Assembly (NCBI GenBank): GCA_038143065.1 | Contig: JAYQLI010000041.1 | Span: 1-48,604, forward strand | Source: Rhodospirillales bacterium | GTDB lineage: Bacteria; Pseudomonadota; Alphaproteobacteria; Bin95 | Length of the DNA stretch: 48,604 nt | Reading direction: 5' to 3' | Shown here: positions 1 through 48,604 of the stretch, in pieces | How the letters are laid out: each line of letters opens with the position of its first letter | Numbering within the stretch: the first letter of the stretch is position 1 | Position numbers and translations under genes: made by a program | The notes under the pieces: generated by a model | What the model was told of the DNA's origin: nothing | The model's database searches: none | The model's input: only the letters and a program-made list of their open reading frames with translations

Positions 1-322
1 CAAGCTGGAATTGACGCTGCACGCCCAGGTGCCACCTGCCGTGACCTTTATGAGGCAATGTCTACCGTAATTGCAGAAATTGATGATAGTGGTGGTGACA
101 TAGGAAGACTTGGTCATGGCCTTGGAATGCAACTAACAGAACAGCCTTCACATGCTATATTTTGACACGACTGTTCTTCAGGAAAATATGGTGCTTACAA
201 TAGAACCGTCTCTTAGTTACGGAAACGGCAAGATGATGGTTCATGAAGAGAACATTGTTGTTTCGGAAGGCCAAGCGAGACTATTGACTAAACGTGCTCA
301 ACCTCAGCTGCCAATAATATAA
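1..322 (+). CDS. M24 family metallopeptidase (Xaa-Pro peptidase-like), 3' part, one frameshift near 160
   Basis: Manual translation gives GRLGHGLGMQLTEQPS...VLTIEPS...MMVHEENIVV, the M24 C-terminal motifs; TAA at 320-322. Confidence 0.8.
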
Positions 323-409
323 TAAGCGCTAGTTCTCTGAAGGTTCAGGTTTGGGATGATCAGGTTGTTTGCGTGATAGGTAGCCTTGCACATATTGCTC
401 ATGATAATT

Positions 410-1572
410 TTATTTAGGCGAAGTCTGTTGCAACGCCTGCGAAAGATCCGAGATGAGATCATCAGTTTGTTCAAGCCCTATATTCAGTCGTACTATTGCG
501 CCGCTGAAATCTTTATTTGGTCTTTTAGCAAATCGGGGTAAAAAATTACTGCGAGGCTATGTACACCGCCCCAGCTCATACCTATTCTGAAAACTTCTAA
601 AGAATTAATAAAGGTTTCTGCATGTGCGACGCTTAAGTAATTTTTAAATACGAAAGAAAACACGCTGCTTGAACCGGAGAAATCACGCTTCCAAATCTTA
701 TGTCCCGGACATGTAGGCAGAGCAGGATGTAATACTTTTTCTATTAACGGGTGTTTTGCTAACCAGTTTGCAATTTGCAGTGTAGATGTTTCCAAAGCAT
801 CTAAGCGCACGCCTAACGTCTGTATTCCTCGTAACGCTAGACCACAATCGTCGGGAGAAACAGCGAGCCCTAGCTGTTGATATACTGGACCTAGCTTGGA
901 ATAGGCTGAGTCGTCTCGTGCAGATACAGCGCCAAGCAGATCGCTGTGACCTCCAACGTATTTTGTTAAAGCCTGCATACTTACGTCAACACCATATGAA
1001 AACGCATCAAACATAACACCGGCTGAGTATGTGTTATCCAATGCAACAGCTACATCCATTGATTGAGCTGCGGATACAATTGCCGGAATATCTTGAATTT
1101 CCATGGTTACTGAGCCTGGACTTTCGCACCAAATCAGTTTGGTGTTTTCACGAATTAAGCCAGATATGCTCGCCCCGATCATGGGATCATATTCTTCTAC
1201 TTCAACGCCAAAGCCGCGCATCAAACCTTCTGCAATTGCTTTATTGGGGCCATATGCCGAAAAGGGCACTAATGCATGGCTTCCTGACTGGCAATATGAC
1301 AGATAAATCAATGCAATCGCGGCTTGGCCACCGGAACGATAAATGTCTCTCGTGCACCTTCTATCTCCGCAATACGACTTGCAAGTTTCAAGTGTTGTTG
1401 GAGTTCCATAAAGTCCATACGAATATCCATTTTCCGCTTGTCTCCAATCGTCAGTTACAGCGGACTGTTCATTGAATAGAACGGTGGAGCCTCTATAGAT
1501 GGGGGTCGCGAGTGAAGCATAATCGCGTCTCGCACGCGGAGTTGATCTAAAAAGTTTTGTGCGCCAGTGCAT
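410..1572 (-). CDS. metC: Cystathionine beta-lyase (PLP-dependent), frameshifted
   Basis: YGLYGTPT, ESPGS, DNTY, ALTKYVGGHSD, GMSWGG; the C-terminus continues in another frame as IVRLNIGLEQTDDLISDL to TAA at 410. Confidence 0.88.
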
Positions 1573-2110
1573 GCGTCACCTTATTCAACTTTTGCAGCTT
1601 GCACCTGCATTTTGATCGAATTCAAGACTGCTATGCTTAGTTTCTTCATTTAGGTATTACCGGTCAACAGCAGACTTAAAAATCTTACTACTGGTAATAA
1701 AGTTCCTGTGCAACCTTCGGATCGATCTCTAGATACTCCGGCAAGCCGCCTTGCACGCGAGTTAACAAGTGTCTCAACTGCTCCATAGATTAACCATCCC
1801 ATTTGCTTCTTTAAACCCAAGTCTGTCATCCAGATAATTATCACAAGGCTTAAAGTTAACAATGCGTCTGTGCGCATGATGCGCATGAGTTTTCTATAGA
1901 GTACTTCAGAAACCAAAAAGTACCCAATGTTACACAGGTGTTCTATAGAAACTTGATGCGCAAGGGACGCAATGCAAATCTACGACATCTTCAGTCTACA
2001 TCTGACCGGACAACAGCAACAACAACGATCGACCTTTAGTCGCCTTTTTGAAATCCATTGTTCCTACAAGCCACTGGGGGTCCACTTCGGTCAACATGGG
2101 ACCCCAACTC

Positions 2111-2140
2111 AGGCCACCACAGGCCACCACAGAGGCCACC
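2111..2140 (+). repeat. Tandem AGGCCACCAC repeats, probable integrase arm-type sites
   Basis: aggccaccac aggccaccac agaggccacc; the same GGCCACCAC motif lies at the integrase start (14668-14688, - strand). Confidence 0.6.
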
Positions 2141-2236
2141 AAATCTAGCGTAGACATTGGACTCGGTCAGCTGCTAACCTATTGATATCGTTAGAAGCAT
2201 GGGTCTACTTGGGTCCTTAGGAAGGAACCAACGTCT

Positions 2237-2322
2237 CTCTGGGGGCACCACTTTCCTAAGTTATCTCAGGTTAAACCACTGATTTCCAACGATTTACTGT
2301 CATGTCAATCGTGGGAGGCCAC
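2237..2322 (+). repeat. Left inverted repeat: tRNA-3'-like att core plus integrase leader
   Basis: ctctgggggcacca...gtgggaggccac is the reverse complement of 14681-14765 except for one G in a homopolymer. Confidence 0.95.
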
Positions 2323-2544
2323 TCAACAGGCCAAGGTATCGACGTTATTACATAAAAAGACGTCTCTTCTTCCCACAAAGTTTGCGACAAAGCCTGAAAG
2401 AGTGCGCGTATTTCATCGCTGATCATGGCGTGAAAGTGAACAACATCTTCTCGGACCGCTTGTTGTTAGGCGGTACTGACCGCGCTTACAAAGAGTTCGA
2501 CAAACAGGCCAGTGGCAAAGGGGTGTTTGTTTTCTAGGGATAGG

Positions 2545-3633
2545 TCAATGGTCCACCCAAACTCCATCCTGTTCCGAGCTTTCGAGGCAGGCTTTGATGA
2601 ACCACATGCCTTCTAGTCCCGAATTCAAATCGGGCAGTTCGGATCCATTGGACACACCGGATATCACATCGGCGACGTCCGAGTAGATATTTGCAAAGCC
2701 CTCAAGATATCCCTCTGGGTGTCCGGGCGGAATACGCGTACCGGCGTCTCCACCATAGCCGCGCGTCAAGGTCTGTGGAGGTTGACCAAATTTTGCAAAA
2801 CGCATCTGATTTGGATTTTCCTGACGCCATTCAAGGCTGCCCCTGTCGCCGTAGATGCTTAGACGCAAATCATTTTCGTGGCCGATTGCCACTTGACTGG
2901 CCCAGACCTGACCCTTCGCACCGCGTTCAAACCGCAAGCGGATATGCGCGTTGTCGTCGACCAGACGCCCTGGCACGAAGCTATGCAGCTCGGCGGACAG
3001 CGCTTCGGTTTTCAGTCCCGAGACATAAGACAACAAATTAAACGCATGGGTGCCGATATCACCAATCGCGCCCGCACCCGCTTGCTTCGGGTCAGTCCGC
3101 CAATCGGCTTGCTTATTGTGGGTTTCTTCCGCCAGCCAGTCCTGCGCATATTCTGCCTGAACAACGCGAATGGTGCCCAATTCACCGGCCTCGACAAGCT
3201 TCCGCGCCTGACGGACCAAAGGATAGCCAGTGTAATTATGGGTCAGGAAAAACTGCGCTCTCGAATTGGCCGCCGCTTTTTTAATCGCGTCTGCTTGCTC
3301 TTGCGTCGCGGCTAAAGGTTTGTCGCAAATCACATGGATGCCTGCGTTCAGAAAGGTAATCGCCGGACCAGCGTGCATGTGGTTCGGGGTAACAATTGAA
3401 ACGGCGTCGATGCCATCCCCCATAGCAGCTTCTGCAACCGCCATTTGTTCATAGGATGCATAAGACCGTTTTAGCCCCAATTCTGCCGCCGAAGCCGCCG
3501 CCCGTTCCGAATTTGACGAAAGCGCACCTGCAACCAGGTCCCAGCGATTGTCTAACCGCGCGGCAAAGCGGTGGACGCCTCCGATAAAGCCCCCTTGGCC
3601 ACCGCCAACCATTCCGAGTTTCAGTTTCTTCAT
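2545..3633 (-). CDS. Gfo/Idh/MocA oxidoreductase (putative glucose 3-dehydrogenase / 3-ketoglucose reductase, LgdC-like)
   Basis: GMVGGGQGGFIG, ICDKP, GDIGTH, PPGHPEGYLEGFANIY; the specific role is inferred from context. Confidence 0.85.
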   Translation of the reverse strand: MKKLKLGMVGGGQGGFIGGVHRFAARLDNRWDLVAGALSSNSERAAASAAELGLKRSYASYEQMAVAEAAMGDGIDAVSIVTPNHMHAGPAITFLNAGIHVICDKPLAATQEQADAIKKAAANSRAQFFLTHNYTGYPLVRQARKLVEAGELGTIRVVQAEYAQDWLAEETHNKQADWRTDPKQAGAGAIGDIGTHAFNLLSYVSGLKTEALSAELHSFVPGRLVDDNAHIRLRFERGAKGQVWASQVAIGHENDLRLSIYGDRGSLEWRQENPNQMRFAKFGQPPQTLTRGYGGDAGTRIPPGHPEGYLEGFANIYSDVADVISGVSNGSELPDLNSGLEGMWFIKACLESSEQDGVWVDH

Positions 3634-4688
3634 AGTCCCAGCATCCGATTAATTTGTGCTTGGTCCCGTTCGCCACCGGCAAAATCGTCAAAGGCTTTGT
3701 CTGTGACGTCGATCAGATGTGATGCAATAAACGGAGCACCTTCGGCCGCACCCTGCTCGAGTGATTTGATGCAGCACTCCCATTCCATGACAGCCCAACT
3801 GTCATAGCCATAATGGGTCAGCTTCGAGAAAATTCCCGCGAAATCCACCTGACCGTCGCCAAGGCTGCGGAAGCGGCCAGCGCGATTGGTCCAGTTCTGA
3901 TAGCCCGAGTACACGCCCTGACGGCCATCGGGATTGAACTCGGCATCTTTGACATGGAAAGCGTTGATCCGGTCGTGGTAAAGATCGATGAACGCCAGAT
4001 AGTCCAACTGTTGCAGCACAAAATGGCTTGGGTCATAGGTGATCCTAGCGGACTTGTGGCCATCCACAGCATCAAGGAACATCTCCCACGTCGCACCGTC
4101 AAACACATCTTCGCCAGGATGGATTTCAAAGCCAAGATCCTGACCGTGTTCCGAATAGAAATCCAGAATGGGCTTCCAGCGACGACCCAGTTCGGCAAAG
4201 GCTTCTTCTATCAAGCCCTGCGGGCGCTGCGGCCAAGGATAAAGAAACGGGAAAGCAAGAGAGCCCGTGAAACCGACTATATTGCTCAGGCCAAGACGCT
4301 CGGAAGCAATTGCCGACTTTTTGACCTGATCCACCGCCCACTCGGTCCGTTCTTGCGGTTTACCACGTAGCGCTTCCGGAGCGAAGATGTCAAAGGCTTC
4401 GTTGTACGCGGGCGCAACCGCCACCAGCTGACCTTGCAGGTGAACCGACAATTCAGTGATTTCAACACCAGCTTCAGCGCAAATGCCCTTTACATCGTCA
4501 ATATAAGTATCGCTAGCAACAGCCTTTTCCAGATCAAACAGGCGCCCGTCGATGGTTGGGACTTGCACCCCTTTGTAACCCAGATCCGCCGCCCATTTCG
4601 TGATGTTTTCAAGGTTGTTAAACGGCGCCTCATCTCCGGCGAACTGAGCCAGAAATAGTGCGGGGCCTTTGATCTGCGATGCCATCAC
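3630..4688 (-). CDS. Sugar phosphate isomerase/epimerase TIM barrel (putative 3-ketosugar hydratase, LgdB2-like)
   Basis: FEIHPGE, YDPSH, FHVKDAE, GRFRSLGDG, MEWEC motifs. Confidence 0.85.
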   Translation of the reverse strand: MMASQIKGPALFLAQFAGDEAPFNNLENITKWAADLGYKGVQVPTIDGRLFDLEKAVASDTYIDDVKGICAEAGVEITELSVHLQGQLVAVAPAYNEAFDIFAPEALRGKPQERTEWAVDQVKKSAIASERLGLSNIVGFTGSLAFPFLYPWPQRPQGLIEEAFAELGRRWKPILDFYSEHGQDLGFEIHPGEDVFDGATWEMFLDAVDGHKSARITYDPSHFVLQQLDYLAFIDLYHDRINAFHVKDAEFNPDGRQGVYSGYQNWTNRAGRFRSLGDGQVDFAGIFSKLTHYGYDSWAVMEWECCIKSLEQGAAEGAPFIASHLIDVTDKAFDDFAGGERDQAQINRMLGL

Positions 4689-4987
4689 GCCATCTCGCTT
4701 ATCATGTTCAGGTGGCGGATATCGACAGGACAGTCCAGCAGCCTGTCAAGTTGTGTAAACAGCGGCTTTAGATGTGGCATTTCCAGATGCGCATCCAAAT
4801 CTGCCTGACTTCGCCAATTTTCATAGAAAACAAAACAGCAGGGTCTTTTGCATCAACGTGAAAATCATAATTGATGCAGCCTTCTTCTGCCCGCGTTGGG
4901 TCAACTTGGCTTGCGAGTAGATCATACAGTTCTTCCCAGGGTGTCAGGTTTTGCCGTAACGGTGCCGATAATGGTGACATGTGTCAT
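4685..4987 (-). CDS. Putative quinol monooxygenase (ABM family), frameshifted
   Basis: MTHVTIIGTVTAKP...PTRAEEGCINYDFH...FYENWRSQADLDAHLEMPHL read across frames. Confidence 0.8.
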
Positions 4988-4990
4988 GGA

Positions 4991-5959
4991 TCAGCTCCTT
5001 TTCTGACTTAGCGCAACGGCTAAGATGATAATGCCACCACGGGCGATCAGTTGCTGGCTGAACTCCAGCCCCATCAGGATCAGACCGTTGTTGATCAGAC
5101 CGATCATCAAAGCCCCAACAATGGTGCCTATCACTGTGCCTTTACCACCGAACAAAGATGTACCACCCAGCACTGCGGCAGCGATAACCGAAAGCTCGTC
5201 GCCCTCTCCCAGCTGGAACCGACCCGATTGCAAACGGCCCGCATAGAGCATTCCCGCAATTGCCGCTGCTGTGGATGAAAGAACCAGCACTCGAAACTTG
5301 ATGCGGGCGGTATTAATACCGGAATAGCTGGCCGCCTGTTCACCACCGCCAGTTGCCAGAACGCGGCGACCGAAGCTGGTGCGGCGCAGCACGACGTGAC
5401 CAACAGCACCAAAGATGAGCATCCAAAACAACAGAACCGGCACAAGCCCTATTGAGCCTCCGCCGAACCACCAGGCATAGCTTTGCGAAAGGATCGGAAC
5501 CGCAGCAGTATCAGAGACCCACATAGCGATGCCTTTTGCGATCCCCATCATGGCAAGCGTGGTCAGGAACGATGGGATGCCTATTTTGGTCGTCAGCCAG
5601 CCGTTAAACACACCGATCGCGATCCCGGTCGCCAATCCGGCAATTATACCGCCAAAAGGTCCGGCGACGGATATCGCCATGGCCACGCTTACACTGGCGA
5701 GCCCGGCAACCGCCCCTACGGACAGGTCAATCTCACCTGCCGATAACACGAAAGTCATTGCAACAGCCATCACCGCGATCATGGTTGTCTGGCGCACGAT
5801 GTTCAGTAGATTGTTCATGTTCAAAAAGCCGCGGTCGTTCAGCGTCAGGGCGAAGATTACAAAGATCGCAACAAAGCCAATGTAGATGATGTTTTGGCGC
5901 CAGTTTGCCAGAAACGCGTTAAATGCCTTTGACGTTGGATTTGTGTCAGCGTTGACCAT
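4991..5959 (-). CDS. Sugar ABC transporter permease (RbsC family)
   Basis: GEIDLSVG, IPSFLTTL, ELSVIAAAVLGGTSLFGGKG. Confidence 0.93.
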   Translation of the reverse strand: MVNADTNPTSKAFNAFLANWRQNIIYIGFVAIFVIFALTLNDRGFLNMNNLLNIVRQTTMIAVMAVAMTFVLSAGEIDLSVGAVAGLASVSVAMAISVAGPFGGIIAGLATGIAIGVFNGWLTTKIGIPSFLTTLAMMGIAKGIAMWVSDTAAVPILSQSYAWWFGGGSIGLVPVLLFWMLIFGAVGHVVLRRTSFGRRVLATGGGEQAASYSGINTARIKFRVLVLSSTAAAIAGMLYAGRLQSGRFQLGEGDELSVIAAAVLGGTSLFGGKGTVIGTIVGALMIGLINNGLILMGLEFSQQLIARGGIIILAVALSQKRS

Positions 5960-7519
5960 TGGAAACCTCCTGCCCTGCGGTCAGGGCCTCTTGAATTGCG
6001 ATTTGCAGTCGTTGTTCGGCGAGCTGCAATCTATGGGCAGCGTTGGAATTGACCTCGGCAGGATCTTCCAGATCGACATGAGGGATGTCATCATAGACGC
6101 GGCCGTCTGCCATCACGATGATGCGGTCGCAGGCGGTCAGCAGTTCTGATAACTCGGATGAAATCATCAGGATTGCCTTACCGCTGGCCGCCAGATCCCG
6201 AACCATTTGGATGATCTCGGATTTGGAGCCAATGTCGATACCCGCGGTCGGTTCGTCCAAGACAAACACGTCGGGGTCTGCAGCTAACCATTTTCCAATG
6301 ACAACCTTTTGCTGATTACCGCCGGACAAAGTGCTGACTGCATGATTTCGACTGGCGGTTTTAATCGACAAGCTCTTTATCTGGGCATCAGTCGTTTGGC
6401 GCAACTTGTTGACATCAACAAATCCGGCGTTGGATAGATCGTCGAGCACCGCAAGAGTTGCGTTGTCGGCAACCGAGTGTGCCGGAATAATGCCTTGGGT
6501 CGCACGCGCCTCGGGCACCAGCGCCACGCCGGCCGCTATAGCATCGCTTGGACGGCGAATGTTCACGGGGCGGTCGTTGATAAGGATCTCTCCCGAGGTG
6601 ATCGGCTCAATGCCCGCGATCAACTTTGCCAAAGATGTCCGGCCTGATCCCAAAAGACCTGCAAGTCCCACAACCTCGCCCTTGTGGATGCTCAACGAAA
6701 TGTTCTGAGGCTTGTCGCGCCCGCAAACATTGCGCAGCTCCAGCGCAATATCGCCGCGTATGGCGTCTTTGCGTTCGACATCCGCCAGTCCTAGCGAGCG
6801 TTTGCCGACGATATGTTCGATCATGGTGTCAATCCGAAGATCAGCTATATTGGCCGTAGTCACATGCTTACCATCCCGCAAGATTGTGGCACGGTCGGCA
6901 ATTCGGGCAATTTCATCCATGCGGTGGCTGACATAGATAATCGCCACGCCTTGGGATTTCAGTTTACGCAGAAAGGTAAACAGACGGTTCACATCCGACA
7001 CTGCCAACGCAGTCGAGGTTCGTCCAGTACCAGAACCCGCGCATCCTGCGAGATCGCTTTAACGATCTCGGTCAGTTGCTTTTGCCCTGCCCCCAAGTCT
7101 CCGACAATCGAGACAGGGTCAATGTCTACCTCTAGCATATGGAACAACTCAGCCGCCTTGCGCTCGGCCTCTTTGTCGTTGATCATCCCGCCTGTCAGGG
7201 GTTCGCGTGTCAGAAATACATTCTGCGCCACTGTAAGCGTCGGTATCAGGCTCATTTCCTGATAGTTCATGGCAATTCCTGCGGCACGGGATGCAGCAGG
7301 TGTGTGGGTGGTCAGCGGGACGCCGGCCACCTCGATCGTTCCGGCGGTGGGTATATGAACCCCGTTCAGAACCTTCAGGATGGTTGATTTGCCAGCACCA
7401 TTGCCGCCCAGAAGGGCATGGACTTCACCAGCGAAGACCTCAAAATCCACGTTATCGAGAGCCTTGACGCCACCAAAGTGTTTGGAAATGCCCGTCATGC
7501 GGACGGCAACAGTTGACAT
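5946..7519 (-). CDS. Sugar ABC transporter ATPase (RbsA-type, two domains), frameshift near 7010
   Basis: GGNGAGKST, VLDEP, LSGGNQQKV, LDEPTAGID split over two ORFs. Confidence 0.92.
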
Positions 7520-8682
7520 CAGATGGACTCCCACGCGCCACTTTCACCCGACCGCAGCAAGGCATCCGCGACTTTTTCCGTCAAAAGAGCCTCTTCAAAA
7601 TTCGGCGACGGCTGGGTGCCATCGACAATGGCTTTGCAGAAATCGTAACATTCGATGATCTTGGTTTCGCCATAGCCTATACCAAGCGCAGGGATTGGCC
7701 ATAGACCTTCGCCGTAGGGATGCGCTGGACCGGTATAGATAGTCCGGAAACCTCGCGCTTCACCGGTATCGTCGGCGAACATCACCTGCAATTCATCACG
7801 GCGTTCATAGTTGAACAGGATTGACCCCTTGGTGCCATGTATTTCTAACGTAAGGAAGTTGTTGCGACCCCAGGCGTTGCGGGTGGCTTCAATGCTGCCA
7901 ATCGCCCCCGATTTAAAGCGCACCATCGACATAACTTCATCGTCCACATCAACTGGGGCGCGTTCCGCATCTGAAGATTTGTCTGATGCACCCAGCTTGT
8001 CCAGGCCACCCTGTTGGATAGGACGGGTTTTCACATAGGTTGGGGTAATGGCTTGAACGGTGTCAATCGGACCAACCAGATAGTGGGCCATATCCACAAC
8101 ATGGGTCCCAATGTCTCCGACCGCACCAGAGCCCGCGATGCTTTTCTGAAAGCGCCACGACAACGGACCATTTGGATCAGCCGACCAATCCTGCAAATAA
8201 GTGCCACGGAAATTGATCACGTCACCGATCTTTCCTTCTTCGATGAACTTTTTGGCCAGCGCTACCGCAGGTGTGCGGCGGTAATTGAAGGCAACCATCG
8301 TCGTTGTGCCCGAGGCCCTGGCCGCTTTGACCATGGCAACACTTTCTTCGAGCGTCGACGCCAAAGGCTTTTCGCAAATTACATGTTTGCCCGCCTTCAG
8401 TGCTTCAATCGCAATCTCAGCATGGGCATTATTGGGCGTGCAAATATCCACTATATCGATGTCAGTGCGGTTGACGGTTGCTTTCCAGTCGCTCGAAGCT
8501 TCGTCAAAACCAAAACGGTCACGGGCATCTTGCGCTGCACCTTCGGTCAGATCGACCACCACTTTGCGGTGAGGAATTGCGGGGGCAGGCCAGAAAAACA
8601 TTGGCATTGCGGCATAGGCCATGGCATGCGCCTTGCCCATGAAACCGCCGCCAATCATGGCAACGTTTAAGGTCTTAGTCAT
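7519..8682 (-). CDS. lgdA: Levoglucosan dehydrogenase-like Gfo/Idh/MocA oxidoreductase
   Basis: AYAAMPMFFWPAPA, YLQDWSADPNGPLSWRFQKSIAGSG and YTGPAHPYGEGLWPIPALGIGYGETKIIE match my recollection of characterised LGDH. Confidence 0.82.
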   Translation of the reverse strand: MTKTLNVAMIGGGFMGKAHAMAYAAMPMFFWPAPAIPHRKVVVDLTEGAAQDARDRFGFDEASSDWKATVNRTDIDIVDICTPNNAHAEIAIEALKAGKHVICEKPLASTLEESVAMVKAARASGTTTMVAFNYRRTPAVALAKKFIEEGKIGDVINFRGTYLQDWSADPNGPLSWRFQKSIAGSGAVGDIGTHVVDMAHYLVGPIDTVQAITPTYVKTRPIQQGGLDKLGASDKSSDAERAPVDVDDEVMSMVRFKSGAIGSIEATRNAWGRNNFLTLEIHGTKGSILFNYERRDELQVMFADDTGEARGFRTIYTGPAHPYGEGLWPIPALGIGYGETKIIECYDFCKAIVDGTQPSPNFEEALLTEKVADALLRSGESGAWESI

Positions 8683-8713
8683 CGGAAAGCTCCGTCAAAA
8701 TGTGGTAAGGGGT

Positions 8714-8744
8714 GGTCCTGCGGCAAGGGAGGCTCCGCAGGACC
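8714..8744. other. Intergenic GC-rich hairpin after the binding-protein gene
   Basis: ggtcctgcgg...ccgcaggacc 10-bp stem, no U-tail. Confidence 0.55.
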
Positions 8745-8753
8745 GGTGCATGA

Positions 8754-9872
8754 TTATTTCATGCTGCTTTGGATGTTTTTGGTGGCTTCTGAGCGATAAA
8801 CTGTTTGCCAAGCCTCCAGAAGGTTGTCTTTGCTGACCGGAAGTGCCGGCAAGGCAACAAAGGCAGGGGCAGCTTTATCCAGCAGGCCATAACCCGCCAG
8901 CATCGCTTCGGCGACACCCTGATCAAACGGACGCTGCGCGCCCAGGCCTTTGATGAAACCGCCCTGTGCCATGTTGATGGCAACGTTCTCGCCCAAGTCG
9001 ATCGTGGTGATGATTAGATCGTTACGACCAGCGACGCGTGCAGCCGAAATTACACCTTCGGCAGGGATATCCCAAACAGCCCAAATGCCGTCGATATCAG
9101 ACCGAGAGGTTAGCATGGCCGAGGCCACTTTTTCTGCATCGCCAGTGAAGTCCGGTCCGCCAATACCCTGTTCGACAACAATTTCGATCTCAGGATAGTT
9201 TGCCTCAACGGTTGCTTTGAATGCGTCATAGCGCTGACGTGTCACAAAGAAGTCCGCGGCGTGATAAACCAGACCGATCTGACCGCCATCCTCGCCAAGG
9301 GCCTCCGCCATCAGATGGGCTGCCGCAACACCGTTGCCGTAGTTGTCGGCTGACACAACCGACACATAGTCCTCGCCGGCAGTCATGCCCGGAGGAGTAT
9401 TTTCCATGAACACGATTTTCACACCAGCTTCCGCAGCCGCTTTGTACGCTGCAGCAGTTGCTGCCGGATCAGTGGGAACAGATACGATAATATCTGGCTG
9501 ACGCGCCATGACAGTTTCGATATCTGCCACCTGCTTTTCTGGCTTAAAGCCAGCGTCAGTGACGGCGATAACGTCGATACCCATTTCAGCGAACTGGAAT
9601 TTCAAACCTTCGATCTGTGCACGCGACCAATCGTTTCCGCCGTAATGCATAACAATCGCCGCAGTTGCATTCATAGCTTTGATCTGGTCGATCTCGGCAC
9701 CGCTCAGCGACAGATCAGCCGCCGGGCTTGGGTCCTCGCCGTTCGGTCCTTTGGACAGAACGCTTTCCTGAAGCGCAGCCAAAGCTGCGGTCGGATCTGC
9801 CGCTGCCGGCATAGCGCTAAGAGCAATTGCAATCGCGGCAACCGATCCCATAAGTGTTCTACGTGTAAACAT
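8754..9872 (-). CDS. Sugar ABC transporter substrate-binding protein
   Basis: MFTRRTLMGS...PAAA signal peptide, GGAGGA RBS, Peripla_BP-type motifs such as SADNYGNG. Confidence 0.9.
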   Translation of the reverse strand: MFTRRTLMGSVAAIAIALSAMPAAADPTAALAALQESVLSKGPNGEDPSPAADLSLSGAEIDQIKAMNATAAIVMHYGGNDWSRAQIEGLKFQFAEMGIDVIAVTDAGFKPEKQVADIETVMARQPDIIVSVPTDPAATAAAYKAAAEAGVKIVFMENTPPGMTAGEDYVSVVSADNYGNGVAAAHLMAEALGEDGGQIGLVYHAADFFVTRQRYDAFKATVEANYPEIEIVVEQGIGGPDFTGDAEKVASAMLTSRSDIDGIWAVWDIPAEGVISAARVAGRNDLIITTIDLGENVAINMAQGGFIKGLGAQRPFDQGVAEAMLAGYGLLDKAAPAFVALPALPVSKDNLLEAWQTVYRSEATKNIQSSMK

Positions 9873-9919
9873 TGTTCTTCCTCCCAGAAGATGGGGCGAA
9901 CCCCGTGAAAATAAACCGA

Positions 9920-10731
9920 TTAGGCTTGGGTTAGGTAGTCCATGCTGGCACGTGCACCTTCGGCAGGGTCGTCCCAGGCATCTAGTTCGGTGCAGACCCA
10001 TCCGGTGAACTGCGTCTCGCGCATGGCGGCGATAATCGGGTCGGTCGGCACATCACCGCGATCCAGCGGTGTGAACGCAAAAGGTTCGTTTTGAAGCCCT
10101 TTAAGATGAATGTAGGATATGCGGTCAGCGTGATCGCGGATCAGTTGCGCCGGGTCGCCTCCGGCCGCTGCCAAATGTGCGGTATCGGGGCAGAAATCTA
10201 TGGCTGTTAGGTCGAAAATTCTGCTCACATCGGCCGGACCTTCAACAATCGTTGAAAGATGCGGGTGGTAATGAGCGGTCAGGCTGCGTTCCTCGGCCAA
10301 GGCCTTAACGCGATCTAATGCAGCGCCCAGTTTGTCATAGTCGGTATCGCGGATACCATCAAAACGCTTGGCTCCACCGCCGACCACCAGATGCGGCGCG
10401 CCCAACTCGGCGGCGCGGTCAGCGGCACGGTGATGCGGGCCAACTCCTCGGGCAGGATATCGTCGAAAATGAAGTTGGCACCTGAATAGGCAGCCACAAG
10501 CGTCAAACCGTTGTTGGTCAGCAGGCCGCGAAAGTCGGCGGCGCTGTAGTCCAGCAGGTTACCATCAAACAATTCAACGCCAGCGTAACCTGCCGCTGCG
10601 ATTTCGGCGCAGGCACGATCTATGTCGCCAAAGGTTCGGTAACTTAGCTGTGTGATCGATGTCACGCCTTCGGCATTACCACCAAGATCCCCCCAACAGT
10701 TCGCCTGATAAGCCAGCTTCCATTCGCTCAT
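9920..10731 (-). CDS. Sugar phosphate isomerase/epimerase TIM barrel (putative 3-keto-levoglucosan eliminase, LgdB1-like), frameshift near 10420
   Basis: GYAGVELFDG, YHPH, PDTAH, YIHLKG, TELD over two ORFs. Confidence 0.8.
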
Positions 10732-10917
10732 TTCACTCTCCTCCAGTCGGCTGATTGCGCCGTCGAGGTAGTTGATAAGTCGATAATTACATCTTAGTCA
10801 ACATTTTTTATGCTTAAGTATCATATCTTTTGCTTTTTTTATGCAAAAGTCGTTACTTGCCATGCAAAATTAGACCGACTATTGTCGACCAAGTAGAGTT
10901 GTGAGAGAAGAAAATTC

Positions 10918-12267
10918 GTGGAAACTGGCATTTCAAACGCGAATCAATCCAAAGGAAAAGGGCGGCCACGCAATACCGAGTCCGCCGTCGCAAGCCTTGT
11001 GGATGTCCTGAACCTTGTTCGTTTAGGGCGCGCAACAACCCGTCAGGAACTGGAACGCGTCGGAGAATACGGACGTGCCATCGTCGCAGACAGGCTGGCC
11101 ACACTTAAGGATTTGGGACTGGTCGACGAAAGCGCCACAGGTGCCGCGACTGGCGGAAGGGCGCCCAGGCTTGTCCAAATTATCAAAGACCGAGCGCGCT
11201 TGGCGGTCGTCAACCTTGAGCAATCGGCCGTTGGTGTAGGGATTGCAGACCTGAGCGGCAAAATTCTGGCAGAACACCACGAACTTATCGATATCGCTAA
11301 TCAGAACATGACAGTCGACAGAATTAGCGCCTTGATCAAATGGATGATATCCCGCCAGACAGGTAGTGTTGATCTATGGGGAATATCGATCTCTGTCCCG
11401 GGTCCAGTCCTTGCCAACGCAGAAACCCCATTTCTTTCAGAGACACCTGATTTTCTTCCCAACTGGGACAGATCCGGCCTGATCGAAACACTGACGCAAA
11501 GGTTTCAAGCTCCGATTTGGATGCGTTCGAATGTCGAGACCATGACAATGGGTGAATTCCACGGTGGGGCAGGCGTTGGATTGCAGTCCATGCTGTTTGT
11601 AAAAGTCGGGCAACGCATCGGAGCAGGGTTGGTCAATGACGGACATCTTTATCATGGCTCATCAGGCGCCGTCGGCCTGATCGGACAACTTCCGGTCCAT
11701 TACAACGACATGACAGGCACACTGGATGCAATGGCCGGGTCCGGCATGATGAAGGCGCAGGGCGCTGCCGTCGCCGCATCTGGTGCATGTCCTCAACTGG
11801 CTGACATTTTGGCCCGCACTGGCGACGTGAACGCAATAGATGTGTGTCAGGCCGCCCAAATGGGAGATACGGCCAGCACCGAAATTGTCGTACAAAGCGG
11901 ACGCCTGATAGGGGGTGTCGTGGCCACCTTGGCCAACCTGCTAAATCCGCAACTCATTGTCCTTGCCGGATCAATTTCTCAATCAAACGACATATTGTTG
12001 GCCAGCTTTCGCGAAGCCGTTTATGGCGCATCGCACCCTCTGGTCACTCGGGATTTGCGCATCCTGAAATCACAAATGAGCAGTTCCGCCGCTCTTTTGG
12101 GGGCCGCCAACATAGCAATCGAAGCTCTATTCGATCCGGTTTTCCTGAAAGACTGGATTATCCTCGGCGCCCCCACCAAACACCCGAAATTTGTGCAGAG
12201 CTTGACTCATGCAGCCAACAAGGCGCAAACCTTTGTAGACGGGCCTCCCCCTCCGCCAGAAATATGA
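10918..12267 (+). CDS. ROK family transcriptional regulator
   Basis: N-terminal HTH, TGGRAP, ISVPGPV, IGAGLV..G.LYHG..GAVG; divergent from the operon. Confidence 0.9.
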   Translation: METGISNANQSKGKGRPRNTESAVASLVDVLNLVRLGRATTRQELERVGEYGRAIVADRLATLKDLGLVDESATGAATGGRAPRLVQIIKDRARLAVVNLEQSAVGVGIADLSGKILAEHHELIDIANQNMTVDRISALIKWMISRQTGSVDLWGISISVPGPVLANAETPFLSETPDFLPNWDRSGLIETLTQRFQAPIWMRSNVETMTMGEFHGGAGVGLQSMLFVKVGQRIGAGLVNDGHLYHGSSGAVGLIGQLPVHYNDMTGTLDAMAGSGMMKAQGAAVAASGACPQLADILARTGDVNAIDVCQAAQMGDTASTEIVVQSGRLIGGVVATLANLLNPQLIVLAGSISQSNDILLASFREAVYGASHPLVTRDLRILKSQMSSSAALLGAANIAIEALFDPVFLKDWIILGAPTKHPKFVQSLTHAANKAQTFVDGPPPPPEI

Positions 12268-12278
12268 AGGAGACTTGA

Positions 12279-13259
12279 ATGACAATCGTCGGACTAGGAC
12301 CGCATGGCGAACGCGCCTCACCACCAGAGCGGGTTACTTTGTTGCCTCAAGACATAGAGTCCGCCCGGGTCAAGAAGCTGCGCATTGCCATCGTCATGCA
12401 TACGATGGAAAGCGATTGGTCCAAGCATCTTGTCCAAGGGATCGTCGGTGTACTTGGCGAATGCGGAGCTATTGTAATTGACGTTGTGGATTGTGACTTT
12501 TCCCCAGCAAAGCAAATCGAAGCTTTAAACCGCATGTGCGCTGAAAACCCAGATGCGATTATTTCGTTACCCGTCGATAACGCGACTGTCGCCGATGCCC
12601 ATATTGCTGCTGCAAGAGCGGGTATAAAGCTCGTGTTGATTGACAATGCCCCGATCGGCATGCTTCCGGGTAAGGACTATATTTCGCTTGTTTCGGCTGA
12701 CAATTACGGGTTGGGGAAAATCGCAGCAGAACTTTTGTCGGAACATCTGCCTCCGAATTCAATTGTGGGAGTTATCGGGTATGACGCAGATTTCTTTGCA
12801 TCCAATGAACGAGAAATAGCGTTTGGTCAGTGGATTGAGATCAATCGGCCAGACGTCATACTGAAAACTGCCCGATTTGCATCCATTGAAACCGCAGGGT
12901 CCGAAGCTGTTGCTCTTGTCGAGAAGAACCCCGAGATTTCGGGATTATTCGCGGTGTGGGATACCCCGTGCGAGGAAATCCTAAAGGCATTCTCGCAACG
13001 GGAATTTAAGCTGCCCATCACGACTGTGGACCTGGGGAATGAGGTAACAATTAACCTATCAAGCGGTGGTTCCGTCGTAGGTATTGCGGGCCAACGGCCT
13101 TTTCAGCAAGGAGAAGTTGCGGCAAGAACAACAATAACGTCCTTTTTGAACCGCCCTTGCCCCGATTGGGTCGCCCTGCCGGGAATTCCAATTTCCCGAT
13201 CGAATGTAATCGAAAGCTATCAGTTTATTTGGCGAAAACCTGCACCTAAAGGAAATTGA
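12279..13259 (+). CDS. Periplasmic-binding-fold sugar-binding protein without signal peptide
   Basis: Paralog of 8754-9872 (GPHGE, AIVMH...DWS, SADNYGLG, TVDLG, QRPFQQG); no hydrophobic leader. Confidence 0.82.
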   Translation: MTIVGLGPHGERASPPERVTLLPQDIESARVKKLRIAIVMHTMESDWSKHLVQGIVGVLGECGAIVIDVVDCDFSPAKQIEALNRMCAENPDAIISLPVDNATVADAHIAAARAGIKLVLIDNAPIGMLPGKDYISLVSADNYGLGKIAAELLSEHLPPNSIVGVIGYDADFFASNEREIAFGQWIEINRPDVILKTARFASIETAGSEAVALVEKNPEISGLFAVWDTPCEEILKAFSQREFKLPITTVDLGNEVTINLSSGGSVVGIAGQRPFQQGEVAARTTITSFLNRPCPDWVALPGIPISRSNVIESYQFIWRKPAPKGN

Positions 13260-13509
13260 CACTCCCAAAAGGGAGTTTCCCTCCCTCACACCCCCGCGGT
13301 CTACGCCCCGAAATACCGTTAGGACTGATTAAAGTTCTCGCTTACGTTCAATCGCAGGAATAGACAAAGCCAAAAGATGGTGGGTCGGAGACCAAGGAAA
13401 ATGCATAAATGGCTTGCAATAAAATGTGCCGATAGTGTTTGCTAGCTGTTTGGATATTATCATCCAATTGCTGCATCAGACACTCTCGCTCCGATAATGG
13501 TCAAATAGG

Positions 13510-14701
13510 TTAATGCAATCGTATCGCAAGCAACCATTTGAAGAGAGATGCCAGATTGTATCCACGACCGTACTTGTCCCCAATGCTATTTCGAGACCAT
13601 CCACCAAGATGATCAATCAGGTCTGACGGGCACTCGACTACACGTAATCTATCCCGAAACGCATGACGCAAAGAATGCACGACAATTGCCTCACTTATAG
13701 ATTTCTGGAGCCATTTGTTTAAACTCGCACTTGCTGAATTTGCATTCAGATGGCTAGTTGACGCATAGCGGGGAAATACAACTTCTGAAGTTCTGTGCGC
13801 TTGTAATCTCATCGCTGCCCATAAGCTATTTCCAGTAAGCGGCAGCACACGTTCACTACTGGTGGTTTTCAGTCGGCGGATTGCGTTTGGTCGAACGTGG
13901 ACGTGTGGAACATCACCTGACAAGACAATGTCATCCCATAGCAAACCTGCTGCTTCGGACAATCGCATGCCAGTATCAAGTATCAATGCTAAGAGCCACC
14001 GTTGGTCATCATCTGCAACACGACACTCTTTACTCAGTTTCCTTAACTCAGACACAGTCGGAACATATCGTTTCTGGGCTTCTCCGCCTTCACCCAGGTA
14101 TACACCACTGAAAACACCTGTTGGCTGAAGACCCTCTTCCCGAAGAACGAAGTTTATTATGGCCCTTACGTTGGTAAAGTTACGGCTGATGCTATCTTTA
14201 GACAGACCCCTGCTCTTGAAGTAATCGCGAAAAGCGTTTGCATCGCTTCTGGCAAAGGTATCAATGCGCTTGTCTCCGCATATGTGGAATCAAATAGCCA
14301 GTGGAGCGACGAGCACCTGCCTCAAACGTTTGCGACCTCCCAGCGCCTTTGAGTTTGACGTATGTTTCGACCGCATCGCTAAGAAACGGCGCAGTGCTAT
14401 CGTTTGTTGAAGCAATAGGATCTACCTTAGATACAGCCGTTCCAAACAACTGACCTATAAGCTCGTTCCGAGAACGCCGTCTCAGGATTGACCACTGATC
14501 ATCTAGTTCTTGTGTTAACAGAGCAGCCTGTTGTGCTGCACGGCTTCGACAAACTGTATGCAAACAGGTCTCGAATCTTGCTGTTTTGGAGTACTGTTGG
14601 AGCTCTTTTGGCACTCTTCTAGAGTAATAATAGGTCTTTCCTTTGAGCTTCAGGTAGTGAGGACGCTGGTGGTCCATGTGGTGGCCTCCCACGATTGACA
14701 T
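13510..14701 (-). CDS. Tyrosine recombinase/integrase with DUF6538-type N-terminus, frameshift near 14270
   Basis: YYYSRRVPKEL; TGMRLSEA, LKT, HSLRHAFRDRLR, GW, Y catalytic set. Confidence 0.92.
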
Positions 14702-14765
14702 GACAGTAAATCGTTGGAAATCAGTGGTTTAACCTGAGATAACTTAGGAAAGTGGTGCCCCAGAG
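14681..14765 (-). repeat. Right inverted repeat: att core plus integrase leader
   Basis: Reverse complement of 2237-2322. Confidence 0.95.
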
Positions 14766-14872
14766 GGCTAAGGCCTGATTATATTATTATTTTTATTCAG
14801 TATCTTATGGGATCTTCAATCTAGCAAAGTGGTCCCAAAAGCGGTCCTAAAACAGCTTTAAAGACCACTTCT

Positions 14873-17800
14873 TTAGATATAGTCATAAACAATATTCAAC
14901 TGATCCAGTGACGTTACATCCGTACCCGCGAGATCTATTGTGAGGTTATTCCAAACAAGATTTCCATTGCTGATGTTGCTTTGATCTAACTCGCTTTGCC
15001 CCGACGCTAAGTAGAACTTTAGCTTATCGTCCGAACTATAGTCACTAATAGTATCAGTCTGAGCATTTGTGCTCGACACAAATTCAAATACATCAGCGCC
15101 TGTCCCACCGATCAATGTGTCGTTTCCTTCACCACCAAACAAGACATCATTCCCTGCACCACCATTCAAGGTATCATCACCTTCTGCAGCCCAAAGAATG
15201 TCGTCTCCGGCCTCCCTTCCAAAGTAAGAGAAATTCCACCCATATCGAAAGTTGGCGAAGTCAGGTCAATTATATCGTTACCAGCACCAGCCTTAATTGT
15301 TTCAAGATTCAGTGCACGAGCTACTGTGGTTATACCAAGACCGTCATCTACTGCTGTTAAACTGGAGTGCAGCCCTGAATAACTGTCATGCAAGAAAACA
15401 CATCCCCTGTTGTGCTGTCAGACAGGATAAGTGTGTCAGCATCGTCTCCTGCATCTAGCACAGTTGAATACTTGGTCTTTCCATCAAGTGCTTGCCGATC
15501 GTTCGTTTCAACATTCCAAGCTCGATAGGAAGAGCTCCATGTATCTGAACTTTGCAGCGTGATGGTATCATTACCAGCTTCCGCCTGAACCAAGTCTGCA
15601 CCCTCACCGGCTGAAATATGATCCACTTGATCTGTGCCTAAGAGTAAATCTGAAGCAGGAGTCTGGCTATCATTCAGGAGCGGCAGATTGGTATTAACGC
15701 TCGGTAATGCTGTTGAAGCTATTAGATCAGCTACTTTAAATCGATGTATTTCAACTATGTTCTCAAAACTTACAGTTGCTGTAATCGATGAGAGATCATC
15801 TATCAGACTAACATCGACAGCACCCGTTTCTAGATTAACCAGACCCTCTTGCGAACTTACCCACGAAATAGAGCCCCCGTTCCAATTATCTGGAAGCTTA
15901 ATATAGTTGGCTTTGGTAACAAAATCGTTGTATCCTACAAGTACATTAGCAAGCGCATTTGGATTAACCATTGTTGCAATTATTTTATTGTCAGCGTAGG
16001 CAATGTCGCTTCCGCGAGTATCGACTAAGTCAACACGAACGAGCTCACCCTTGACGGGCAGGTTCATGCCAAACATTCTGTCACCATGAACTGCCCCGTT
16101 AGGCACCGCGAGATGTTCAGTGGACAACCCAGCATCAGTCATGTAGGTGACACGAGCGACGAAGTCGGTGTTTGACACTATATCACCTGAGTTACGAAGC
16201 ACGTCGAAGTAGTCGGCTGGCAGGTCGCCAATGCTTTTACGAACTCGCATCGTAATATCGGGTGACGGGATCGCCCCGGCAACTAAAGCACTGCCGTTGA
16301 TATCGATTAGATCCGCAGTAAGATAGTAGACATCTTGGTTAAACTTGTGTGGTAGACGTGCTTCGTCAAAGCCAAACGGATTTTGCGAATTTATAACAAC
16401 CCACTCTTTTGTAAAGTTAAGAGTGTGAACGCTTTGATCATCCAGCGTAACTTTTATCAAGAACGCATTGGGCGTTTCGTTGTCAATCTTGATCTTGTTT
16501 CCGGGGTTATCAGGCCGCTCTTTGATGGAAATAACGGTGGTGTAACCACGATCTGCGCTACGCTCATCTGTGTATATTAATTCGGCTAGAACAATCTCCC
16601 TTGCTTCGCCAGCTACACCTGTAATTTCACCGGTATTAAAAGTTCGCTCAGGCAGATCCCATATAGAGAAGTAACCATCACCAGCGTATCCGCCGTCTTC
16701 ACTATCGACACCATCAATCTCGTTCGGGGACCATTTAACCAGCCTATCGGCGTTTGGCATCAACCGCTCAGACAATTCCCAGTCTGAGAATAAGGCAAAC
16801 TGATAGTCAGAGGCCTTGCTCTGACTTCCTGCCATTGGCGAAGTCACCATAGAAACGTTTCCAGATCCATCAATGCGATAGTTAGGAAGGTAAACGCCAT
16901 TGTCCTGATCAAACGCCCAGTCGGACCCTATCATACCGTTGTTGACGTAACTAACGACCGTTCCGTCATCTAGAGTATCAGTAATTTCAAATGAAATGTC
17001 CGGATTTACACCCGAGTTATATGGAAAACTGGCGTCAAAAGCGACGTGACCAATTCCCCCCCATGACCAAAGAATTCGTGTTGAGTAATAATCGTACCTA
17101 CATCACCGCCGCCTTTGTAACCACCACCAACGCCACCACCTTCGCCGGCATCTATACTGGTATTGGAATACCAACCGTTGTGGGTCCAACCACCAGCAAG
17201 GAAGTTTGCACCAACCATCTTAGCCGAGTTGGCGTAGGCCCAATTAATAGTTCCACCGTATCCACCACCTCCCCAAAAGGTGTCAGCTCCTGGCAAGTTG
17301 TCCTTATCACCCGTCATAAGCATAGGTGTAGACATAGACCCATTTGCATTAATGGCTTTTTCAACAATGTCTATTGGCCATGTAAGGAAGCGAATACCTG
17401 CAAAAGGTGACTTGGCCAAAACCTCTTCGCCTAAGCTTGTTAAACCGCCTTCTATGCGACCGATATCTTTATCCACTCCTAATGAAGCGTGATAAAGCGA
17501 CATCGTGACAACAGCACCCGCTCCTACGTCAGGAGAAATGAGTCCGCTCTCATCCTCAATCAAATCATAGCCCAGCGACTCTAAGGAGTAGGGGGAACCA
17601 TTTACCAGCAACTCAAATGTTATTCCAGGCGCCACCCACGCTCCGGGAACGCTCACCACATAGCTGTCATCAAGCGTATGCCCACGATCCAAATCGGCAA
17701 GATTGGTATCTGAAGGAAGATCAACACTTTTTGGCAGTAGATCAGGTCCGCTGAGCACACGCTGCCCTAACTTATTCCCCTGTGCATCATATACAGCAAC

Positions 17801-20800
17801 CTCGAATTCCGGTGCCGGCTGCCCCGAAGCACTCGTCGCATTCACTTTAAACTGCACCCAGCGATCTGCAACCAACTTCAAGTAGGGATCATCTGGACGT
17901 TGAACGTAAGTTTGAGCAAAAAAGACATCTTCCAATACAAAATCGTCAGAGATCGGCGTTGAATAATCCGCCTCGATAGCGACATATTCAGGATCGTCAA
18001 AGCGGATTTCAGTGATGCTGACTGGGCTATCCGTGTATTCCGTATATGGAATAATTTTAATTGCTGCGGGTGTACTAGTATTCACTCCGTCGCTTACAGT
18101 GACATGGAACTGATCATACCCTTTAAACTCTTCGCCGTTCGGAACATAAGTGTATGCACCGGTCACCGAGTCCAGTGTTAACGTGCCGAAAATCGGTGCG
18201 TCCACTAATTCAAATGTTAAGTTACGGCCTTCAGGGTCTGTTGCGTCGATCTTGCCTTGAATGGCACCAAGCGTTGTTGCGCCACTACTGTCGCCATTCT
18301 CAACGATAGCGGAAACAAGCGGCTCGTAGTTGGGTAGATCTGTTAGCGTAAAGTCAACAATATCGCGACCGAGCATATCCTTCACTGTGACGAGCAAATT
18401 TTCACCTGACGCGTCGGTAGTCTGATCAAATCTCAAATATTTAAAACGTGAATCGCCATTTGCTATGTAAAGACGCCCAAAATGACCCAAAGGAACATCA
18501 ACAAAATTATATTCAACTCCATCAGGGTCCTTCATTTTCAGATTGATGCGATACACTTTGTTCTGATCGGATTTGGGAACAGCAAACGTCGCTGAAGAAG
18601 TCGTTGCATCAGCTGAATTTTCAGCGTAAACGCCATCGTTAATTTCTATTAAGGATCCGACGACTTCAGGAGTGCGGCCTGCTTCTTTTGCAATCACAAA
18701 ATCATAAAAAACTAACTCAGAGCCTGAGTCGCTCTGCGCGAGTTGAATCGTATTAGAGGCTGAATCATATTGAACGTTAACAGATCGCCCTGATGGCAAT
18801 CGAGAGTTAATTTCTGTTTCAATCGAACTTGCTAGCTCTGAAAGATTATTGCTCAGATTTAATTCAATATATTCCAGTGCCGCCACGTCTTGATCGTCGG
18901 CGTCTTTAATGCGTAGGAACAACGCTGCTGCTTGCTCAGCATCGGACTCGTAAAGACTTAGCTGACTACCTGGGATGTGGTTGAATTCTTCGAGAAGGTT
19001 TAACGTTTGATTATCAATAAGCGGGGTTTGGTTACCACAGAGACTCTCAAGCGTTAGATCGTCAAATATCAGATCAGGTGTAATTTCAAGAGTCGAGGAA
19101 GCGCTCGAACTAAGAAGCTCACTAACTACCGCTATGGCATCGAGTGCAGTTCCATCAGAGGGTAAGGCTTGACCCGACAAAACTGAGCTGGGTATTACTT
19201 CAAACACCTCAGAACCAGGTACTTTCCATGCTACATTGAAATAATTGAAGTCTTTACCCCACTCATCGTTACTACCGCCATCCTCATACAAAATCCAAAA
19301 GCGATAGCTGCCGTTCTGTTCCAAAGTAATGGGAATATTCGCACCATCAAACTTAGTTTTGTAACGATCGACGTAATGGCGCTGAATTCCACCCTCCATT
19401 TCGATGTAGAGGGCTAAACGGTCATCCGCTAACACATTCAGAACGTATTCCCCGCCCAGTTCAGGCGTCAGAACCCCCGCCAATGCAATAATTGACTCAT
19501 TAGATGCAACCAACGCAGCGTCGAGCGTAGTGTCAATTAGATTTGTGGTTAGCTTTTCTTGTGAAACCTTACCCTTTGTCGGGAGGGTGGGAACTTCATC
19601 GTAAGCTAAGCGTTTCGGTGGTGAAGAAAACAGGGGTAGTTGCTTTTAGAAACTCAATATCAATGAGTTTATTAAAGTCACTAACGCCCTCAATAACAAA
19701 GCAAGAAACGGCATTTGAAAGAGGGCCATGAGTCGACACATAAAAATTTACCTGCTCTACCGCCCCATCAGGCAAATTGCGTATTGCAGTCATAACCGCA
19801 TTGCCTGCAGCGACTACAGCACCGTCATGACTAATTACATTCGTGTCCGAACTAATCCAATCGAGATTACCCAGAGCATCCTGATTTGGTATATTCAAAC
19901 GACCAGCAACGGTAATTGGTGCTGACGCTGATAGTCCTATAGCGGGATCAAGAGCCAGTTGGTCTCCAGCCACATTATGATGCAATAAACCATTCAGCAG
20001 GTCTTCATCAAATAAATCTACTCTAGTCGGTACATATACCTGATTGAGAGGGCCTCCGTTGGCACGAGCGACATCTAACCCTAATGAACTTATGAAATCT
20101 TGCATGGGCTGCTGAATGGTCGTTGTTCCTAGATTAAGAATTACACCACCATCTGTACGAGCCATCCAATCACGAAGCGTATTAATCTCTTCAATTGTGG
20201 CGTTCCCCTCAAGGATCACAAGGTCAACAGGCTCTGACCAGGTGCTGTCTGCATCCAACGCATCAGAAGGAATATCCCCGGAGTTAAGAGCACCACTAAC
20301 CGATGAGGGCTTGCTGTAATTGAAAGACGTAATCTTAATCGAATGGGCGTCATCCGCGGAGTAGTTATAGGTACGAGCGTCTTTGTAGGTAAAATCGCTA
20401 GTAACCATTGGGTCGCCCAAGTTCAGAACATAGAGAGTAGTATCACTATCCGTTCCTCTGTTGATCCCACTCGCCCAGTTCATGGCATTGAAAACAACAC
20501 GTCCCCAATCGCCATTCCCCGGATCTTGGTACAAACCTTCTTGCATTAAATTCTGGTTCGCAAATAGAGCAACACGTCCGCCTGTTTGCTGTTGAGAGAA
20601 CGCTACCAAGCCGCCTTTATCGGTATTAAAGAGAGTGCTCGTTAACGACCATCATCAGCCTGTGTGTAGGATTTCGTCGATAAATAGTCATAGTTCCCGC
20701 CTCTCAAAGTACCGTCAGAGTTGCGATCGATCATCACCAACCCTTCATTTAGGTTGACCGCTGACACGCCCTCAAAAAGCTTTGTCTTCACCAAAGAGAC

Positions 20801-23800
20801 AGAGTTATCCATTGTTAGCACATGCTGTTGCAGTTCAACTTTAAGCGTTACAGCCTGCACCGCCTGATTTTCACCATCACTGACGTTTACAGAGAATACG
20901 TATTCGCTCTTATCTGCAGCTATAGCGGCCTGTTTAAGACGGACCTCTCCTGTTACCGCATCAATACTCAAGAATGAAGCATCCGTACCGCTAAGAGAGA
21001 AGGACAAGCTATCACCGTCAAAGTCCTGAGCAATCGCCTTAAACACAACTTTGCCTAGCGGGGCGTTCTCATCGATGAACCCCGTAGCATTAGAGTTCGA
21101 AAATTGGGGGGCATTATCATTTGCATTTATAACATTGAGTATAACTTGCTGAGCAGCATCAGTATTTACTCCATCTGATGCTATCACGTTGAAAGTGTAG
21201 AATGATTGAGTTTCATAATCCGCTGATGTCTTGAGTCTTACTTGTCCAGTTGCAGAGTTAATGACAAACTGCTCCGCATCTTTTCCGCTTAACGCATAGC
21301 TTAGGACGCTTCCGTCACCATCTGTCGCCTGCGCCGTAAAAACGACATTGTTGCAGACGAATTTTCGGCCACATCCACTAGAACTTGTTGTTCGGAAAAC
21401 TTTGGCATAGTTTCATCGATGTCATTGACCTCAACAATGACATCTTGCGTTGCCACCGGTCCCGCCATCAGATGCAGTGACAGTAAAGCTGTAGCTTCTC
21501 TTAACCTCGAAGTCAGATACAGACGTTAATCTTAACTCACCAGTCTCTGCGTCAATTAACGCCGCATCCTTATCAATTCCACTCAAGGTATAAGTTAGTG
21601 GATCTCCATCCTCATCAGATGCTGATGCATCAAACACTACAGCAGATGCCGATGAGTTCTCATCGATTCGGACGGTCTGTGTTGCAACATTAAAGGTAGG
21701 AGCATTATCGTTCAGGATGTTTACCCTTACCGAAAGAGTTTGGCTATCGCGTGGGTTTATACCATCGGTCAATGATAGGGTGAGGTCGTAACTCTGCTTA
21801 GCCTCGAAGTCTGCAGGCTGAAGAAGACTAACAGCGCCGCTTGGACTAACTGTGAACTGTGACGCATCCGGGCCCGATAATGAATAGCTAAGTGTTGCAT
21901 CTGAGGCAGAGTTATCGCTAAGTTCTGCAGTGTAGATTACCGGTAGTCCTGCATCGTTTTCGTCAACACTTAAACTTACCGTTTCAGATGCAAATTTAGG
22001 GGCGTTGGAGATAGGGGTTGCCATTGTTGAGGCAGACCAAGTAACCGTTAATGTTGGGCGCAATGAGACGTCAGTTGCCTCAAACGAATGTATTCCAGTT
22101 CCGTCTGAGTTGGTGCTCGGAATCAGCGCCCATCCGTAGTTGTTGGATTCGCCCGCAACCCAAGCTTTCAAGCTGTCAGTAACGTCAAAGGATAGCGTAG
22201 TAGCGCTCGTGGAAGAATTTGCTGAATCTTCGGCATCAGGAGCTAGCGAGACATTAGAAGGCAGTGAATCAGAGCCTTCCCAGGTAATGGAGCCTGACCA
22301 CTCAGATACAATTGGAACCAAGTCGAAAGCTGCAAATCCCTCGGTGGTCTTTAGCTGAAGGACTGCTTTAAAAACTTCAGATTGTAACTTAATCTGATCC
22401 TGTGCATCACCAAAAATCTCAGTAAATTGAATTAGCGGGATTGCCTTCTCGTCAGGGTTCCATCGTCCATCAACTACTATACTTTCTGAAGCCTCCTGCG
22501 AGCCTACAACCTCTTTACCTATGTATGTGTCCTGCCCTTTTGTAAATGTCGTCTCTTCACCAATCGCTGCCACCACACTTACTGTAGCCAATCCGCCATC
22601 GGAGTTTGCAACGTTAATTGTAATCCCTTCGCTACCATCAAAATCAGCATTGGGTGTAAACCGAAACTTCCCGCCACCCAGGGAAACAAGCTCACCGTTC
22701 GAAAAGTCAGCAGCAGGTGTGAACGTTAACGCACCATTGCTACCAAAATTCCAGACATTGTCAGACAAATCAAAATCAATACTGGTCGCTGAACCCTCCT
22801 TCAAAAACACCAACATTTCTTCGGAATGAATAACATCTATCACTGACCACTTAGCCAGATGCGCCACGGATCCGCGATCATCTGCGGTAATCTTGTGACC
22901 GTGCTTATCCTGGAAATCCCAAGCGTCAAAGTGAGGTGACAAATCACGACCAATAATCTTCGAGAGGCGCACAAACAGTTGTGATACTTCTTGCTGATCA
23001 TCCAGCCGGTTTGAGCCAAATCCCCAGGCAAGGCTTTCAGGACTATCGTCATAGTAAGTCCTAAAAAATGTTTTAAACGGCTCAAAGCCAAACTCTTGAA
23101 TAATTTGGTGATAGAACGTCAGCTTTTGCCATGCGTCCCCATCGCGGTAGGTGAGACTTTTATCAAAGAGCGAGTCCGCTTTTTCAACGCGACGATCAAC
23201 AGTCGTATTGTAGTGATAGATACCCAACTGGTCATATACGTAGAGTGTAAATATATTGACATTAACCTCGGAGTCGCCCCCGATGGTAAACTCTGTGTCC
23301 TGATGCAAATGAGCAAGTTCATGAAACGCGCCCCACAATCCCTCAGCCTTAAGAGACTGAAGATCTAAAAAGTTATCCGCATAATCAAGAGGGGCCTTAT
23401 TCGGATAACCCGCGCTCAAGTAGCCGGCTTGAGTATCTACATCGAACGAAAATGCTTCGGGCCTCAGTCGCTCCTTACCCGAGAGATCGTCAAGTATATC
23501 TATTACCTGACTCCACCAGGTCATAACTTCTGTGGGATTATCAAGCTCACGCAAGGTATTACTTGGTAGATACAGCACAATATTATCAGCTGCTAAGACG
23601 CCAAAGGGCGCTGGATTATCGCGAACCTCATTAACCCACTCGTCATTCGTTGTTTCACCCAGGATGAAATGTGGAGCCTCAATCGCACCATCGATTATGA
23701 GATTAACCGTTTGAGCTTGTGTGCCAAGTGGAACATCTAGATAGATTAGCCCACCAAACGCACCGGCAACCTTAATGATGGGTTCATCAATATCGTAAAT

Positions 23801-26696
23801 TCGAGATATTGCATAAGGTGCGCGATCCCACTCACTTCGACCAGAGAGATTATCATTCCATGTAGAGAGCCTTATTTTTGCACCGATGCCCACCATCTCA
23901 CTAGGGACTTCGATATAAACTAATTCACCGGGAGCGGCATAAAGTCCGGTTGTATAGTATGTACTCGACTGAGCCGTAACAGGGTCAAGAAACTGTTCGG
24001 CGACGTCCAAGCTCACCCCACGGGTAACACGCGCAGCATCTTCTGCGATTGCACCATACAAAACTCCTGCGGTTGGGTCCGCAGTCACCAATTCTGGCGC
24101 CATGATTTGACGAGCAGTTGCCTCTGCCAACAGCGTCGGTTGCAGAAGAACTACTTGAAGGACTGAATGGATTTTCTGGAGTTGGCTGAATGGTTGGCAC
24201 ATCTTTGACCATTAAATCGAAGGCCATCACCTCGCTAACTTCTCCAGAACTGCTGGTAGCACGAAAAGAAAAGCTATCATCCCCTAGGTAATTTTGGTCA
24301 GGCACGTAATACCAGTGGCCTTGAGCGTCATTTTCAAGCGATCCACGGACTGGTCCACTGACAATTTCAATCTGAGCAACTTCGCTACTCGATTCATTGA
24401 CAAGCTCATTAAATTGCTGATCTAGTCGAACTTTTTCATTAATATTCGTCGCTCTTTGAGCGGATGCAGGACGCTCTGCCGCAAGATCATAGACAAATTC
24501 AGAGACATAATCAGCGGCAGGGATGTTAGCGCTGTTGGATACGGATAACGTGTAACTGACAGCACCAGCACTTAGTTCCATTAAGTCAGTTGTTTCTACC
24601 ACGATTTGAGCCCGGTTTGCCGATACCTCGCCCGTATACGTCTTACCATTAAGCGCCAACGTCACTAACTGACCATCTTCGACATTGGAGGTTGTCACTG
24701 TTAATGTAGCATCGACGGCAACTTCAGTGCTGGTTAGTTCATAGCCAAAATCAAATGATCCCATAATTTTTGGCGTAGTGTCTGCGTTACTTTGACTGAG
24801 GACACGCCCCACAAGTTTGATACCTTGAGCATTCGTATCATATTGGTAGTTTGAGCCCGTCAAATAACGGAAACCGGAGCCCGATTCACTCGTCATGTGT
24901 AGACGAAACTCAATTGATGCATCGACACGCGGCAATGTTTCAAGATCAAACTCAATTAAGGTGGCTGAGTTGCCGCCGAGGACCTTTCCAGAGTCAATGT
25001 CATTGGTAAAATCATCCAGGCTAGAACGCAGTGTCACGTGAGTTTCGCCAGGGGAAAATGAGTAGAACGAAGCACTCAAACTAGACAGCGCCAGCTCCTC
25101 ATTACCTCCGGGCGTCACGGCAAAGCTGATATATTCAGAGGTATCAATCTGACTACGTGCATCCCACCATAACGCCCAAACATCCTCCCACATGCCATTA
25201 CCAACGCTCGCCCCACTCAATCCACCAAGCGACAAAGAGGAGAACTGCGTGGTTCCTGCGATACTATCCCCTGCAGACTGATTATCAGGGTCGTAGCTTG
25301 CAAGTACACCTACACCACTGGAAATTTCATATTGCCCCAGACTGCCGTAATCAGTGTAGCCACCGCCACTATCGTTTCCGATCCCATCTACTTTTAAATA
25401 GTATCGACCCGCTGAGAGATTGGGGGAAATAATCGCAGCAGACAATGAGGACTCACTTGTTGAAGCAATCAGCTCACCTCCATTTGAGTCATATAACCAA
25501 GCACCTGCGTGTAAATTCGGGCTGAACTCTGCGACATCAACATTTAGAACGATCGAGCCGCCTGAATGATCAAAATAAAACCAGTCCACATCGTCGCTGG
25601 TGCTAATTATGCCTTGAGCAAAGAGCGACCCATAGCCATCATCTAATTTGACGAGCTCAGTCGCAAAACTACGCTCATCCGCATGCTCATCAACGATGTA
25701 CGAAATCCCATTTAGGTCGCTTGCAATGATGCTAAGATCATCTTCAGTGTTATCGGCATTTGCGTAGTCACCTTTGCTAAACTGAGTAAGACCACTGGTT
25801 GATAGACCCATAATGGTATTCCAGTGCCCGACTGTCGTGTCATGGCCCGAGTAGTATCGCCCAGAACCTGGACCATCATGGCTCAAGCCCATCGTATGTG
25901 CAATTTCGTGGCTTCCACCCGTAGCGATTAGGGTTAGAGGATAAATACCATCTTGGAACTGACTGTTAATTGATACATAACCGGGCGCTGCATAATCCAG
26001 GGGGAATTCACTCCCAGACCACGCAAAACCATATCCTGTCGTTTCCTCCCCAATCAGAAGAGAAACACCCCACGCGTCGTCATCACCGCCTGTATTTACC
26101 AGCGCACCATCTGCCGGCGTTTCAGTCGTGACATCGATATTGAAAGGAGCAAAATCTTCCGCTATCCCAGCCCAGATTTTTTGAATTTCTAACTTTTCAG
26201 CGTCAGATAGATTGGAAGCATCGCCATCCGAATTATAAGATAATATCGTGTTGTACGAGTAATAGTCACCGCCAAAGAAATCTAGGTAAATAGTATGCTT
26301 AGCATCAGGCTTACTGTGTAATAAGAAAGTATCATCTAGCTTTGCAACAAAACCATCACCAACATATCCTTTGTCATGTATGCTGATCTTGGCTGAGGCG
26401 TTTTCTATTGAATATGCAACATTGTCTTGAATAGTGCAGGTGACAAGTTCTGCGCCCTCTGATTTGCCGTCAGATTTTGGGTTTATCAGAAGTGTGACCG
26501 TGTCCTGACCAGCTGCGAAATTAACGGTTTCACTCATGGGTTCAAAATCGACGCCACTTACAGCCGTTCCGGCAAATGCGACCGAGCAAGATAGCGCATT
26601 CTGAAGGTCACCTGTTCTGGTGAAGGTAAATGATGCGGTATTAGATCCCTCCTCAGCAGCAAAATCTGAAGAATAGATATTGATTTTTGGCAACAT
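14873..26696 (-). CDS. Giant RTX/cadherin multi-protease protein (~3,900 aa), broken by several frameshifts
   Basis: Abutting same-strand ORFs: Calx-beta, [14 protein letters not shown], Ig-like, M60 ([19 protein letters not shown]), DNRLRE-like, cadherins (NDNAP), M66-like, [18 protein letters not shown] end. Confidence 0.8.
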
Positions 26697-26861
26697 ATTA
26701 ATCTCCCGGAATTGCGAGTCTTATAGGCTGTCATTGGCAGCATTAAAGACCTTACTCTAACAATGGTTAGAGCAGCATCGAAAATTAAACAACTTACAAA
26801 AGTCCAAATTTTGGACACGATTGTACTTCAAAACTAGCAAACAACGATACCGGAAAAAATG

Positions 26862-27086
26862 CTAGGAGACGCAAAAGAAACCACTGGCAAAGTTGATGTG
26901 GTGGGTCATGTCACTACACGCCTCGACAGTGATTTGCGCGAAATCACATTTAGCTGTTTGAGAAAAGGTTAGTACACACTCCAGGGCAACCGACAAATAG
27001 CCTTCTCTTGTAATTACAAAATACCCAACGTCACTCCCTTCAGTTGCTCTGAAATCTACTTTATCAAGTGATACTTTTTGAGTCAT
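26862..27086 (-). pseudogene. Truncated Calx-beta-like paralog of the giant protein N-terminus
   Basis: DFRATEGSDVGYFVITREG..SVALEC resembles [25 protein letters not shown]. Confidence 0.55.
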
Positions 27087-27234
27087 TTGATAAGCTTGCT
27101 AGGAATAAAGCAGATGGTATGGTGGTCAAAGTTACACGTTCAACTTGTAACACGCTCAGGATAATCTCGGCATGATGTAGAGTCCAAATTTCGGATATTT
27201 AAAATATCGCGGACTAAGTAAGTAAGGTAAGAAG

Positions 27235-27690
27235 GTGACAAGCTCGAATAATGTTTTTGAAATGAATATACACTTAAGTAGTTGGTTGTATTTTGCGACT
27301 GCTAGTGTTGACACCGTAGGGTCTATCACGAAAAAACTTGACGGTGATTTGAGTGGTGCTTTAGTCTTAATCGTAATGTTTGAGCAAGCACTGGTATCGA
27401 GCGCCCCTCGACCTGAAAATTGGTTGTCCGACATCTCGCGGTATTCAGTTAGGTCCATTGCAGATAGACTTGGGCTGTCCAAATCTACAGTGAGTAACAA
27501 ACTAAACCATCTTGCAGACTTAGGATACATCGAGAAATACGATAGGGGTTTCAGGATCACAACAACTGAGAGTGGCTCAGCAAGGGCCGCTATTGATATT
27601 CCAGATGTGAAACACATCATAGAAAGGATGTTGCACTCTATCAAAGCAGATGATGCAAAACCAGTAAAGTTTTCATATATAAACGATTGA
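27235..27690 (+). CDS. Winged HTH transcriptional regulator
   Basis: SVRSIADRLGLSKSTVSNKLNHLADLGYIEK. Confidence 0.8.
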   Translation: MTSSNNVFEMNIHLSSWLYFATASVDTVGSITKKLDGDLSGALVLIVMFEQALVSSAPRPENWLSDISRYSVRSIADRLGLSKSTVSNKLNHLADLGYIEKYDRGFRITTTESGSARAAIDIPDVKHIIERMLHSIKADDAKPVKFSYIND

Positions 27691-27834
27691 TAGGATCTAT
27701 TTTGGCATGCTTGCAACCAGGTGCTGCATGACAATCAAACCAAAGCATCAATGATCAATTAACTTATTTCATACGATGGCTCGACGGATAACCTATCAAT
27801 GAGAGAGGGGTCAACGTAAAGCTCGTATTTATTA

Positions 27835-28668
27835 TTGTTAAAGGTTGCGCAGCGAAAGATTAATGCGCCCGCAATTATCCAAGCGTTGGATTTAAAGAAG
27901 GCAACATCAGACGAATATAGTGGCCCTTGCCCTAACTGCGGTGGGAAAGATCGTTTCCGAATTTCAAATTTTCATGGAGACCTCAAACATCATTGTCGCA
28001 GAGACTGTGATTTTATCGCTCGAAACAACGAATTGATTAGCCGCGGCTTGTTACCAGAGTGGGAAAACAGGCTGCTAGCCATATCATGTTATGAAGCAAC
28101 TGCCCCTGCTAGCCGCCGAGCTGCACGGCAATGATGTAATTGCACCTCTTTTTGATGTACTTACAGGCGAGCAGCTTGGTCAGCAAAAATAAAGCCTAAC
28201 GGTAAGAAACTGTTCAATAGAGGATTAAAAAAAGCGCAAGCAGGCGCCTTTATCGGCGAACCTACTTCAACGCTTTACGTTTGCGAAGGCTGGGCAACAG
28301 CAGTCGCCGTGCACCTATCGACGAAACAGCAAACACTTTTCGCGCTAGATGCTAAAACTTTGCCCAAACTTGTAAAAGTATTGGATCACCCGAACATCGT
28401 TATTGCTGCTGACAACGATGCAGAAGGTCTTACAGCGGCGGAAGCGAGTGGAAAGCCATGGTCTACGCCTAATGCAGACGGTTTAGACTGGTGGGACATG
28501 TGGCATCGGAATGGCCCAGCTGAAACGGCTGCTATGCTCGTCGCAAAGCAGTCCGATGCGGTTTCCCACTGGATGGCTTTTCAATTTCCACTGCGAAAGA
28601 ATTGTCGCAACGCGAATTTAAAGAGCTTGTCTGGCTTAAAGACAAGCTTCTTCCCACGCCCAACCTAG
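27835..28668 (+). CDS. P4-like zinc-finger/TOPRIM primase, frameshifted
   Basis: GPCPNCGGKDRF...CRRDC; VCEGWATA; IAADND. Confidence 0.82.
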
Positions 28669-29480
28669 CTCTGATCGCAGGAGCACCCAAGTTTGGTAAA
28701 AGCTGGTACGCGATGGGTCTTGCACACGCGACCTTGCCGCTGATGGACACAGAGTATTGTACATTGCTAATGAGGATAGTGAACGCAGGTTAAAAGACCG
28801 CTACTCAAAAAATTAGCTTTCAGCAAAGTGACAAACTCATATTTCTATCTGGACTGGATAGTGAGCGCTCGTTGCCGCGCGGAGAGCAGGCGCTCAATTT
28901 CTGAAAGCCTGCAAAGACAGCTACTCCTGATCTGGCCTGCATCATTATCGATACAATTCAAGCCGTTCGTAATCCTGCTTTAAAACAAGATTATGCATCA
29001 GTTGAGAATGAGTTTTCTCCACTTCGCAAACTCGCGCATGATTTGGATATTACGATTATCGCTGTTCATCACACCAAGAAAAAAACCGACTTTGAAACTG
29101 AACCTCTAGACCAAATACTTGGCTCACAAGAAATAACAGGAACTGTTGAGACAATATTGATCATGCAGCGTGAACCTCGCAGTCAAAACGTAAATCTATT
29201 CATCACAGGTGAAGACGTCGAAGAGGCAGACGACTATACGCTTGTTTGGAATGGACATGGCTTCAATGAACCCGTCGAGCGTCGCCTCGCCTCTCTTGGA
29301 TCGATGCAGCGGTCAATTTTTGATTACGTAGAGCAAAATCCGCGTTGCACGCAGGCTGCGATTGTCGAACACTTAGGCCGCACCAAGCAGCAGATTAATG
29401 AGGCTGTGGGGCGCTTGTTGGAACTAGGTCTGTTTAAAACTGCAAGTGGCGGAAGATTATTCGTTAATAATACTGCATAA
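28602..29480 (+). CDS. AAA (RepA/AAA_25-like) helicase with C-terminal HTH, frameshifted
   Basis: GAPKFGKSW Walker A, IIIDT Walker B, VHHTKK. Confidence 0.8.
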
Positions 29481-30364
29481 GATAGCCTCTTTACCTTCTT
29501 GACCAATCTTTATTGCAGTCAATAGGGTCAAGAGTATGTGTGCTGATACAATGATATAATTTAGGATTTTGAAATGGCTAAAACTGTGCTGATTACCGCA
29601 GGAGCGAGTGGCATTGGGAGCGCAATGGCAACTCAGTTCGATTTAAGTGGGAGCTACTGTTTGGATCACCGATATTGATCAATCAGCACTTGATAAATGT
29701 CCTAAACACTGGCGAAAAAGTCGCGCAGACGTGCGGTCCGCATCTGAAATGACAGACGTCTTTAGAAAAATTACTGATGAGCTAGGACGGCTCGATGTTG
29801 TTTGTGCCAATGCGGGGACGGCTTTTTGACTAAGCTTAGTTGAAGAACAACCAATAGAAGAGTTCGCAGATTGTTTGGACGTGAATATCAAAGGCGCGTT
29901 TTATACGGCGCGCGGCGCACTCCCAATGATGAAACGACAAGGCAGTGGCTCAATAATTTTTACTTCGTCAACTGCTGGACTACACGGTTTTCCATACCGC
30001 ACCCCATATTGCGCTAGCAAATGGGCGGTGATTGGCATGATGAAAACTATAGCAATGGAAGCTGGTCCCTACGGTGTACGCTCAAACGTAATCGCGCCTG
30101 GATGCGTCGAAGGCGAACGCATCGACGGTGTGATAGAACGAGAAGCCAGACAAAAACATACAACCCCTGAAGCGGTTCGTGCAGCATATCAGGCAGGAAC
30201 ATCACTACGCAGCTTCGTAAGTGCTCAGGACATTGCCAATATGGCTGTCTTCTTATCTTCAGATCGGGCCAAAATGGTAAGTGGACAAGTAATTTCGGTA
30301 GACGGATATACCGAAAACCCTGATCCAAAAGTCTGCTAGACAGATTTAATTAGACGAAGGTGCA
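29388..30364 (+). repeat. ~975-bp direct repeat copy 1 (helicase 3' end plus SDR gene)
   Basis: Aligns with 33758-34733 with scattered substitutions. Confidence 0.95.
29574..30339 (+). pseudogene. SDR oxidoreductase copy 1 (disrupted)
   Basis: TAGASGIG, YCASK; frameshifts/stop near 29645 and 29828. Confidence 0.8.
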
Positions 30365-30626
30365 AAGACTTTTTTGAAATGGATTTTAACTGAGGTTTTT
30401 ATCTCTGCGATCTGAATTGGCATTTCGTGAATGCAGTCGTGTGTGGATGCAACTGTTCAGTTGTCCAAATTGGTTCTCTCTAAATATTTAGAATATCGGT
30501 GGTTTAAGTGAGTATGAAGACAATGTTCATATGCTCCCTAAAACCTAACCCTGCTGCGAAAACGGCGGGGTTATCTTTTGTGATGTGGTTTGGCCTACCT
30601 GACTGCGACTGCGCCGCCAACGGCTA
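30362..30626. repeat. ~265-bp block copy 1 (5' part of phage-like membrane gene plus hairpin)
   Basis: Aligns with 39545-39809; includes the taaccctgctgcgaaaacggcggggtta hairpin. Confidence 0.93.
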
Positions 30627-31252
30627 AGACCACAGCGTTTTTTTTTGTGCGTTCAGATAAATCTTTATCGAAGTTTAAACCGCCAACCTCATTGGTTGTT
30701 ACTTCCTTTAGAATTGATCCGATAGTAGGTACCGTTGGAGGCTTTTTTGTATTCCAAAAATCAGAACGCATCATGGATTTTGGGCAATGAATATGAACTT
30801 CAGTAATTGTGATAATAAGAACGCAAATTGGCGTGTGCCCGTCGTGCTCAAAGCTCATGCGCACATTGTTTGCGGCGGTGATTTTTGCAGTTCCATTTAC
30901 TCTAACAACATCGTTCACCCCGTGCTCACCATGAACATCAACGATATGCGGCCATCTTGTAAAATATTACGCAAGCTATCGATGCGATTGTTTCCGCGCC
31001 AATCTGGCATATGAAGAGTTTTTTCATCAATTATACGCACAACCGGCTTCTTGTCGCGCTTGAGATGACATCAGTGCTCTCACTACCAACTGTAGACATA
31101 ACGCAGAATTTGGACGCTGCGATCCATTCTGAATAAAGAGGTGTAAGGACAGGAGAAACTTTTCTGCGCGCGCCGTCACCAACTTCACCATACAGGCACT
31201 CTAGTTCAGACAATTCTTGTATAAATTCAAAATCCATTGTCTGCTTACTCAT
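30624..31252 (-). CDS. FMN-binding pyridoxamine 5'-phosphate oxidase-like protein (MSMEG_1061 type), frameshifted
   Basis: LYGEV...KVSPVLTPLYSEWI, PDWRGNNRIDSLRNI, RVNGTA, HCPKSMMRS; ends KKTLWS* if the A9 run is A8. Confidence 0.8.
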
Positions 31253-31443
31253 TTCTTAAAAACATATCGATTGTGATACCCAAGATACTTTCGCCGTTTG
31301 ACAAATACGTCAATTATTCTTTGCCCAATCTTGTCCTCAAACCCCCGCTACATGGGGATCATCGGGGGGCCTTCGAAGTTTATCTTTGACCCACCTCAAT
31401 CCTAATGCCTAAAGTAATGGTAGAACTTCAACAGGAGCACCAA

Positions 31444-31887
31444 ATGTCGGAACTCAAAGGTGGCTGCTTGTGCGGCTCTGTGCGCTTTGCATGCAAGTCT
31501 GCACCAATTGCTTCTTATGCGTGCCATTGCCGATTTTGTCAGCGTAGCTTGGGTACTGCGTATCGAGCCGCAATGTCGTTCAATCTTGACGACGTGCAAT
31601 TTAACGATGGTGAATTACGGACTTATACTTACAAAAGCGATGAACACGGCCGCGAATTATATATTCATTTTTGTCCAACATGTTCGACACAAGTTACAGC
31701 AACAACTGAACGGTTTCCTGATCGCCGCGTAATGATGATAGGGACGCTGGATGACCCAAGCCAGATTGATGTGAATACTCACATGTTTGCAGATGAAAGT
31801 TTCCACTGGGTATCTGCACATGATGATGATGTCGTTTATGCAAAACACCGAATGAACGAGGATGGCTCTGCTGCTGAGCCATTATGA
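31444..31887 (+). CDS. GFA/CENP-V family protein
   Basis: GGCLCGSVRF, CHCRFCQR, FCPTC; AGGAG RBS. Confidence 0.9.
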   Translation: MSELKGGCLCGSVRFACKSAPIASYACHCRFCQRSLGTAYRAAMSFNLDDVQFNDGELRTYTYKSDEHGRELYIHFCPTCSTQVTATTERFPDRRVMMIGTLDDPSQIDVNTHMFADESFHWVSAHDDDVVYAKHRMNEDGSAAEPL

Positions 31888-31890
31888 AAA

Positions 31891-32839
31891 ATGAAATTTG
31901 TGGTTATTACAGTTTTATTTCTTCTGGTTCTACTGGCCCTATCATTTATCGTAACTCAATTATTAGCATTTTACGCAAGGCGAAAGCTTCCAGCGGAAGG
32001 TCAGTTCACAGAAGTGAATGGTGGAAAAATCCATTGGACTGAACAAGGCGAAGGGTGAAACAATTATCCTCATTCACGGGTTGGGCGGCAATCACCATAA
32101 TTTCAACTACACGGTTTCAGAACTTAGTCGGAAATATCATGTTGTGAGCATTGATAGACTTGGGTCAGCATGGTCAACACGAGAAGACTTTAGCTACGCA
32201 ACGTTGGATGCTCAGGCTGATGCAATTGTTGACTTTATAAACAAACAAAGTTTCGAACGCCCATTACTGGTCGGACATTCGCTTGGTGGCGCTTTTTCAT
32301 TATCTATTGGGATAAGACATCCTGATAAAATCAGAGGCCTTGCACTGATATGTCCAGCATCCATGGCGATAGAGAATACACCAGATATTTTTCGCGACTT
32401 AGAAAGTCATAGCTCAGGTGGCAGACTATTCCTTGCAAATTTTTTGTCTGGGCCGTTTGGTTTGTTGAAGCAAAAGAGGTTTTTGACAGAGGTTTTCAAA
32501 CCAGAACCAATCACACATGATTTTGACATCAAAGGGGGCGCGATACTCAGTCGACTACCAAGTCAATTTCAAACTACTTGCGAAGACCTAATTGCCGCAA
32601 AGGCATCGCAGAATGATGTCGTATTGAAGTTGCCGCAACTGAATGTGCCAACTCATGTTATTTTTGGAGAGGATGACGTCATTTTAGATGCACAAAAACA
32701 CGGAGTAGCCTTCAGCCAAGCAACAGGAGCTGGATTAGTGATGATCCCAAAGACCGGGCACATGCTTCCCGTAACTCAGCCCAAACTGTGCAATAAGTTT
32801 ATTGAAGATGTTATGTCAGCTACTAAGGTCATCCGATGA
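31891..32839 (+). CDS. Membrane-anchored alpha/beta hydrolase, frameshift near 32053
   Basis: N-terminal TM, IHGLGG, GHSLGG, GEDD, GHM. Confidence 0.88.
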
Positions 32840-32874
32840 GATGTTAAGCCTCACTTAAATGTATTGGAGAAAAT

Positions 32875-33303
32875 ATGGCTGAGTTTACTGGAAAATGTTT
32901 GTGTGGCCAAGTTTCATACAAATCCCATGTAAAGCCCACATTGATGCTCAATTGTCATTGTGAAGATTGTCGAAGGTCAACGGGTGCAGTTTATAGTACA
33001 AACGTGTTCGTAGAAGATGATAAAGTAGAGATTATTGGTACAACTTCTGAGTACTCACACATTGCAAAAAGTGGGAATACTATGACCAAACATTTCTGTG
33101 AAAACTGCGGTTCTCTTATGTTTGGTTACAGTTCAGGGAGAAATAATATTGTTTCAATACGTGCTGGGACCATTGATCAGATCGAAGTAATTGAACCTAC
33201 GATGAATGTATTTGTTGATAGCAAAGTCATATCTACTCCTATTGATAGAAACCTTGCCGTAGCAGGTGGAATGCCAATCGGTACACCTTGGAAAAATGAT
33301 TGA
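32875..33303 (+). CDS. GFA/CENP-V family protein
   Basis: GKCLCGQV, CHCEDCRR, FCENCG. Confidence 0.9.
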   Translation: MAEFTGKCLCGQVSYKSHVKPTLMLNCHCEDCRRSTGAVYSTNVFVEDDKVEIIGTTSEYSHIAKSGNTMTKHFCENCGSLMFGYSSGRNNIVSIRAGTIDQIEVIEPTMNVFVDSKVISTPIDRNLAVAGGMPIGTPWKND

Positions 33304-33312
33304 AATAGTTCG

Positions 33313-33633
33313 TTAGTCGGTTTGCCGTTCCTGACAATCGATTTGTACTCCACGATAGTCTATTGCTTTTGAAATAAAATCACCTCTCCAAGATTTTCTT
33401 ATTTCTTGCCAGACAGGTAGACATGCATCCTTGGCCTCTTTGTTATCATACTCAAATATATGACAAAGTTAATGCTTCTCCTCCCTATTCCATATGCGTG
33501 TAGTTGTATAACGGTGTAGCCCCAAGTTATGTAGTTCGGACAAGTAATTATGCTTAACCTTATCCCATTCAGCGACACTCAGCTTTAATTCGTTTTCACT
33601 GAGAAACGTTTGTATCGTTACATTTATAAGCAT
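33313..33633 (-). CDS. Small dimeric alpha+beta barrel-like protein (one internal TAA)
   Basis: TRIWN...IFEY...AC motif shared with 43836-44170. Confidence 0.6.
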
Positions 33634-33665
33634 TATCACATGGCTTCTTTGGCTATTTTGTATCA

Positions 33666-33757
33666 AGCATGACCTAACTACAGACCATAAGCAACAATCA
33701 CATGTCTCTTGAGTGCCGCTGTGGGCAGCGCAAGCTAGTTTCAGTAAAAGAGTTGAT
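33666..33757 (+). repeat. Z-repeat copy 1 (5' fragment of a Zn-ribbon gene; antisense promoter)
   Basis: accataagcaacaatcacatgtctcttgagtgccgctgtggg...gagttga. Confidence 0.92.
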
Positions 33758-34733
33758 CAGCAGATTAATGAGGCTGTGGGTCGCTTGTTGGAACTAGGTC
33801 TGTTTAAAACTGCAAGTGGTGGGAGATTATTTGTTAATAACTCTGCATAAGATAGCCTCTTTACCTTCTTGACCAACCTTTATTGCAGTCAATAGGGTCA
33901 AGAGCATGTGTGCTGATACAATTATATAATTTGGGATTTTGAAATGGCTAAAACTGTGCTGATTACCGCAGGAGCGAGTGGCATTGGGAGCGCAATGGCA
34001 ACTCAGTTCGATGCAAGTGGGGCTACGGTTTGGATAACTGATATTGATCAATCAGCACTTGATAAATGTCCTAAACACTGGCGAAAAAGTCGCGCAGACG
34101 TGCGGTCCGCATCTGAAATGTCAGACGTCTTTAGAAAAATTACTGATGAGCTGGGACAGCTCGATGTTGTTTGTGCAAATGCGGGGACGGCTGGGCCAAC
34201 AGCCTTAATTGAAGAACAACCGATAGAAGAGTTCGCAGATTGTTTGGACGTGAATATTAAAGGCGCGTTTTATACGGCGCGCGCAGCGCTCCCGATAATG
34301 AAACGACAAGGCAGCGGCTCAATAATTTTTACTTCGTCGACTGCTGGATTGCACGGTTTTCCTTACCGCGCTCCATATTGCGCTAGCAAATGGGCAGTAA
34401 TCGGCATGATGAAAACTATTGCAATGGAAGCTGGTCCCTACGGTGTACGCGCCAACGTAATCGCACCTGGATGCGTCGAAGGCGAACGCATCGACGGCGT
34501 GATAGAACGAGAAGCCAGACAAAAAAGTACAACACCTGAAGCAGTTCGTGCAGCGTATGAGGCAGGAACATCACTACGCAGCTTCGTAAGTGCTCAAGAC
34601 ATTGCCAATATGGCTGTCTTCTTATCTTCAGATCAGGCCAAAATGGTAAGTGGACAAGTAATTTCTGTAGACGGACATACCGAAAACACTGATCCAAAAG
34701 TCTGCTAGACAGATTTAATGAGACGGAGGTGCA
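33758..34733 (+). repeat. ~975-bp direct repeat copy 2
   Basis: Aligns with 29388-30364. Confidence 0.95.
33944..34708 (+). CDS. SDR family oxidoreductase (intact copy)
   Basis: TAGASGIG, NAG, YCASK, IAPG. Confidence 0.93.
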   Translation: MAKTVLITAGASGIGSAMATQFDASGATVWITDIDQSALDKCPKHWRKSRADVRSASEMSDVFRKITDELGQLDVVCANAGTAGPTALIEEQPIEEFADCLDVNIKGAFYTARAALPIMKRQGSGSIIFTSSTAGLHGFPYRAPYCASKWAVIGMMKTIAMEAGPYGVRANVIAPGCVEGERIDGVIEREARQKSTTPEAVRAAYEAGTSLRSFVSAQDIANMAVFLSSDQAKMVSGQVISVDGHTENTDPKVC

Positions 34734-34801
34734 TAGAGAAAAGTTGAGTTGTTACGCTTTGCTGAGTGGTCACTGGATGTGACTAGAACTATTTCCGTGT
34801 T

Positions 34802-35011
34802 ATGTCGTGGCTAAAACAATTCATTTTGAAGCAATTCTTCCCATATGCAGTTGCAATAGTATTGGGATTACAAATCAATGATTTGGCGCTTTTACTTACG
34901 CAAAACTTTGTTCTCTGGTTGCTAATTGTTGCTCCTATATGGGTCGTATTGTGTTATGGAACGCGGTTTATTTTTTGGAAGGCCAGTTGGATTGATAACT
35001 GGATTAGGTGA
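34802..35011 (+). CDS. Small membrane protein
   Basis: 69 aa with two hydrophobic stretches; partial copy at 46076-46177. Confidence 0.6.
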   Translation: MSWLKQFILKQFFPYAVAIVLGLQINDLALLLTQNFVLWLLIVAPIWVVLCYGTRFIFWKASWIDNWIR

Positions 35012-35052
35012 TCTTGAATGCAGCGTACTCTTTTCATTGGAGCAATTTGAGC

Positions 35053-35460
35053 ATGCGAAAATTTGGAGCAATCATTTTATCATTGGGACTTACAACGCCC
35101 GCCTCTGCAGCAGACTATCTTTGCGATAGCTTCGAGGTTGCATTTGAATTTTATCGATCGAATGTAGCTTTAGAAGAATTTGATGTTGCTGGATGGAGAG
35201 CACAGCCCTTCATACTCAGGGATTTTCCAGTCGCACCGTACATTGAGACAGCAGAAGAAGAATACGACCTGATAAATGTCGCAGATGGCCACCAGCGCAC
35301 TACAAGGTGATTTATACCTGCATCAAATGAATACGCTTTACCAGATGTATGAAATACTTAATCCCCATCCGATCACTGGTAAGTTCACGATATATAATAT
35401 CCGTACAGAAGTATCTTATGTAAGCACCTGTGAGCGACGTCGGATCATTCAAAGCTATTA
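35053..35460 (+). CDS. Secreted hypothetical protein, frameshifted
   Basis: MRKFGAIILSLGLTTPASA signal peptide; two overlapping ORFs. Confidence 0.5.
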
Positions 35461-35474
35461 ACATAGGTTAATAA

Positions 35475-35846
35475 TCATTGAGTTGGGACTGTAGGCTTTG
35501 TATTCCACTTTGTTTTGCAGTTTGCACGCATCTTTGCAGCAAGTTTAAAAACCAAAGACGCCTGATCACGTGACCGCGCACCGCTGATGATCTGACTGTT
35601 CTGCTTGGCCTCTGGTCCCACCAAGTGAGCGAGGACGATAGCAGCAATCAGTGCCGACTTACCGTTTTTCCTAGCCACCGACAGATAAGCACGGGACGTC
35701 CCTGCTGGGTTGTCGTAGACGTCGAGAACAAACTTATGTTGGAAGTCTAACAGCTTTATCGGTTGGCCAACTTTGCTACCTTCTGGGATCAGACAGTAGC
35801 GTTCTATGAACTGGCAAACCTTTTCTCCGCGAGTAGACATGAGCAC
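35475..35846 (-). pseudogene. terL: Terminase large subunit, N-terminal fragment only
   Basis: FIERYCLIPEG, LLDFQ, VARKNGKS; homology stops after ~108 aa. Confidence 0.88.
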
Positions 35847-35974
35847 CTAATTTGACTTTCCTGAGTTGGCCTCACTTTTTTGCCAACTGAGTGGTACATT
35901 TTCTGTACTGGTTTCATCAGTCTGCACAAATAGGCTGCTCATACTCGTACAGCCAGAATAAGGAGCAATAAACA

Positions 35975-36241
35975 ATGTATGCAACTTCAGCAGATTGGTC
36001 GTTTGACCAAGTAGCAGACTTTTCTGAAATGGGGCCAAAGATGGCTGCTAGCATGAAAGCAGCTGGTGCAGTTCATTGGCATTTTGTTGTTACTAGCGGA
36101 ACTACCGCTAGAAGCATGATGGTTTGGCCTGATAAAGAAACAGCGCACAAAGCAATCAAAATGTTCCGTGAAGACGCCCCAAACCAAAATGGCTCAAAAA
36201 TTACTTCTACATGCGAAGGTGAAATAGTCGCAGGATTTTAA
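35975..36241 (+). CDS. Small dimeric alpha+beta barrel-like protein
   Basis: AAGGAG RBS; RSMMVWPDKETA pattern. Confidence 0.7.
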   Translation: MYATSADWSFDQVADFSEMGPKMAASMKAAGAVHWHFVVTSGTTARSMMVWPDKETAHKAIKMFREDAPNQNGSKITSTCEGEIVAGF

Positions 36242-36587
36242 AAATGCCTAAGCGTTCAGAGGAACAGCGGATTGGCAGCGTCGTGATCTATTTTTGTATC
36301 GCGGTTACTGCTGCCATTTCGCTTTATGTGACATTCATAGCTGCCTAGCTTGATTGTACACAAAAGTATTTATTTGACGCGATTTGATACAATCCTACCT
36401 CGATTGTATGCAACAGTTTTTTTCACATAGTGACTACACGGACGCTTTGCTTAACATTGCCGCCAAACGCGGTGCAGCAGATCGTATCGCAGCTTACGAG
36501 TATTGTATGAAAAAAAGTGGTTATGTGGATTTGGCCGAGTAACAGATAAAGGCTTCCACAAGGTGACCGCGAATTTCTACAAAGATA

Positions 36588-37058
36588 CTACTGCGGCCTA
36601 GCAATTAAATCGTCTGCTCTGACCTTTGCAATCGCTGAACGTGCTTTCGTTTCTAGCTTTGCAAAGCCATTGAGTGTTCGGGGATCGGAAGCAGTCTGGT
36701 TGAGGGACATGCTGCGGATAACCGCAAGCTGCCTTCGTTCGAGTGTATCAATGACCGATAACAGCGGATTGGGGATTGGTGTCCCACGCTTGTTTTCGAC
36801 CATCATTCCGACTTCGTCTAACTCTGTTTGAGCAGTGCGAATGTCGGCTTCCATGCGTACTATTTTAGCCAGCAAGATCAGGTCCATGTCACGCCAATCT
36901 TCGCGTGCGCGGGCGCGTGAAAACTGGTGCCAGATTGTACGCTCTAAATCTGATCGCAGTTCGATCCCATCAGGGAGCGGCACATCAGACATCACACCTG
37001 CGAAACCTTGAACGGCTGCAGCGGTGCTGGATTTGTCTGTTCGACGTTTCTGAGACAT
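36588..37058 (-). CDS. terS: Terminase small subunit (P27-like)
   Basis: W...LILLA...GMMVENKRGTPIPNPLL; lies between the cos-like site and terL. Confidence 0.8.
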   Translation of the reverse strand: MSQKRRTDKSSTAAAVQGFAGVMSDVPLPDGIELRSDLERTIWHQFSRARAREDWRDMDLILLAKIVRMEADIRTAQTELDEVGMMVENKRGTPIPNPLLSVIDTLERRQLAVIRSMSLNQTASDPRTLNGFAKLETKARSAIAKVRADDLIARPQ

Positions 37059-37222
37059 GGATAGTTGTGTCCGATTTTTAATGTTGAAATATTGGGCAGA
37101 TATTGACGAAAACCGCACAAACTTAATGCAAAACCTTAAGTTAATCTATGCAAAGCAAATTTATTTTTGACTAAGCAGTAAAATGTAATCGACCATATAG
37201 AGGCCAACTAAAGGAGCTTACT

Positions 37223-37357
37223 ATGGCGTCTATAGCTTACAACAAAGACTTCATTGGGCCTGTCTGCCCTCCCGTGCACTTCACCACACCCCAAAAATGC
37301 CTGTTTGTGCAAGCTGTGCTTCATGACAGACTTTCAAAAATTAGACTTCCGTACTGA
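37223..37357 (+). CDS. 44-aa hypothetical protein
   Basis: AAGGAG RBS; open frame MASIAYNKDFIGP...LPY*. Confidence 0.5.
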   Translation: MASIAYNKDFIGPVCPPVHFTTPQKCLFVQAVLHDRLSKIRLPY

Positions 37358-37458
37358 ACTCATGAAAGTTTATTTGCAAACGTGGTGGAACTTAGCTTCA
37401 TGGAAACTGTGCTACTGTACGTCAGTTTAATGTTCTTCGACTACACAGCTAGCCCCGA

Positions 37459-37537
37459 AAAATCCGTAAACGCAGAAACAGATGAGAGTGGGCGCCGGTT
37501 TCTGTGTTAACGACTTTCGTCTTTGACCCACCCCCCC
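37459..37537 (-). other. cos-like packaging region
   Basis: gggggggtgggtcaaa...accggcgccc...tttctgcgtttacgg between the HNH remnant and terS, as in HK97-type cos phages. Confidence 0.6.
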
Positions 37538-37598
37538 ATTTCAAAACTTGGCATGGTATATGCAATTCTCCAATACCGCAGATAAAATGGTAATTGAT

Positions 37599-37787
37599 AT
37601 GGAACACAAAAAGGACGAAGCCAAATTAAGTTCATCAGATTTGACGACCGCGAATTATGTAAATGATCATCTCTTAGATCGCGTTCGCCATTTGCAAAAA
37701 ACTGAGCCAACATTGGTCAAACCAATATTTAACGAAGACGACAAAAAAGTCTTTGTTAAATTGAGCGCAATTGATTTGGTTTCTTGA
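37599..37787 (+). CDS. Small hypothetical protein
   Basis: Open frame converging on the HNH remnant. Confidence 0.5.
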   Translation: MEHKKDEAKLSSSDLTTANYVNDHLLDRVRHLQKTEPTLVKPIFNEDDKKVFVKLSAIDLVS

Positions 37788-37794
37788 ACACCAC

Positions 37795-37858
37795 TAAATT
37801 AAGCTGGGATGCTTTGGATCGATAGGCCAGCCATCGTTTCCAATTGTGCGACGTGTCG
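37795..37858 (-). pseudogene. C-terminal remnant of phage packaging HNH endonuclease
   Basis: TIGNDGWPIDPKHP, a typical HNH tail upstream of cos/terS. Confidence 0.65.
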
Positions 37859-38015
37859 TTGGTTTTTATGATTAAGTAATTTACTATCTATCTGTCAGCG
37901 ACGAAAACGCCCAACATCCCTGCAGTGCTACCATTTCCGTAAACCATAACCATTACGGTAGATAATATACGAAGCTTCATATGCAGCAAAATACCTAAAT
38001 TCTCAAACTGATACC

Positions 38016-38107
38016 AAGATGACCCAACTGCAGGCCATAATCAACAATCACATGTCCCTCGAGTGCCGCTGTGGGCATCGCAAACTCGTGTCTGCTAGAG
38101 AGTTGAT
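38016..38107 (+). repeat. Z-repeat copy 2
   Basis: MTQLQAIINNHMSLECRCGHRKLVSARELI. Confidence 0.92.
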
Positions 38108-38109
38108 AC

Positions 38110-38171
38110 GTAAGTTGCTTACCCGCAGCAACACCTGTCTTGATCGCCGCCAATGCTGTTAGCGGGTCCAT
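38110..38171 (-). pseudogene. 5' fragment of a phage-type late gene
   Basis: MDPLTALAAIKTGVAAGKQL, cut off at the Z-repeat. Confidence 0.55.
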
Positions 38172-38234
38172 TGGTCGCCTATTGATTGACACTGTTAAAT
38201 TAAGACTAAAAGTCTCGGCAACCCTCTTAAGGGT

Positions 38235-38287
38235 AAAAAACGGTTCTCACGACTTTTGGGAGGAGGTTGTGATTGAGCCGTTTTTTT
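38235..38287 (-). ncRNA. Candidate cuckoo-type sRNA hairpin/terminator
   Basis: Stem-loop with CCTCCTCCC in the loop and a U-tail. Confidence 0.5.
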
Positions 38288-38370
38288 ATTTTAGCCATGT
38301 GAAATCTGCATAACGGGTATGCAATATAGCACCTAGCTAAAATGCTGCAGTGCAGCTAAGTTAGTTCCGT

Positions 38371-38475
38371 ATGCAACACGAACCTCCCTTATCATTGTGT
38401 TGCCAGCGTAGAAAACACTCCTCCTGTGTTGGCACTACGCTCCAAGAAAGCCTCCGACGACGCGGGGGTTTTTTT
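38371..38475 (+). ncRNA. Candidate cuckoo/anti-SD sRNA
   Basis: Two hairpins with ACCTCCC and TCCTCCT loops, then an intrinsic terminator. Confidence 0.65.
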
Positions 38476-38479
38476 GTTT

Positions 38480-38522
38480 TTAGGGCATCCGTTGCAGCAC
38501 CATCACAAGCATTGCAATGATC
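38480..38522 (-). repeat. RMP* repeat copy 1 (3' end of gene 39457-39651)
   Basis: Encodes IIAMLVMVLQRMP*. Confidence 0.85.
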
Positions 38523-38572
38523 TAAAAACTTTTTCTGACCGTAATTAATATAGACGACGCGTTAACTGGGGA

Positions 38573-38788
38573 ATGCTCATGTTTATGAAAAACGCTACCG
38601 CGCGGGACTGGATACTCCGCTACATTGAAATGCGTCACGATTTAAACGATCCAAAAGAAGTCCTACGTCTTGCACAATCTGCCGACTATTTAGACCAAAA
38701 TGCCAACGTTACTGATACTGGCAAATTGCTTTTCGAATTTGGTAAATTTGATGGTATGCACAAAGCTAGTAAGCACGAAGCAGCATAA
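38573..38788 (+). CDS. Small hypothetical protein (cassette)
   Basis: 71-aa ORF between two RMP* repeats. Confidence 0.65.
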   Translation: MLMFMKNATARDWILRYIEMRHDLNDPKEVLRLAQSADYLDQNANVTDTGKLLFEFGKFDGMHKASKHEAA

Positions 38789-38790
38789 CG

Positions 38791-38814
38791 TTAGGGCATC
38801 CGCGTTAGCACCAT
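38791..38814 (-). repeat. RMP* repeat copy 2
   Basis: Encodes MVLTRMP*. Confidence 0.8.
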
Positions 38815-38844
38815 TCTGTGTCGTTTTTCGAGGTCAATTTGCTG

Positions 38845-39435
38845 ATGCATAAATTGAAGCATCTTCTACTCATAATTTCGTTGGTTTGGAGTTCAGCAGT
38901 ATTGGCACTGGAAGAACCAAAGTATTCAATCGTAAAGCAGACAGATGATTATGAAATACGTAAGTATGGTGATCGACTGGCGGTAGAAACGATAGAAGGC
39001 AGTGGCGAAGACAGAGCGTTTTCTCTGCTGTTTAAGTATATCTCAGGGGCTAACAAAATTAACACCAAAGTCGATATGACTACCCCAGTCACGCAGTCCA
39101 CCAAGGTTGAAATGACCACACCAGTCGCCCAAGAAGATGTAAATGGCAAACGCGTGATGCGCTTCTTTCTGCCCTCCAAATTTACAATTGAAAGTGCTCC
39201 ACGTCCAACTTCAGATGCTGTAAGACTTGTAATTGTAAAAGGTCAAACATATGCGGTCGCGAAGTATTCAGGAAGGTCAAGTGATCAAAACTTTGTTCGT
39301 AACGCTCGCAAACTGATTGATGGGTTAGAGCGAGATGGATTGCAGGCAATCGGCGAACCCATCAAAGCGACTTTCAATGGACCACTAACACCATTTTTTC
39401 TGCGTCGAAACGAAGTAATGATACCTGTCAGATAA
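38845..39435 (+). CDS. SOUL family heme-binding protein
   Basis: EEPKY...YEIRKY, LFKYISGAN, MTTPV, MRFFLP, RRNEV; signal peptide. Confidence 0.92.
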   Translation: MHKLKHLLLIISLVWSSAVLALEEPKYSIVKQTDDYEIRKYGDRLAVETIEGSGEDRAFSLLFKYISGANKINTKVDMTTPVTQSTKVEMTTPVAQEDVNGKRVMRFFLPSKFTIESAPRPTSDAVRLVIVKGQTYAVAKYSGRSSDQNFVRNARKLIDGLERDGLQAIGEPIKATFNGPLTPFFLRRNEVMIPVR

Positions 39436-39456
39436 AGATAATCTAAGTCTCAGCAA

Positions 39457-39651
39457 TTAAGGCATCCGTGTTAGTACCGTTACAAGCATCGCAATGATTG
39501 AAGCTGATGCACCGATCATGATGGCCTCAAGGCGTTTTACGCGGGCAAAGACTTTTTTGAAATGGATGTTAACTGAGGTTTTGATCGCTGCTATCTGAAT
39601 TGTCATTTCGTGAATGCAGTCGTGTGTGGATACAACTGTTCAGTTGTCCAT
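39457..39651 (-). pseudogene. Phage coiled-coil plus TM (XhlA/hemolysin-like) gene with TGA at codon 4; RMP* copy 3
   Basis: MDN*TV...RVKRLEAIMIGASASIIAMLVTVLTRMP*. Confidence 0.65.
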
Positions 39652-39809
39652 ATTGATTCCCTCTAAATATTTAGAATTTCGGTCGTTAAAGTTAATACGA
39701 AGACAATGTTCATATGCTCCCTAAAACCTAACCCTGCTGCGAAAACGGTGGGGTTATCTTTTGTGATTTGGCTCGGCCTGCCTGACTGCGACTGCGCCGC
39801 TAATGGCTA
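39545..39809. repeat. ~265-bp block copy 2
   Basis: Aligns with 30362-30626. Confidence 0.93.
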
Positions 39810-41479
39810 GACGCTATGTATTTTAGGGCCTTGATAACAGGTCAATATCAAACCTCTTGGTATTTTGAGTGGCTAATAAATTCATCTTGTAGGTCGTTTA
39901 CTAAGGTATGGTGCGGCGAAAGCCGCCCTATATTTGCCTTTGGGTGGGTTGTTCGCTTATCCCCTACAGTCCACCCATCGGCATACTGTTATTGCGCCAA
40001 AGCAAATCCATTAATCTCATTATTTAACTATTCTGTTTGAAAGAGGATTTTTGTGCGACTATTAAAATTACTCCGCACCCTCGGCTATTTGTGTATCTGT
40101 TGCTACGTGAACACATGTTTTATTCTATAAATAATCAAGACAAGATTTCAGCTGCAACTTTGGTTAACGTAAATAAAAAATAAAAATAATTGAGGCAGTA
40201 CTATGACTTATGTAACGCAGAAATTGCGGGCTATAAATCTATTTGATCCATCTCAAGCGCAAAGATTGACTGATCCAAAACTTCAACGTTTTGCCTTGGC
40301 GCTAATTATATTGTTTCAGAGTTACCGATATTAGTTTGGTACGTTGCAACACGCTTTTAGAAATTTTCGCAAAACTAACTCTTCTTATTCTTAGGGTTTC
40401 TAGCTAAAAGTTTTGCCTATGCGGAGAAAACGAGATTGGATACTGGTTTGTGTCCGCTAGGCCTTAGCTATTGACTGACCCCGTGTATCATGTATCGATA
40501 TGAGACTTACCAGTGCTGTGTCTGGGGGGACATTTGATGCTGACTAAAAATAAATTTGAACAACGGAAAATAACGTTCACTGAGTTTAGTGAGAGTTGTC
40601 GATCAAAATTTGCGGCAAAAATTTCTAGCAAGCGCGATCATGAAGGCAATCCTTTGCTTGATGATCTAAAAGTGAAGCAGCAACTCAAGTTGCATAAGGA
40701 TGCCTTGGATAAGGTAGGCGAACTATAAGCTCCAATGGTACTATCGTATCCAAGTGCTTCCACGCTCTCAATGTCATCACTGTGGCATAATTATTGCTGC
40801 AAGGTATTCCGCAAGTGGGGGAAAACAAATGACAAAAGAAAATGAGAATTTGATAGCAAGCGACAACCCGATCGCAAGCCTGTCCCATGACCAAAAAATT
40901 CAATTTACTTCTTCAAGGTATCTGGGTGACCTAAAGACGTCTCGACGAAATGCCACCGAAGCAGTCCGTACAAGTGAGTTTGACATCACTGAGAGAGATG
41001 TGAATACCAATATGTCCGATCGCTAGGTTGCCCCCCAGCCCTAAAATGCATCGTTTTATTTCATTTTTCTGAATTATTGCATTTCACAACGATGGTTAAT
41101 TTCTTTGACGTTGCCAAACGCGGCCAAGCCGTGCTTTTCTCCAAATATGGCTTTTGATGTTTCTAATACGACCAAAATTTTATCCGCAGCTTTGCAACGT
41201 GTTGCGAGGCTGGAGCCATCTTTGACGCGCGATGAAAAGGAAACACCAGCACAGACCGTCGCTAAGGAGTGACAGTCTCTCTCAGCAACGACGCCAAGAT
41301 GCACATAATGAAAGATACGCTGAAGTGACGCCAAAGCCTTTAGGATGATCGCCACCTGAAACGCTAACAGAAACATCAGCACGTTTTAGTGTCCTGACCA
41401 CTATTGAACATGTGAACGCAAAAAAATTTCATTTTTGCACTAAACAAATAAAAAAAAGTCGTTTTTGCTATTCGAGTGC

Positions 41480-41506
41480 TAAAACGCCTAGCTCTGATGC
41501 CGTTAA
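41480..41506 (+). promoter_or_regulatory. Sigma-28 (FliA) promoter
   Basis: TAAA-N15-GCCGTTAA (consensus TAAA-N15-GCCGATAA), ending 20 bp before the flagellin ATG. Confidence 0.75.
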
Positions 41507-41525
41507 GGTTATCGGAGGGTATTCT

Positions 41526-42359
41526 ATGGCGAACATTGGTGTTTCAAATTCCGTGTATCAAATCAACACTGCGTTGACGAAAACATCACAGGATGTCTCT
41601 CAAAATATGACACGCATTGCCGCTGGTAATAATTCAGCGGTCGCAAGCGATCAGGCGTCCATAACTGCAGTGAAAAATACTTTCTTAACTGATGTCGCAG
41701 CAACACAAAGTGCAATAAAGTCTATTGGGCTTGTAAAAGGATTTCTAGCAACGGCTATCGCAGCCGTTGATAATATCTCAAATCGTAATGCGAGAATGTT
41801 TGAATTGGCTATCATGGGGGCCAACGGCACTAATACCGCAACTGAAAGTGCTGCAATTGATGCCGAAGCAGAAGCACTAATTGACGATATGTTACTCTCA
41901 GCTGTTGAAGCCAATTACAAAGGTAAAACGATTTTTGACGGTGGTTACGATTTACACTTTTCTTTGGGCGGCCGTGGACAAAAATCGTCAGTTTATATTG
42001 GTACGATTAACGTAATGGAAATCGGCTTGTATCATTACGGAACACAAAATCTGATCGTGAAGCCCAGCGATGGCTTAGCAGATGCTGATGCAATGACTTC
42101 CATACTGGACGTATTTCAGGAAGAAATAAATAAACTGAGAACTGAACTTGCCTCTGGATATGCAGTCGTGGAACAAGCACAGAGTACACTTACTGATTTA
42201 AACACAGAGTATAAAATCAGTGTAGGTGCAGTGGATGACCTAAATTTCTCAGCAGAAGCCGCATTACTTGCTAAAAACCAATTTTTACAAGATGCGGCCA
42301 ATGCAATGCTCGCCCAAGCAAACCAAGCGCAAAGCGGCCTGATTGCACTTATTTCGTAA
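41526..42359 (+). CDS. fliC: Flagellin (short, divergent)
   Basis: RMFELAIMGANGT...YKGKTIFDG; C-terminal DLNFSAEAALLAKNQFLQDAANAMLAQANQ; GGAGG RBS. Confidence 0.88.
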   Translation: MANIGVSNSVYQINTALTKTSQDVSQNMTRIAAGNNSAVASDQASITAVKNTFLTDVAATQSAIKSIGLVKGFLATAIAAVDNISNRNARMFELAIMGANGTNTATESAAIDAEAEALIDDMLLSAVEANYKGKTIFDGGYDLHFSLGGRGQKSSVYIGTINVMEIGLYHYGTQNLIVKPSDGLADADAMTSILDVFQEEINKLRTELASGYAVVEQAQSTLTDLNTEYKISVGAVDDLNFSAEAALLAKNQFLQDAANAMLAQANQAQSGLIALIS

Positions 42360-42782
42360 TCCGATAACGAATTTTTAACGTGAAGCAGCGTTCAACCTAA
42401 TTCTAGACATAAGTGGTTTTAAGGCTGTGCGAAAAATGGTGAGAAGAACACCACCCAAATTTAACTTTTGAAGGATGCTCTATAGAGGCGGGTTGGTGAT
42501 GCACTCGCACAAATTGACCACGGTCGCGCAGCGCACGCGAGACCCTAACACAGACCGAATTGATCAAGTCGCGCACGCACGCGCGAGGCAGGTCAGAACA
42601 CAATAAAGCACAGTGTCGCGCGCGGGCGCGAGGGGAAAACAAGCTTTGGCGCTACAATGCGCGGGTGCGCGCGGGCGTTGCATTTTAGCATTGCACCGTC
42701 AACAAAAGGGTGGATACAAAGGTGGATCGAAATAACTAATAACAACTAATATATTGTTTTATATTATTTTTATTGGAAACAA

Positions 42783-42797
42783 TGGTGCCCCAGAGGG
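42783..42797 (-). repeat. att core (tRNA 3'-like), with arm-like GGTGGAT direct repeats at ~42709-42727
   Basis: tggtgccccagaggg is identical to 14753-14767. Confidence 0.8.
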
Positions 42798-43089
42798 TTA
42801 TGTTCCCTACAAAGGCATCGCATCAAAGCTAACACTCTGTTTTCATTACAACCATGCGTGTGCAGTTCATGTCAATACGGCACTAAATGGTCAGTAATCT
42901 CTTATCGTTACTAGTATAGGGAAGCACAGGAGTGTGGCTTCTTAAGTATTACTCTTAGAGTTAAGATGTTTTCTTCCACTACTTGTACAAACTTAAAACT
43001 TAGACACACCCCATGCAGGACCCAGTGTGGGTATGGGTGATAGAACGTACTTGCTGCAGCACATAGATAGGGTTCTCAGAGTGGAGAGC

Positions 43090-43555
43090 TTAATAAAACT
43101 TTGATCGACGCTCCAGACTCCTCTTAGAGTATATCTTATCCTTATCATAAAACTCATCGAATGATGGAATATCTGTACCAAGCTCAACAAGAAAAGCTTA
43201 CTCTTTTTGTGAAGATGTGCGCTAATGGCGGAAGCTTTCAGCGTTATCTAAAGTTGTTGTCTTAAAAACTATTATCTGGTCAGTGCCGATCGCTGCAAAG
43301 TGACTAAATACTTGATCGCCACATCTCTCACAACGCTGTATGGAGTGACCGCTGCCACTGCCAGATGGTCCCACTGTCGTCACCAGCTTACCTTTATCCA
43401 CCACAAAGTTGCTCGCTTCTATCAGTGAATGAACAACAAATGCGGATGCCGTGTAACGCTGGCAGAGCTTACAATGACATGCGTGTGGAACATCGGTTCA
43501 TCAGTAATGTGGTGTGAACATCGCCACAAGAGCAACCGCCTTCATGTCTTTCCAT
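43090..43555 (-). CDS. GFA/CENP-V family protein, frameshifted
   Basis: GGCSCGDV, ACHCKLCQR, RCERCG, HIFTK. Confidence 0.82.
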
Positions 43556-43587
43556 AGTGAACCTCACAACTTTTATGCTACCATCTC

Positions 43588-43678
43588 ACGATGACCCAAC
43601 TCCTTACCATAAGCAACAACCACATGTCTCTTGAGTGCCGCTGTGGGCATCGTAAACTGGTGTCAGTCAAAGAGTTGA
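43588..43678 (+). repeat. Z-repeat copy 3
   Basis: MTQLLTISNNHMSLECRCGHRKLVSVKEL. Confidence 0.92.
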
Positions 43679-43689
43679 ACAGTTGTTTC

Positions 43690-43749
43690 TTTGCTCTCCA
43701 GCCACGACGTAGCCAGTCCAGTCAAGCTGGGTAGTATTTGTCCGATCAT
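43690..43749 (-). pseudogene. 5' fragment of a phage holin-like gene
   Basis: MIGQILPSLTGLATSWLESK, cut off at the Z-repeat. Confidence 0.5.
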
Positions 43750-43835
43750 GCTGTGATCTTTCCATAATTTGGTGATTTGGAGATTTTGAATTGTCGTGCT
43801 AGCGTGATCGCAGCCAACACAAAGAGGAGCAACTT

Positions 43836-44170
43836 GTGTCCAATACTGCGCTGATGAACTACTCAACATGATTTTGCCAATAACGAAGACTTGAAGCTTT
43901 ATCTAGAGCGACAAGACGCGGCGTTTTCACCAGAAGTCACAAACTTTTTACAGACGCGGGTATGTTGCGCAGAGTTGTAACGCGGATTTGGAATAAACAA
44001 CACGCTTTTCGTGTTGGTATATTGTTCGAGTACGCGATCGGCGGCTTAAAGATTGTAAACCCCTCCTAGAACAATATTACCTTTCGGCCGTCGAGGGTCT
44101 TGCTACTAAAGTGGAGGGTTCCCGTGGAGTGGTTGTTCACGAATTTGTCTCAGATGAGTTTCAAGATTAA
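43836..44170 (+). CDS. Small dimeric alpha+beta barrel-like protein, frameshifted
   Basis: GAGGAG RBS plus GTG; RVVTRIWNK...GILFEY; SRGVVVHEF. Confidence 0.65.
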
Positions 44171-44177
44171 CAGCTAA

Positions 44178-44318
44178 CTATTTCTTAGCAGCCCCGCCAG
44201 AGAAGCCAAAGTAAGCACCAACCAGTGCCGATAGTGATCCATACATCATCATCAGCACAGCATCCGCTTCGGCCATTCTGGCGAGGTCTATTAACACAGC
44301 AATCGTAGAGACGATCAT
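44178..44318 (-). pseudogene. 3' part of a phage-type membrane (holin-like) gene
   Basis: MIVSTIAVLIDLARMAEADAVLMMMYGSLSALVGAYFGFSGGAAKK*. Confidence 0.55.
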
Positions 44319-44476
44319 TTAAGTGGCCCACAGGCGCTGCCCACCCGCCAGGCTACCCATTGTTACAAACTTAGCTAAGCCTACTGTGGACCACGTTAGA
44401 GAGTCTCTGTGGGTGTATTTATGGTTTGACTGGGAAGAGTTTGACAGAGGCCAGTATGTCCAGCCTCCGTTTTATT

Positions 44477-44608
44477 TTATGCAGCAGAAGACTTAGCTGC
44501 TTGCTTGGCTTCATAAGCCGCTTTCTTCTCTTGGTATTGCTCTTCTGTTAGGTTGTGCCAGCCAACGCATTTACCTGTTGGGCTACGCCCACATCCGCAA
44601 TCAGACAT
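44477..44608 (-). CDS. 43-aa CDGSH-like iron-sulfur miniprotein
   Basis: MSDCGCGRSPTGKCVGWHNL...; AAGGA RBS; too short for the ORF track. Confidence 0.7.
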   Translation of the reverse strand: MSDCGCGRSPTGKCVGWHNLTEEQYQEKKAAYEAKQAAKSSAA

Positions 44609-45267
44609 ATCAGTATCCTTCATGATTATGCCAGAGAGTTAGTCGGAAAATATTTCTATTCAATGGCTTGCACCGCACATTAACTGTGGAGCCTTGCACA
44701 TAATTTTGTGTCATGAAATTGAACGAATCCAGTAGTCAGAAATTAATAGAAGTTACAAGCAAAAGGCATCCACAAATTCTGTGGGTAAGTCGGTGGATAC
44801 ATCTTCAAATATCCATCAAAACCTAAGAAATATAGGATATAGGTTTCATTGCACAAATTTTAGGCATAAAAATAAGTATCTGAATTTATTAGTGATTATT
44901 TTTAAGAATAATACAACGAAAGCCCTTTTATAAAGGCGATTTAAATACAAAATGAATTATCAAAATTTGGTCAAACAAAGTTAAATGTCTAAATTACTTA
45001 CATTTTTGACCAATCTCGTTGCATAAACTGGCATATTCCTCAACTACCACTTTACCTGTGCGTAAATTGCTAAACCGTCAGAAAAATCAGACGTCAATTA
45101 AGCCCGTCAAAGTTAACTGATTGGTCATGACGTGACCCTTGACACCGCCAAATCTTGCTCTTGCGCATATGACAAGAAGCACGTGATGGTGGTTTGTCGC
45201 AATTAAGGGAAGCATTGTTTTTCGCCAGCCAACGGACGCTGGTGATTTGCCAATATTCAATTTCAAC

Positions 45268-45498
45268 TTAATCTCGTGACTTTTTACCTAAAACGGCACC
45301 CCAGGTCGTAACGCAAAACGGAACACAGTAGGTGAGTAAAACCTTTAAAAATGGTGGAAATTCACCTTTCGAAATGACATCCCCATGATTTATTATTGTT
45401 AAAAGTGTGCCCACGATACACGCAGTAAAAAATGCTTTTTTGGGTATGCCATCTGTCTTTGCCAGATTTATAAATTCACTGACACTAATGGTTGTCAT
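45268..45498 (-). CDS. nrtS: NrtS-family small membrane protein
   Basis: IVGTLLTIINHG...LTYCVPFCVTTWG. Confidence 0.72.
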   Translation of the reverse strand: MTTISVSEFINLAKTDGIPKKAFFTACIVGTLLTIINHGDVISKGEFPPFLKVLLTYCVPFCVTTWGAVLGKKSRD

Positions 45499-45515
45499 AT
45501 ACTATGCCGTTAATT

Positions 45516-45815
45516 TTATGCTTCATTAAAGTCTAACTCTACCTCGCCCTGAAAGTGCATTTCTTTGTTGGGTAATGCTTTCGTAAATCGTACAATTTCT
45601 TGGGCTATTATTGCTTCAATATCTTTTTGAACTTTCGCATTCTCAAACTCCCAGACTACCGTTGATACATGTGGTTTATCTTCATCAACTACCAACCGGA
45701 AGCGTGCGCCCTTTTTTCCTTGGAGAAGCATTGGCCATTTCGTATGGAGAACACTGTTGAACATTTCAGCATCTTCCACAGAGGTAAAAGTTCGCACAAA
45801 AATCTTAATCCTCAT
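45516..45815 (-). CDS. Small dimeric alpha+beta barrel-like protein
   Basis: RTFTS..DAEMF, KPHVSTVVWEF; AGGA RBS. Confidence 0.7.
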   Translation of the reverse strand: MRIKIFVRTFTSVEDAEMFNSVLHTKWPMLLQGKKGARFRLVVDEDKPHVSTVVWEFENAKVQKDIEAIIAQEIVRFTKALPNKEMHFQGEVELDFNEA

Positions 45816-45845
45816 TTCTTGTCCTGATATTATCTAATTAAATTC

Positions 45846-45937
45846 AACATTACCTAACTCCACACCATAAGCAACAACCACATGTCCCTAGAGTGTCGTT
45901 GTGGGCATCGCAAACTGTTGTCAGCGTAAGAGTTGAT
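45846..45937 (+). repeat. Z-repeat copy 4
   Basis: accataagcaacaaccacatgtccctagagtgtcgttgtgggcatcgcaaact...gagttga. Confidence 0.9.
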
Positions 45938-46075
45938 CGGTGTTAAACCCCACCGCTACGATCTATGAGGTTGCCAGTGTTGATTGAACCATACGACGAC
46001 CAACGATAGTGCCATTTTCAATAGGCTAAAGAAGCTTAAGTGGCCTATGGACTCAACATGAACTATATTAAGTCT

Positions 46076-46177
46076 ATGACGTCGCTTACTCAATTCATGC
46101 TGAAGCAATTCTTCCTATGCAGTTGCAATAGTATTGGGATTACAAATCAATGATTTGGCATTTTCACTTTCGTAAAA
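46076..46177 (+). pseudogene. Truncated copy of the small membrane protein gene 34802-35011
   Basis: tatgcagttgcaatagtattgggattacaaatcaatgatttggc is shared exactly. Confidence 0.85.
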
Positions 46178-46340
46178 TCAAATCAATCTGTCGAAAAATG
46201 TAGAATAACAGGGTAACTCAGCAATCGATGCAGTCGAGTTTTTGCCCCTACCCGTAAACGACAGAATCAAAGAAAAAGTAGCCCAGAGTAGCCCTGAAAA
46301 CAAAAGGCTCAGCGTGTTTCAGCTAAGCCTTTGAAAATAA

Positions 46341-46357
46341 TTGTGCTCCCCAGAGAG
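46341..46357 (-). repeat. Degenerate att core
   Basis: ctctctggggagcacaa, next to the aaggctcagc/gctaagcctt hairpin and AGTAGCCC direct repeats. Confidence 0.55.
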
Positions 46358-46358
46358 C

Positions 46359-46803
46359 TGTGAATTCCCTGTAATAGTCGTGCAAATATCTGAACTGTTC
46401 AACTATAGTTGACTTTTAGAAATCCTCAAATGCACCTCAAGTGTTGTTGGTGTCAGTTTTTGTACTAAGCAAACTTTCTTGAGCTGTTGTATGTGAACTG
46501 CAAGACCCCACTCCGCAGACACCGTCTAAATAAGCAGCTAGTTACCGAAGGAGGAGAAATAATTGAAGAAAATCTTTGCGAGCATATAAAAAAGTTTGAC
46601 CTGTTTTTATCCCCCTCGTACCACTAAATCAAACCTGAAGCTTAGCTTACAATTTTTTTCAGAACTAAAGAATTAGTGATTACTCCAAACACAAAACAAT
46701 ATTAATATCAAAAGTATACAAACAAAAATGCAGACGGAGATTAGAAATGGCAAAAAAGCTTAAGCTTACATTGGTTGCTTTTTCATTGATGACCTTAAGT
46801 GCT
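46359..46803 (+). repeat. ~440-bp inverted repeat, left arm
   Basis: Aligns, with indels, to the reverse complement of 48170-48600. Confidence 0.9.
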
Positions 46804-47170
46804 TGTTCGCTGACATATCCCGTTGGAATTGTCACCAAAACTGAGTGAAACTTTAGCGGCACAGCTAAATCATCGATGAGTAAAGGTGAACTTTATATGA
46901 CTAGAAATGAGGGAGTCTGCGTGAAGGAGTGTATCTCACCAAAGGTATCCACAGTTTATGATATTGTTTCCATGAGCGGTACGTGGTGTGTTCAGATGGT
47001 CGCATAGGGTCTTGGAATGCTACTGGAAGCTTGAACGATGGCTTCATAAAGGTGTTGGCAAAATAGATGGCGAGACGTTTAATTTTTATGCTGAGACGCC
47101 ATACCAGGTTAACATATCATTCGGGAGGTACATTTCACCAAAACGTTGCAGCCTCCAACTTAGAAGCTAA
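46747..47170 (+). CDS. Putative lipoprotein, disrupted
   Basis: MAKKLKLTLVAFSLMTLSAC lipobox; GGAGA RBS. Confidence 0.55.
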
Positions 47171-48224
47171 GTTTTGATCAACAGGCATTTCATTGACACT
47201 AAAGAATGAAACGCCTGACCTCTCTAACAAAGAGAGTCCGTACTGTATCTTGATACCGAAGCCAGTATTTTCAGGTAAAGCGTTAAATTCCTTGAAAATA
47301 GTCCGTCCATTCAACTTGGAAACAACAACGCCGCATAACTTCACCACTGGTGGAATAGATAGGTCCGCCACTATTACCTGGTTGTGCGCCGCATCATCTG
47401 AAACAGTTTTTCATTACTACTAATACCTGTCATGGAACTGACTATTCCTCAGGTCACCTTCAATGACGTGCTAACCATTCCAAACGGGAAAACCGCCACA
47501 AATATGTTCCGTATTAGTGAGATCGGTGACTCGAAATATTTAATGGAGAAGTCGCTATGTCGGCTTTTAGCACTCAATCCAAATCTTTATCCTTACAAGG
47601 ACTGTCTTCCAGGAATTCATTGTTTCTCTGCGCGAGAATGATAGTGCTACATCCATCAATAATGTGTTCATTTGTTAAACAAAACACCGTCAAGTGTTAT
47701 TGCAAATGTAGTACCTGAGCTGATTAATTTTTTCTTAATAGGTACCTTCAGCTCAGTAGTGACCTTATGTTTCTATAATTTGCGATTTGGCGGCTTTTGC
47801 GTTTGGGCTAACAGCGGTTGCATAACTTAATAAAACGATCGTGTACCTTTACCCCAAGATTCCATCAATTTTTTATCATAGTATCCCAAGGCGTTTAACT
47901 TATTGAACTTTAATTTTATTACCGAATGACAGTTGGTTAAATATCGAACCCCAAGGACTGATTTGGGCCACATTCTTTAACTTCTGGTTTGGGCGTTGTT
48001 TTTCACGCCGTAAGTTATTTTCGTGAAATTGCCTCGGCTTTAAGCGTCGAAACGAACGGCTGTTGTTCCAAGTTGTTTTATTGTTTTTAGTATTTGTTGC
48101 CAAAAGCAGGCTCTTCATTCAGACATAGTGATGGCTCTTTCGAGCAATTATTGGCGAACACAGGATTTGCAGCACTTAAGGTCATAGAATGAAAAAACAA
48201 CAATATAGCTTAAGCTTTTGCCAT
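47135..48224 (-). CDS. Putative exported protein, heavily frameshifted; 3' end uncertain
   Basis: Shares RBS and leader with 46747; fragmentary ORFs at 47900-48118 and 47135-47371. Confidence 0.3.
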
Positions 48225-48600
48225 TTCTAATCTCCGTCTGCATTTTGTTTGTATACTTTTGATATGTACTGTTTTCTAGCATTTGGAGTAATGCTAATTC
48301 TTTAGTTCTGAAAAATTGTAAAGCTAACCAGGACGATTTGAGTAGTATGAGGAAGTTAAAAACAGGTCAAACTTTTTATATGCTCTTAAGGGTATATGGT
48401 GTTTCTCCTCTTCAGTAACTAGCTGTATTTAGACGAGGTGTCTGCGGAGTGCCTGGGGTCTTGCAGTTCACACACAACAGCTCGAAAGTTTGCTTCTCAA
48501 GCACCAGCTGGCCACCAGCGAACACTTGAGGTGCATTTGAGGATTTCCTAAAGTCAACTATAGTTGAATAGTCAGATATTTGCACGACTTAGAATTCACA
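48170..48600 (-). repeat. ~440-bp inverted repeat, right arm
   Basis: Aligns with 46359-46803. Confidence 0.9.
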
Positions 48601-48604
48601 CATT

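What the first reader, a model, noticed from the sequence alone, without database searches (positions are those of the whole stretch)
29388..46200. Integron-like cassette platform built from an eroded phage scaffold
Seen: short pieces of phage-type genes stay in cos-phage order on the - strand (XhlA-like 39651, MDPLTA gene 38171, HNH tail 37858, cos ~37500, terS 37058, terL stub 35846; also holin-like 44318 then 43749). Nearly every gap holds a small, compact, usually opposite-strand cargo gene (GFA, alpha+beta barrels, SOUL, sRNAs). Several scaffold pieces recur 2-4 times beside different cargo. No capsid, portal or tail genes and no attC/intI are visible. Inference: the stubs are kept as recombination anchors, promoters or terminators that let cassettes be exchanged and stacked, possibly mobilised by a helper phage through terS/cos. 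The closest known concepts are phage morons, PICIs, tycheposons and VEIMEs, none of which I know to use reiterated gene stubs this way.
Basis: partly seen in the sequence, partly recalled or inferred. Interest (0 to 1): 0.9.

Follow-up and report, generated by a model that had tools for sequence, protein, structure and literature searches.

The report
Eroded phage remnants carrying cargo genes
This stretch is a worn-down pile of phage-like elements in a marine bacterium: most virus genes are cut to short ends, the small passenger genes between them survive, and related strains carry the same pieces in different orders, which looks like ordinary decay and recombination and not a dedicated cassette machine.

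Summary
The observation largely holds. On the - strand lie an intact small terminase (36588-37118), a large-terminase stub (aa 1-104), two HNH C-terminal tails and short ends of three other phage-family genes. Between them, mostly on the + strand, sit small genes: MarR, SDR, two GFA, an alpha/beta hydrolase, SOUL and a flagellin-like gene. Several pieces recur 2-4 times. No portal, protease, capsid, IntI or attC-like hairpin was found.

Eighty IMG/VR contigs hold intact relatives: HK97-like HNH-cos-terS-terL-portal-protease-capsid modules with small genes in the gaps. Their terS-terL gap runs from 5 to 5,728 nt, in 28 sequence types. Twenty-seven metagenome contigs and Logan contigs of three metagenomes show the window's modules reshuffled, often at a 4x repeated 5' segment of a 71-aa zinc-ribbon gene ("D2").

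D2 is truncated at several different positions, does not fold, and is rarely seen next to a recombinase. Some stubs carry stop codons, and terS is broken in 4 of 21 close relatives.

Best reading (0.65): tandem build-up and deletional decay of phage or satellite elements in a flexible genomic island, with homologous and illegitimate recombination among the remnants. The "integron-like platform" reading is only partly supported. It is a new variant of a known kind, of moderate interest.

The parts
29043..29480 (+). MarR-type winged-helix regulator gene (145 aa)
   Evidence: PF12802 E 1.1e-6
29388..30368 (.). Repeat block A, copy 1: 3' end of MarR plus a frameshifted SDR gene (ORF 29875-30339)
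   Evidence: 93% identical over 983 nt to 33758-34737; 5 gaps against the intact copy
30362..30630 (.). Repeat block B, copy 1
   Evidence: 91% identical to 39545-39812
31405..31887 (+). GFA-family gene 1
   Evidence: PF04828 E 7.7e-28; pN/pS 0.07-0.11 against C49 and L126
32018..32839 (+). alpha/beta hydrolase gene
   Evidence: PF00561 E 1.5e-22; pN/pS 0.28-0.41; with GFA1 replaced by 27 nt in run X12
32875..33303 (+). GFA-family gene 2
   Evidence: PF04828 E 4.1e-32; pN/pS 0.14-0.45; preceded by a D2 copy in L121, L127 and L129
33669..33757 (+). D2 stub 1: first ~30 codons of a 71-aa zinc-ribbon gene, stop at codon 3, joined to the 3' part of MarR
33758..34737 (.). Repeat block A, copy 2, with the intact SDR gene at 33944-34708(+)
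34786..34905 (.). Repeat block C, copy 1 (copy 2 at 46060-46177)
   Evidence: 84% identity; also in L121 and L127
35008..35310 (+). ORF of 100 aa, no family hit; homologue of 135 aa in L121
35475..35846 (-). Large-terminase stub (TerL aa 1-104 plus an unrelated tail)
   Evidence: PF03354; the junction at 35518 is shared with L123 and L126
35975..36241 (+). ORF of 88 aa in the terS-terL gap
   Evidence: 94% aa identity to L052; paralogues in L059, L060, C5 and C7; pN/pS 0.17
36588..37118 (-). Small terminase gene, intact (176 aa)
   Evidence: PF05119; 89-98% identical in 21 IMG/VR contigs; pN/pS 0.04-0.23, 14 of the 15 comparisons at or below 0.11
37457..37535 (-). Conserved 79-nt non-coding element between HNH and terS (candidate cos or leader)
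   Evidence: sharp 5' edge and a small hairpin with compensatory changes (seen by eye)
37800..37850 (-). HNH endonuclease C-terminal tail 1 (aa 103-119 of 120)
38019..38107 (+). D2 stub 2
38112..38171 (-). First 20 codons of the 147-aa 'MDPLTA' phage-family gene (phrog_32327, function unknown)
38818..39435 (+). SOUL haem-binding family gene
   Evidence: PF04832 E 6.2e-41; a contig of run X1 covers 38704-39529 with 1 difference
39463..39627 (-).
   Evidence: no Pfam or PHROG hit
40504..40728 (+). ORF of 74 aa that sits beside the HNH 3' end in relatives
   Evidence: 9 loci hit; pN/pS 0.27
40731..40787 (-). HNH C-terminal tail 2 (aa 88-106)
40754..41382 (.). ORF of 90 aa (+, 40754-41026) and ORF of 102 aa (-, 41074-41382), no family hit; collinear with L043, L045 and L053
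41412..42359 (+). Flagellin-like gene (315 aa), absent in some population variants
   Evidence: PF00669 and PF00700; joint 41391>42580 in runs X5 and X12
43225..43497 (-). Short GFA-family gene or fragment
   Evidence: pN/pS 0.07-0.13
43591..43679 (+). D2 stub 3
43690..43822 (-). First 42 codons, frameshifted, of a 90-aa phage-family gene (phrog_2524, function unknown)
44181..44318 (-).
   Evidence: no family hit
45849..45977 (+). D2 copy 4, longer (~43 codons), with in-frame stops

Best explanation
Region 29.4-46.2 kb is the eroded interior of a flexible genomic island in a marine or estuarine alphaproteobacterium, probably Rhodobacteraceae.

ORIGIN. It was built from several related HK97-like, HNH/cos-type temperate phage or satellite elements. 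These elements already carried small passenger genes (morons) in the gaps between their head genes.

DECAY. The elements piled up side by side. Deletions, some at microhomologies, then removed most structural genes and left short gene ends. The passenger genes and one terS stayed intact under purifying selection.

RESHUFFLING. The leftover repeats are substrates for ordinary homologous and illegitimate recombination. These include the D2 5' segments, blocks A-C and the HNH tails. Recombination may occur within the chromosome or with incoming relatives. This yields cassette-like presence/absence and reordering in the population without a dedicated recombinase.

WHAT IS SHOWN AND WHAT IS INFERRED. 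Shown: homology of the stubs to intact genes, variable cargo between the same anchors, population rearrangements, and constraint on the cargo. Inferred: tandem build-up, the order of the deletions, and the recombination pathway.
For: 1. INTACT RELATIVES EXIST. Of the 21 IMG/VR contigs with terS 89-98% identical:
- 12 hold a full 505-aa terL, 4 are cut by the contig end, 4 have an internally deleted terL, and 1 (L052) has a stub.
- L035, L046 and L047 carry HNH-terS-terL-portal-protease-capsid.
- In L035 small ORFs, mostly on the opposite strand, sit in nearly every gap.

2. THE GAPS ARE KNOWN-STYLE HOTSPOTS. 77 of 80 loci have both terS and terL ends. The gaps run 5-5728 nt, and the 65 gaps of 150 nt or more fall into 28 clusters.

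3. INTERMEDIATE STAGES OF DECAY OCCUR.
- L036, L037 and L039-L042 keep terL and portal but only aa 1-27 of the protease.
- L052 fuses terL aa ~1-53 to the 44318 piece. The same joint, 44319>35687, is in runs X1 and X12.
- The window's terL breakpoint at 35518 is shared with L123 and L126.

4. BLOCK ORDER. In the window the order is 3|2|1 relative to the canonical order 1 (cos, terS, terL), 2 (HNH tail/ORF74, 40171 piece, block B, MDPLTA), 3 (44318 piece, 43762 piece). Each block keeps its inner order. This is what tandem copies with deletions would give.

5. THE JUNCTIONS LOOK ILLEGITIMATE. D2|MarR, D2|MDPLTA and D2|43680 have short imperfect overlaps (read by eye).

6. THE ASSEMBLY HOLDS FOUR MORE DEFECTIVE COPIES (C12, C5, C7, C11) and no capsid or protease of this family.

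7. CONSTRAINT. Cargo pN/pS is 0.07-0.45. terS is 0.04-0.23, with 14 of the 15 comparisons at or below 0.11.

8. NO DEDICATED MACHINERY. No IntI, no attC-like fold, no tRNA.

9. PRECEDENT. The tycheposon preprint describes islands grown by successive integrations that leave degenerate remnants (passages read).
Against: - D2 truncation points cluster (three window copies end within about nt 90-104, and a second group ends near nt 135). All truncated copies keep the 5' end. That is more orderly than random decay predicts.
- All five remnants in the assembly keep the same HNH-cos-terS-terL-5' end. This could mark a satellite family and not decayed phages.
- The window's terL stub has only 3 amino-acid changes among 23-38 nucleotide differences to close relatives. 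Either the truncation is recent or the stub is still constrained.
- No integrase or att sites delimit the supposed tandem units.
- The junctions 33757/33758 and 38107/38108 were not seen in any independent contig I could inspect.
Confidence: 0.65

Rival explanations
1. Dedicated cassette platform. The reiterated gene stubs, above all the D2 5' segment, are maintained recombination sites at which cargo genes are inserted, exchanged and stacked, by analogy with attC sites of integrons.
For: - D2 occurs 4 times in direct orientation with unrelated flanks.
- Among 25 D2 copies with both flanks there are 14 left types, 17 right types and 21 combinations. Flank types are shared across partners, for example L0-R7-L1-R2-L2-R5-L10.
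- Joints at D2 edges (43683>45944, 43589>38018, 45840>33666) occur in Logan contigs of run X5. The first is also in X12.
- The window's copies share exact words of only 14-29 nt, below k=31.
- GFA2 is flanked by D2 copies in L121, L127 and L129.
- Cargo differs between the same anchors.
Against: - No recombinase lies in 29-48.6 kb. An integrase occurs in 2 of 27 D2 contigs and in 0 of 80 IMG/VR loci. There is no IntI.
- D2 ends at five or more different positions and does not fold.
- The copies are only 74-87% alike, so they are not homogenised.
- No strict four-combination set was found (0).
- The other module boundaries share no motif. A trial motif matched once in the window.
- The intact 71-aa D2 gene is an ordinary member of the phage family and lies next to HNH or int.
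Confidence: 0.12
2. Functional phage satellite or satellites. The HNH-cos-terS(-terL N-terminus) module is the kept core of a cos-type satellite family. The family is packaged by a helper phage, and the island or parts of it still move that way. The stubs are incidental.
For: - terS is intact and constrained.
- A conserved 79-nt element lies upstream of terS.
- All five copies in the assembly keep this end and none keeps capsid or protease.
- A DUF6538 integrase (broken) lies at 13510-14701, and primase remnants lie at 27835-28668.
- L141 is a 9,159-nt unit with a 194-nt terminal repeat and carries int, D2, an HNH-like gene and a Prim-Pol/D5 primase.
Against: - The integrase is split into 181-aa and 146-aa pieces.
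- terS has frameshifts or stops on C5 and C7 and a stop in 4 of 21 close relatives.
- terL stubs on C7 and C11 have stops.
- No att repeats or tRNA flank the region.
- No helper of this family is in the assembly.
- The one viral-fraction run listed held next to none of the words.
Confidence: 0.13
3. Assembly artefact. Contig C41 is a chimera of co-occurring strains, so the mosaic order is not that of any one genome.
For: - The assembly has 5.5% contamination and 51 small contigs of low coding density beside one 2.86-Mb contig.
- C6 is a 97.7-99% variant of parts of C41 in another arrangement.
- The population is highly polymorphic at this locus.
Against: Independent contigs are collinear with long stretches of the window across module borders:
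- L115 and L140: 31595-33757.
- L053: 37458-38040 (98%).
- L035 and L047: 36238-37216.
- L043, L045 and L053: 39908-41318.
- L132: 42565-43683.
- L123 and L126: 35288-35540, across the terL breakpoint.

Logan contigs of three DNA metagenomes cover every bin from 29000 to 46657 in at least one run.
Confidence: 0.08

Closest known systems
Defective ('grounded') prophages with morons, and variable hotspots between conserved phage genes (P2/P4 hotspots of Rousset et al. 2022, PMC9122126; Ramisetty & Sudhakari 2019, PMC6379469; both seen as search listing and abstract only)
   Same: - Conserved phage genes flank slots with many alternative small cargo genes.
- Structural genes are lost while the cargo is kept under selection.
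   Different: - Here the flanking genes themselves are cut down to 20-104-codon ends.
- Several remnants are interleaved.
- The cargo is metabolic or of unknown function, not recognisable defence systems. The PADLOC library was not searched.
Tycheposon-built islands of Prochlorococcus (Hackl et al. preprint 10.1101/2020.12.28.424599; passages read)
   Same: - Islands grow by successive integration, which pushes older elements inward.
- Degenerate remnants and repeated partial target copies are scattered through the island.
- Some elements carry terS or a capsid gene; others carry cargo.
   Different: - No tRNA or partial tRNA lies in the window.
- The repeated piece is the 5' end of a protein gene, and it lies inside elements (next to int or HNH), not at their edge.
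- The integrase family was not compared.
Integron cassette array (features recalled, not taken from a call)
   Same: - Direct repeats separate compact genes, most of them in one orientation.
- Cassettes are present or absent in the population.
   Different: - No IntI.
- The repeat does not form an attC-like hairpin.
- The repeat is a coding 5' fragment with variable ends.
Mosaic exchange between phages and defective prophages by relaxed homologous recombination (De Paepe et al. 2014, PMC3945230; search listing and abstract only), and the modular/linker view of phage evolution (recalled)
   Same: Short, diverged shared segments act as crossover points between otherwise unrelated modules. This fits the many-partner D2 junction.
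   Different: No phage recombinase gene was identified here, and exchange with an infecting phage was not observed.
cos-type PICIs, capsid-forming PICIs and VEIMEs (recalled)
   Same: - terS, and possibly cos, without a full virion gene set.
- Integrase and primase remnants lie nearby.
   Different: - The integrase is broken.
- There are no att borders.
- The stretch is larger and more scrambled than a single satellite.
- Helper dependence is untested.

Membership tests
Integron | Integron integrase IntI | tested here: not met
   TIGR02249 over the whole assembly: best 82.2 bits against a cut-off of 265
Integron | attC sites: imperfect inverted repeats that fold as a hairpin | tested here: not met
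   The four D2 copies, both strands, folded as DNA: z-scores -0.80 to +1.05, no long hairpin. RYYYAAC-like words at the D2 start were seen by eye only.
Integron | Promoterless cassettes in one orientation behind a common promoter | not tested
   Most cargo is on the + strand. Promoters were not mapped.
HK97-like HNH/cos phage (defective prophage) | HNH - cos region - terS - terL order with homology to intact relatives | tested here: met
   HNH tail 37850-37800, 79-nt element, terS, terL aa 1-104 in that order on the - strand
HK97-like HNH/cos phage (defective prophage) | Portal, protease and capsid genes | tested here: not met
   No hit in the window at E<=0.01 with the L035 proteins. The element is therefore defective.
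Phage satellite (PICI-like) | Intact integrase and flanking att repeats | tested here: not met
   Integrase split into 181-aa and 146-aa ORFs at 13510-14701. No flanking direct repeats were found that delimit a unit.
Phage satellite (PICI-like) | Replication module (primase/rep) | tested here: inconclusive
   Only a 99-aa ORF with Zn_Ribbon_Prim and a 119-aa ORF at 27835-28668. No hit with the L141 primase.
Phage satellite (PICI-like) | Packaging by a helper phage | not testable with these tools
   Needs induction and virion sequencing
Tycheposon-type island | tRNA target with repeated partial tRNA copies | tested here: not met
   ARAGORN: 0 tRNA genes in the window. Rfam: 0 matches at gathering score.
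Moron/hotspot architecture | Many unrelated inserts between the same conserved genes across relatives | tested here: met
   28 clusters among the 65 terS-terL gaps of 150 nt or more, from 77 loci

The most novel reading that the evidence does not exclude
The first ~90-135 nt of the 71-aa zinc-ribbon gene (D2), and perhaps other kept gene starts, form a maintained capture-and-shuffle joint. Cargo genes enter, leave and stack there in a wild Rhodobacteraceae-like population. The mechanism would differ from integron IntI/attC recombination: a site-preferring break or an unrecognised recombinase. The surviving cos-terS module could give occasional export through related phages.
Probability: 0.12. 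Interest if true: 0.8.

Novelty: new variant of a known kind. Interest (0 to 1): 0.45.

Why it matters
The region gives a concrete, population-sampled picture of how a flexible genomic island in an abundant marine bacterium is made. Phage or satellite elements that already carry passenger genes pile up and lose their virion genes. What they leave behind is a set of expressed-looking small genes separated by short homologous scraps.

These scraps are real rearrangement points in nature. The same modules appear in other orders in contigs of 3 DNA metagenomes from separate studies, in 27 further metagenome contigs and in 21 close IMG/VR contigs.

If the clustering of breakpoints in the zinc-ribbon gene proved to be site-directed, it would be an integron-like gene-capture system without IntI or attC. 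As the evidence stands, it shows how far plain decay plus recombination can mimic a cassette platform. It also identifies a widespread, uncharacterised family of HK97-like marine elements with a strikingly variable terS-terL slot.

Tried and rejected
- attC reading of the 4x repeat: rejected. There is no hairpin, and the repeat is homologous at protein level to intact 66-100-aa genes on C6, C10, L137 and others.

- 'All relatives share the terL stub': my first reading was wrong. One search shows that terL runs on in the relatives, and only L052 has a stub.

- 'All D2 copies end at one site': rejected, which shows ends at about nt 69, 84, 86, 90-104 and 135. Window copy 4 extends to about nt 129.

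- A shared motif at breakpoints (GAG.TTG..CAG): one match in the window, dropped.

- Promoter-bearing stub idea: weakened. Conservation starts only about 10 nt before the D2 ATG. scan_promoters_terminators was not run.

- Tandem terL stubs as a general feature: a second N-terminal hit in 4 of 79 loci. Three of these are adjacent hits that look like frameshifts, and one (L068) has a separate piece. Tandem stubs do occur on C5, C7 and C11.

- Searches that found nothing:
  - Plasmid collection, near mode: no match.
  - Phage collection with terS: only distant Burkholderia and Ralstonia phage hits of 35-38% identity.
  - Same-genus genomes: the region was not found by DNA in 0 of 9, and terS was not found in 0 of 9.
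  - Genome contigs gave only 3 loci.

- Pfam and PHROG gave nothing for ORF88, ORF100, ORF90, ORF102, ORF99, ORF74, the D2 protein, the block B protein and the 44318 protein.

- RNA run X15 holds contigs on parts of the region. Contigs show neither strand nor level, and the library may hold DNA, so I make no expression claim.

- Window 46658-48604 had almost no cover in the laid runs. I draw no conclusion from that.

- Structure prediction, complex prediction, the protein-atlas search and the PADLOC library were not used.

- Prior description in print: I searched 'tycheposons'; Rhodobacteraceae + prophage + terminase small subunit + genomic island; flexible genomic island + Rhodobacteraceae; phage satellites + hotspots + P4-like + anti-phage; and morons/terminase/prophage remnants/homologous recombination/mosaic. 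None of the listed papers describes this element family. Supplements were closed and might hold relevant tables.

Full report
SETTING

The window is a whole contig (C41, 48,604 nt) of a 4.63-Mb assembly of 52 contigs. One contig of 2.86 Mb is densely coding: 84% of it lies in frames of 150 codons or more. Most of the 51 small contigs are not (7-91%), and C41 stands at 63%. Within the window this share falls to 0.35-0 from 34 kb onward. The assembly is rated 97.6% complete and 5.5% contaminated.

WHAT IS IN THE REGION

Pfam finds these genes on the + strand:
- MarR at 29043.
- An SDR at 33944, with a frameshifted duplicate at 29875.
- GFA genes at 31405 and 32875.
- An alpha/beta hydrolase at 32018.
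- SOUL at 38818.
- A flagellin-like gene at 41412.

On the - strand it finds an intact small terminase (36588-37118) and a 123-codon ORF with the first part of the TerL ATPase domain.

Using proteins of an intact relative as queries, the stubs resolve as follows:
- TerL aa 1-104.
- HNH aa 103-119 at 37850-37800, and aa 88-106 at 40787-40731.
- The first 20 codons of a 147-aa protein at 38171-38112.
- The first 42 codons of a 90-aa protein at 43822-43690.
- The last 46 codons of a 72-aa protein at 44318-44181.
- aa 20-74 of a 74-aa protein at 39627-39463.

The labels XhlA and holin have no Pfam or PHROG support. Portal, protease and capsid are not found in the window. Capsid and protease are not found anywhere in the assembly. 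No tRNA, no Rfam family and no integron integrase were found.

REPEATS

A 980-nt block (the 3' end of MarR plus the SDR gene) is duplicated at 93% identity. Three shorter blocks occur twice. A ~90-nt segment that I call D2 occurs four times in direct orientation. D2 is the start of a small zinc-ribbon gene. Intact copies encode 66-100 aa on C6, C10 and L137 and about 71 aa in most of 61 database clusters, all without a Pfam family. Two of the four window copies have a stop at codon 3. D2 does not fold as a hairpin on either strand.

RELATIVES

The region and its terS were not found in 9 same-genus genomes. IMG/VR holds 111 relatives of terS. Eighty were kept, and 21 of these are 89-98% identical.

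These relatives show what the scaffold once was: HNH, a conserved 79-nt element, terS, terL (505 aa), portal, protease and capsid. Small ORFs, mostly on the opposite strand, sit in nearly every gap (L035).

Across the family, 77 of 80 loci have both the terS end and the terL start. The gap between them runs from 5 to 5,728 nt (median 1,026). The 65 gaps of 150 nt or more fall into 28 sequence clusters.

Among the 21 close relatives there are graded losses:
- 12 have a full terL, 4 are cut by the contig end, 4 have an internally deleted terL together with a stop in terS, and 1 (L052) has a 53-codon stub fused to the 44318 piece.
- Six keep only 27 codons of the protease.

POPULATION VARIATION

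A word search found the stretch in 20 runs of 11 studies. I laid three DNA runs and one RNA run. Contigs cover 29000-46657, with these joints:
- Between D2 copies: 43683>45944, 43589>38018 and 45840>33666.
- Across the flagellin-like gene: 41391>42580, in two runs.
- Across GFA1 plus the hydrolase: 31346>32825.
- terS to terL: 35831>36588.
- The L052-type fusion: 44319>35687.

A pattern made from D2 found 27 metagenome contigs. In about 11 of them the gene runs on intact. The others end at about nt 69, 84, 86, 90-104 or 135. Among 25 copies with both flanks there are 14 left types, 17 right types and 21 combinations. No strict four-combination set was found. Only 2 of the 27 contigs hold an integrase.

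In those two contigs, and in phage-like relatives, D2 lies inside the element, next to int or HNH, and not at its border. L141 is a 9,159-nt unit with a 194-nt terminal repeat. It carries int, D2, an HNH-like gene and a Prim-Pol/D5 primase.

ORDER OF BLOCKS

Relative to the canonical order 1 (79-nt element, terS, terL), 2 (HNH tail/ORF74, 40171 piece, block B, MDPLTA), 3 (44318 piece, 43762 piece), the window reads 3|2|1 on the - strand, and each block is internally collinear. Both block junctions have the form late-gene start | D2 stub | ... HNH tail. A deletion from a late gene to the D2 gene of the next element in a tandem array would leave exactly that. The junction sequences show short imperfect overlaps (by eye).

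CONSTRAINT

Cargo genes compared with population alleles give pN/pS of 0.07-0.45. terS gives 0.04-0.23, with 14 of the 15 comparisons at or below 0.11. The terL stub gives 0.03-0.24, and about 0.03-0.10 against the close relatives. That last figure mostly reflects the intact lineages it was compared with.

READING

The simplest account is build-up and deletional decay of moron-rich phage or satellite elements, with recombination among the scraps. It explains five things: the homology of every stub to an intact gene, the intermediate forms, the 3|2|1 order, the stops in stubs, and the lack of any recombinase or structured site.

Two things it leaves a little uneasy. D2 breakpoints cluster and only D2 5' ends are kept. 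And all five remnants in the assembly retain the same HNH-terS-terL-5' end. These keep two readings alive at about 0.12-0.13 each: a site-preferring mechanism, and a terS/cos satellite family. A chimeric contig is unlikely for most of the region, because independent contigs are collinear across many borders, including the terL breakpoint. Two junctions (33757/8 and 38107/8) remain unverified.

COMPARISON WITH WHAT IS KNOWN

- Functionally the locus resembles variable hotspots in prophages and satellites (PMC9122126, abstract only).
- It resembles 'grounded' prophages (PMC6379469, abstract only).
- It resembles islands grown by successive integrations with degenerate remnants (tycheposon preprint, passages read).
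- It resembles exchange with defective prophages through short diverged homology (PMC3945230, abstract only).
- It is not an integron: IntI and attC were tested and not met.
- It is not a tycheposon island by the tRNA criterion.
- It is not an intact PICI.

VERDICT

This is a new variant of a known kind, with interest 0.45.

Noticed in passing
window 2252-13695 and 20457-27867; contig C6: C6 carries a 99% copy of 2252-13695 and a 97.7% copy of 20457-27867, joined in a different order. It lacks the integrase and part of the adhesin genes. It is either a second strain's version of the locus or a large duplication.
   Followed up: partly
window 13510-14701 (-): A DUF6538-type tyrosine integrase is split into 181-aa and 146-aa ORFs. 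An 85-nt segment at its start (14681-14765) is repeated, inverted, at 2237-2322 (99%), and is also found on C34 and C35.
   Followed up: partly
window 15357-26696 (-): A run of large ORFs has RTX, cadherin, Big_9, Calx-beta and M60 peptidase domains. It may be one giant adhesin locus, broken or multi-gene.
   Followed up: no
window 46376-46803 and 48171-48589: Inverted repeats of ~430 nt (83% identity) enclose 1.4 kb of low-GC sequence with only short ORFs. This end of the contig had almost no cover in the laid metagenomes.
   Followed up: no
window 37457-37535; loci L035-L053, C12, C49: The 79-nt element upstream of terS has a sharp 5' edge at a G-rich run. It has a small hairpin whose stem changes in a compensatory way between relatives (GAC/GTC, GGC/GCC, CAC/GTG). 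It could be cos, a packaging signal or a leader RNA.
   Followed up: partly
contigs C5 20363-21112, C7 23058-23804, C11 56392-57098: Tandem N-terminal TerL stubs (aa 1-74, 13-46, 1-44, 1-43) occur, some with stops. On C5 and C7 they are interleaved with an ORF88 paralogue and lie near a GFA gene.
   Followed up: partly
locus L141 (9353 nt): The contig has a 194-nt terminal direct repeat, so it is circular or tandem. Its 9,159-nt unit carries a DUF6538 integrase, the D2 gene, an HNH-like gene, a Prim-Pol/D5 primase and several secreted-looking proteins. It is a candidate small integrative element or satellite.
   Followed up: partly
locus L121 3-1874 and 5986-8073: A ~2-kb tandem duplication holds a BLUF-like ORF, a class-IV aminotransferase-like ORF and a thioredoxin-like ORF next to a D2-GFA2-D2 array. 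The names are read from the sequences by eye and were not searched.
   Followed up: no
IMG/VR loci L072, L080, L081, L082, L086: The terS-terL gaps here are 4.9-5.7 kb. A ParB-like motif just after terS recurs in many loci (seen). The contents of these gaps were not annotated.
   Followed up: no

What the first reader, a model, noticed from the sequence alone, without database searches (positions are those of the whole stretch)
33666..45937. Four-copy ~90-bp Z-repeat acting as a portable outward-facing promoter
Seen: copies at 33666, 38016, 43588 and 45846 all lie in one orientation and encode only the start of a Zn-ribbon gene (MTQL.TISNNHMSLECRCGHRKLVS.KEL). Two have a stop at codon 3, and three stop matching at about the same point (gagttga). 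On the - strand each reads TTG(C/A)TT-N17-(CATGCT/CATCTT/CATCGT/AATGTT), keeping A-11 and T-7. Each has a different divergent ATG 34-39 bp from the repeat's start codon (33633 barrel protein, 37980 short leader-like ORF, 43555 GFA, 45815 barrel protein plus nrtS). Inference: the DNA is retained as a promoter and recombination handle for interchangeable cargo, not as a gene.
Basis: partly seen in the sequence, partly recalled or inferred. Interest (0 to 1): 0.88.

Follow-up and report, generated by a model that had tools for sequence, protein, structure and literature searches.

The report
Zinc-ribbon gene stubs between cargo modules
The four repeats are broken-off front ends of a small, widespread zinc-ribbon gene that seems to serve as a shared recombination anchor for swapping neighbouring genes; a promoter role is possible but unproven.

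Summary
In detail: four same-strand copies at 33669, 38019, 43591 and 45849. They are not a free-standing repeat. They are the first 93-131 nt of a 213-nt gene, here called Z, for a 71-aa zinc-ribbon protein with no Pfam, PHROG, NCBIfam or PADLOC match. Metagenome contigs hold Z many times, both whole and as stubs. Whole copies are under strong purifying selection, with dN/dS 0.13. Z sits between unrelated genes on both sides, with 33 upstream and 25 downstream flank families. Its 5' part travels with the upstream flank and its 3' part with the downstream one, so crossovers fall inside Z. The stubs end at many different points. Where the other parent sequence could be found, the joint shows 5-10 nt of microhomology. 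Best reading: these are scars of serial cargo insertion, by homologous exchange in Z plus an illegitimate joint. The promoter idea is untested and weakly supported. The hexamers match 6-7 of 12 positions, no scan calls them, synonymous sites show no extra constraint, and two of the four neighbouring cargo genes are broken.

The parts
33669..33767 (+). Z stub 1: nt 1-99 of the 213-nt Z gene, with TAA at codon 3
   Evidence: the repeat family starts at 33649
33758..33767 (+). Joint of stub 1. The 10-nt microhomology CAGCAGATTA is shared by Z and by the 3' end of the HTH gene, whose own copy is at 29388-29397
   Evidence: The 23-mer that starts here occurs exactly twice in the window, at 29388 and 33758; 0 are expected by chance
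33316..33633 (-). Divergent cargo next to stub 1. It is homologous to a 117-aa ORF of L080 but is interrupted by a stop codon, so it is a pseudogene here
   Evidence: 96.6% identity, stop at residue 66 of the alignment; no Pfam match
38019..38122 (+). Z stub 2, about nt 1-104. It is open for 47 codons, with an unrelated tail
   Evidence: The joint shares AGTTG with the other parent, seen in L014 and L080
37888..37980 (-). Short divergent ORF (30 aa from ATG 37980) next to stub 2. Whether it is a gene is doubtful
43591..43683 (+). Z stub 3, about nt 1-93. It is open for 47 codons, with an unrelated tail
   Evidence: The sequence to its right recurs on own-genome contig C49 and in L014 and L025 behind unrelated DNA
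43096..43555 (-). Divergent GFA-family cargo next to stub 3. It is broken by frameshifts and two in-frame stops, so it is a pseudogene
   Evidence: compared with the intact 155-aa homolog in L091
45849..45977 (+). Z stub 4, nt 1-131, with ATT for ATG and two TAA stops
   Evidence: L080 has the same joint
45516..45815 (-). Divergent 99-aa cargo next to stub 4. It is intact and has no known family
   Evidence: 98% identical to L024
45268..45498 (-). NrtS-like 76-aa gene downstream of the 99-aa cargo
   Evidence: NF038050, 39.8 bits, cut-off 25
45161..45208 (+). Conserved ~48-nt element at the far end of the stub-4 cargo module. It may be a degenerate piece of a further Z-like stub
   Evidence: In L016, L017 and L084 it follows Z nt 1-46..59. 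Its likeness to Z nt 50-100 is loose
29043..29480 (+). HTH (MarR_2/HTH_24) gene. Its last ~31 codons are the other parent of the stub-1 joint
13510..14701 (-). Island-end tyrosine integrase, in two ORFs (DUF6538 part and Phage_integrase part) that lie in different frames
   Evidence: It is 35% identical to the integrase found next to Z arrays in metagenome loci

Best explanation
Each repeat is the dead 5' end of a small protein gene, Z (213 nt, 71 aa, Cys-x-Cys ... Cys-x2-Cys zinc ribbon, function unknown). In its intact form Z sits in a hypervariable stretch of genomic islands. Some of these islands lie next to a tRNA gene and a DUF6538-type tyrosine integrase. On its left, Z usually faces a divergent cargo gene a few tens of bases away. 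On its right, its stop codon overlaps or abuts the start of a variable gene, whose Shine-Dalgarno sequence lies in Z's last codons. Because Z is the only sequence shared between otherwise unrelated modules, it works as a homologous-recombination anchor. Incoming DNA that carries Z plus foreign neighbours crosses over inside Z. Its other end is joined illegitimately at a few bases of microhomology, as in homology-facilitated illegitimate recombination. When that second joint falls inside the resident Z, a 5' stub of the old copy is left to the left of the new module. Repeating this gives a same-strand array of stubs. The window holds four such stubs in a decaying island.

Shown: the gene status of Z, purifying selection on it, mosaic Z copies, microhomology at joints, separate origins of the modules, and decay in the window. 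Inferred: the order of events, the dependence on homologous recombination, and any role of the Z protein.
For: The family is real. 20 protein clusters were found, about 15 of them ~71 aa. 132 of 141 metagenome candidates were confirmed and 80 kept. A profile search finds 199 cluster representatives at E <= 1e-3.

Selection acts on the protein. dN/dS is 0.13 and dS 0.90 among 23 of 34 full-length copies. The 11 copies with gaps or stops were dropped.

The borders are sharp. Among 33 upstream-flank families, conservation begins at the ATG. Beyond the stop codon the flanks fall into 25 families among 34 full-length copies. In 13 of 18 downstream families of the 25 copies with an intact 68-75-codon ORF (9 of the 34 were dropped), a + strand ORF starts within -7..+8 nt of the Z stop.

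Crossovers fall inside Z. In pairs that share the downstream family, the 3' third of Z differs by 0.059, against 0.273 for other pairs (9 pairs). Pairs that share the upstream family are alike only at the 5' end (4 pairs).

Arrays exist elsewhere. All 115 nhmmer hits lie on one strand of their locus. 25 of 83 loci hold two or more copies, and the rightmost is the longest in 19 of those 25.

The joints show microhomology: CAGCAGATTA for stub 1 (10 nt), AGTTG for stub 2, and AAGGCCA or AAGG at the Z-nt-139 joint, whose right-hand side matches the window from 32825.

The modules have separate origins. Each window module has a closer relative in another contig (90-96% over 0.5-2.2 kb) than any partner within the window, where the copies are 74-84% alike.

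A precedent for such arrays is in passages of PMC5361080.
Against: The left border of Z lies within about 20 nt of the ATG in all 33 flank families. Random illegitimate joints do not obviously explain that; selection, or a site-specific step, may be needed.

Stub ends cluster near nt 93-104 in several independent joints, which hints at a preferred site.

The excess of 5' stubs (50) over 3' stubs (11) cannot be interpreted, because the loci were fished with peptide patterns from residues 10-26.

The mosaic test rests on only 9 and 4 pairs of related sequences.

A tyrosine integrase lies near some arrays (7 of 83 loci, 5 distinct contexts) and a serine recombinase near others (4 loci).

No experiment shows recombination at Z.
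Confidence: 0.6

Rival explanations
1. One reading: the stubs are kept because the first ~30 nt of Z carry an outward (- strand) promoter that drives whichever cargo gene lies to the left. This would make Z's 5' end a portable promoter as well as a recombination handle. It can hold together with the scar reading.
For: All four copies read TTG(C/A)TT-N17-CATNNT or AATGTT on the - strand. A crude start-picking rule puts the cargo start 24-47 nt from the Z ATG in 13 of the 29 families that have a divergent ORF. A mode of 31-36 nt holds in 10 of all 33 families, which leaves no room for a separate cargo promoter outside Z. Position -3, which would be T-7 of the proposed -10, is A on the + strand in 27 of 33 flank families.
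Against: The match is only 6-7 of 12 consensus positions. The scan (threshold 9 of 12) calls none of the four, and it finds 21 sites in 13 kb against 26 expected. In three related loci it calls no - strand site in Z. In two of them it calls a + strand site in the spacer that points at Z: ATGACA-17-TATCAT (10 of 12) and GGGACA-17-TATCAT (9 of 12). That alone could explain the ~35-nt spacing. Synonymous sites show no extra constraint: the major-codon share is 0.81 for codons 2-11 and 0.76 elsewhere (p = 0.24), and dS is 1.1 in codons 1-33. In the window two of the four cargo genes are pseudogenes and one is a 30-aa ORF.
Confidence: 0.2
2. A site-specific cassette system of a new, non-integron kind: a recombinase (the DUF6538 tyrosine integrase or the serine recombinase seen near arrays) recombines a site at the start of Z, and cassettes are inserted and excised there.
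For: The left border is narrow, within about 20 nt of the ATG in 33 flank families. The - strand reads GTT(A/G)GGT at that border in the four window copies, like an integron core. Integrases 70-86% identical to each other lie 0.6-2.7 kb upstream of the first Z, on the same strand, in 5 distinct contexts. A serine recombinase, or a 3' piece of one, lies downstream of Z in several loci.
Against: There is no hairpin or inverted repeat in the stubs or in whole Z (z-scores -0.75 to +1.4; 0 inverted repeats). Stub ends are spread from nt 33 to 201 and show microhomology with unrelated parents. Crossovers fall inside Z. The GTT is not invariant: codon 3 is CAG in 12 of 48 Gln codons. The integrase lies directly next to tRNA-Arg or tRNA-Leu genes, as ordinary island integrases do. 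It scores 23 bits against the integron-integrase model, whose cut-off is 265. The own genome has none over the cut-off either (best 82 bits).
Confidence: 0.12
3. The copies arose by local duplication, or are an assembly or binning artefact of a genome with 5.5% estimated contamination.
For: The window does hold local duplications (30004-30303 = 34373-34672 at 94%; 30362-30626 = 39545-39809 at 92%). The genome consists of 52 contigs.
Against: The copies differ by 16-26% from one another, mostly at third codon positions. Each has a nearer relative, with the same neighbour gene, in independent metagenome contigs and in contigs of RNA libraries from four studies.
Confidence: 0.03

Closest known systems
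Arrays of orphan immunity genes in Vibrio cholerae T6SS clusters, formed by sequential displacement (Kirchberger et al. 2017, PMC5361080; abstract and passages read). That paper cites the related Rhs/CDI 'orphan' strings.
   Same: There is a conserved anchor next to variable modules. Serial insertion of horizontally acquired modules leaves remnants in one orientation. The authors propose homology-facilitated illegitimate recombination.
   Different: Here the anchor is a 213-nt stand-alone gene of unknown function, not a large structural or toxin gene. The remnants are 5' stubs of the anchor itself. The cargo is of mixed function on both sides, and no toxin-immunity logic is visible.
Additive flexible genomic islands at tRNA hotspots in Alteromonas (Lopez-Perez and Rodriguez-Valera 2016, PMC4898812; passages read)
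   Same: Gene cassettes of mixed function accumulate in tRNA-linked islands and are shared nearly identical between lineages. A repeated piece of the target gene marks additions.
   Different: There the repeated piece is part of the tRNA gene and marks site-directed integration. Here it is part of a protein gene inside the island, and its break points vary.
PeSL promoter-stem-loop motifs of T4-type phages (PMC2839356, PMC4122927; only the search listing and the start of each abstract were seen)
   Same: A short conserved sequence between variable ORFs mediates modular shuffling.
   Different: PeSLs are non-coding promoter and terminator motifs. Z is a translated gene under purifying selection, it has no stem-loop, and its promoter role is unshown.
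Integron attC / cassette arrays
   Same: Same-strand repeats separate short cargo genes that have short 5' leaders, and there is a GTTRRRY-like heptamer at the border.
   Different: There is no hairpin, no IntI, the GTT is not invariant, the repeat is a coding sequence, and the break points vary.

Membership tests
Integron attC site | Imperfect palindrome that folds as a long hairpin (R''/L'' with L'/R') | tested here: not met
   DNA folds of both strands of all four copies give z-scores -0.75 to +1.38. Whole Z gives z -0.33 and 0 inverted repeats in 3 loci.
Integron attC site | Invariant GTT of the R' core GTTRRRY at the cassette border | tested here: not met
   The four window copies read GTT(A/G)GGT on the - strand. 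Across 54 unique copies, codon 3 is CAG instead of CAA in 12 of 48 Gln codons, which changes GTT to GCT.
Integron attC site | An IntI-type integrase (TIGR02249) with the array | tested here: not met
   The best own-genome score is 82 bits against a cut-off of 265. The integrase near metagenome arrays scores 23 bits.
Sigma-70 promoter | -35 and -10 hexamers close to consensus at 16-18 nt spacing | tested here: not met
   The match is 6-7 of 12. The scan, with a threshold of 9 of 12, does not call it in the window or in L015, L022 and L080.
Sigma-70 promoter | Conservation of the DNA beyond what the coding sequence needs | tested here: not met
   The major-codon share is 0.81 for codons 2-11 against 0.76 elsewhere, p = 0.24. 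dS in codons 1-33 is 1.1. Position -3 is A in 27 of 33 families, which is the only hint in favour.
Sigma-70 promoter | Transcripts that start downstream of the -10 | not testable with these tools
   Only assembled contigs of RNA libraries were on hand, and no start places were listed.
Homology-facilitated illegitimate recombination / sequential displacement array | A conserved anchor flanked by unrelated DNA, with crossovers inside the anchor | tested here: met
   There are 33 upstream and 25 downstream flank families, and the Z copies are mosaic.
Homology-facilitated illegitimate recombination / sequential displacement array | The other end is joined at short microhomology to unrelated DNA | tested here: met
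   Three joints whose second parent was identified show 10 nt, 5 nt and 4-7 nt. For the other joints no second parent was found.
Homology-facilitated illegitimate recombination / sequential displacement array | Dependence on RecA and on an anchor, shown by transfer experiments | not testable with these tools
   This needs a culture and a transformation or conjugation test.
Tandem site-specific integration (att repeats of a target gene) | One fixed crossover point shared by all repeats | tested here: not met
   The 5' stubs end between nt 33 and 201, and 3' and internal pieces exist as well.
MITE / insertion sequence | Terminal inverted repeats | tested here: not met
   There are 0 inverted repeats of 10 nt or more around three full-length copies.
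Known protein family for Z | A score over the curated cut-off in Pfam, NCBIfam, PHROGs or PADLOC, or a fold match | tested here: not met
   Pfam gives 0 families for P0002, and distant members score only below cut-off. PHROGs gives E >= 0.0087. NCBIfam gives 0 and PADLOC 0. The PDB sequence search gives E >= 0.66. Foldseek's best is E 0.28 on a model with pLDDT 78. The Atlas neighbours are all 'hypothetical protein'.

The most novel reading that the evidence does not exclude
Z may be a purpose-built 'expression socket' of a cassette platform that is neither an integron nor a transposon. One 213-nt gene, with about 20 nt before it, would supply its own near-leaderless promoter, an outward promoter for the gene on its left and a Shine-Dalgarno plus stop-start overlap for the gene on its right. 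It would also be the only homology through which modules are exchanged between genomes. The stubs would then be kept because they still drive the neighbouring cargo.
Probability: 0.15. Interest if true: 0.75.

Novelty: new variant of a known kind. Interest (0 to 1): 0.42.

Why it matters
If the anchor reading holds, a tiny uncharacterised gene organises gene exchange in the flexible genome of bacteria that are common in estuary and coastal metagenomes. It marks module borders that can be searched for. It gives a sequence handle for cataloguing cargo. It also offers a natural case of homology-facilitated illegitimate recombination that leaves readable scars. For annotation the lesson is practical: short same-strand repeats with a start codon can be stubs of a real gene, and their 'conserved hexamers' may be no more than conserved codons.

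Tried and rejected
attC site. This was my first idea, because the ends read ACCTAAC ... GTTGA. I rejected it after folding and the IntI search.

Relatives. A DNA search in 60 related genomes found 0 with the repeat. These genomes are a sample, so this means 'not found in those searched'. A scan of one genome per species gave 2 loci, and the viral collection gave 1.

RNA evidence. 24 runs were listed and 6 are RNA libraries. Four of them, from four studies, were laid at 90% likeness. 395, 148, 59 and 350 contigs fitted, and they cover the cargo modules and the edges of Z. Contigs show neither starts nor strands, DNA may be present in such libraries, and no start places were listed. Two contigs end exactly at Z nt 30. 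I read that as the k-1 limit of a 31-mer assembly graph at a repeat, not as an RNA end; this is inference.

An early profile from 33 flank representatives suggested unusually conserved third positions in codons 6-9. The fuller test on 54 unique copies did not bear it out.

TATCA / TGATA motifs upstream of Z are mildly enriched: 7 and 5 of 33 families, against 1.8 and 1.2 in shuffles. This applies only to a subset, and I did not follow it to a conclusion.

Defence-gene content of the cargo. PADLOC gave only a weak Cas3-like match in 1 of 9 large cargo proteins.

Structure. The AlphaFold model is a generic zinc ribbon, with no PDB match at E < 0.1.

Literature. A search for 'DUF6538' found 0 papers. 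I made no search that could show the Z family is undescribed, so I make no claim that it is absent from print. No supplementary files were opened.

I ran no complex-prediction job, because no binding is claimed.

Full report
OBSERVATION. The repeat is real. The repeat finder reports one four-copy direct family at 33649-33757, 37999-38107, 43571-43679 and 45829-45937. The alignment shows about 90 shared bases from ATGACC to GAGTTGA. A DNA search of the whole 4.63-Mb assembly, of which the window is contig C41, finds these four at E 4e-47 to 7e-20 and nothing else below E 0.76. The differences between copies fall mostly at third codon positions of the + strand frame. That is the signature of a sequence that diverged while it coded for a protein.

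WHAT THE REPEAT IS. A search with the 47-codon ORF of copy 2 found 20 protein clusters, about 15 of them ~71 aa long. Their consensus is MTQLQTISNNHMSLECRCGHRKLVSVKELISRLSPTATIYEVARKAKCSHCDTKGVADFRLLYVCG..EE.. I call this gene Z. The window copies are its first 99, ~104, ~93 and 131 nt.

A scan of metagenome contigs gave 141 candidates. 132 were confirmed and the best 80 were kept. The genome collection gave 2 loci and the viral collection 1. A nucleotide profile finds 115 copies in the window plus these 83 loci, always on the same strand within a locus. The 111 outside the window are 34 full-length copies, 50 5' stubs ending between nt 33 and 201, 11 3' pieces, 9 internal pieces and 7 cut by contig ends. 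The loci were fished with peptide patterns from residues 10-26, so the excess of 5' stubs is at least partly a sampling effect.

Full-length copies are under strong purifying selection: dN/dS 0.13 and dS 0.90, from 23 of 34 copies, the other 11 being dropped for gaps or stops. A profile search of 1.84 billion cluster representatives finds 199 at E <= 1e-3, mostly 60-130 aa. The own genome holds three more distant members at contig ends, one of them intact.

No library names the family. Pfam, PHROGs, NCBIfam, PADLOC, a PDB sequence search and the Atlas give nothing over threshold. The model (pLDDT 78) is a generic zinc ribbon with no fold match at E < 0.1.

SURROUNDINGS OF Z. Conservation is confined to the gene. 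Among 80 copies with enough upstream DNA there are 33 unrelated upstream-flank families. Information content rises from near zero to near maximal at the ATG. Only -3 (A in 27 of 33) and -5 (C in 21 of 33) stand out before it. A subset shares a TATCA and/or TGATA motif within 20 nt.

The left neighbour is usually a divergent gene. A crude start-picking rule gives gaps of 6-119 nt, with a mode of 31-36 nt in 10 of 33 families. Four families have no divergent ORF of 40 or more codons, and in at least two copies a same-strand ORF ends on Z's ATG.

On the right, 34 full-length copies have 25 downstream families. 25 of these copies have an intact 68-75-codon ORF; they fall into 18 downstream families. 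In 13 of those 18, a + strand ORF starts within -7..+8 nt of the stop. The usual form is ..AAAGAGGAAGTTTGATG.., so the ribosome-binding site of the next gene is made of Z's last codons.

In five distinct contexts (7 loci), a DUF6538-type tyrosine integrase lies 0.6-2.7 kb upstream on the same strand. These integrases are 70-86% identical to each other. Where the contig reaches far enough, the integrase sits directly beside tRNA-Arg(CCT) or tRNA-Leu(GAG). So Z belongs to the variable part of tRNA-linked islands.

The window fits this picture in a decayed form. G+C drops at about 13 kb. A related integrase (35% identity) is split into two frames at 13510-14701. There are pieces of terminase genes. 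The cargo next to stub 1 carries a stop codon. The cargo next to stub 3 has frameshifts and stops. Next to stub 2 there is only a 30-aa ORF. The cargo next to stub 4 is intact.

HOW THE STUBS AROSE. Three results point to recombination in and at Z rather than at a fixed site.

(i) Z copies are mosaics. Pairs with the same downstream family are nearly identical in Z's 3' third (0.059 against 0.273 for other pairs; 9 pairs). Pairs with the same upstream family are alike only near the 5' end (4 pairs; examples). The samples are small and the sequences are related.

(ii) Where the second parent of a stub joint could be found, the joint lies in a few shared bases. For stub 1 it is CAGCAGATTA, shared with the 3' end of the HTH gene at 29388. 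For stub 2 it is AGTTG. For the joint after Z nt 139, whose right side matches the window from 32825, it is AAGGCCA or AAGG.

(iii) Each window module has a closer relative in other contigs (90-96% over 0.5-2.2 kb) than the stubs have to each other, so the modules were acquired separately.

This is the pattern proposed for orphan immunity arrays in Vibrio: a homologous anchor plus an illegitimate joint (passages of PMC5361080). If the illegitimate joint falls inside the resident Z, upstream of the crossover, a 5' stub stays on the left and a hybrid full-length Z on the right. In 19 of 25 multi-copy loci the rightmost copy is indeed the longest.

What this model does not explain well is why all upstream flanks meet Z within about 20 nt of its ATG, and why several joints cluster at nt 93-104.

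THE PROMOTER IDEA. The geometry argues for it. With about 35 nt between the two start codons, a cargo promoter would have to overlap Z. Beyond that I found no support. The hexamers match 6-7 of 12 positions. The scan calls none of them in the window (21 sites found, 26 expected) or in three related loci. The sites it does call in the spacer face Z: ATGACA-17-TATCAT ending 13 nt before the ATG in L022, and GGGACA-17-TATCAT ending 7 nt before it in L080. These would give a near-leaderless Z mRNA. That would account both for the missing Shine-Dalgarno and for the ~35-nt spacing (inference).

Synonymous sites in codons 2-11 are no more conserved than elsewhere (0.81 against 0.76, p = 0.24), and dS in codons 1-33 is 1.1. 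The conserved 'boxes' are therefore explained by conserved amino acids. RNA libraries of four studies hold contigs of these modules, but contigs cannot show 5' ends. The idea stays open at about one in five.

OTHER READINGS. attC and integron membership fail on hairpin, integrase and invariant core. A MITE or IS fails on inverted repeats. Fixed-site tandem integration fails on the spread of break points. A new site-specific system cannot be excluded, given the narrow left border and the nearby recombinases. Local duplication or misassembly is unlikely, given the independent contigs.

NOVELTY AND VERDICT. The kind of process is known: anchor-guided acquisition that leaves orphan remnants, and additive islands (PMC5361080; PMC4898812). 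The anchor is new to the libraries I could search. It is a 71-aa zinc-ribbon protein with translational coupling on one side and a tight divergent junction on the other. It also recurs widely in coastal metagenomes. I made no literature search able to show that it is undescribed.

As a pointer to a gene-sized recombination anchor it is of moderate interest.

Noticed in passing
window 13000-14701: Probable left edge of a genomic island. G+C falls from ~0.52-0.55 to ~0.44-0.48 at about 13 kb. A tyrosine integrase is split into a DUF6538 ORF (14261-14701) and a Phage_integrase ORF (13510-14055) in different frames. No tRNA gene is present in the window.
   Followed up: partly
window 15357-26696 (- strand): A run of large ORFs with RTX, cadherin-like, Big_9, Calx-beta and M60 peptidase domains. 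The ORFs at 21431-24202 and 23985-26696 overlap, which suggests a broken or frameshifted giant adhesin or peptidase gene.
   Followed up: no
window 29388-30303 and 33758-34672; 30362-30626 and 39545-39809: Segmental duplications inside the island (92-95% identity). The first pair carries the tail of the HTH gene and an SDR gene. The SDR gene is truncated in the left copy (29875-30339) and whole in the right copy (33944-34708).
   Followed up: partly
window 35475-35846 and 36588-37118 (- strand): Phage remnants: an N-terminal fragment of a large terminase and a P27-type small terminase. Homologous pieces, and a portal fragment, lie near Z in L012, L083 and L088.
   Followed up: partly
window 31405-31887, 32875-33303, 43096-43555: Three GFA-family genes within 12 kb, about 25% identical to each other. 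The third is a pseudogene.
   Followed up: partly
window 41412-42359: A flagellin-like gene (Flagellin_N and Flagellin_C) stands alone inside the island.
   Followed up: no
window 33300-46300: Terminator-like hairpins are about twice as frequent as in shuffles (25 found, 12.8 expected). For example, 38443-38476 has 14 pairs followed by a T run.
   Followed up: no
own genome C6:247-444 (-), C10:50558-50793 (+), C30:53146-53289 (-): More distant members of the Z family lie at contig ends: one intact 66-aa copy, one frameshifted and one with a stop. Repeats of this family may be what breaks the assembly there.
   Followed up: partly
L022:~880-893; also L037, L015, L035: A palindrome TATCA-N3-TGATA, or near versions of it, lies about 7-19 nt upstream of the Z start in several unrelated flank families. 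It could be an operator or a pair of facing -10 boxes.
   Followed up: partly
L043, L045, L047 (Z nt 1-189) and L066-L068: Z stubs are fused directly to the last ~60 codons of the island integrase, giving a 117-aa chimeric ORF in L047. This implies tandem islands followed by deletion.
   Followed up: no
L069, L072, L073 (for example L073:6831-7394, - strand), L071: A 187-aa serine recombinase lies convergent to a Z stub. 26-codon 3' pieces of it lie about 1.0-1.2 kb downstream of the Z start in L034, L035, L040 and L094. A like piece lies about 2.9 kb beyond the full-length Z in L052 and L053.
   Followed up: partly
L116 (G276:C6), 9757-9963 (- strand): In an unrelated genome of the same class, a single Z-family gene lies between ychF and a run of unknown genes (YbjQ-like, a 746-aa protein with a weak Toprim match). 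There is no array there.
   Followed up: partly
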